In this document: piece after piece, positions 1 through 60,945 of the stretch
How the letters are laid out: the number at the start of each line of letters is the position of its first letter
Numbering within the stretch: the stretch's first letter is position 1
Assembly (NCBI GenBank): GCA_003576755.1
Contig: QEVT01000006.1
Coordinates: forward strand, 1 to 60,945
Source: a bacterium
Lineage (GTDB): Bacteria; Chloroflexota; Anaerolineae; Epilineales; Epilineaceae
Length of the DNA: 60,945 nt
Direction: 5' to 3'
Program-made: the position numbers and the translations under genes
The notes under the pieces: generated by a model
Database searches by the model: none
Told to the model about the DNA's origin: nothing
The model's input: only the letters and a program-made list of their open reading frames with translations

Positions 1-2
1 CG

Positions 3-485
3 GCGGAGGCTCCGGGATCGACGCGCCCGGCCGATCCCCGCGCCGGCCGCGACGACGCCGAGCGCGACGCCGGCGCCGGGGCGAGCGCGCCGGCGGCCGA
101 GCCGATCTCGCTCGCGCGGGTCGAAGCCCGCTGGCCCGACGTGCTGGCGGCGGTCGAGCGGCGCGACCGCAACACGGCTGCGATGCTGAAGGACTGCCGG
201 CCCGTGGCGGCGGGCGACGGGTCGGTGACGCTCGGCTTCTTCTTCGACTTCCACTGCCGGCGCATGTCGGAGCCCGACCGCAAGGCGCTGGTCGTCGCGG
301 CCCTCGAGCCCGTCCTCGGTGCGCGCCTCGACCTCCGCTGCGTCGTCGTGCCGTCGTCGGGCGAGGAGCAGTCGGCGCGGCCGAAGAACAAGACCGATCA
401 GGCCAAGTCGGACCCGGTGGTCCGGCACGCCATCGACGCGCTCGGCGCACGGATCGCAGGCGTGCAGGCCGACGACACCGTCTGA
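3..485 (+). CDS. dnaX: DNA polymerase III subunit gamma/tau, C-terminal end (5' part lies outside the window)
   Basis: Frame 3 is open from the window edge to TGA 483-485. The tail ...ARWPDVLAAVERRDRNTAAMLKDCRPVAAGDGSVTLGFFFDFHCRRM... resembles a DnaX C-terminus. It sits in the conserved dnaX-ybaB-recR gene order. Confidence 0.7.
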   Translation, partial: AEAPGSTRPADPRAGRDDAERDAGAGASAPAAEPISLARVEARWPDVLAAVERRDRNTAAMLKDCRPVAAGDGSVTLGFFFDFHCRRMSEPDRKALVVAALEPVLGARLDLRCVVVPSSGEEQSARPKNKTDQAKSDPVVRHAIDALGARIAGVQADDTV

Positions 486-553
486 GCCGGGGGGCGACCC
501 CGGCCGCGATCGCGATTCAGCCACACCAGACACACCACGCGAGGGAGCACGGC

Positions 554-913
554 ATGGGCAAGGGCAAGGGCGGCGGGTTCGGCGCCGTGGGGCGGCCGGG
601 CGGCGGGCGGAACATGCTGCGCCAGATCGAGGAGATGCAGGCGCGGATGCTGGCCGAGCAGGAGTCGCTGGGCCGCGAGACGGTCGAGGTCTCGGTCGGC
701 GGCGGCGCGGTGGCGGTGGTGATGAACGGCCACCAGAAGCTGCAGTCGGTCGCCATCCGGCCCGAGCTGCTGAGCCCCGACGAGGCCGAGATGCTCTCGG
801 ACCTCATCATCGCCGCGGTCAACGAGGCGGTCGAGCGCTCGCAGGCCATCGCCGGCGAGCGCATGGGCGCGCTGACGCAGGGCCTGGGCCTGCCGCCCGG
901 GCTCGGGCTCTAG
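554..913 (+). CDS. ybaB: YbaB/EbfC family nucleoid-associated DNA-binding protein
   Basis: 119-aa ORF with a GAGGGAG Shine-Dalgarno at 541-547. The sequence NMLRQIEEMQARMLAEQESL...VEVSVGGGAVAVVMNGHQKLQSVAIRPELL...DEAEMLSDLIIAAVNEA is typical of YbaB. Its position between dnaX and recR fits. Confidence 0.9.
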   Translation: MGKGKGGGFGAVGRPGGGRNMLRQIEEMQARMLAEQESLGRETVEVSVGGGAVAVVMNGHQKLQSVAIRPELLSPDEAEMLSDLIIAAVNEAVERSQAIAGERMGALTQGLGLPPGLGL

Positions 914-960
914 CCGGCCGTGGCGCGGGCGGCGGGGCGGGCGGCGGATCGGCCGGCGCG

Positions 961-1572
<612 letters not shown>

Positions 1573-1582
1573 GCGCCCCCCT

Positions 1583-1879
1583 TCACGCCCGGCGCGAGCG
1601 CGGCGCGGCCCGGCAGCGATACGCCCACGCCACCACCTGGTAGGCCTGGTGGAAGCCCGTGCTGGCGTAGATCTCGCCGAGGATGCGGTTGACGGTGCTG
1701 CGGCTGTAGCCGATGCGGTCCGCCACCGCGTCGCGCGGCAGCCCCTCGCACAGCGCGAGCACCACCTCCCACTCGCGCGCGTCCAAGAGCCCCGGCGACG
1801 GGTCCCCAGCCCCCGGGCCGGCCGTGGCGGCCGCCGACGCCGTGGAGCGCCAACCGGCGGCGCTGGGTCCATGGCCCAT
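1583..1879 (-). CDS. Small stand-alone LuxR/GerE-type helix-turn-helix transcriptional regulator
   Basis: 98-aa ORF with a GGAGGG Shine-Dalgarno 6 nt upstream of ATG 1879. The C-terminal LDAREWEVVLALCEGLPRDAVADRIGYSRSTVNRILGEIYASTG matches the GerE/LuxR HTH pattern. No receiver or ligand-binding domain is present. It is convergent with recR, with 10 nt between the stop codons. Confidence 0.7.
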   Translation of the reverse strand: MGHGPSAAGWRSTASAAATAGPGAGDPSPGLLDAREWEVVLALCEGLPRDAVADRIGYSRSTVNRILGEIYASTGFHQAYQVVAWAYRCRAAPRSRRA

Positions 1880-2106
1880 CTCGATCCCTCCATCCCCAAT
1901 GCGGCAAGTCGGTCCGATGCCGCGATGATCGCCGCACGCCCGACGCGCCGGTCACAGGACCGTCACAAGCCCGCCGCCCCGCCTGCCTGCAATCGCCGCA
2001 CGGGGCGCGGCGAGCGCGCCACGGCCCCCCCGGATCCCGCGCTTCCCGCGGTCCCGCCCCCGCCCGGTTGACCCGCCCACGGGGGAGGGATAGACTGGCC
2101 GGCGCC

Positions 2107-3054
2107 ATGCCCCACGCCTACGTCTCGCTGGCCCCGCTCCTGCCCGCGCTCGGCCTCACCGGCCCGCTCGACTGGGCGGCCGAGTTCGGCCGCGCCGCGC
2201 CGGTGGACCTCGAGATCGGCAGCGGCAACGGCGAGTACCTCGTGCAACGCGCGCGCGCGGCGCCGGAGCGCAACGTCGTCGGGCTCGAGCTCTTGTGGGG
2301 TCGGGTGAAGAAGACCCTGCGCAAGATCGGCCTGGCGGGCGTGCCCAACGCGCGCGTGCTGTACGGCGACGCCCACCTGGCGCTCGACCGCCTGATCCCC
2401 CCGGCCAGCCTGGCGTGCGCCTACGCGCTCTTCCCGTGCCCGTGGCCGAGCAGCGAGACCGACCGGCGGCGGCTGTTCGGGCACGCGTTCCTGCGCCTGC
2501 TCAACAGCCGGCTGGCGCCGGACGGGACGGCGTTCGTCGTCACCGACGACCGCCCGTACCACGACTGGGTGCTCGCGCAGGTGCCGGGCACCGGCTTCCG
2601 GGCGACGACGCGCCTCGTGGGGCCCGACCACGCCACCAAGTTCGAGCGCAAGTGGCACGCCGGCGGCCAGACCGCCTTCCACCGGATCGACCTCGTCAAG
2701 CGCGAGCACCTCGCGCTGCCCCTCAAGGAGGCCACGCCGATGCGCACCCACCTCGTCGCGCGCTTCGACCCCGCGCGCCTGGCCATGCGCGACGCGCACG
2801 CCGACGACGTCCGCGTGCGCATGAAGGGGTTCCTCTTCGACCCGCTGCAGGCGGTGGGGATGGTGCATGTGGTGGTGGTCGAGGAACGGCTGAAACAAGA
2901 CCTGTGGGTCGAGATCGTCCCGGCCACGGGCGGCTGGCGCATCCAACCCGCGCGCGGGTGCAACGCCGTCATGACCGACGGCGTGCAGATGGCGCTCGAC
3001 CTGGTGCTGGCGGCATGCGAGGGGGCGGCCGGCCGGGGGGACGGACCTGCGTGA
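2107..3054 (+). CDS. trmB: tRNA (guanine-N7)-methyltransferase, long form with a ~100-aa C-terminal extension
   Basis: ATG at 2107. The SAM-binding core reads VDLEIGSGNGEYLVQRARAAPERNVVGLEL...LFPCPWPSSETDRRRLF...LAPDGTAFVVTDD. An extra C-terminal region of unknown function begins after about nt 2750. Confidence 0.88.
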   Translation: MPHAYVSLAPLLPALGLTGPLDWAAEFGRAAPVDLEIGSGNGEYLVQRARAAPERNVVGLELLWGRVKKTLRKIGLAGVPNARVLYGDAHLALDRLIPPASLACAYALFPCPWPSSETDRRRLFGHAFLRLLNSRLAPDGTAFVVTDDRPYHDWVLAQVPGTGFRATTRLVGPDHATKFERKWHAGGQTAFHRIDLVKREHLALPLKEATPMRTHLVARFDPARLAMRDAHADDVRVRMKGFLFDPLQAVGMVHVVVVEERLKQDLWVEIVPATGGWRIQPARGCNAVMTDGVQMALDLVLAACEGAAGRGDGPA

Positions 3055-3169
3055 TCGGCGGCCGTCGGCCGGGCGTCGGGCATGCATGGGGCGGGCGACC
3101 AGCACCGGCCGGCGCGGCCGGGTAGAATGGGCTCGCAATCGTGGATTCTCCTCCTCCTCACGAGGTCCA

Positions 3170-3198
3170 GGGCCGGGCGCAGCCGCTGCGCTCGGCCC
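3170..3198. terminator. GC-rich 13-bp stem / 3-nt loop hairpin between convergent trmB and the thioesterase gene
   Basis: GGGCCGGGCGCAG-ccg-CTGCGCTCGGCCC pairs 3170-3182 with 3186-3198. On the plus transcript there is one G.U pair. No U-tract follows on either strand, so the terminator function is tentative. Confidence 0.3.
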
Positions 3199-3323
3199 TG
3201 TGCCGTCGGGGCGATCGTCGCATGCCTCACCCCGAGGCGCCGGAGACCGTCGTCGGTGCTCTCGCCGGGCCGCTCACGGCGACGGCGCGGGACCGGCGGC
3301 CGCGCCGCCGGCGCGGCATCCCC

Positions 3324-4124
3324 TCACACGTCGAGCGCGCCGAGGTCGGCCGCGACCGCGGCGATGACCCCGCTGCCTTCGGGCTGCAGGAAGAAGTGCC
3401 CGCCGGTGAAGACACGCACATCGAAGGCGCCGGTCGTCTGGTCTGCCCAGGCCTCGAGGTCCGTGCGGCCGACCTCGCGGTCGTCGCGGCCGCCGAACGC
3501 CGCGATGGGCGCCCTGAGCGGCGGCTCGGGGGCATAGCGGTAGCTCGCCATCACCGCGACATCGGCGCGCAGGATGGGAAGGAACAGCGCGAGCAGCTCG
3601 GGGTCGGCCAATATGGCCTCGGGGATGCCGTCGTACCGCCTGCGCAGCTCGGCCACCAGCTCGGCATCGGGGAGCCGGTGCAGCGGCGGAAAGCGTTCCG
3701 GGAGGTGCGGGGCACGCCGGGCCGCCACCGCGAGATAGGCCGGCTCGATCCCATGGCCACGGCGCAGCGCACGCGCCAGCTCGAAGCCGATCAACGCGCC
3801 CAGGCTGTAGCCGAAGATCGCCAGCGGCTTGTCGAGCAGCGGCGCACAGGCCGCGGTCAGACCGGCCACCAGCGGATCCAACCGTACGGCCGCCGGTTCG
3901 CGAAACCGGCCTTCGCGTCCCGGGAGCTGCGCCAGGCGGACCTCGATCGTGGCCGGCATGGCGCGCGGCCACGCGCGATAGACCGACGCGCCAACGCCGG
4001 CATACGGGATGCAGAGCAGCCGCATCGCCGCGGCCGGCCGCGGTGCCGGGCACGTGAGCCAGGCGCCCGCGGCGACGGCCGGGGCGCTCTGCGCTTTCGG
4101 GGCGGCAGAGTCGGTCGCGGTCAT
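3324..4124 (-). CDS. Type II (editing) thioesterase, last gene of the cluster
   Basis: ATG 4124 overlaps the GT stop (ATGA at 4121-4124). Motifs include LLCIPYAGVGASVY, the nucleophile elbow GYSLGA and the C-terminal GGHFFL. Only the last 266 aa of ORF 3324..5216 are considered real. Confidence 0.88.
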   Translation of the reverse strand: MTATDSAAPKAQSAPAVAAGAWLTCPAPRPAAAMRLLCIPYAGVGASVYRAWPRAMPATIEVRLAQLPGREGRFREPAAVRLDPLVAGLTAACAPLLDKPLAIFGYSLGALIGFELARALRRGHGIEPAYLAVAARRAPHLPERFPPLHRLPDAELVAELRRRYDGIPEAILADPELLALFLPILRADVAVMASYRYAPEPPLRAPIAAFGGRDDREVGRTDLEAWADQTTGAFDVRVFTGGHFFLQPEGSGVIAAVAADLGALDV

Positions 4125-5398
4125 GGGGGTGTCCTGATCCCGGATCGTGGTGCATCGGGCCGAGCCTGCACCGCCGCCGCCTCGCACAACGCCGCGAGCT
4201 GCCCGGCGCTGACGCGCCACACCCAATGCCTTTCGGCATAGCGCCGCCCTGCGGTCGCCAACGCGGCGCGGCGTTCCGGCGCGTTCAGCAGGTCGACCAC
4301 CGCGGCGGCGAACGCTCCGGGGTCGGCCTCGGACGTCACCACCGGCGGCGGGTCGTGGTCCTCGATCCGCAATCCCTCCGCCACCACGGGCGTCGTCACC
4401 ACCGGCAGCCCCATCGCCATGGCTTCCTGGACCTTGTTCTGCAGGCCCGAGGCGTAGCGCAGCGGCGCGACGAACACCGTCGCGGCGGTCAGGTGCGGCC
4501 GCAGGTCGTCGACGAACCCCGTCACCATCACCGTCGGATCTCCCGCCGCACGCGCCACGAGATCCGGTGTGGGATCGCGTCCCGCAATGCAGACCTCGAC
4601 GTCCGAGGTCATGTCGCGGATGCGCGGCAGGATCGCGCCGACCAGCAACCGGGCGGCATCGTCGTTTGGGGCGTAGCTCATCACCCCGCTCAGCACCAGC
4701 CGCCGCGGGTGGGGCGCGATGCCCGGCGCCCGCCGCCAGTACGCGAGGTCGACCCCGTTCGGGATGACCGCCGTGACGTCCGCCGGCCCGGCTCCGACCC
4801 CCGGGCCGAGGATCGCGGCGCGATCGCGGGCGGAGATGAACGACAAGTACGGTGTCGCGGCGACCGCGCGCCGCTCCATCCGCCGCACCGCGACCCGCTG
4901 GAGCGCGAGGAGCATGCGCTTGCGCCAGCCGACGCAGCCCATCCGCATCCCGATGCGCAGCGAGCCCGCGTCGCAGAAGTCGAGCACCAACGGCACCCGC
5001 CCTCGGCCCGCGACGACGCCGAGCAGGTTCTTGCCGTGGAGGAGGACGACGTCGTGCGCGCCGGCGTCGGCGATGGCTGCGTCGAACGCCCGGCGCATCG
5101 CGCGCGTCGCAGCGCCGAAGCGCGCGATGCGCGCCGACCTGCGTCCCAGGCTTGTCGGCTTGCCCTCGGTCGGATCGTTGGATGGCGCCGACGTCCGGCC
5201 GACGGGCACCGGCCACGTCGCCATGCGTTCGGTGTACCCTTCGATCTCGGCCATCACGTCGGGCGGGACGGGCTGGTCGGTCAACGTGAGCAGCGTGATC
5301 GCGTGATCGTGCGCCAGCTCGCGCAGGAAGTGGTAATGCCGGTTCGGCCCGCGGAGGCGCGGGTGCTGCAGCATGAACGTGACGTAGAGGATGCGCAT
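4121..5398 (-). CDS. GT-B fold (group 1 / GT4-like) glycosyltransferase
   Basis: 425 aa. The N-terminus reads MRILYVTFMLQHPRLRGPNRHYHFLRELAHDHAITLLTL. The C-terminal donor-binding segment reads YASGLQNKVQEAMAMGLPVVTT. The ATG at 5398 directly abuts the upstream stop (5399-5401). Confidence 0.85.
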   Translation of the reverse strand: MRILYVTFMLQHPRLRGPNRHYHFLRELAHDHAITLLTLTDQPVPPDVMAEIEGYTERMATWPVPVGRTSAPSNDPTEGKPTSLGRRSARIARFGAATRAMRRAFDAAIADAGAHDVVLLHGKNLLGVVAGRGRVPLVLDFCDAGSLRIGMRMGCVGWRKRMLLALQRVAVRRMERRAVAATPYLSFISARDRAAILGPGVGAGPADVTAVIPNGVDLAYWRRAPGIAPHPRRLVLSGVMSYAPNDDAARLLVGAILPRIRDMTSDVEVCIAGRDPTPDLVARAAGDPTVMVTGFVDDLRPHLTAATVFVAPLRYASGLQNKVQEAMAMGLPVVTTPVVAEGLRIEDHDPPPVVTSEADPGAFAAAVVDLLNAPERRAALATAGRRYAERHWVWRVSAGQLAALCEAAAVQARPDAPRSGIRTPP

Positions 5399-6310
5399 TC
5401 AGCCCACGCCAGGCGAATCGCGTTCAGGAGCGGCGCGACTGCCCTCGAAGCGGGCCATCCACGCCGAGCAGGCGTCGACGAGCCGCGCCTGGGACGTCAG
5501 GCGCGTGAACACGTGATCGGCCCCCTCGACCACCTCGACGGCAAACCGGCCCGTGGCCAACCAGCGCGGCAGGTCCGCACCGCTCCGCACGTGCAGGAAG
5601 TCCAGGCCGACATCGGCTTCGCTGAAGACCATCAGAACCTCGAAGCCACGGTCGAGAAGGGTGTCCAGCACCGGCGCCCCCCCGCCGCGATCGGCCACCG
5701 CGGGCGCCGCCGGGTGCACCCGCCGTGCGCGCCGCGTCTGATATGCCGCCTTCCAGCGTTCGAGGTCCGGCGCGATGCGGCTCGGTCGAAGCGCGCCGCG
5801 CGGGTTCAGCACGATCACCTTCCAGTAGTGTCGGAAGAGCTTGCGGGTGTACGCCCGCGCCGTGGTCCACCGGTCATGCTGGGGGCCGCGGACGTTGATC
5901 AGCACGGTCCCGACCACCCGCGCATCATCCAGTCCGGCGCGGAGGGCCGTCGCGGCGCCCGAGCAGAGGCCCAGGAGCACGAAGCGTCGCAGCCCACGAA
6001 CGGCGCCGAGGAATGCCATGGCCTCGCGGGTCTCTGCCACCACGCTCTGCCGAAAGGGCGCATGGTCCTCCCGGACGGCGCTGTCGCCAATGCCCGAGAA
6101 GTCGAAGCGCAGGACGGTGAAGCCCTCCGCGGCCAGGCGCCGGGCAAGCTTGACGTGGAGGCGGTTGGGGCCCACATGGTGAATCCGCCCGGCATCGAGG
6201 ATGATGACGGCTGGCCGGTCGGCCGCCGCCGGGACGGGATCGGGCTCGGCGAGGACGCCCACGAGCGCGGCGTGGTGCCCGAACAGCACGGCGGTCTCGA
6301 TCATGGGCAC
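5399..6310 (-). CDS. Alpha/beta-hydrolase fold protein with a cysteine at the nucleophile elbow (G-L-C-S-G)
   Basis: 303 aa. It contains FTVLRFDFSGIGDS and the elbow LLGLCSGAATAL, with the Cys codon at 5963-5965. A C-terminal EGADHVF is a His candidate for the triad. The second Met (6304) forms an ATGA overlap with the upstream stop, so the start is 6310 or 6304. Confidence 0.8.
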   Translation of the reverse strand: MPMIETAVLFGHHAALVGVLAEPDPVPAAADRPAVIILDAGRIHHVGPNRLHVKLARRLAAEGFTVLRFDFSGIGDSAVREDHAPFRQSVVAETREAMAFLGAVRGLRRFVLLGLCSGAATALRAGLDDARVVGTVLINVRGPQHDRWTTARAYTRKLFRHYWKVIVLNPRGALRPSRIAPDLERWKAAYQTRRARRVHPAAPAVADRGGGAPVLDTLLDRGFEVLMVFSEADVGLDFLHVRSGADLPRWLATGRFAVEVVEGADHVFTRLTSQARLVDACSAWMARFEGSRAAPERDSPGVG

Positions 6311-7172
6311 TGCTCGACCAACCAGGCCGTGATCGCCTTCAGCACGGCGTGCGGGACGAGCACCTTGTTGATGTCCTCGATCCAGATCGATGGGGTGTCG
6401 ATCGACACGACGTCGACGCGCGACCCGAGCTCCGTCAGGTGGCCGCGCAGCCGTCCGAGATCCGTGGGCACGCCCGTATCCACGACGAAGACCCGCGGGC
6501 CGGGTGGGGCGGGAAGCGCCAACAGGTCGAGTGCGGCCAGATCGGACCGGAGCGCCGCGGGCAGTCCGAAGCCGAGCACCTCCGCCACCGGCTCACCGGC
6601 CGGCGGCGCTTTCACCGGCACCGGGAACGACCGCATGCGCGCCCGATGCCGGGCCGCCAGGTCGTCCAGGTAGACCGCGCCGTCGACCACCGGGTCCCAC
6701 AGGACAAGGCCGTCGACGCCGCCGCCGTCGACCGCGGCCTGGGCTGCCAGCGATGCCCCCAGACGCAGACCGACCAGCGCGACGGATGCCACCCCGCTGC
6801 GGGCACGGAGCACGTCCATCGCGCTCACCGCATCCTCGCGCCAGCGCTCCAACCGACCATCGCTGTCGCCGCCGGCGGCGTCGCCGGTGCCGTACCAGTC
6901 AAACCGCAGGCAATGGAACCCGGCACGGACCAGTTGGCCGGCCAGTTGTTTGAGGGCGCGGTGGGCGCGAATCGACTCCTGGCCGACCGGCCCGCAGATC
7001 ACGATCCCGGTGCGTCGCCCTGGGTGCATCGGCGGCCGGTGGTGGCAGCCGAACAGCGCCCCGCCCGGTGTCCCGAAGAACAGCGGCACGCACTCGGGCT
7101 CTGCGCCGCCACCCGTCCCGGGGCGGGCGACGAGGGCTGGGCGCACGAACGGGGCCGGGCGGGGCGGGTCGA

Positions 7173-7176
<4 letters not shown>
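6301..7176 (-). CDS. Alpha/beta-hydrolase fold paralogue lacking a nucleophile (G-L-R-L-G)
   Basis: GTG 7176 overlaps the NRPS stop (GTGA at 7173-7176). It contains FHCLRFDWYGTGDA and the elbow VALVGLRLGASLA. The Arg codon at 6763-6765 sits where Ser or Cys is expected. It aligns with the downstream hydrolase across the core. Confidence 0.75.
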
Positions 7177-19011
<11,835 letters not shown>

Positions 19012-19054
19012 CGCCGTCCCCGGGGCGCGGCCGCGCCGCACACGATGCGCACCA

Positions 19055-22000
19055 TCAGCCGTAACCCGCCTGCTCGAGCTCGTCGAGGAGCGATGCCTCC
19101 GCCTCGGCTTCGGTCAGGGCGGCGACGGCGCCGGCGATGGCGGTCGCGTCGGCCTCGGCGGCGACCGCGCCGCCGACGGCATGGCCGTTGGGCCCGCCGG
19201 CGCCGGGCGCCGCCGGGCCCGTCGGGCCCGCGGCGAAGACCTCGGCGGCGAGGAACTCGGCCAGGGCGGTGACGGTGGGGTACTCGAAGGCCAGCGTCGA
19301 CGGCAGCTTGTGGCCGAGGCTGCGCTGCAGGCGGTTGCTCAGCTCGACCGCCGTCAGCGAGTCCATGCCCATGTCGGACAGACCCTGCTGCGGGTCGAGC
19401 GGCTGCGACGGGTCCAGCGCGAGCACGCCGGCGATGTGCCCGTTGAGGTGCGCCAGGAGCAGGCCGTATCGGTCGGCCGGCGCGGCGGCCTCGATCTCCG
19501 CGCGGATGGTCGCCCCGGGCGCCGGCCGATCGACGGACGGCCCGGTGGGTCGATCGGCCGGCCGGGCGGGCCGCATGACGTCGCGCAGCATCGGCGGCAC
19601 GCGAGCCGGGGCGGCGGCCGATGGCGCCGGCGCGTCCCAGCGCATCGGCAGCACCGCGACCTGGGTGGCGTCGGCGGCGACCAACCGTTCGAGGATGGCC
19701 ACCCCCTCGTCTGGCCGGATCAGGCGCATGCCCTGCTGCCGCCAGCGCTCGCGGTCGCGCTCGCCCAGAGCCGCCGCCATGCCGACGTCCGCCCAGGGCC
19801 CCCAGTTGACGCTGAGCGCGGTCAGGCCCTGGCCGCGCCGGTGGTGCGCCAGCGCGTCGAGGAACGCGTTGGCGGCGGCGTAGTTGCCTTGCCCGGCCGA
19901 TCCGAGCACGGCGCCGCCGGTGGAGAAGAGCACGAAGAAGTCCAGCGGCAGGTCACGCGATCGCAGGTGCAGGTTCCAGGCGCCGGCCACCTTGGGCGCC
20001 ATCACCGGCGCGAAGCGCGGCCACGATTGCTGGGCGAGCATCCCGTCGTCGAGCACGCCGGCCGCGTGGATGATGCCGCGGAGGGACGGCAACCCGGCCG
20101 CGATCTGCCCGAAGATCCGGTCGACGTCCTCGCCGCGCGCGACGTCGCCGGTGGCGACGACGACCTCGACCCCGCGTGCCGCGAGGGCGTCGATGGCCGC
20201 CTGTGCCGCTTCAGATGGACCGTTCCGGCTCGTGAGGACGACGTGGCGCGCCCCGCGGTCCGCCAGCCATTCGGCCACCTTCAGGCCGAGGCCGCCCAGG
20301 CCGCCGGTGACGAGGTAGGTGGCGTCGGGGTGGATCGCGGCGCCGCCGGCGGCCTGCACGGTCCCGTCCTCCGCCGCGTGCGTCAGCACCACCTTGCCGA
20401 TGTGTCGGGCCTGGGCCATGTAGCGGAAGGCGTCCGGGGCCCGGGCAATCGGGAAGGCCTTCAGCGGCAGCGGCCGGAGCGTGCCGGCCTCGAACAGGGC
20501 GATCAGCCGACGCATCATGCCGCGCACGCGCTCGGGGTCGGCGTGCAGCACCGCGCCGAGGTCGTACAGGTGGTAGCGCAGCGTCGGGTTGAGCGCGGCG
20601 ACCTGTTCGGCCGTCCACACGCCGCGCTTGCCGATCTCAAGGAAGCGGCCGCCTGCGGCAAGCACGCCCAGGCTCTTGGGGATGAACGCGTCGGCCAGCG
20701 CGTTGAGGACGATCGTGACGCCCCGGCCGCCGGTCAGGGCCATGACCTCGTCGGCAAAGTCGAGCGTGCGCGAGCTCATGACGTGGGCAACGCCGAGCGA
20801 CCGGAGGAACGCCTGCTTCTCGTGGTTGCCGGCCGTGCCGTAGACCTCCGCACCGGCCTGCAGCGCGATCTGCACCGCCGCCAGGCCGACGCCGCCGGCC
20901 GCGGCGTGGACGAGCACCCGGTCGCCCGGCCCGATGCCGGCCAGCTCGTGCAGCCCATACCACGCCGTCAGGAAGTTGATGGGGATGGTCGCCGCTTCGG
21001 CGAGGCCGAGGTTGGCGGGCGTGCGAAAGGCCACGGCCGCCGGAACGGTCACGTGCGACGCGAATGCCCCTGGTGCGAGGGCGATCACCGCGTCGCCCAC
21101 CGCCAGGTCCGTGACCCTCGCGCCGACCGCCACCACCACCCCGGCGCACTCGCCGCCGATCGGCCCCGGATCGCCGGGATACATGCCCAGGGCGTTGAGG
21201 ACGTCGCGGAAGTTCAGCCCGCTGACCCGCACCGCGATCTCCACCTCGCCCGACCCCGGCGCGCGCCGCTCGAGGGGACGGACGACCAGGTTGTCCAGCA
21301 CGCCGCGCTCGGTGATGCCAAGGGTGTACGGTCCGGGCGGCAGCCCCTCGTGCTCCGCCGCCTTCGACGCGCCCATGGGCGCGAGGCGCGCCGCGTACCG
21401 CGTGCCGTCGCGAAGGGCGACCTGGTCCTCGTCGTCCGAGGCATGGATCGCGTCGAGCAGCTGCGCGGCTCCCTGTTCGGCATCGGCGGCGGGATCGAGG
21501 TCCACGCACACGCACCGCAGCTCGGGGTGCTCGAGCATGGCCGTGCGGCCCAGGCCCCACAGCGGCGCCTGCGCGGGCGCGCGGACCGCCCGATCGGTCC
21601 CGGCCGCCTGGGCCCCGCGCGTCACCAGCCACAGCGGCGGCGACGCCGGTGGCATGGATGGGCCGGCCGCCTGCGCGGCCAGGGCCTGCACGAGGTGCAG
21701 GGCGCCGCCGCACAGGCGCGGGTCGGCAGCGGCCGAGTCGGCGTCGGCTTCGCCGGAGGCCAGGTCCAACGACCACAGGTACACCACGCCGCGGAGCGGC
21801 CGCGAGCCGACGCCGGCGTCCTCGACAAGCAGCCGCCGGAAGTCGTCCATCCGCAGCGGATCGATGCGGTAGCCGTCGGGCTGCGCCTGCCACCCGTCGG
21901 CCACACGAACGACGGTGCACGTCTGTCCGGCCGCCAACAGCCGTGCGACCAGCGCGTCGGCCACGCCGGCGCCGTCGGCGAAGACGAGCCAGCGGCCCGG

Positions 22001-25000
22001 GGAGTCGGGCGACGCGGTCGGCGTCGGCGCCGGCCGCCACGCCACCTGGTAGAGCCGGTCGGCACCGGGCTCGCGGTCACCCGACCCGATGGCCTGGCGG
22101 TGGACGCGCTTGAGCCGCAGCCCTTCGATCGAGGCGACGACGGCGCCGGCGTCGTCCAGCACGCGCACGTCCGCCACCAGCGTCTCCGAGGTCAGGACCA
22201 TCGACTCCGCGTGCAGGCGCACGTGGCCCCAGGCCTGTGCGCCTCCCCCGGGCCGGACGTGATAGCGAGCGACGCTGAAGGGCACGTACACGTCGGGGGC
22301 GGCGCCGCGCGGCCGTGCCAGCCCGATGATCTGCGTGCAGGCATCGAGGAGGGCCGGATGGACGAGGTAGCTTCCCGCGTCCGGCTGGAGCGATGCCGGC
22401 AGGGCCAGACGGGACAGGGCCTCGCCGTCGCGGCGCCACAACGCCGTGATGCCCCGGAAGGCCGGTCCGTAGTGGACGCCGACGGACTCGAAGCCGGCAT
22501 AGTAGTCGGCGACCGACATCGGCTCGCCCCACGCATGGGGCGCCGCCAGCACGGCCGCGGGCAGGCCCGGCGGCTCCGGCGGCGACTCGAACACGATCGT
22601 GCCGCCCGCGTGGAGGCGCCAGGCCGGGTCGGGCGACGCGTCGGAGCTGAAGATCTCGAAGGTCGCCGAATCGTGCGCCGCCTCCGACAGGACGACCTGC
22701 AGCGTGCGGTGTTCCCGCTCCGGCAGCGTGAGCGCCTCGACGAGGTTGACGTCGGCCAACGCCGCCGGACGATCGCCGAACGCCTGCCGCGCCGCGACCA
22801 GGCCGAGCTCCAGCATGGCGGTGCCCGGGAGGAGCGGGCGGTCGAAGATGCGGTGCTCGTCCAGGTAGGCCGGTGCGTCCGCGCTCAGGTGCGACTCGAA
22901 GACGATCCGGTCCGCCTTCGGGGAGTGCAGGCGCACGCCCAACAGCGGATGCACGGCATCCGGCAGGGCGGGCGGGCCCCCGCGCCGCGCATCGCGCGGG
23001 GCGACGCGCGGCAGGTCGAACCAGTAGCGCTGGCGCTGGAAGGGGTAGGTCGGCGCGTCGACCCGCCGGCGCGGGCAGTCGCGGTCGAAGCCCGCCCAAT
23101 CGACGCCCACGCCTCGGACGTAGAGGCCGGCGAGGCTGTCGAGGATCGCCGCCCAATCATCCTTCCCTGGCCGGAGCGACGGCAGCCATGCCGCCTCGGC
23201 GTCGTCCGGCAGGCAGCGCCGACCCATGCCCGTGAGCGTCGGCTTGGGGCCGATCTCGACGAACGCGCGGATGCCGTCGGCGTGGAGCGATCGGATGCTT
23301 TGCGCGAAGCAGACCGGGGCACGGACGTGGCGGACCCAGTAGTCGGGCCCGGCGATCTCGTCGCCGGCCATCCGGCCGGTGACGTTGGAGACGATCCCGA
23401 CCTGTGGCGAGCGGTAGCGGACGGCGCGCGCGACGGCCTCGAACTCGGCCAGCATGGGCTCCATGAGCGGTGAGTGGAAAGCGTGCGAGACCGTCAGCGC
23501 CTGCGCCTTGACGCCGTCGGCCGCCAGCGCGGCCACGATCGCGTCGACGGCGTCGCTCGCGCCCGAGACCACCGTGTTGGCCGGTCCGTTGTACGCCGCG
23601 ATCGAGACGCGGTCGGCGTGGGGGGCGATGGCGGCCAGCACCTGCGCCTCGCCGGCGAACACCGCCGCCATCTTGCCGCCGGCCGGAAGGGCGCCCATCA
23701 GCCGCCCGCGCGCGGCGGCCAGGGCGAGGCCGTCGGCCAGATCGAACACGCCCGCGACGCACGCCGCCGCCAGCTCGCCCACGCTGTGCCCCATCACGAT
23801 GGCGGGGCGGACACCCCAGGCTTGCCACAGCTCGGCAAGCGCACATTCGATCGCGAACAGGGCTGGCTGGGTGTAGGTCGTGTCGTCGATCGGCGAGGCG
23901 GTGCCGACCGGCGGGTAGAGCACGTCGAGCAGCGGGAGAGCGAGGTGCGGCGCCGCGAGGTCGGCGCAGCGGTCGAGCGCCGCCCGGAACGTGGGCTGCG
24001 TCTCGTAGAGCTGGCGCGCCATCCCGGCGAACTGCGCGCCTTGGCCGGTGAAGAGGAATGCCACCTCCGGCGCGTCGCCGCCGGCGAGGACGCCGGACTG
24101 GACGTTGGCGGGATGCGTGCCCCCCAGCCAGGCGGCGAGGGCGGCGCGCATGTCGCCCGCCGTGGCGCCGATGGCCGACAGGCGATGGGTGAAGTGCGTG
24201 CGTCCGGCGTTGGCGGTGGCGCACACGTCGGCCAGATCGGCGTCGGCCAGGGTGGACAGGTGCTCGGCGTAGCGCTCGCCGAGGCGGTGCAGCGCCGCGT
24301 CGCTCTTGGCCGAGAGGCAGAGGATGTGCCGCGGCCGGTTGACCGCCGGCATGCAGCCGTTGGCGTGGTCCCGCTGCCGGGCATCGGCTGGCGACACGGC
24401 TGGCGTCGTGCCCGTCGACACCTCCGGCGTCACGGGCGGCGCCTCGCCGAGGATCACGTGGACGTTGGTCCCGCTGAAGCCGAAGGCGCTCATCCCGGCC
24501 ACGCGCGGTGCGCCGTCCGGCGTCCGCCACGGCGTCGGCGCCGTCGGGACGATCACCGGCAGCGTGGACCATGGGATCAGCGGGTTCGGGGTGCGCAGGT
24601 GCAGGTGCGGCGGGATCTCGCCGTGGGTGAGCGCGAGGACGACCTTGATCAGCCCGACGACGCCGGCGGTCGACTCCAGGTGCCCGACGTTGGTCTTGAC
24701 CGAGGTCACGTACAGCGGGTTGTCCGCCCCGCGGGCCGCCGCGTACACCTTGGCGATCGCCCCCATCTCGATCGGGTCACCCAGCGCCGTCCCGGTGCCG
24801 TGGGTTTCGATGTGGCTGACGGCGTCAGGCGCGACGCCGGCGTTGCCCAGGGCGGCGCGCAGCACCTCTTCCTGCGCCAGGGCGTTCGGGGCGGTCAGCC
24901 CGTTGCTGCGGCCGTCCTGGTTGGCCGCCGAGCCGAAGATGACGCCCAGGATCCGATCGCCGTCGGCCCGCGCGTCGCGCAGGCGCTTGAGCACGATCAG

Positions 25001-25830
25001 GCCGCAGCCTTCGCCCCGCACGTAGCCGTCCGCCGAGGCATCGAACGTCTTGCAGCGGCCGTCGAACGACATCATCCGCAGGCGGGACGTGACGACCGCG
25101 CCGTCGGGCAGGAGGTTGAGGCTCACCCCGCCGGCGAGCGCCAGATCGCACTCGCCGCCGCGCAGGCTCTGGCAGGCCAGATGGACGGCCATGAGCGACG
25201 ACGAGCAGGCGGTGTCGACCGACAGCGCGGGGCCGCGCAGGCCGAGGGTGTACGCGATGCGCCCGGCCGCGACGCTCGGCGCCGTGCCGGTGCCGAAGTA
25301 GATGTCCACCGACGACAGGTCGCCGAACAGGTTCGGCAGATGACCGTAGTCGGTGCCCGACATGCCGATGAAGACGCCACCCAGGCTGCCGGCCAGGCTC
25401 CCGGGTGCGATGCCCGCATGCTCCAGGGCTTCCCAGGCCACCTCCAGGAGGAGCCGCTGCTGCGGGTCCATGCTGGCCGCCTCGCGCGGCGAGATACCGA
25501 AGAACTGCGGGTCGAACAGGTCGGCATCGCGGATGAAGCCTCCCCAACGCGTATAGGCCTTGCCGGGCGTGTCCGGGTCCGGATCGTAGTACGCGTCCAC
25601 GTCCCACCGCTCCGGCGGAACCTCGGTCACCGCGTCCACGCCGTCGTGAAGGAGCCGCCAGAACGCCGCCGGGTTGTCCGCCCCTCCCGGGAACCGGCAG
25701 CCCAGCCCCAGGATGGCGATCGGCTCGCGGTGCGACCGGCGCAACGCCTCGACCTCGCCCTGCATGGCCTCGACCCGGGCAACGGCCCACGCGAGCTGTG
25801 ACTGTCCGTTGGTGTGCTGCGAATGTTGGC

Positions 25831-25834
<4 letters not shown>
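19055..25834 (-). CDS. Type I PKS, module F: KS-AT(malonyl-type)-DH-ER-KR-ACP
   Basis: ATGA overlap with gene E at 25831-25834. The KS has [13 protein letters not shown] and [12 protein letters not shown]. The AT has GHSVGE and HAFH. The DH has HPLLG...[11 protein letters not shown] (G to D variant) and [10 protein letters not shown]. The ER has [13 protein letters not shown]. The KR has [16 protein letters not shown] and GQGNYAAAN. The ACP has [10 protein letters not shown]. Confidence 0.95.
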
Positions 25835-32079
<6,245 letters not shown>

Positions 32080-32085
32080 GGTCGT

Positions 32086-32092
32086 CCTCCTT
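32086..32092 (-). promoter_or_regulatory. Shine-Dalgarno AAGGAGG for gene E, in the only sizeable intergenic gap of the operon (32080-32175)
   Basis: The minus-strand sequence is GTGAAGGAGGACGACC-ATG, with a 6-nt spacer to ATG 32079. Confidence 0.7.
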
Positions 32093-32175
32093 CACCCGGG
32101 CGCCCGGCGCCATGGCGCCGCGCATCCATCCGCTCCGTCGGGCTCCCGGCGCCTTCGCACCGACCCTCCCTCCGT

Positions 32176-35100
32176 TCATTCCGACCTCCCCAGCCCGAGC
32201 CGACGGTCGACCTCGTCGTCCGGCAGCGCCGCGATGGCGGCCACGAGGTCGTCCGTCGCCGCGGCCGCCGTGCCGGGCGGCGCGCCGCGGTCGGGACCGT
32301 TGCCGGCCTGCGGCATGACGGTCGGCGTCGCCGCGGTCGGATTCGACGCAGCCGGTAGCTCGCGCGCGAGCCGCACGGCCAACGCTTCCAGCGTCGGGTG
32401 GTCCAGCACCACCGTCGCCGGGAGCGGCTGCGCCAGTGCCAGGCCGGTGGCGAGCCGGTTGCGCAGCTCGACGGCCATCAGCGAATCCAGACCGAGGTCG
32501 TGCAGCGGCCGGCGCGGGTCGACGGCCTCGTCCGCCGCCAGGCCGAGCACGCGGACGGCATGCCCGGTGACGAAGTCCAGGAGCAGCGTGTGCCGCAGCG
32601 TCGGCGGCGCCTCGGCCAGTTTCTCCCGGATGTCGACCGCGGCCTGGGGCGCCGCCGCGGGCGCGGCGGCCGCGGCGCCTGCGGATGCCGCCGCAGGCGC
32701 CGACGGCGACCGCCCATCGGTGCCGGCACCCGCGGCCCGCGACCGGACCTCCCCTGCCACTTCGGACAGCCACGACGGGAGCTGGCCGCCCTCCAGCCCG
32801 TCCCGAACGCGCGCCCAGTCGACCGGCGACACCAGGACCTGGGCCGGATCGCGGCGCAGGACCTCGCCCAGCGCTTCGAGGCCGCGCGCCGGGGCGATGA
32901 CGCCGAAGCCTCGGGCGTGGATGCTCGCGTCGACGCCACGGTCCGCCGCGGCGCCGATCTCCGACCAGGCGCCCCAGTCGATGCTCGTCGCCGGCAGGCC
33001 GCGCCCGCGGCGATGGTGCGCCAGGGCGTCGAGGAACGCGTTGGCCGCGGCGTGGTTCGCTTGACCGGCGGAGCCGAACACACCGGCGGCGGACGCGAAG
33101 AGCACGAACACGTCGAGATCGTGCCGCCGCGTCAGCACGTGCAGGTGCCAGGCCCCGTCGACCTTGGGCGCCAGGACGGCCGCGAAGCGGGTCCAGTCGA
33201 GCCGCCCGATCACGCCGTCGTCGAGGACGCCCGCCGCATGGATGACCCCGCGCAGCGGCGCCGGGCCGGCGTCGATCGCGGCGAGGATCTCGGACAACCG
33301 CCCGGCGTCGGCGACGTCGCCCGTGGCGACGACGACCCGGGCGCCGCCGGCCTCGATGGCGGCGATCCGGGCTTGCGCGGATGCGGGCGGCGGACGCCGG
33401 CCGACGAGCACGAGATGACCCGCGCCGCGAGCGGCCATCCACTCCGCCACGGCCAGACCGAGACCGCCAAGCCCGCCGGTGACGAGGTAGCAGCCGTCGG
33501 CGCGGAACCCGCCCTTCGCCGGCGACCCGTCGCCGGCCGGCGTCGCGTCAGCCTCGTCCACCAGCACGACCTTGCCGATATGGCGGGCCTGGGCCATGAA
33601 GCGAAACGCGTCGGGCGCCGCGGCGAAGGGGAAGCAGCGGCGCGGGAGCGGCGCAAGCGTGCCGGCGCGCACGTCGGCGACGAGGGCGTGGAACATCGCC
33701 CGGACCTGCGCGGGGTCGACCGCCATCCGCGCCGCGAGGTCGACGACGTGGTAGCGGGCGCGGGGCTTGACGGCCGCCACCCGCGCCGCGTCCCAGATGT
33801 CGCGCTTGCCGATCTCGACGAACCGGCCGTCGTCGGCCAGGGCGCGCAGGCTGGCGGGGATGAAGTCGCCGGCGAGGTGGTTGAGCACGACGTCGACCCC
33901 GCGGCCGCCGGTCAGGCGCAGGGCTTCGTCGGCGAAGCCCAGGCTGCGCGAGTCCAGGACGTGGCGGATGCCGATCGATGCCAGATAGGACCGCTTCTCA
34001 GGGCTGCCGGCGGTGGCGATGATCTCGGCGCCGATGCGCTGGGCGATCTGCACCGCCGCTTGACCGACGCCGCCGGCCGCGGCGTGGATCAACACGGTCT
34101 CGCCCCGGGCCAGACGGGCGACCTGCCGGAGCGCGAGGTCGGCCGTCAGGAAGGCCATGGGCAGGGTCGCGCCGGCGCCGAGATCGACCTCCGCCGGCAG
34201 GTGCGCCACGTCCTCGGCCGGCGCGACGGCGTACGTCCCCAAGCTGCCCAAGGCGATGGCGACCACGCGATCACCCACCCGGAAGCCGTCGACCCCCGCG
34301 CCGACCGCCGCGACGTGTCCCGCGCACTCGGTGCCCAGCGGGTCGGGATCGCGGCGCATGGCCAGCGCGTTGAGCACGTCGCGGAAGTTGAGCCCGGCCG
34401 CCCGGACGCGGATCTCGACCTCGCCCGGCCCCGGCTCCCGCCGTTCGGCGGGGGTCCAGCGGATGCCGTCGAGCACGCCGCCGCCGTCGGCCACGAGGCG
34501 CACCAGGGGCGGGCCGCCGCGCGGCGCCGCTGGCGTCGCCGAGGCGACGGCTGCGGTCCCGGCGGGGTCCAACCGCGCGAGCCGGGCCTGGTAGCGGATC
34601 CCGTGGCGATGGGCGACGCCGTCCTCGCCGTCGGTGCCGCGGAACCCGGTCATCCCGGTGGCGGCCATCAGGATCTCGGCCAGGAGCATCTCGGCCTGCG
34701 CGTCGATCGCGGCCGCCGGGTCGAGGTCGACCCGCACGCAACCCAGCTCGGGGTGCTCCAGGCCGATCACCCGGCCGAGCCCCCACAGCGGCGCCTGGTT
34801 GAAGCCGCTCGCCCCGTGACCGCGCTCCACGGCGTCGGCGATCTCTGCCGCGCCGTCGCGACGCCCCGCGTCGTCGCGGTTCGCGCCGTCGACCGCCCAC
34901 GCCGTCCATGCCCCGCGCGTCGCCAGCCAGAGCATCGGCGCCCGGTCGAGGTCGGCGGCGGCCAGCGCCTGGACAAGGTGCAGCGCGCCGCCGACGCCGG
35001 CCCGCATGGCCGGCTCGAGCGTGGATGGCGCATCTTCGGCGGGCACGGGCATGTCGAGGCCCCACAGGTACACCACGCCGTGGATCTCGCGCGCATCGCC

Positions 35101-38100
35101 GGCGGCCGCCCGGACTGCGGCGGCGAGGTCCGCCGGCCGTGTCGGGTCTGCCCGCCACGGATCCTCGCCCCCGACATTCGCGCCGGACCCCGCCTCGACC
35201 AGCCGGGCCGTGGCGCCGTGCGCGGCAAGCCCGTCGGCCAGCCGCCGTCCGATGCCACCGGCGTCGGCGAAGATCACCCAGGTGCCGCCGACAGCGGCCC
35301 GCGGCGCTTGGGCGATCACCAGCGCCTGACGCGAGGCGCCCGACGGGTCGACCAGCGCCGCCGCCCCGTCGAACCCCGATGCGGTCAGCAGCGCGCGCCA
35401 GGCGTCGGCGTCGATCAACGGGCCGGCGCGGCGCCGGTCGGTGTCGGCATAGCGCCACCAGCCGTCGGTCAGGCCGAACGTGATGTCGATCCACCGCTCC
35501 GGCGCCGTCGCCTCGAGCAGCACGAGCGACCCGCCAGGCGCGAGCAGGTCGCGGGCGTGGGTCACCGCTCGGCTCAGGTCGGCCGTGGCGTGGAGCACGT
35601 TGGCGGCAAGCACCACGTCGTAGCCGCCGACCGCGACGCCCTGGGCGCCGGGCGGACGCTCGATGTCGAGGGTGCGGAAGTCGACGAACGGATAGGCGCC
35701 GAACGCAGAGCGGCCTTGGTCCACCAGGTGCGCGGAGATGTCGGTGAACGTGTAGCGCACCCGGTCCACGTCGAGGCGCTCCAACACGTAGCGGGTCGTC
35801 CCGCCCGTGCCCGCGCCGATCTCGATGATGCGCAGCGGGGTGCCCGCCGGCCGCCGGTGGACCGCGGCCGCGACGACCAGGGCGATCGCTTCGGCGACGA
35901 GCGTCTGAAACACGCGTGCTTCCGGCGTGTCGGTGTACAGCCGCGCCGTCCCTTCGACGGTGCCGGCGGGAAAGAGCAGCGCCAGCGGATCCTCCGTGCC
36001 CGTCAGCACCTCCGCCAACCGCGCCCCGCAGCGGGCGGTCACGTCGATCAGCGGCGACGATGCGGGATAGGCGGCCCTCAGCGTCGCCAGCGCCGTGTCC
36101 GGATCGACGTCGGGCGTCCGGATCGCCCCGCCGACCGCCTGTCCATCGCCGGCGATGCCGTTCACGGGCGCCGCGGTCCCGTCGCGCCCGTCGCGCGCGT
36201 CGAAGCCGCCGCCACCGCCGTCGGGTTCACGCCGCGCGCCCGCCGCACACTCGCGCTCGTCTGCGGCCAGGCCCGCGAGCAGCCGCTCGACCAGCCGCCG
36301 GTAACGCGGCTGGATGCCGAGCCGCTCGACCAGCCGATCGGCCGTCGTCGCCTCGTCCGGCCGCGGAACCCAGCCCAGCCGCGCGAACGCCCGGCGCACG
36401 TAGACCGCGACGACCGTGCCGAGATGCTCGACGAGATCGCGGTGGGCGTCGAGGCCGTGCTCGGCGGCCAAGGTCGACAGCCGCGGCGCGAGTCGGCCGG
36501 CCAGGTCGATCGGATCTACGGAGGTCGGCGATGCTGCGGCGGCGACCTCCGCCGCCGCGGGCGGCGCCAGACGCCAGGCGATGGTGTACAGCCAGTCGGG
36601 GATGGCTTCGGGCATCGCGCCGGCCCGGGGCGCGCGTGAGCTGCGGACGAGCTGCAGGCCGGTGATCGTGGCGATGGGGCTTCCCCGCGCGTCCAGGATC
36701 GTGACGTCCGAGGTCAGGCTGGCCGGAGCGGGCACGATGTCCTCGATCGGGGCGCCGCCGACCGAGGTGGCGGGCCCTTCCTGCAGCCCGCGACGCGGCG
36801 CCGCGTCGGGCGCGCGCAGCCGCACGTGGCACAGCACCTCGGCCTCGGGCGCGCGGAGCACGCGGATGCGGTCGACGGCCAGCGGGAAGTAGGGCGTGGC
36901 ATCGTGGGGCTCGCGCGGGAGCGCGGCAGCGACGACCTGCAGGCAAGCGTCGAGCCACGCGGGGTGGATGCGGTAGCGGTCTGCCTCGCCGGCCACGGCC
37001 TCCGTCAACCGAACCTGCCCCAGTGCCTCGCCGTCGCGCCGGCGGATGTCGACGACGCCGTGCAGGCTGGGCCCGAAGTCCAGGCCGCGCGAGCGCAGTT
37101 GCGCCCGGTGCGCCGCGGCCGTGACCCCCTCGCGGCACCGCGAGCGGATGTCGTCCAGAGGGGCGAACGCCGAAGCCGCCGCAGGGTCCTGACCGTCCGA
37201 CGGGCCTGCGACCGCCCGCGCCGTCGCGTGCAGCGTCCAACCTTCGTCAGATCCGACATCGACGCGCCGCGCGAAGACACGCACCGTCCGCGTCGCGCCA
37301 CCGGCGTCGACGACGATCGTCTGAACCTGGCAAGCGGCTTCCGCCGCGGGTCGAGCCCCCGTCGGGCCCTCGAAGGCCAGCGGGGCGTGGATCACCAGGT
37401 CTTCGACCGCCCAGCGTGCGCCCGGGTCGACCTGCTCGGCAGCGGCGAGGACCAGCTCGACGAAGGCCGCCGCCGGCAGGATGGGGCGCCCGTTCACCCG
37501 ATGGTCGGCGATGTACGGCAGCGCCGCGGCGTCGAGGCGTGACACGAACTGTCGCTCCGCCAGGGGCGAGGCGAGCCGTGTGCCCAGGAGCGGGTGCCCG
37601 GCGGGTCGATCGGCCGCACGACTCCCGCGACCGTTCGCCGTGATGGCTGGACGCGCGTCGGCCTGTGCCGCGACCGTCGCGCGACCGTGGTCGAACCAAT
37701 GGCGGGTGCGCTGGAACGGGTAGGTCGGCAGCGCCACGCGGCGGCGGAGGGCCCCGCGGTCCAACCCCTCCCACACCACCGGCGCCCCGCGGACCCAGAG
37801 CGCGCCGAGCGCGGCCTGGAACGTCTGCCAGCCGTCGCGGTCGCGCCGCAGAGAAGGCAGCCACAGCGCTTGAGCGTTCGGCAGACAGCGCCGCCCCATC
37901 CCGAGCAGCACCGGATGCGGGCCGATCTCGACGAAGGCGTCGATCCCGGCCCCGGATAGCGCCGCCATGCCGTCGGCGAAGCGCACCGGCGCCCGGGCCT
38001 GGTTGCGCCAGTAGGCGCCGGAGCCGATCTCGGCGAGCCCGACGGCGGTGCCGGTCACGAGGCTGATCAGCGAGATGGCCGGCGGCTTCCAGGCGACTTC

Positions 38101-40454
38101 CGACGCGACCCCTTCGATCCCACCCAGGATGGGGTCCATCAGCGGCGAGTGGAAGGCGTGCGAGACGTTCAGGCGCTGCACGGCGATCCCCTGGCGCTCG
38201 AGGTCGCGGCATGCCGCGTCGACGGCGGCGGTCCGGCCGGAGATCACGGACTCAGCCGGCCCGTTGACGGCCGCGATGGCCACGTCCGCCGCGTAGGGGG
38301 CGATCAGCGCCCGCACCCGCGCCTCGTCGGCGCGCACGGCGACCATGTCCCCGTCGCGTGGCAGTCCGCCCATCAGCCGGCCACGGGCGGCGGCCAGCCG
38401 CAGCCCGTCCTCGACGTCGATGGCCCCGGCGGCGCACGCGGCCGCCAGCTCGCCCAGGCTGTGGCCGAGCACGGCGTCCGGCACGATCCCGCACGCCCGC
38501 CAGAGCGCGACCAGGCCGTAGGCGATGGCGAACAGGGCGGGCTGGGTGTAGGTCGTGTCGTCGATCGCCGGCCGCCCGTCGCCCGCGGCGCCGTCGCTCG
38601 TTCCGCGGGCCCGTTCGGGGTAGAGCACCTCGAGGAGCGGGCGATCGATCTCCGACCGCAGGCCGGCGTCGCAGCGCTCGATCGCCCGGCGGAACGTCGG
38701 CTCGGTCTCGAAGAGCTGGCGGGCCATGTCGACGTGCTGGGCGCCTTGACCGGTGAACAGGAACGCGATGCGCGGGGGGTCGCCGCCGTCGACCGCGCCG
38801 CGCGTCGCGCCTTCCGGCGTCCGGCCCGCGGCGATCGACCGGAGGGCGGCCACGGCCGCGTCGGCGGTCGCGAACACGACGGCGGCGCGGTGGCCGAGGT
38901 GCGCTCGGCCGGCGTTGGCGGTGAAGCAGACGTCGTCCAGCGGCGTCGAGGGATCCGCCGACAGCCGACCGGCGTAGCGCTCGGCCAACGCACCGACCGC
39001 AGCCTCGGTGGCGGCGGACAGGCAGAGGACGCGGTGCGGGCGGGGCGCCGCGGATGGGCCGGCCGGCGGCGGCGCCTCCAGGACGACATGTGCGTTGGTG
39101 CCGCTGAACCCGAACGCGCTGACGCCCGCGATGCGCGGCGCGCCGGCCGGCCAGGGCGTGAGCGTGGTCGGGATCGTCACGGGCAGGCGGGCCCACGGGA
39201 CGTGGGGATTGGGCGCGGTGAGGTGCAGGTGAGGCGGCAGCTCGCCCCGCGCGACCGACAGGGCCGCCTTGACGAGCCCCGCGATCCCGGCGGCGGCTTC
39301 GAGATGCCCGAGGTTGGTCTTGACCGAGCCGATGTGGATCAGCCGATCGGGCGGGCGGTCCACGTCGAGCGCCGCCGCCAGGGCCTGGACCTCCAGCGGG
39401 TCGCCCAGCGCCGTGCCGGTGCCGTGCGTCTCGACGAACGTCACGTCGGCCGGCGCGACGCCGCCGTCGCGCAGCGCCGCGCGGATCACCGCCGTCTGCG
39501 CCGGGCCGTTGGGCACGGTCAGGCCGCTGGAGGGGCCGTCCTGGTTGACGGCCGTCCCGCGGATCAGCGCCACGATGGGGTCGCGCGCAGCGGCGGCGTC
39601 CGACAGGCGCTTGAGGACGACCAGCGCCGCGCCCTCGCCGCGCACGAAGCCGTCGGCCCGTGCGTCGAAGGCCTTGCAACGGCCGTCGGGCGCCAGCATG
39701 CGCAGCTTGGACAGCGCGATCGTCGTCTCCGGTGCGAGCATCAGGTTGACACCGCCGGCAAGCGCCAGGTCGCACTCGCCCCGCCGGAGGCTCTGGACGG
39801 CCAGGTGGACGGCGACGAGCGAGGACGAGCAGGCGGTGTCGATGGACATGCTGGGACCCTGCAGGCCCAGGATGTAGGAAACGCGGCCGGACGCCATGCT
39901 GTGGGCGTTTCCGGACCCGAAATACGGGTCGATGTGGCCGGCCGAGCCGCCGCGGGCTTGAAGCTGGGCGTAGTCGCCCGTGACGATGCCGACGAAGACC
40001 CCGGTCCGCGAGCCGCTGAGGCGGTCGGGCGCCTGACCGGCGCTCTCGAGCGCCTGCCAGGCGAGCTCGAGGATCAGGCGCTGCTGGGGGTCCATGCCGG
40101 CCGCCTCGCGCGGGGCGATCCCGAACAGCCGCGCGTCGAACCGATCGACCCCGTCGATCCACGCCCCCCACCGCGACGCCATCTTGCCCGGGGCGTCGGG
40201 ATCGGGGTCGTACAGGGCCTCGATGTCCCAGCGATCGGCCGGGACCTCGGCGACGGCATCGACGCCCTCGCGCAGCAGGTTCCAGTACGCGTCCGGGTCG
40301 CCCGCGCCGCCCGGCAGGCGACAGCCGATGCCGACGATGGCGATCGGCTCGTGCCGCGCGCTCTCGACGGCGTCCAGGCGCGCCTGCAGCCGGTCGAGCG
40401 CCTGGTAGGCCTGCTTGAGCGGCGAGAGCTGCGCCGCCGCGTCGTGGGCCTGGC

Positions 40455-40458
<4 letters not shown>
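32176..40458 (-). CDS. Type I PKS, module D: KS-AT(malonyl-type)-DH-cMT-ER-KR-ACP
   Basis: ATGA overlap with gene C at 40455-40458. The KS has [13 protein letters not shown] and KTNLGHLEAAAG. The AT has GHSLGE and HAFH. The DH has HPLLG...DHRVNGRPILP and HPAWLDACLQ. The cMT has RIIEIGAGTGGTT and GLTDGWWRYAD. The ER has [13 protein letters not shown]. The KR has [16 protein letters not shown] and GQANHAAAN (His). The ACP has LGLDSLMAVEL. Confidence 0.95.
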
Positions 40459-45292
<4,834 letters not shown>

Positions 45293-45296
<4 letters not shown>

Positions 45297-48200
45297 CGCG
45301 TGCTCTCGCCTTCTCCGCGACTGACGGCGGCCGTCAGCTCCGCCAGCAGCAGCTCGGCGGCCTGCGCTTCCGACAGATGCTCGATCTCGGCCTCCGTCGC
45401 CTGCCGAGCTCCGGCGGCCCCGAAGTCGTGGGCGGCCTGAGGCTCCTGTCCGCCGGTGGCCCCCCGTCCGCTCTGCGCCGCCGACGCGCTCGCGGGCCGC
45501 CCGGCGTCGGCCGCCGCCGAGAGCACGGTGTTCAGATGATCGGCCAGCGCCTCGACGCTGGGGTGGTCGAACACGAGCGACGCCGGCAACGGCCGGGCAA
45601 GCGCCAGGTCCGCGCCGAGGACGTTGCGCAGCTCGACGGCCATGAGCGAATCGAGGCCCAGCGCGTGCAACGGCCGGCCGGTGTCGAACGGCTGGTCGGG
45701 CTCGATCCCGATGACGCGGCGTGCGCGGTCGCGGACGAAGCCGACCAGGAGCGCCCGCCGGCGGCCAGCCGGAGCCGCGGCGAGGGTGCGGCGGAAGGCC
45801 GCCTCCGGCGCGTCCGCGATGGCGCGATGTCCGCCCGGCGGGGCGGGGGACGGTCGGCCCGCTGCCGGCGGGGCGGCCGGCACGGCTGCGGCGTCGACGA
45901 GACCGTCGCTCCAGCGCGCCGCCCGCCCCGCCGGCACCGCTTCGCGGAACCGCCGCCAGTCGACCGGTGAGACCACGATCTGTGCCGGGATGTGGGTGCC
46001 ATCGGCGGTCGACGCGACGACGAGATGGGCGAACGCCGCGAGCCCTTCCGCCGGCGCCATGGTCCCGACGCCCCGTGCCGCCAGCCGGACGGCGACGTCG
46101 CCCCGCGCTGCGCGGCCGATCTCGGACCACGCGCCCCAGTTGACGCTGAGCGCGGGCAGGCCCTGCGCCCGGCGGTGGTGGGCCAGGGCGTCCATGAACG
46201 CGTTGGCGGCGGCATGGTTGGCCTGCCCGGGCGACCCGATCACGGCCGAGAGGGACGAGTACAGGACGAAGTGGTCGAGCGGCCGGGCCGTGGTCAACCG
46301 GTGCAGGATCCACGCACCCTGCGCCTTGGCGGCGAACACCCTCGCGAAGCGCCCTTTGCTCTGCGAGAGCAGCGCGCCGTCGTCCAGCACGCCCGCAGCG
46401 TGGAACACGCCGCGCAAGGATGGCATCTCGGCGTCGATGGCCTGGACGAGGCGGCGCATCGCGGCCTCGTCCGCGACATCCGCCTGCTCGACACGGACTT
46501 CGACGCCGGCCCGCTCGAGCGCGGCGAGCCGGGTCCGGACGGCGGCGGACGGCGCGCGGTGCCCGACCAGGACGAGGGATCGGGCGCCCTGATCCACCAG
46601 CCACTCCGCCGTCAGAAGGCCGAGGCCGCCGAAGGCCCCCGTGATGAGGTAGGTGGCGTCGGCGCGCACCGCGGCGGCCGGATGGCGCACCACGAGCTTG
46701 CCGATGTGCTCGCCGCGGGCCATGATGCGGAAGGCGGCGGCCGTCTCGGACCACGCGAACGCCTGGTGCGGCAGCGGTTCCAGCCCGCCTGCCTCGATCT
46801 CGGCGGCGAGGCCCTGCACGAGGCGGCCGACGCGCACGGGGTCGGCGGTGAACATGGCCGCCATGTCGACGACACGGTATTGGGCCGCCGGCCGAACGGC
46901 CGCGACCCGAGCGGCGTCCCAGATGCCGCGCTTGCCGATCTCGACGAAGCGGCCGTCGTGCGCCAGCGCCGCCAGGCTCGGCGCGATGAAGGGGTCGGCC
47001 AGCGCGTTGAGCACGACGTCGACGCCGCGACCGCCCGTGATGTCGAGGACGGCGGCGGCGAAGTCCTCGGCACGCGAGCTGAAGACATGGGCCACGCCGA
47101 GCGATCGGAGGTGGGCACGCTTGGCGTCGCTCCCGGCCGTGGCGAAGACCTCGGCGCCCGCCCGGTGCGCGACCTGCACGGCGGCCAGCCCCACCCCGCC
47201 CGCCGCCGCATGGATCAGCACCCGCTCGCCAGCCCGCAGGCTCGCGACCTCGCGGAGGGCGTGGGCGGCAGTCATGAACGCGACGAGCACGGTCGCCGCC
47301 GCGTCGATCGACAGCCCCACCGGCTTGCGCACGACCAGGGCGCGGTGGGTCGTGACGTGCGACGCGAAGGCCCCCGGTGCGACGGCAAGCACCGCCTCGC
47401 CGATCGCGAGGTCGTCGACCCCGGGGCCCAGCGCAGCGACCGTGCCCACGCACTCGCCGCCGAGCGGTCCGGCATCGCCTGGGTAGGCCCCCAACGCGTT
47501 GAGCACGTCGCGGAAGTTGAGACCGGTGGCCTGAACGCGAATCTCGACCTCGCCGGGCCCCGGAGGCCGGCGCTCCGCCGGCTGCCAGCGCAGGCTCTCG
47601 ATCACCCCCGGCGTGGCCGTGACCAACCGGTACGGGCCGCGCGGTGGGGTGGACGGACCGATGGCGGCCGCGGGCGGCCTGGCGGCCAGGCGCGCCAGGC
47701 GCGTGACGAACGTGGCTCCGCCGCGCAGGGCGAGCCGGTCCTCGTCGCCGCCCGCCGCCAGCGCCGCCGCGAGCGCGGCGGCGCTCTCCGCGTCGGTGGC
47801 GCGCGGGTCGAGATCGATGCATGTGCAACCGAGCTGCGGATGCTCCAGGGCAATGGTCCGCGCCATGCCCCACAGCGTGGCGTGCGCCAGGCCGGGCGAC
47901 GCCGGCGCTTCCGCGTCGCTCCGAGGCGCCCCGCTCGCCGTCGGATCCGATCCCACGACCTGGCTGCCGCGCGTCACCAGCCACAGGCGCGGCGGCACCG
48001 CCGCGTCCGAGCGGACGATCGCCTGTGCCACGTGCAGGGCGCCGAGGCTGCCCGGGCCTTGCACCGCTGCCACGGCGACGGCATCGGCGTCGCCCGCGAG
48101 CGGCGCGTCCAGGCTCCAGAGATGCACGACGCCGTTCAGCGCCACCCCGAGCTGGGCCTGAACCGCCCGCAAGGCGGCCTCGACCGCGCCAGGGTCGGTT

Positions 48201-51200
48201 GGATCGACGGTCTGCGTGCCGGCGTCCGCGCCCGGGGCCGCGCCGGGCCGCGCCCGTACCCGACCCACGCGGCCGCCGTGCCGTTCGATCGCCGCCGCCA
48301 GGGCGGCGCCGACGCCGCCGGCATCTTCCAGGATGAGCCATGCGCCGGGCACGGCGACGTGCGCCGTCGCCGATTCCGCGGGCGCCGCGGCGGTGATGAC
48401 CGCCTGCGGGAAGAGCGCGGACGCGTCGTCGCTGCTCGCGCGCACGACCGACGGGTCGCCGAAGCCGCAGTCGGTCAGCAGGCGCGCCCAGCGGTCCGGC
48501 GCCAGGAGCGGATACGCCGGCCGCAGTCCCACGTCGGCAAAGCGCCACCAGCCGTCGGTCAGCCCGAAGGTGAGGTCCACCCACCGCCGCGCGGCCGTGC
48601 CTTCGAGCAGGACCAGGCGACCGCCCGGGGCCAGGAGACGCCGCACATGACCGAGCGTCGCCGCAAGGTCGCGCGTGGCGTGCAGAACGTTGGCCGCCAC
48701 GATGACGTCGAACGCTCCCGGCGCGTGGCCCTGGGCCTCGGGATCGCGCTCGATGTCGAGGCTGCCGAAGGTCACCCACGGCCAGTCGGCCAGCTTCGCG
48801 CGCGCCTTGGCCACCAGCGCGGCCGAGATGTCGGTGAACGTGTAGCGGGTGCGCTCCGCCGGCAGGCGCGGCAGGATGAACGCCGTGGTGCCCCCCGTGC
48901 CGGCGCCGATCTCCAGCACGCGCAGCGGCCGATCGGCCGGCATGCCGGCCGCCGCCGCCGCGACGGCCTCGGCCACCAACGCGTTGGCGTGGCGGGCCGT
49001 CGCCGAATCGCGGTACAGCGGATCGAGCAGCGCCGTCGAGCCGCCCGGGAACAACAGCGACAGGGGATCGCACGCGCCGGTCAGCACCTCCGCCAGACGC
49101 GCCCCACAACGCTCCAACAGCGCAAGCTCGGCCTGGCCGCCGGGATGAACCGCGCGGAGCGACCGCAGCTCGGTCGCGGGATCGCCGGGCTCCGGCGCCC
49201 GCCCCACCCGCCACGACCCGCCGGCCTCGCGGCGCAAGACCCCCTCCTCCGCGAGCATCTCGAGCATGCGGGCCACCAGCCGCTCCTTGCCGGGGGCGAT
49301 GCCCAAGCGGCCGGCCAGCGTGTCGACCTCGATGAGGGCGCCGGGTGTCAGCGGGCAGCCCACGGTGTCCAGCGCGGCGGCGGCGAACGCCGCGCACAAC
49401 CGGTCCAGCGCCGGCAGGAGGTCGACGGGATCGGCCTGTGCCGGAACCTCGGGCGGCGCGGCGCCGCCTTCGACATCGGGCGTGTCGGCGCGCGCAAGAC
49501 CGCCACGTGCCCCGTCGCGGGCGCCGCGGTCCGCGCCTTCCGCATCGTGCGGCGCGGCCGGCGGCTCCCAACGGGGTGCGTAGAGCCAGTCGCGCCAATC
49601 GCGCCAGCCCGCCGGTGGCCCGTCGGCGGCGAGCGCTGCCGCTTCGACGCGCCTCAGCACGAGACCGCGCACATCGCCCACCCGCGTGCCGTCCGGCGCG
49701 AAGAGATGGATGTCGACCGTGCAGACGTCGCCGGGCGCGGCGCCGGCGCCCCGCGGCACGGCGTGGCTCCACAGGCGCGTGCCGGCGGGGCGGAAGAAGC
49801 GGACGGATTCGACGCCCACCGGCAGGTAGGGGTCGTTCGCCCGGTCCGGGACCGTCGACGTTGCGTCGCCCCGTCCGCCATGGCCGTTCCTGTCGCGCAT
49901 GCCCGCATGCCCGGGCGGCCAGGCGGCGAAGAGCACCTGCCAGCACGCATCGAGGAGCGCCGGATGCACCGCGTAGGTGTCGCGATCGGCCGCTTCGTCC
50001 GGCAGGACCACCTCGCCCAGCGACGCGCCCTCGCCGCCCCACAGATCGACGATGCCGCGGAACGCCGGGCCGAACGCGATGCCCCACGCCTCGAAGCGGC
50101 GGTAGTGGGCCGGGATGTCGACCGCCGCGCGGCAGCGTTCGCGGGCCCGCGCCAGCGAGACCGCGGCGCCGGCATCGTGATCGTTCGGCGCGGCGCCCTC
50201 GCCGCACCGCGCGATGCGGGCGGTGGCGTGCCGGAGCCATCGACCGGCGTCTTCCAGTCCGATGCTGAACACGTCGACCGTCGCGGCGCCGTGCCCGTCC
50301 GCCGTCACGACCGTCTGAAGCGTCCGCGCGGCGGCGCGATCCAACACCAGCCGGCGGTCGATCGCCAGGTCCTCTACCGTGCTTGGACCCTCGAGGGCGC
50401 GGGTGGCGGCCGCGAGCGCCAGCTCGACGTAAGCCGTGGCCGGGAGCACGACCTGCCCGGCAACGGCGTGGTCGGCGACGAACGCCGGGCGATCGGCCCG
50501 GAGCGTCGCCTCGAAGACGACGGCGTCGGACTGCGGCGATCCCACCCGATCGCCGAGCAGGGGATGCCCGGTGGCGGAGCGATGCGGCGCCCCGAATGCC
50601 GCGGGCACGTCGTCGAACTGCCGGTTTGCCGCGGGGCGGTCGCCGGCCCGCGCGGATGCCGCGGCCAGCCAGTAGCGCTGGCGCTGGAAGGGATAGGTCG
50701 GCAGCGCCAGGCGCCGCCGCGAGTAGGGGCGGTCGAACGCCGCCCAGTCGACGGACGCGCCGTGGGCGTAGAGCGTCGCGAGGCTGTCCAGGATGACCGC
50801 CCAATCGTCGCGTCCCCGGCGCAGCGAGGGCAGCCAGTGGCCTTCGCCCTCCGGCAGGCAGCGCTGGCCCAGCGCGATCAGCGTCGGGCGCGGCCCGATC
50901 TCGACGAACGCCGTGATGCCCCGCGCGCGCAGCGCCGCCATGCCTTCGGCGAACCGCACCGGCGATCGGGCGTGGCGGCGCCAGTACTCGGGCGTCGTCA
51001 CGTCACCGCCCGCGGCGACGCTGCCCGTCACGTTCGAGAGCACGGGCAGATGCGGGGCGTGGTAGGCGATGCCCCCCGCGGCCCGTTCGAAGGCGTCGAG
51101 CATCGGGTCCATCATGGGCGAGTGGAAGGCGTGCGAGACCTGCAGCCGGCGCCAGCGGATGCCGTCGGTGTCGAACCGGGCGCAGAGGGCGTCGACCGTC

Positions 51201-53545
51201 GCCGCCGGGCCCGAGACCACGACGTGCTCCGGTCCGTTCAGGGCGGCGATGGCCACCGCGCCGTGATGCGGCGCGATGGCGGCCCGCACGCGGTCCTCGG
51301 GCGCGAAGACGGCCGCCATCGCCCCGTCCCGGGGAAGCGCGCCCATCCCGCGCGCCCGTTCGGCGACCAGCCGCAGGCCGTCTTCCAGGCTGAAGGCGCC
51401 GGCCACGCAGGCAGCGGTGACCTCTCCGATGCTGTGGCCCAACACCGCGGACGGCGCGATCCCCCAGGCCCGCCACAGCTCCGCCAGGGCGTACCCCAAC
51501 GCGAACAGCGCCGGCTGGCTGTACGTGGTGTCGTCGATCCGGGCGGACGCATCGGGGTCGGCCGGGTCGGCGAACAGGACGTCGAGCAGCGGCCGGGCGA
51601 GATGCGGCCGGAGCAGCTCGGCGCAACGTTCGAGCGCGGACCGGAACACCGGTTGGGTATCGTACAGGCCGCGGCCCATCCCGGCGTGTTGCGCGCCCTG
51701 GCCGGTGAAGAGGAACGCCACGCGCGGCGGCGGCCGACCGTCGCGTTCGCCGGCGTGGAGACCGGCCGCCGGCCGGCCGTCGAGCCAGGCCGCGAGGTCG
51801 GCGCGCAGGGCGTCGGCGCGCGGTCCGACCCAGGCCAGGCGATGGTCGAAGTGCGCGCGGCCGGTGTTGGCCGTGAACCCGATGTCCGCCACGGAGAGGT
51901 CGGGATGGGCGCCGAGGTGGGCGACGTGGCGCTCGGCCAGCGCGCGCAGCGCCGGCGCCGAGCGGGCCGAGAGCGCGACCGCATGCAGCGGCCGCTCGAG
52001 CGGGGACGCGGCCGGCCCGGCGGGCCCCGCCACCGTCGTCGGGCCGCCCTGTCCCGCCCGGTCGACGCTTCGCGGCACGTCGCCGATCCGTGGGGCGGGT
52101 TCTCCGGGCGCGTGCCCCGACCCGCCGGCGCCCGCCACGTCGCCCGTGCTCGGGGCCGACTCGAGGACGACGTGGGCGTTGGTGCCGCTGAAGCCGAACG
52201 CGCTGACGCCGGCAAGCCGCGGTCCCGGACCTTCCGGCCACGGGGTGCGGCGCGTGGGGACGGTGATCGGCAGGGCGGACCACGCCACGTGCGGGGTCGG
52301 CCGGGTGAGGTGAAGGTGGGGCGGGATCTCGCCGTGATGCAGCGCCAGCACGGTCTTGATCAGGCCCGCCACGCCGGCCGCGGATTCCAGGTGGCCCAGG
52401 TTGGTCTTGACCGAGCCGATCGCCAGCGGCCGGTCGGCGGGCCGGCCCGCGCCGTAGGCGGAGGCGAGCGCCTCGATCTCGATCGGGTCGCCCAGCGCGG
52501 TCCCCGTGCCGTGCGCCTCGACGTAGTGGACCGCTGCCGGCGCCACGCCGGCATCGGCCAGGGCGTCGCGGATGACGTCGGCCTGGGCCGTCCCGTTCGG
52601 CACGGTCAGGCCGCCGCTGGCGCCGTCCTGGTTGATGGCCGAGCCGCGAATGACCGCCAGCACGCGATCGCCGTCGGCCACGGCGTCCGCCACGCGCTTG
52701 AGGACGACCACGCCGCAACCCTCGCCGCGCGCGAAGCCGTCGGCGCGTGCGTCGAACGTCTTGCAGCGGCCGTCGGGCGCCAGCATGCCCCACTTCGAGA
52801 AGCTGACGAACAGCTCGGGCGCGAGCACGGCGTTGACGCCGCCGGCCAGCGCCAGATCGCAGCCGCCGCTGCGCAAGCTCTGGCACGCGGTGTGCACGGC
52901 CACGAGCGACGAAGAGCACGCGGTGTCGATGGCCAGGCTGGGGCCGCGCAGGCCCAGGATGTAGGCCACGCGCCCGGGCGCGGCGTTGAGCACGTTGCCC
53001 GAGGTCAGGTAGGCGTCGATGGCGGCCGGATCCATCCGCCGGGTGTGCAGTTGCAGGTAGTCCGACGTCGTGATGCCGACGAACACGCCCGAGCGGCTGC
53101 CGGCGAGGCGGTCCGGCGCGATCCCGGCATGCTCGAGCGCTTCCCACGCCACTTCGAGCAGCATCCGGTGCTGCGGGTCCATGCTCGGAACCTCGCGCGG
53201 CGCGATGCCGAAGAAGGCGGGATCGAACCGATCGACGCCCGCGACGAAGCCGCCCCGGCGGGCGACCATCTTCCCGGGCGCCGCCGGGTCCGGATCGTAC
53301 CAGGCGTCGACGTCGAATCGTTCGCGCGGGATGTCTCCCGTGGCGTCCCGTCCATCGGAGAGCAGCCGCCAGAAGTCGTCCGGGCCGTCGACACCCCCCG
53401 GCAGCCGGCAGCCGATGCCGATCACCGCGATCGGCGCGCGCCGGCGCTGTTCGTCGGCCTTCAGCCGCGCGCGCAGCCGGTCGATGGCATCCAGCGCGTC
53501 CGACAGCCGGGCGGCGAGGTCGTGGGGAGGCATCATCGCGTTCAT
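45293..53545 (-). CDS. Type I PKS, module B: KS-AT(malonyl-type)-DH-cMT-ER-KR-ACP
   Basis: ATG 53545 lies 6 nt after the gene A stop. The KS has [13 protein letters not shown] and KTNLGHLESAAG. The AT has GHSIGE and HAFH. The DH has HPLLG...DHAVAGQVVLP and [10 protein letters not shown]. The cMT has RVLEIGAGTGGTT and GLTDGWWRFAD. The ER has [13 protein letters not shown]. The KR has [16 protein letters not shown] and GQANHAAAN (His). The ACP has LGLDSLMAVEL. Confidence 0.95.
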
Positions 53546-53551
53546 CGGCGG

Positions 53552-59482
<5,931 letters not shown>

Positions 59483-59814
59483 GGATGATCGAAGCAATCG
59501 AATGGACCTGAAAAGCGAATCGCCAATCGTCAACGATCGAATACCCCGGCACCGCACCGCCGCTGTCGTTGCCTGTCGGCCGTCCGACGCGGCGGATCCC
59601 CCATACGGGATCCTCCCGCCGGAGCGATGGTGCCACCGGGACGCGATGTGGACCGGTCTGGTGCCGGGCATGGGGTAAGACGAATGACGGAGGATGGGAG
59701 ATATGGCCCCGGCGCACCCTCGCGCCTCGCTGTGGATTCCCCCGAATTAATAAAATCCCGCGTCGATCGTATTTAAGGCGTGCACACCTGACCTTTCCCC
59801 CGGGGGAGCCGAAC
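59483..59814. promoter_or_regulatory. Divergent intergenic region between the PKS operon and the ECF sigma gene; presumed promoters and operators
   Basis: GC content is visibly lower than in the flanks. It contains an AT-rich island GAATTAATAAAAT (59744-59756), which includes TAAAAT (59751-59756) and the palindrome ATTAAT. An inverted repeat GGATT-N15-AATCC spans 59734-59758. A GGGGGAG Shine-Dalgarno at 59802-59808 precedes the sigma ATG. No transcription start evidence is available. Confidence 0.4.
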
Positions 59815-60357
59815 ATGCATCCGACCGATGCTCCAGAACCCAGGTGGATCGAGCGGGCCCTGGCCGAGTTCGAGGGCCCGCTCCTCCGCCACGCGTTGCG
59901 CATCACCCACGATCCCGAGCTGGCGCGCGATGTCGTGCAGGACGCGTTCCTGCGCCTGTGCCGCGCGGACCCGGCCGAGATGGGCGACCACGTCGGGCAG
60001 TGGCTGTTCGCGGTGTGCCGCAACCGGGCGCTGGACGTCTCCCGAAAGGAGCAGCGCGTGAGCACCCTGAGCACCGCCGGGCCGCCCGCCGCCGCCGGCG
60101 CCGAGCCCGGCCCCGAGATCGTGGCCGAGCGCCGCGAGCGCGAGCGGCGCACGGCCGCCGCCGTGGCGAGCCTGCCCGACGAGCTGCAGGAGGTCATCCG
60201 CCTGAAGTTCCAGGATGGCCTCAGCTACAAGGAGATCGGCGCGGCGACGGGCAAGACCGTGTCGCGCGTGGGCGTGCAGATCCACGCCGCCATGCAGAAG
60301 CTGCGGGCGCAGCTGTTGGAAGGGCCCGCCGACGGGCCCGCCGGGGAGGCGAGGTGA
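59815..60357 (+). CDS. ECF (group 4) sigma-70 family RNA polymerase sigma factor
   Basis: 180 aa from ATG 59815, which has a Shine-Dalgarno. Region 2 reads LLRHALRITHDPELARDVVQDAFLRL...WLFAVCRNRALD. Region 4 reads LPDELQEVIRLKFQDGLSYKEIGAATGKTVSRVGVQIHAAMQKLR. Confidence 0.88.
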   Translation: MHPTDAPEPRWIERALAEFEGPLLRHALRITHDPELARDVVQDAFLRLCRADPAEMGDHVGQWLFAVCRNRALDVSRKEQRVSTLSTAGPPAAAGAEPGPEIVAERRERERRTAAAVASLPDELQEVIRLKFQDGLSYKEIGAATGKTVSRVGVQIHAAMQKLRAQLLEGPADGPAGEAR

Positions 60358-60362
60358 ACCCC

Positions 60363-60944
60363 ATGAACGATCCCATCCGACCCGCCGCCGCCGCGGACCG
60401 GGGCTTTTCCGACCACGACCTGACCACCTGGGCGCTCGGCGAGCTCGACGCCCTGGACCCCGCCACGATCGCCGCCATCGAGGCGGCCGTGGCGCACGAC
60501 GACGCGACCCGGGCCGCGGTGGCGTCCGCCCGGGACCTCGCGGACGCGCTCGCCGCGACGTTCGCGCCGGACCGCGCCGCCGCGCCGGACCTGCGCTTGA
60601 GCGACGATCAGCGCGCGGCGATCCGCGCGGCCGCGGCACCGGATGCCCGCGCGGCATCCGCGCGGCCGCACGTGTCCCGCGCCGCCGCACGCGATGCCGC
60701 CCCGAGCAGGCGCGGCGCGCTCCGCCGCGGCGTCTCCCACGCCGTGCGCACCGCCTGGTCGACCGTGCGCGGCTGGTCGCTCGGCTGGCAGCTCGGGACG
60801 CTGGCGTCGGCGGCGATCGTGCTCGTCTTCGTCGTCCTCCCCACCGTCTCGTGGCTCGGCGCCTGGGGGCGGCACACGGCGGAGGGCGCGCGGGAGTGGA
60901 TGGAGGCCGCAGCACCCTCCGATCGCCACGCTGCGCCGGCGGCC
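60363..60944 (+). CDS. Putative membrane-spanning anti-sigma factor (3' end lies outside the window)
   Basis: The frame is open from ATG 60363 to the window edge. An in-frame GTG at 60354 overlaps the sigma stop as GTGA. The N-terminus reads DHDLTTWALGELDALDPATIAAIEAAVAHDDATRAAV, which looks like an anti-sigma domain. One predicted TM helix reads LGTLASAAIVLVFVVLP. This ORF is absent from the ORF track because no stop codon falls within the window. Confidence 0.6.
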   Translation, partial: MNDPIRPAAAADRGFSDHDLTTWALGELDALDPATIAAIEAAVAHDDATRAAVASARDLADALAATFAPDRAAAPDLRLSDDQRAAIRAAAAPDARAASARPHVSRAAARDAAPSRRGALRRGVSHAVRTAWSTVRGWSLGWQLGTLASAAIVLVFVVLPTVSWLGAWGRHTAEGAREWMEAAAPSDRHAAPAA

Positions 60945-60945
60945 G

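What the first reader, a model, noticed from the sequence alone, without database searches (positions are those of the whole stretch)
3324..59482. 56-kb single-strand hybrid cis-AT PKS/NRPS cluster with an unusual combination of features
Twelve co-directional genes encode 7 PKS modules and 2 NRPS modules, followed by tailoring and off-loading genes (domain order as in the summary). The collinear prediction is a largely saturated acyl chain with several methyl branches (three cMT domains plus one further MT). It would carry one unreduced beta-keto position and a beta-sulfated hydroxyl, and be amide-linked to Gly-Xaa. It may then be passed to a sugar.

The window contains no PPTase, MbtH-like protein, trans-AT, PAPS-synthesis gene or transporter. 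No module has a TE or R domain. I cannot match this combination to any pathway I know, but I cannot search databases.
Basis: partly seen in the sequence, partly recalled or inferred. Interest (0 to 1): 0.75.

Follow-up and report, generated by a model that had tools for sequence, protein, structure and literature searches.

The report
Orphan sulfating PKS-NRPS island in Chloroflexota
A 56.5-kb, strain-variable gene island in an uncultivated, very GC-rich Chloroflexota bacterium encodes an uncharacterised assembly line, predicted to make a methyl-branched, probably sulfated fatty-acyl dipeptide, and it ends in an unstudied pair of hydrolase-like proteins and a glycosyltransferase instead of the usual release enzyme.

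Summary
Twelve co-directional genes on the minus strand (3324-59482) encode seven PKS modules, two NRPS modules, two alpha/beta-hydrolase-fold proteins, a GT4 glycosyltransferase and a type II thioesterase.

A near-identical strain has an empty site. This shows that window 3207-59739 is a presence/absence island that holds exactly these genes. The host is a Chloroflexota MAG.

- Module 7 has lost its AT core.
- Three KRs carry His in place of the catalytic Tyr. This variant recurs elsewhere and tracks C-methyltransferase modules.
- A 5-nt duplication frameshifts the start of the ST-containing gene in this assembly. A sibling genome lacks the duplication.
- The two hydrolases are a conserved couple: a Cys-His-Asp enzyme and a partner without a nucleophile. 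In 61 of 62 metagenome loci they sit together, almost always directly after a TE-less NRPS carrier domain.

An ST followed by a C domain recurs in several phyla. I found no characterised example. The closest relatives (at most 58% identity) are unnamed MAG clusters.

My best reading is a sulfated, tetramethylated lipo-dipeptide released by the hydrolase pair, perhaps onto a sugar. The fate of the sulfate and the acceptor are inferred. I rate it a new variant of a known kind, of moderate to high interest.

The parts
3207..59739 (.). Strain-variable island holding the whole cluster. A near-identical strain has 62 bp of unrelated sequence here.
   Evidence: blastn of empty-site locus L096 against the window: L096 6659-9864 matches window 1-3206 at 99.94%, and L096 9927-11131 matches window 59740-60945 at 99.67%. 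No tRNA, flanking repeat or integrase.
53552..59482 (-). G1, module 1: KS-AT-DH-KR-ACP, with no loading domain. Its AT belongs to a different clade (VASH motif).
   Evidence: Pfam. KS Cys-His-His intact. AT is 36-39% identical to the other ATs. The same 1976-aa gene call appears in L095, L097 and L098.
45293..53545 (-). G2, module 2: KS-AT(HAFH)-DH-cMT-ER-KR-ACP. The KR has His2444 (nt 46214-46216) at the catalytic Tyr position.
40455..45296 (-). G3, module 3: KS-AT(LPAH)-cMT-ACP. It has no KR, so the beta-keto group is kept.
32176..40458 (-). G4, module 4: KS-AT(HAFH)-DH-cMT-ER-KR-ACP. KR His2469 (nt 33052-33054).
25831..32079 (-). G5, module 5: KS-AT(HAFH)-cMT-KR-ACP. KR His1831 (nt 26587-26589).
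19055..25834 (-). G6, module 6: KS-AT(HAFH)-DH-ER-KR-ACP. The KR keeps Tyr.
10634..19011 (-). G7, module 7 plus NRPS module 1: KS-(AT core missing)-KR-ACP-ST-C-A(Gly-like)-PCP. The uninterrupted ORF starts only at GTG 18871. The true ATG is at 19011, in another frame.
   Evidence: The sibling genome encodes an intact 2795-aa protein.
18943..18952 (-). 5-nt tandem duplication (CGCGC CGCGC) that frameshifts the N-terminal docking region of G7.
   Evidence: Alignment with L100 (GCA_026645665.1), 99.57% identical over 17.6 kb.
17072..17752 (-). KS-AT linker and post-AT linker of module 7, with the ~330-aa AT core cleanly missing between them.
   Evidence: No Acyl_transf_1 hit. Three-way alignment with G6 and the AT-containing homologue in L007. 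Also AT-less in L100 and L088.
14198..14863 (-). Sulfotransferase domain (CurM-ST family) lying between the ACP and a C domain.
   Evidence: PF13469, 97.8 bits. 46% identical to CurM ST, and all 47 columns invariant across 12 aligned sequences are kept.
7173..10637 (-). G8, NRPS module 2: C-A(DPRHCAFQAK)-PCP. It ends at the PCP, with no TE.
6301..7176 (-). G9, hydr2-like alpha/beta-hydrolase fold. Arg138 (nt 6763-6765) sits at the nucleophile elbow, and no catalytic His is conserved. It is probably a non-catalytic partner.
   Evidence: Best NCBIfam hit TIGR03101, 94.5 bits, below its cut-off. Alignment A3.
5399..6304 (-). G10, hydr1-like alpha/beta hydrolase. Cys114 in the GLCSG elbow (nt 5963-5965) is invariant, His264 is nearly invariant, and there is a Glu-Ala-Asp (SEAD) motif. 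It is the proposed chain-release or transfer enzyme.
   Evidence: Best NCBIfam hit TIGR03100, 94.7 bits, below its cut-off. Alignment A2. Genomic contexts.
4121..5398 (-). G11, GT4-family glycosyltransferase.
   Evidence: PF13692 and PF00534. Best NCBIfam hit TIGR03087 (stp1), 186 bits, below its cut-off.
3324..4124 (-). G12, type II thioesterase (GYSLG).
   Evidence: PF00975, 149.6 bits. Motif. In L007 a homologue coexists with an in-line TE.

Best explanation
The region is an intact-looking but uncharacterised modular PKS-NRPS pathway. It is carried as a 56.5-kb accessory island in an uncultivated, high-GC Chloroflexota bacterium.

Shown by the sequence:
- There are seven PKS modules. Every KS keeps the Cys-His-His triad and all four cMT domains keep their SAM motifs.
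- A CurM-type sulfotransferase domain follows the last ACP.
- Two ordinary LCL-type C-A-PCP modules come next. The first has a Gly-like specificity code.
- No TE or R domain ends the line.

Inferred by collinearity, assuming an acetate starter: a chain of about C16, namely 3-hydroxy (sulfated)-7-hydroxy-11-oxo-6,8,10,12-tetramethyl-hexadec-14-enoyl, amide-linked to Gly-Xaa.

Proposed mechanism:
1. The KR of module 7 makes the beta-hydroxyl.
2. The ST sulfates it on the ACP, using PAPS from primary metabolism.
3. The C domain then accepts the sulfated acyl chain. I think the sulfate is most likely retained in the product, giving an anionic lipopeptide.
4. Malonyl for the AT-less module 7 must come in trans, from a neighbouring AT or from FabD.
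5. Release is not by a TE. The Cys-His-Asp hydrolase G10, working with its catalytically dead partner G9, takes the chain from the G8 PCP as an acyl-S-Cys intermediate. It passes the chain to water or, more interestingly, to a sugar or glycan acceptor made by the adjacent GT4 enzyme G11.
6. G12 is an editing thioesterase.
For: - Architecture and intact catalytic motifs.
- Precise island boundaries from an empty site, so no further pathway genes are hidden nearby.
- A sibling genome (99.6% nucleotide identity) has an intact G7. pN/pS is 0.39 over the cluster.
- The AT-less state of module 7 is kept in a diverged orthologous cluster whose hydr1 protein is 52% identical.
- His-type KRs recur in other PKSs, often with DH or ER downstream, so they are probably active.
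- KR-ACP-ST-C-A-PCP recurs in Chloroflexota, Hydrogenedentota and Desulfobacterales. Other ST-C junctions occur in Blastocatellia and Nitrospiraceae.
- An embedded ST whose sulfate stays in the product has a precedent in the Planktothrix oci cyanopeptolin synthetase: PMC2533009.
- One ST-C module (L009) also has a DH. That makes 'ST as a substitute for dehydration' unattractive.
- hydr2 lies directly upstream of hydr1 in 61 of 62 metagenome loci. A carrier domain lies within 1.5 kb upstream in 41 of 43. The gap from carrier domain to hydr2 is 210 nt or less in 48 of 59, which leaves no room for a TE.
- The same tail, C-A-PCP, hydr2, hydr1, GT, TEII, occurs in two other MAG lineages.
- The Ardenticatenaceae homologue that lacks the hydrolase pair has an in-line TE instead, and still has a type II TE.
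- The Cys in G[IL]CSGA is invariant and the His is nearly invariant in hydr1. In hydr2 the nucleophile is replaced by Arg.
Against: - No product, transcript or enzyme activity is known, so all the chemistry is collinearity-based inference.
- In this assembly G7 is frameshifted at its 5' end. Module 7 has no AT and the island has no trans-AT.
- How module 1 is primed is unknown, so the chain length is uncertain.
- The ATs of G1 (VASH) and G3 (LPAH) have atypical motifs.
- The closest characterised STs (CurM, OLS, haliamide) use sulfate as a leaving group, not as a final decoration.
- The hydrolase pair has no characterised member. The nearest solved structures are generic esterases.
- The genes downstream of the pair differ between lineages, so a sugar acceptor is not a general rule.
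- The NCBIfam hits to the XrtA-system families are all below their trusted cut-offs.
Confidence: 0.5

Rival explanations
1. The sulfate is only a leaving group, following CurM-like logic adapted to an amide-forming line. After or during condensation the 3-sulfate is eliminated or displaced. Elimination would give a 2- or 3-enoyl amide. Displacement by the C7 hydroxyl, for example, would give a tetrahydropyran. In either case the final product carries no sulfate.
For: - The ST is 46-50% identical to the 'activating' CurM/OLS-type STs and keeps every residue that is invariant in the alignment with CurM ST.
- The characterised KR-ACP-ST systems I know of or read about (curacin, olefin synthase, haliamide; PMC6274090) use sulfate as a leaving group.
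- The predicted chain places a free 7-OH six atoms from C3, by my inference.
Against: - Decarboxylative elimination needs the free carboxylate that the CurM-type TE produces. Here the thioester becomes an amide.
- The line already owns working DH domains, so using ST plus PAPS merely to dehydrate would be wasteful. L009 combines DH, KR and ST in one module.
- The C domain looks like an ordinary LCL type with HHxxxDG.
- The Planktothrix oci line retains the sulfate put on by its embedded ST.
Confidence: 0.25
2. Release is ordinary hydrolysis by the discrete thioesterase G12. G9 and G10 are accessory esterases or lipases, or cell-envelope enzymes that are merely co-located. G11 glycosylates a hydroxyl of the free lipopeptide.
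For: - G12 is a good PF00975 thioesterase with GYSLG.
- Discrete TEs release products in some pathways (my own knowledge).
- G9 lacks a nucleophile.
- The nearest solved structures to G9 and G10 are esterases.
Against: - In L007 the same type II TE coexists with an in-line TE, which fits an editing role.
- The hydr2-hydr1 couple follows TE-less carrier domains in 41 of 43 informative loci, most of which have no TEII nearby.
- The couple replaces the TE exactly where the window's lineage differs from L007.
Confidence: 0.2
3. The cluster is decaying in this strain and makes nothing. The signs would be the frameshift in G7, the missing AT, the Tyr-to-His changes in three KRs and loss of the whole island in a sister strain.
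For: - 5-nt duplication causing a frameshift.
- AT core deleted.
- Empty-site strain.
- pN/pS of 0.39 rests on only 59 substitutions.
Against: - The sibling genome has the intact gene. The frameshift lies in a GC-repeat tract and may be an assembly error.
- The AT-less state is conserved in clusters whose proteins are only 52-58% identical.
- His-KRs recur in 13 unrelated PKS proteins.
- All other catalytic motifs are intact across 56 kb.
Confidence: 0.12

Closest known systems
CurM / olefin synthase / haliamide HlaB terminal KR-ACP-ST-TE modules
   Same: The same ST family (46-50% identity to CurM ST), in the same position directly after the ACP of a KR-containing module. It presumably sulfates the beta-hydroxyl with PAPS.
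   Different: A C domain and two NRPS modules follow the ST here, not the dedicated TE. The decarboxylative route to a terminal alkene is therefore not available.
Planktothrix cyanopeptolin synthetase OciA (embedded sulfotransferase, sulfated glyceric acid starter)
   Same: A sulfotransferase domain built into an assembly line that continues with peptide-bond formation, and whose sulfate stays in the product (PMC2533009).
   Different: In oci the substrate is a glyceric acid starter loaded by a GA domain in a pure NRPS. Here it is a beta-hydroxy polyketide at a PKS-to-NRPS junction. I could not compare the sequences.
Unnamed KS-AT-KR-ACP-ST-C-A-PCP / C-A-PCP-TE clusters of Ardenticatenaceae and other Chloroflexota MAGs (L007-L009)
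   Same: Closest relatives of the ST-C junction, at 47-49% identity, with the same two NRPS modules, a type II TE and PKS modules upstream.
   Different: L007 keeps the AT in the ST module and ends in an in-line TE. It has a PPTase and no hydrolase pair or GT. These clusters are uncharacterised.
Orthologous tails in MAGs GCA_964498575.1 and GCA_964415605.1 (L087-L089)
   Same: The same order: ST-C-A-PCP, C-A-PCP, hydr2, hydr1, GT4, TEII. hydr1 is 52-58% identical. The ST module is AT-less.
   Different: The L088 and L089 module also lacks the KR. L087 adds a P450. The contigs are too short to show the PKS part. These clusters are uncharacterised.
XrtA/PEP-CTERM-system 'hydrolase 1' (TIGR03100), 'hydrolase 2' (TIGR03101) and glycosyltransferase stp1 (TIGR03087)
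   Same: These are the best NCBIfam hits of three adjacent genes. The two hydrolases are always paired. In the XrtA loci they accompany an acyl-AMP ligase and an ACP, according to the TIGRFAM descriptions as I remember them. Here and in metagenomes they follow A-CP and C-A-CP.
   Different: All three scores are below the trusted cut-offs. No exosortase or PEP-CTERM genes lie in or next to the island. No function is known for the family.

Membership tests
Modular type I cis-AT PKS | Every extension module carries its own KS, AT and ACP. | tested here: not met
   Met for modules 1-6. Module 7 (G7) has a KS with Cys-His-His, a KR and an ACP, but its AT core is deleted. The line is best described as cis-AT with one AT-less module.
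trans-AT PKS | AT-less modules served by a discrete AT encoded in the cluster. | tested here: not met
   Six modules have an in-line AT. No free-standing AT gene lies in the island or its flanks.
CurM/OLS-type sulfotransferase-thioesterase off-loading | A KR-ACP-ST arrangement with an ST of the CurM family. | tested here: met
   KR residues 904-1096, ACP about 1203-1280, ST 1337-1558 in G7. 46% identity to CurM ST with all invariant columns kept.
CurM/OLS-type sulfotransferase-thioesterase off-loading | The ST is followed by the dedicated TE, which hydrolyses the chain and triggers decarboxylative elimination. | tested here: not met
   The ST is followed by C-A-PCP. Among the 80 best ST loci, 10 have a C domain next and most of the rest have the hydrolase-type TE.
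NRPS elongation modules (C-A-PCP) | C domain with HHxxxDG, an A domain with core motifs and the A10 Lys, and a PCP with the Ser attachment motif. | tested here: met
   HHVAADG and HHIVSDG. AMP-binding and AMP-binding_C hits. Specificity codes extracted. PCP motifs.
Canonical NRPS/PKS termination (in-line TE or R domain) | The terminal carrier domain is followed by a TE or reductase domain. | tested here: not met
   G8 ends 13 residues after its PCP. The homologue in L007 does have a TE.
XrtA-system hydrolase 1 / hydrolase 2 / stp1 (TIGR03100, TIGR03101, TIGR03087) | Score above NCBIfam's curated cut-off. | tested here: not met
   94.7 bits against a cut-off of 168.45, 94.5 against 202.75, and 186 against 316.65.
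XrtA-system hydrolase 1 / hydrolase 2 / stp1 (TIGR03100, TIGR03101, TIGR03087) | The two hydrolases are encoded next to each other, beside a carrier-protein-dependent acyl-activating enzyme. | tested here: met
   G9 and G10 overlap by 4 nt and follow the G8 PCP. The same holds in 61 of 62 and 41 of 43 metagenome loci.
XrtA-system hydrolase 1 / hydrolase 2 / stp1 (TIGR03100, TIGR03101, TIGR03087) | An exosortase (XrtA) or PEP-CTERM proteins in the neighbourhood or genome. | tested here: inconclusive
   None in the window or within 10 kb on either side. The rest of the genome could not be read.
Type II (editing) thioesterase | A discrete PF00975 protein of about 250 aa with a GxSxG motif. | tested here: met
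   G12 has 266 aa, scores 149.6 bits and carries GYSLG. The editing role is inferred from its coexistence with an in-line TE in L007.
A characterised (MIBiG) biosynthetic gene cluster | High whole-cluster similarity, in the same gene order, to a cluster with a known product. | not testable with these tools
   No MIBiG or antiSMASH was available. Indirectly: no named close homologue of the ST-C region or of hydr1, no hit in the species-representative genomes above 49%, and nothing in the paper library.

The most novel reading that the evidence does not exclude
The hydr2-hydr1 couple, a Cys-His-Asp alpha/beta hydrolase with a nucleophile-less partner, is a widespread and so far unrecognised two-protein chain-release system for TE-less NRPS and PKS lines. 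It would work through an acyl-S-Cys intermediate and hand the (lipo)peptide to a glycan or other non-water acceptor. In this island it has been coupled to a bespoke PKS, and the ST-to-C junction represents a second, undescribed use of assembly-line sulfation. The Tyr-to-His ketoreductases would be a functional KR subtype adapted to C-methylating modules.
Probability: 0.3. Interest if true: 0.8.

Novelty: new variant of a known kind. Interest (0 to 1): 0.62.

Why it matters
Chloroflexota of the Anaerolineae type are abundant but mostly uncultivated, and few of their natural products are known. This island offers three testable pieces of new assembly-line enzymology.

- It shows a CurM-type sulfotransferase feeding a condensation domain instead of the alkene-forming thioesterase.
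- It ends in a conserved pair of hydrolase-fold proteins, found in at least 539 metagenome stretches, that appears to replace the thioesterase at the end of TE-less synthetases. This pair links NRPS chemistry to the poorly understood hydrolase pair of XrtA/exopolysaccharide loci.
- It carries a ketoreductase subtype with His in place of the catalytic Tyr, and this subtype tracks C-methyltransferase modules.

The empty-site strain gives exact cluster boundaries, and the sibling genome gives an intact template. Both make heterologous expression practical.

Tried and rejected
- **Host identification by accession.** Searching papers for the assembly accessions found nothing. The listing of cluster members returned no names. 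The genome-contig scan did not return the host species at all; the best hit was 49% identical. The host was therefore inferred only from relatives of RecR.
- **Exact look-up of G7.** The window's G7 from GTG 18871 is not on record. The sibling was reached through the G8 variant P0130 instead.
- **6-MSAS-like starter.** I considered that G1 might be an iterative, 6-MSAS-like aromatic PKS supplying a starter unit, because it has the same domain order. Its best matches among solved structures are modular PKSs (DEBS, MAS, CurL), so nothing specific supports the idea. I left it as an open point.
- **Specificity of the G8 A domain.** It seemed to resemble the Gly-activating LgrA module 2. The high score was only the sum of two A domains in LgrA, so I rejected this.
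- **Mobile-element signatures at the island ends.** I found no tRNA and no flanking direct repeats. The empty-site filler has no similarity to anything inside the island. There was no Rfam hit and no promoter or terminator consensus.
- **Function of the hydrolase pair.** The literature gave nothing, and profile searches of the PDB found only generic esterases.
- **Tyr-to-His KRs as dead domains.** I rejected this as the main reading because the variant recurs in other PKSs and is accompanied by DH and ER domains.
Full report
**1. What is there**

The window is 75% G+C throughout, so raw ORF lists are dominated by artefacts. Third-position GC analysis picks out twelve genes. All lie on the minus strand, most abut or overlap by 4 nt, and they run from the ATG at 59482 to the stop at 3324.

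Pfam gives this domain order:
- G1: KS-AT-DH-KR-ACP
- G2: KS-AT-DH-cMT-ER-KR-ACP
- G3: KS-AT-cMT-ACP
- G4: KS-AT-DH-cMT-ER-KR-ACP
- G5: KS-AT-cMT-KR-ACP
- G6: KS-AT-DH-ER-KR-ACP
- G7: KS-KR-ACP-ST-C-A-PCP
- G8: C-A-PCP
- G9 and G10: alpha/beta-hydrolase fold
- G11: GT4 glycosyltransferase
- G12: discrete thioesterase

**2. State of the catalytic motifs**

- All seven KS domains keep the Cys-His-His triad.
- Four ATs carry the malonyl-type HAFH motif. G1 has VASH and belongs to a different AT clade, only 36-39% identical to the others. G3 has LPAH.
- The four cMT domains keep the SAM-binding and NVLHAT motifs.
- Both C domains have HHxxxDG and look like ordinary LCL types.
- The first A domain reads DILALCLVWK, close to the canonical Gly code as I recall it. 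The second reads DPRHCAFQAK, with a Lys2-like AHDPLLRD A4 motif, and cannot be assigned.

**3. Boundaries and host**

The exact G11 protein occurs on several short public contigs. These show the same tail followed by TrmB, an HTH protein, RecR, YbaB and DnaX. The nearest named relatives of the RecR protein are Caldilineae, Anaerolineae and Ardenticatenaceae MAGs at 75-79% identity. The host is therefore an uncultivated Chloroflexota bacterium.

Looking up the ECF sigma factor that lies beyond G1 found a contig (L096) in which TrmB is followed directly by that sigma factor. By blastn, L096 matches window 1-3206 at 99.94% and window 59740-60945 at 99.67%, with 62 unrelated bases in between.

Window 3207-59739 is thus a presence/absence island that contains the twelve genes and nothing else. 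Beyond the sigma factor lie a DUF4349 protein, a PAE-like gene, PanB and ApbA. This confirms that no PPTase, trans-AT, PAPS-synthesis gene or transporter belongs to the cluster. A six-frame motif scan found no MbtH or PPTase signature.

The island has the same GC content as its flanks. It has no tRNA, no terminal repeats and no integrase. I cannot tell whether it was gained here or lost in the other strain.

**4.

*(a) Module 7 is AT-less.* The KS-AT linker and the post-AT linker are present, but about 330 residues of AT core are missing. This shows up against both G6 and the Ardenticatenaceae homologue. The deletion is shared by the sibling genome and by a diverged orthologue, L088. It therefore looks tolerated rather than recent damage.

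*(b) G7 is frameshifted in this assembly.* The uninterrupted G7 reading frame begins inside the KS. The natural ATG (19011) and the docking helix are in another frame, because of a 5-nt tandem duplication at 18943-18952. The sibling assembly GCA_026645665.1 is 99.57% identical over 17.6 kb, lacks the duplication and encodes an intact 2795-aa protein. It also has a 15-nt in-frame difference in a linker. Across the comparable genes pN/pS is 0.39, from 29 synonymous and 30 non-synonymous changes.

*(c) Three KRs have His at the catalytic Tyr position.* The KRs of G2, G4 and G5, which are exactly the modules that also hold a cMT, read [10 protein letters not shown]1, G6 and G7 keep Tyr. None of 57 KR motifs in the other fetched loci has His.

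Among the 150 best representatives found with the G2 KR, 15 of 293 KR motifs have His:
- 10 are in modules with a cMT.
- 3 are in KS-AT-DH-KR modules.
- 2 are in truncated proteins.

Only 2 of 278 Tyr-type KRs share a module with a cMT (Fisher p = 1.7e-13). These hits are relatives of the query and are not independent. Because DH and ER domains follow such KRs, I read them as active. I found no description of this variant in the paper library.

**5. The sulfotransferase junction**

The ST belongs to the CurM family. It is 46% identical to the crystallised CurM ST and keeps every column that is invariant in a 12-sequence alignment. The best matches to the ACP-ST-C stretch are only 49% identical and unnamed.

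In species-representative genomes, most of the 80 best ST loci have the CurM-type arrangement. Ten have a C domain after the ST:
- Six of the ten read KS-AT-KR-ACP-ST-C, mostly continuing with A-PCP. They come from Chloroflexota, Hydrogenedentota and Desulfobacterales.
- Blastocatellia and Nitrospiraceae loci also have an ST followed by a C domain, but in a different or only partly visible upstream context.
- Some protein fragments show A-PCP-ST-C.

None is characterised. The known chemistry of KR-ACP-ST-TE is a decarboxylative route to a terminal alkene (and my own knowledge of curacin). That route needs the TE, which is absent here. The Planktothrix oci synthetase shows that an embedded ST can leave its sulfate in the product. 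One ST-C module also holds a DH (L009). The line already has DH domains. On these grounds I favour retention of the sulfate (about 0.5) over a leaving-group role (about 0.25). Neither is shown.

**6. Termination**

G8 stops just after its PCP. The best NCBIfam hits of G9, G10 and G11 are three families from the XrtA/PEP-CTERM exopolysaccharide system: hydrolase 2, hydrolase 1 and glycosyltransferase stp1. All three score below their trusted cut-offs.

Homologues of G10 keep an invariant Cys in a G[IL]CSGA nucleophile elbow, a nearly invariant His and an acidic SE(A/G)D motif. Homologues of G9 mostly have Arg at the elbow and no conserved His.

Six look-ups of G10 homologues all showed hydr2 directly upstream of hydr1, next to carrier-protein enzymes without a TE. 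Two of these were orthologous tails (C-A-PCP, hydr2, hydr1, GT, TEII) from other MAGs.

A metagenome scan with the hydr1 profile, scored with HMMs built from the window's own domains, gave these counts:
- hydr2 lies directly upstream of hydr1 in 61 of 62 informative loci.
- A carrier domain lies within 1.5 kb upstream in 41 of 43.
- An A domain lies upstream in 41 of 43 and a C domain in 39 of 43.
- The commonest domain string is A-CP-C-(C)-A-CP-hydr2-hydr1.
- The gap from carrier domain to hydr2 is 210 nt or less in 48 of 59.
- Seven gaps of about 720 nt encode a PPTase, not a TE.

The Ardenticatenaceae relative that lacks the pair has an in-line TE instead, and still has a type II TE. I therefore propose that G10, with G9 as a non-catalytic partner, releases the chain through an acyl-S-Cys intermediate, and that G12 only edits.

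The acceptor is unknown. Genes downstream of the pair vary between lineages: GT4 or GT1, a flippase with PMT_2, a large protein with a HAD/S6PP-like end, or a carbamoyltransferase. Transfer to a sugar is plausible here but unproven. Neither the literature nor the PDB says anything about the function of the family.

**7. Predicted product (inference only)**

I assume acetate priming and strict collinearity. The chain is then 3-sulfooxy-7-hydroxy-11-oxo-6,8,10,12-tetramethylhexadec-14-enoyl-Gly-Xaa.

Four points are uncertain:
- the starter, because there is no loading domain;
- the substrates of the G1 and G3 ATs;
- whether G3 methylates once or twice;
- who supplies malonyl to module 7.

**8. 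Verdict**

The finding is real. It is still a modular PKS-NRPS cluster. I rate it a new variant of a known kind, interest 0.62. The most valuable leads are the hydrolase-pair release system, the ST-to-C junction and the His-type ketoreductases.

Noticed in passing
window 46214-46216, 33052-33054, 26587-26589 (minus strand): The KR domains of the three modules that also contain a cMT have His instead of the catalytic Tyr (GQANHAAAN). The same variant recurs in 13 other PKS proteins and is strongly enriched in cMT-containing modules (10 of 13 assignable His-KRs, against 2 of 278 Tyr-KRs).
   Followed up: partly
window 18943-18952: A 5-nt tandem duplication (CGCGC CGCGC) frameshifts the N-terminal docking region of G7. 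A sibling genome (L100, GCA_026645665.1) lacks it and encodes an intact 2795-aa protein. This may be an assembly error or a strain-specific lesion.
   Followed up: yes
window 3207-59739 compared with L096 9865-9926: The whole cluster is a presence/absence polymorphism between strains whose flanks are more than 99.6% identical. There are no repeats, tRNA or integrase at the junctions, and the GC content equals that of the flanks.
   Followed up: yes
window 59815-60357 (+) and 60363-60945 (+): An ECF sigma factor and a downstream membrane protein (DUF4349, anti-sigma-like) are transcribed divergently from G1. They are also present, with an identical sigma protein, in the strain that lacks the island, so they are not part of it. 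They could still regulate it.
   Followed up: partly
L092 9228-12442: In an unrelated metagenome contig the hydr2-hydr1 pair is followed by a free-standing ACP and a free-standing sulfotransferase, next to a large PKS. This is a second, independent co-occurrence of sulfation with the hydrolase pair.
   Followed up: no
L088 and L089 (GCA_964415605.1); L037: In these loci the ST module is KS-ACP-ST, with neither AT nor KR. Either the hydroxyl to be sulfated is made by the preceding module or a trans-acting KR is used. Haliamide's ST-TE module also lacks a KR (PMC6274090).
   Followed up: partly
L110, L111, L114, L119, L122, L131 (between the last carrier domain and hydr2): In seven instances across these six metagenome loci, an Sfp/EntD-type PPTase gene of about 720 nt is inserted between the TE-less NRPS and hydr2.
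   Followed up: partly
L132, L138, L169, L173, L094 (directly downstream of hydr1): A recurrent protein of about 1000 aa is encoded directly after the hydrolase pair. In three of these loci (L132, L173, L094) Pfam recognises only a C-terminal HAD / sucrose-phosphate-phosphatase-like region. The L138 and L169 genes were not scanned. This may be the sugar-related acceptor-forming enzyme in those lineages.
   Followed up: no
window 53552-59482 (G1) and 40455-45296 (G3): The G1 AT belongs to a different clade (FPGQGGQW, GHSLGE and VASH motifs), and the G3 AT has LPAH where HAFH or YASH is expected. Their substrates, and the way module 1 is primed without a loading domain, are unclear.
   Followed up: partly
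window ~16783 (G7 residue ~697): A 15-nt in-frame indel relative to the sibling genome, in the linker upstream of the module 7 KR.
   Followed up: partly

What the first reader, a model, noticed from the sequence alone, without database searches (positions are those of the whole stretch)
5399..7176. Tandem alpha/beta-hydrolase paralogues (Cys nucleophile plus nucleophile-less partner) replace a release domain
Seen directly: two paralogous alpha/beta-fold genes follow the terminal C-A-PCP module, translationally coupled to it by GTGA and ATGA overlaps. The first (6301-7176) has G-L-R-L-G at the nucleophile elbow, with an Arg codon at 6763-6765. The second (5399-6310) has G-L-C-S-G, with a Cys codon at 5963-5965, plus a C-terminal GADHVF His candidate.

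Established knowledge: GxCxG elbows occur in acyl-transferring enzymes that form thioester acyl-enzyme intermediates. PHA synthases and dienelactone-hydrolase-type Cys-His-Asp enzymes are examples.

Inference: this may be a catalytic subunit paired with a pseudo-enzyme subunit. It could off-load the PCP-bound product by transacylation rather than plain hydrolysis. From memory, the pair resembles the 'exosortase A system-associated hydrolase 1 / hydrolase 2' families (TIGR03100 / TIGR03101). Those families also travel with a carrier protein and an adenylating enzyme, and their function is unknown.
Basis: partly seen in the sequence, partly recalled or inferred. Interest (0 to 1): 0.75.

Follow-up and report, generated by a model that had tools for sequence, protein, structure and literature searches.

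The report
Two-part hydrolase ends an assembly line
Two neighbouring hydrolase-like genes, one with an active-site cysteine and one with an arginine in its place, sit where a hybrid polyketide/peptide assembly line normally has its release domain; the same pair occurs in thousands of bacterial gene clusters and has never been characterised.

Summary
Two homologous alpha/beta-hydrolase genes follow the last C-A-PCP module: hydA (6301-7176, GLRLG) and hydB (5399-6304, GLCSG). Arg138 and Cys114 align with the nucleophile serine of solved hydrolases.

No module of the 56-kb line carries a TE or R domain.

The recalled resemblance holds. TIGR03101 and TIGR03100 are the best NCBIfam hits, and the next gene best matches the XrtA-system glycosyltransferase TIGR03087. 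All three score below cut-off, so this is a sister clade, not a member.

In 80 related loci from many phyla:
- hydA precedes hydB in 80/80.
- A carrier domain lies just upstream in 66/69.
- hydA is fused to that carrier in at least 10.

Natural hydA-hydB fusion proteins are common in Azospirillum, Paraburkholderia and Mycetohabitans. Cys/His(/Asp) in hydB and Cys61/His72/Arg73/Arg138 in hydA are almost invariant. Polysaccharide genes are frequent neighbours.

Most likely this is a two-subunit, trans-acting off-loader that forms an acyl-S-Cys intermediate and may pass the chain to a sugar acceptor. I found no literature on it. Whether it transfers or hydrolyses is unproven.

The parts
7173..10637 (-). 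Last assembly-line gene: C-A-PCP module with no TE or R domain. The PCP domain lies at about 7215-7403. The A-domain specificity code is DPRHCAFQAK (substrate unknown).
   Evidence: Pfam hits for Condensation, AMP-binding and PP-binding; specificity code from an alignment to GrsA.
6301..7176 (-). hydA: alpha/beta-hydrolase paralogue with Arg138 (codon 6763-6765) at the nucleophile elbow (GLRLG) and no conserved His at the canonical site. Cys61 (6994-6996), His72 and Arg73 are nearly invariant. The GTG start overlaps the NRPS stop (GTGA). An alternative GTG start lies at 7089.
   Evidence: TIGR03101, 94.5 bits; PF12146; AF2 pLDDT 90.8.
5399..6304 (-). hydB: alpha/beta-hydrolase with Cys114 (5963-5965) at the elbow (GLCSG) and His264 (5513-5515). 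The probable acid is Asp231 (5612-5614). The ATG start overlaps the hydA stop (ATGA).
   Evidence: TIGR03100, 94.7 bits; AF2 pLDDT 84.4.
4121..5398 (-). GT-B (GT4-type) glycosyltransferase. Its ATG directly abuts the hydB stop. Its best family is the PEP-CTERM/XrtA-system glycosyltransferase stp1.
   Evidence: Pfam Glyco_trans_1_4; TIGR03087 at 186 bits over the full length, cut-off 316.65. The same gene follows hydB in the closest relatives L001 and L002.
3324..4124 (-). Discrete type II thioesterase (GYSLG nucleophile, GGHFF His). Its start overlaps the GT stop (ATGA). It is the last gene of the operon.
   Evidence: Gene calls and PF00975. Homologues are present in only 6/80 related loci.
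10634..59671 (-). Upstream assembly line: seven PKS modules, several with C-methyltransferase domains. The last PKS gene continues as ACP-sulfotransferase-C-A(Gly)-PCP. No TE or R domain is present anywhere.
   Evidence: Pfam scans; Gly specificity code. The operon boundary is set by a divergent ECF-sigma-like ORF at 59569-60357.

Best explanation
hydA and hydB form one two-subunit, trans-acting off-loading enzyme for the thioester on the last carrier domain.

Proposed steps:
1. hydA has Arg138 where the nucleophile should be and no catalytic His. It occupies the place of a thioesterase domain, docks the terminal PCP and helps form or gate the pocket.
2. hydB uses Cys114, His264 and probably Asp231 to take the chain over as an acyl-S-Cys intermediate.
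3. The intermediate is resolved by an incoming nucleophile. I think a sugar or glycan-type acceptor linked to the adjacent XrtA-type glycosyltransferase is more likely than water.

The logic resembles Dlt, Alm and BtrH, where a carrier-bound acyl group is delivered to a glycoconjugate. The catalyst here is different.

Shown: gene anatomy, residue conservation, the pairing, and the carrier association. Inferred: docking by hydA, the acyl-Cys intermediate, and the nature of the acceptor.
For: Anatomy and catalytic residues:
- Both elbow residues are at the nucleophile position.
- Cys114 and His264 are at least 99 % conserved.
- Cys114, Asp231 and His264 are 120-121/121 in the distant fused clade.
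- Arg138 is conserved in 119/120, 120/121 and 142/146 of three sequence sets.

The pair works together:
- hydA lies directly upstream of hydB in 80/80 loci, with a median gap of 9 bp.
- Natural hydA-hydB fusion proteins are widespread: 119/120 of the best hits, from Azospirillum, Paraburkholderia, Reyranella and Mycetohabitans.

The pair acts on a carrier-bound thioester:
- A carrier domain lies within 1.5 kb upstream in 66/69 loci, with a median gap of 86.5 bp. Of these, 44 end in an NRPS module and 21 in a PKS module.
- hydA is fused to that carrier in at least 10/80 loci and 17/145 representatives.
- The fused form follows an ACP plus an amino acid--[ACP] ligase.
- The window's line has no cis TE or R domain.
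- A type II TE accompanies the pair in only 6/80 loci.

Link to glycans:
- The window's next gene best matches TIGR03087, and other loci carry TIGR03088-like and TIGR03108-like genes.
- 29/64 loci have EPS-type genes downstream.
- In Variovorax the order is NRPS-PPTase-hydA-hydB-Wza-Wzc-glycosyltransferases-flippase.
- Paraburkholderia and Cupriavidus show comparable neighbourhoods.
Against: - No biochemical data exist. I found no paper on either family.
- A canonical type II thioesterase sits in the same operon and could release the chain.
- The glycan-gene association is partial (45 %) and was not compared with a genomic background.
- The Foldseek neighbours are ordinary esterases and lipases, so the fold does not argue for transfer over hydrolysis.
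- The heterodimer was not modelled.
- The position of the acid residue in hydB is less conserved in the stand-alone clade (Asp231 70 %).
Confidence: 0.5

Rival explanations
1. Plain hydrolytic release. The pair is simply a split, Cys-dependent thioesterase that frees the lipopeptide as a carboxylic acid. The glycosyltransferase then decorates the free product.
For: - The evidence on position and conservation is the same as for the best explanation.
- The nearest folds are esterases, lipases and the trans-acting thioesterase DcsB.
- Many loci (35/64) show no glycan gene within 10 kb.
Against: - A Cys nucleophile plus a second, strongly conserved subunit is more elaborate than hydrolysis needs. 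Ser thioesterases do that job alone.
- The pair recurs inside polysaccharide loci and next to XrtA-type glycosyltransferases.
Confidence: 0.25
2. The discrete type II thioesterase (3324-4124) releases the chain. hydA and hydB do something else, such as editing, deacylating or remodelling a glycoconjugate, or tailoring the product.
For: - A canonical PF00975 enzyme with GxSxG and His is translationally coupled in the same operon.
- A lone TIGR03100-like hydrolase occurs in a Burkholderia EPS cluster that has no reported carrier protein (PMC3584217).
Against: - The type II TE is absent from 74/80 related loci, whereas the hydrolase pair is always there.
- hydA is fused to the terminal carrier domain in many lines. 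That is hard to explain if the pair never touches the carrier.
- From established knowledge, type II TEs usually proofread mis-primed carriers.
Confidence: 0.1
3. hydB is a cyclase or condensing enzyme rather than a transferase to an external acceptor. Cys-dependent release could proceed with ring formation (lactone, lactam or Dieckmann-type, as in ObiF, SulM or NcmC) or by oligomerisation, as in PHA synthase PhaC with its partner PhaE.
For: - Cys-nucleophile alpha/beta-fold enzymes are over-represented among such reactions (established knowledge; Cys thioesterases are described as rare in PMC10127202).
- A two-subunit layout recalls class III PhaC/PhaE.
Against: - The chain ends served are chemically diverse: Gly-terminated peptides, an unknown amino acid here, reduced polyketides, and simple A-PCP or aminoacyl-ACP cassettes. 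One ring-forming chemistry is therefore unlikely.
- Neither sequence nor Foldseek searches placed PhaC, DLH or NcmC among the listed PDB matches.
- The Pfam DLH hit is below threshold.
Confidence: 0.1

Closest known systems
Exosortase A (XrtA/PEP-CTERM) system-associated hydrolase 2 and hydrolase 1 (NCBIfam TIGR03101 / TIGR03100), function unknown
   Same: - They are the best family hits for hydA and hydB respectively.
- They also occur as a pair of alpha/beta hydrolases travelling with an adenylating enzyme and a carrier protein (family descriptions, from memory).
- The next gene in the window best matches the XrtA-system glycosyltransferase TIGR03087.
   Different: - Scores are about half the curated cut-offs: 94.5 against 202.75, and 94.7 against 168.45.
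- Ten further homologues, including some that JGI names 'exosortase A-associated hydrolase 2', also fail the cut-off at 83-127 bits.
- Here the partner is a 56-kb PKS/NRPS line, not a single ligase plus ACP.
- No exosortase or PEP-CTERM gene is in the window.
Thioesterase release domains and trans-acting release hydrolases of NRPS/PKS (PF00975 TE I/II; fungal DcsB/LovG-type alpha/beta hydrolases)
   Same: - They share the alpha/beta-hydrolase fold.
- They sit immediately after the last carrier domain, sometimes fused to it.
- DcsB appears among the Foldseek matches.
   Different: - Neither protein hits PF00975.
- There are two subunits instead of one.
- The nucleophile is Cys rather than Ser.
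- The carrier-proximal unit has Arg at the elbow and no catalytic His.
Cys-nucleophile alpha/beta-fold acyl-enzyme catalysts: ObiF/SulM/sorangibactin TEs, NcmC-type Dieckmann cyclases, dienelactone hydrolase, PHA synthase PhaC (with PhaE in class III)
   Same: - They have a GxCxG elbow with His and Asp, so a thioester acyl-enzyme is expected.
- PhaC/PhaE offers a precedent for a catalytic Cys subunit with an obligatory second subunit.
   Different: - There is no detectable specific sequence or fold relationship.
- Unlike PhaE, the partner here is itself an alpha/beta-hydrolase paralogue.
Carrier-protein-dependent decoration of glycoconjugates: DltABCD (D-alanyl teichoic acids), AlmEFG (glycyl lipid A), BtrI/BtrH (acyl transfer to an aminoglycoside)
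   Same: - The logic is the same: an adenylating enzyme loads a carrier protein, and a dedicated transferase moves the group to a sugar-containing acceptor.
- Glycine is the commonest last residue before the pair, in about 19/31 NRPS-ended loci.
- Glycan genes are frequent neighbours.
   Different: - The transferases are unrelated (MBOAT/DltD, LpxL-like, papain-like).
- Transfer to a glycan is not shown for hydA/hydB.
- The comparison is one of working principle only.

Membership tests
TIGR03101 (hydrolase 2, exosortase A system-associated) | Whole-protein HMM score at or above the curated cut-off (202.75 bits) | tested here: not met
   hydA scores 94.5 bits. It is the best hit, with E 7e-27 and profile positions 3-246 of 266.
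TIGR03100 (hydrolase 1, exosortase A system-associated) | Whole-protein HMM score at or above the curated cut-off (168.45 bits) | tested here: not met
   hydB scores 94.7 bits. It is the best hit, with E 6e-27 and profile positions 10-273 of 274.
TIGR03100/TIGR03101 pair | The two hydrolases lie next to each other, near an AMP-forming ligase and a carrier protein | tested here: met
   hydA and hydB overlap by 4 nt and follow a C-A-PCP module. The same layout is seen in 80/80 and 66/69 related loci.
TIGR03100/TIGR03101 pair | The genome and locus context is an exosortase A / PEP-CTERM system | tested here: not met
   No exosortase or PEP-CTERM gene lies in the 61-kb window. The flanks are RecR/YbaB/TrmB and an ECF sigma factor. 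Only the glycosyltransferase resembles an XrtA-system family, TIGR03087, at 186 bits against a cut-off of 316.65. The rest of the genome could not be examined.
TIGR03100/TIGR03101 pair | Cys and Arg at the two elbows are also present in bona fide (above cut-off) members | not tested
   None of the ten homologues scored against the family model reached the cut-off, so true members were not inspected.
Pfam PF12146 Hydrolase_4 (alpha/beta-hydrolase superfamily) | Score at or above the gathering threshold (27 bits) and an alpha/beta-hydrolase fold | tested here: met
   hydA scores 31.7 bits and hydB 34.4 bits. The AF2 models have pLDDT 90.8 and 84.4, and their top Foldseek matches are Hydrolase_4-type esterases and lipases.
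Pfam PF00975 Thioesterase (NRPS/PKS TE I and TE II) | Significant match to the family model | tested here: not met
   Neither hydA nor hydB hits the model at E up to 1. The separate gene 3324-4124 does, at 149.6 bits.
Dienelactone hydrolase family (PF01738) | Score at or above the gathering threshold (21 bits) | tested here: not met
   hydB scores 15.2 bits, E 0.016.
Canonical catalytic alpha/beta hydrolase (nucleophile-His-acid triad) | Nucleophile at the elbow, with a conserved His after the last strand | tested here: met
   This applies to hydB. Cys114 is conserved in 119/120 and His264 in 119/120 homologues. Asp231 is conserved in 120/121 of the fused clade. hydA fails the test: it has Arg138 at the elbow and no conserved His near positions 260-276.

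The most novel reading that the evidence does not exclude
hydA is not a dead partner. Its nearly invariant Cys61 sits at the end of strand beta3, next to the elbow. Together with His72, Arg73 and Arg138 it forms a second, non-canonical active site.

On this reading the pair runs a thioester relay: carrier-S to hydA-Cys61, then to hydB-Cys114, then to the acceptor. The relay would couple PKS/NRPS lines, or minimal ligase-plus-ACP cassettes, to the acylation of an exopolysaccharide or glycolipid.

That would be a new mode of chain termination whose product is a glycan-bound lipopeptide rather than a free metabolite. It would also assign a function to the long-unexplained XrtA-associated hydrolase 1/2 cassette.
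Probability: 0.15. Interest if true: 0.85.

Novelty: new variant of a known kind. Interest (0 to 1): 0.68.

Why it matters
How a PKS or NRPS line lets go of its product decides what the product is: an acid, a ring, an amide, or a conjugate. Here the release position is held by an uncharacterised two-part enzyme.

The hydA profile finds 5,223 clusters at 50 % identity with E up to 1e-30. The pair occurs in Chloroflexota, Acidobacteriota, Gemmatimonadota, Planctomycetota, Myxococcota and Pseudomonadota. These phyla hold much of the unexplored biosynthetic potential of soil.

If the pair transfers chains to sugars or polysaccharides, many 'orphan' clusters would encode cell-surface or matrix modifications rather than diffusible metabolites. 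Product prediction from such clusters would then need revising.

It would also give a testable function to the exosortase-A-associated hydrolase 1/2 families and to the aminoacyl-ACP ligase cassettes of Azospirillum, Paraburkholderia and Mycetohabitans. As far as I know, the fate of the loaded carrier protein in those cassettes is unknown.

Cultured strains that carry the pair make this directly testable:
- Variovorax paradoxus VAI-C
- Azospirillum brasilense
- Mycetohabitans rhizoxinica HKI 454

Tried and rejected
Structure comparison:
- Foldseek of both AF2 models against the PDB returned only generic Hydrolase_4-type esterases, lipases and feruloyl esterases. It gave no hint about function, and PhaC, DLH and NcmC were not among the listed matches.

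Literature (eight full-text searches):
- Terms covered the TIGR accessions, exosortase plus carrier protein or hydrolase, trans-acting Cys release enzymes, aa:CP ligases, DUF1839, and exosortase plus NRPS.
- None found a paper on the pair.
- PMC3584217 only lists a lone TIGR03100-like gene in a Burkholderia EPS cluster.
- PMC10127202 concerns an in-line Cys thioesterase domain, not this family.

Bona fide XrtA-type members:
- I looked for them among the homologues, but all ten tested were below the cut-off. Whether true members share the Cys and Arg elbows stays open.

Methods that were not possible:
- A heterodimer model could not be made.
- Model coordinates are not exposed, so I could not check the geometry of Cys61, Arg138, Asp231 or Asp235.

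Ideas rejected:
- Dieckmann/tetramate release. The last two modules are both NRPS, the chain ends differ across loci, and there is no similarity to NcmC.
- hydA being an artefact of a frameshifted PCP-hydA fusion. Four independent assemblies give the same gene structure.

Limitation:
- The enrichment of EPS genes (29/64 loci) has no genomic background control and is only suggestive.
Full report
**1. What is in the sequence**

The window has about 75 % G+C. Nearly all of it is one minus-strand operon running from 59671 down to 3324.

Pfam scans of the eight large genes give this order:
- KS-AT-DH-KR-ACP
- KS-AT-DH-cMT-ER-KR-ACP
- KS-AT-cMT-ACP
- KS-AT-DH-cMT-ER-KR-ACP
- KS-AT-cMT-KR-ACP
- KS-AT-DH-ER-KR-ACP
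- KS-(no AT hit)-KR-ACP-sulfotransferase-C-A-PCP
- C-A-PCP (7173-10637)

No thioesterase or reductase domain is present in any of them.

The operon boundaries are:
- a divergent ECF-sigma-like ORF at 59569-60357;
- TrmB, RecR and YbaB genes below 3300.

Four small genes follow the last PCP, all tightly coupled:
- hydA, 6301-7176. Its GTG overlaps the NRPS TGA.
- hydB, 5399-6304. Its ATG overlaps the hydA TGA.
- A glycosyltransferase, 4121-5398. Its ATG abuts the hydB stop.
- A 266-aa PF00975 thioesterase, 3324-4124. It overlaps the preceding stop by ATGA.

**2.

- Residue 138 of hydA is Arg (codon 6763-6765) in GLRLG.
- Residue 114 of hydB is Cys (5963-5965) in GLCSG.
- His264 of hydB lies in GADHVF.

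phmmer alignments to solved hydrolases place Cys114 on the nucleophile Ser of 9pjb and Arg138 on that of 9pic. A profile-profile alignment of the two families (98.8 %, E 7e-17, 137 columns) puts Cys114 and Arg138 in the same column. The two proteins are therefore homologous, at least over the N-terminal half.

AlphaFold models are confident (pLDDT 84.4 and 90.8) and have canonical alpha/beta-hydrolase topology.

- The coupled start of hydB is 6304, not 6310.
- The start of hydA could instead be the GTG at 7089. One public gene call uses a 262-aa product, and the first 28 residues are linker-like and poorly modelled.

**3. The residues are family features, not accidents**

- Among 120 hydB homologues, Cys is kept in 119 and His264 in 119.
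- Among 120 hydA homologues, Arg is kept in 119, and there is no conserved His at the canonical position.
- In a distant clade of fused proteins, hydB Cys114, Asp231 and His264 are 120-121/121. This makes Cys114-His264-Asp231 the best candidate triad.
- hydA keeps Cys61 (117/121), His72 (115/121), Arg73 (119/121) and Arg138 (120/121).

hydA is therefore nucleophile-less in the canonical sense, but it is under strong constraint around the pocket. 'Pseudo-enzyme' may understate it.

**4. Family placement**

- The best NCBIfam hit of hydA is TIGR03101 (hydrolase 2, exosortase A system-associated) at 94.5 bits, against a cut-off of 202.75.
- The best hit of hydB is TIGR03100 (hydrolase 1) at 94.7 bits, against a cut-off of 168.45.
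- The glycosyltransferase best matches TIGR03087, the PEP-CTERM/XrtA-system glycosyltransferase stp1, over its full length at 186 bits, against a cut-off of 316.65.

Three consecutive genes thus resemble three XrtA-system families, but none reaches membership. Ten other hydA homologues, including some that JGI names 'exosortase A-associated hydrolase 2', also score only 83-127 bits.

Both proteins pass the Pfam Hydrolase_4 threshold. Neither matches PF00975, and the DLH hit is below threshold. Foldseek finds only generic esterases and lipases, with the trans-acting thioesterase DcsB lower down.

**5. Comparative genomics**

A scan of one genome per species returned 80 loci. They come from Chloroflexota (the closest, at 52-58 % identity), Acidobacteriota, Gemmatimonadota, Planctomycetota, Myxococcota, Pseudomonadota and others.

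I annotated these loci with HMMs of the two hydrolases and with the window's own domains:
- hydA lies directly upstream of hydB in 80/80 loci, with a median gap of 9 bp.
- A carrier domain lies within 1.5 kb upstream of hydA in 66 of the 69 loci that have enough upstream DNA. The median gap is 86.5 bp. Of these, 44 end in an NRPS module and 21 in a PKS module.
- In at least 10 loci hydA is in the same reading frame as the terminal carrier (…PCP-hydA). That is exactly the place of a TE domain.
- hydA and hydB are never fused in this set.
- A homologue of the type II thioesterase occurs in only 6/80 loci.

A search of 1.84 billion representative proteins with the hydA profile found 5,223 at E up to 1e-30. 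Of the best 145:
- 109 are stand-alone hydA;
- 17 are …carrier-hydA fusions;
- 19 are hydA-hydB fusions.

**6. Natural fusions**

tblastn against plasmids found a 611-aa Azospirillum brasilense protein that is hydA (GLRLG) followed by hydB (GLCAG … GADH). A search with it gave 513 hits. In 119 of the best 120, hydA is N-terminal and hydB is C-terminal.

These fused genes close a conserved cassette: ACP, acyl-CoA-dehydrogenase-like protein, amino acid--[ACP] ligase, DUF1839, GH2-like protein, and the fusion. The cassette occurs in Azospirillum, Paraburkholderia and Mycetohabitans rhizoxinica pBRH01.

The fixed gene order and the frequent fusion argue that the two proteins work as one unit. The constant presence of a carrier protein and an adenylating enzyme argues that their substrate is a carrier-bound thioester.

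**7. Link to glycans**

- In Variovorax paradoxus VAI-C the order is NRPS, NRPS, PPTase, hydA, hydB, Wza, Wzc, sugar transferase, GDP-fucose synthase, glycosyltransferases, flippase.
- In Paraburkholderia the fused gene lies beside a flippase, a GT2 and a WecA-type transferase.
- In Cupriavidus it lies beside Wza, Wzc and a priming transferase.
- Of the 64 metagenomic loci with at least 3 kb downstream, 29 carry at least one EPS-type gene. These include TIGR03088-like glycosyltransferases, a TIGR03108-like amidotransferase and a priming sugar transferase.

This count has no background control and is only suggestive.

The last A domain before the pair has a glycine code in about 19 of the 31 NRPS-ended loci analysed. 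In the window, Gly is the penultimate residue. The last A domain has the code DPRHCAFQAK, which it shares with its closest relatives and which I cannot assign.

**8. Mechanism**

Shown:
- the anatomy, the conservation and the pairing;
- the carrier association;
- the absence of a cis release domain.

Inferred:
- hydA docks the terminal carrier;
- hydB Cys114 takes the chain as a thioester, with His264 and Asp231 assisting;
- a nucleophile resolves the intermediate.

I favour transfer to a sugar-type acceptor over hydrolysis for three reasons. The nucleophile is Cys. The two-subunit design is elaborate. The glycan context recurs, including the XrtA-type glycosyltransferase that immediately follows hydB here. 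From established knowledge, the nearest working analogies are Dlt, AlmEFG and BtrI/BtrH, which deliver carrier-bound groups to glycoconjugates.

The rivals are:
- plain hydrolysis;
- release by the type II thioesterase, with the pair doing something else;
- cyclising or polymerising chemistry.

The diversity of chain ends argues against one ring-forming reaction. The rarity of the type II TE among relatives argues against it being the general release enzyme.

**9. Novelty**

I found no paper on either family or on the pair. The only mention is a lone TIGR03100-like gene in a Burkholderia EPS cluster, where its function was guessed.

Trans-acting alpha/beta-hydrolase release enzymes and Cys thioesterases are known. 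An obligatory pair of paralogues, one of them with an invariant Arg at the elbow, is not. I therefore rate this a new variant of a known kind.

The window's example is one ordinary member of a very large, unstudied family.

Noticed in passing
window 10634-18871 (-): This hybrid gene reads KS-(no acyltransferase hit)-KR-ACP-sulfotransferase (PF13469, aa 1337-1558)-C-A(Gly)-PCP. The sulfotransferase sits inside the line and is followed by a condensation domain, not by the ST-TE pair known from CurM-type terminal-alkene formation. The module also lacks an AT, although every other PKS module here has one. ST-C also occurs in L002 and L063.
   Followed up: partly
window 3324-4124 (-): A discrete type II thioesterase (PF00975, GYSLG / GGHFF) is the last gene of the operon. 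It overlaps the glycosyltransferase stop by ATGA. It is conserved only in the closest relatives (6/80 loci).
   Followed up: yes
window 7173-10637 (-), A domain: The terminal adenylation domain has the specificity code DPRHCAFQAK, which matches no code I know. The near-identical code DPRHFGFQAK is found in L001, L002, L013 and L038. In most other NRPS-ended loci the last residue is predicted to be glycine.
   Followed up: partly
window 59569-60357 (+): An ECF-type sigma-factor-like ORF is divergently oriented from the first PKS gene (start 59671). It is a likely cluster-situated regulator and marks the operon boundary.
   Followed up: no
L086 5348-12993; L089 10001-18119; L092 6415-15815: A conserved cassette occurs in Azospirillum, Paraburkholderia and Mycetohabitans rhizoxinica pBRH01. 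Its order is (acyltransferase)-ACP-acyl-CoA-dehydrogenase-like-amino acid--[ACP] ligase-DUF1839-GH2-like-fused hydA/hydB. As far as I know, the fate of the aminoacylated carrier protein in these systems is unknown.
   Followed up: partly
L061 and L062 (14114-17487); L071 10954-13449; protein P0361: Several unusual arrangements turned up:
- Some genomes carry two hydA-hydB cassettes a few kb apart, the second behind a minimal A-PCP.
- L071 has an extra C-PCP-hydB without a hydA.
- One 1184-aa protein is a tandem (hydA-hydB)x2.
   Followed up: no
L048 13-9216 (and L050, L053, L061, L062, L073): Gemmatimonas-type lines end in C-A(luciferase-like monooxygenase inserted in the A domain)-PCP, then KS-AT-KR-DH-ACP, before hydA/hydB. 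This architecture recurs in many Gemmatimonadota MAGs.
   Followed up: partly
L026, L067: These are minimal cassettes of an A-domain enzyme without the Asp235 of amino-acid-activating domains (so probably acyl-activating), followed by a carrier, hydA and hydB. In layout they are the closest to the exosortase-A cassette of ligase plus ACP plus two hydrolases.
   Followed up: no
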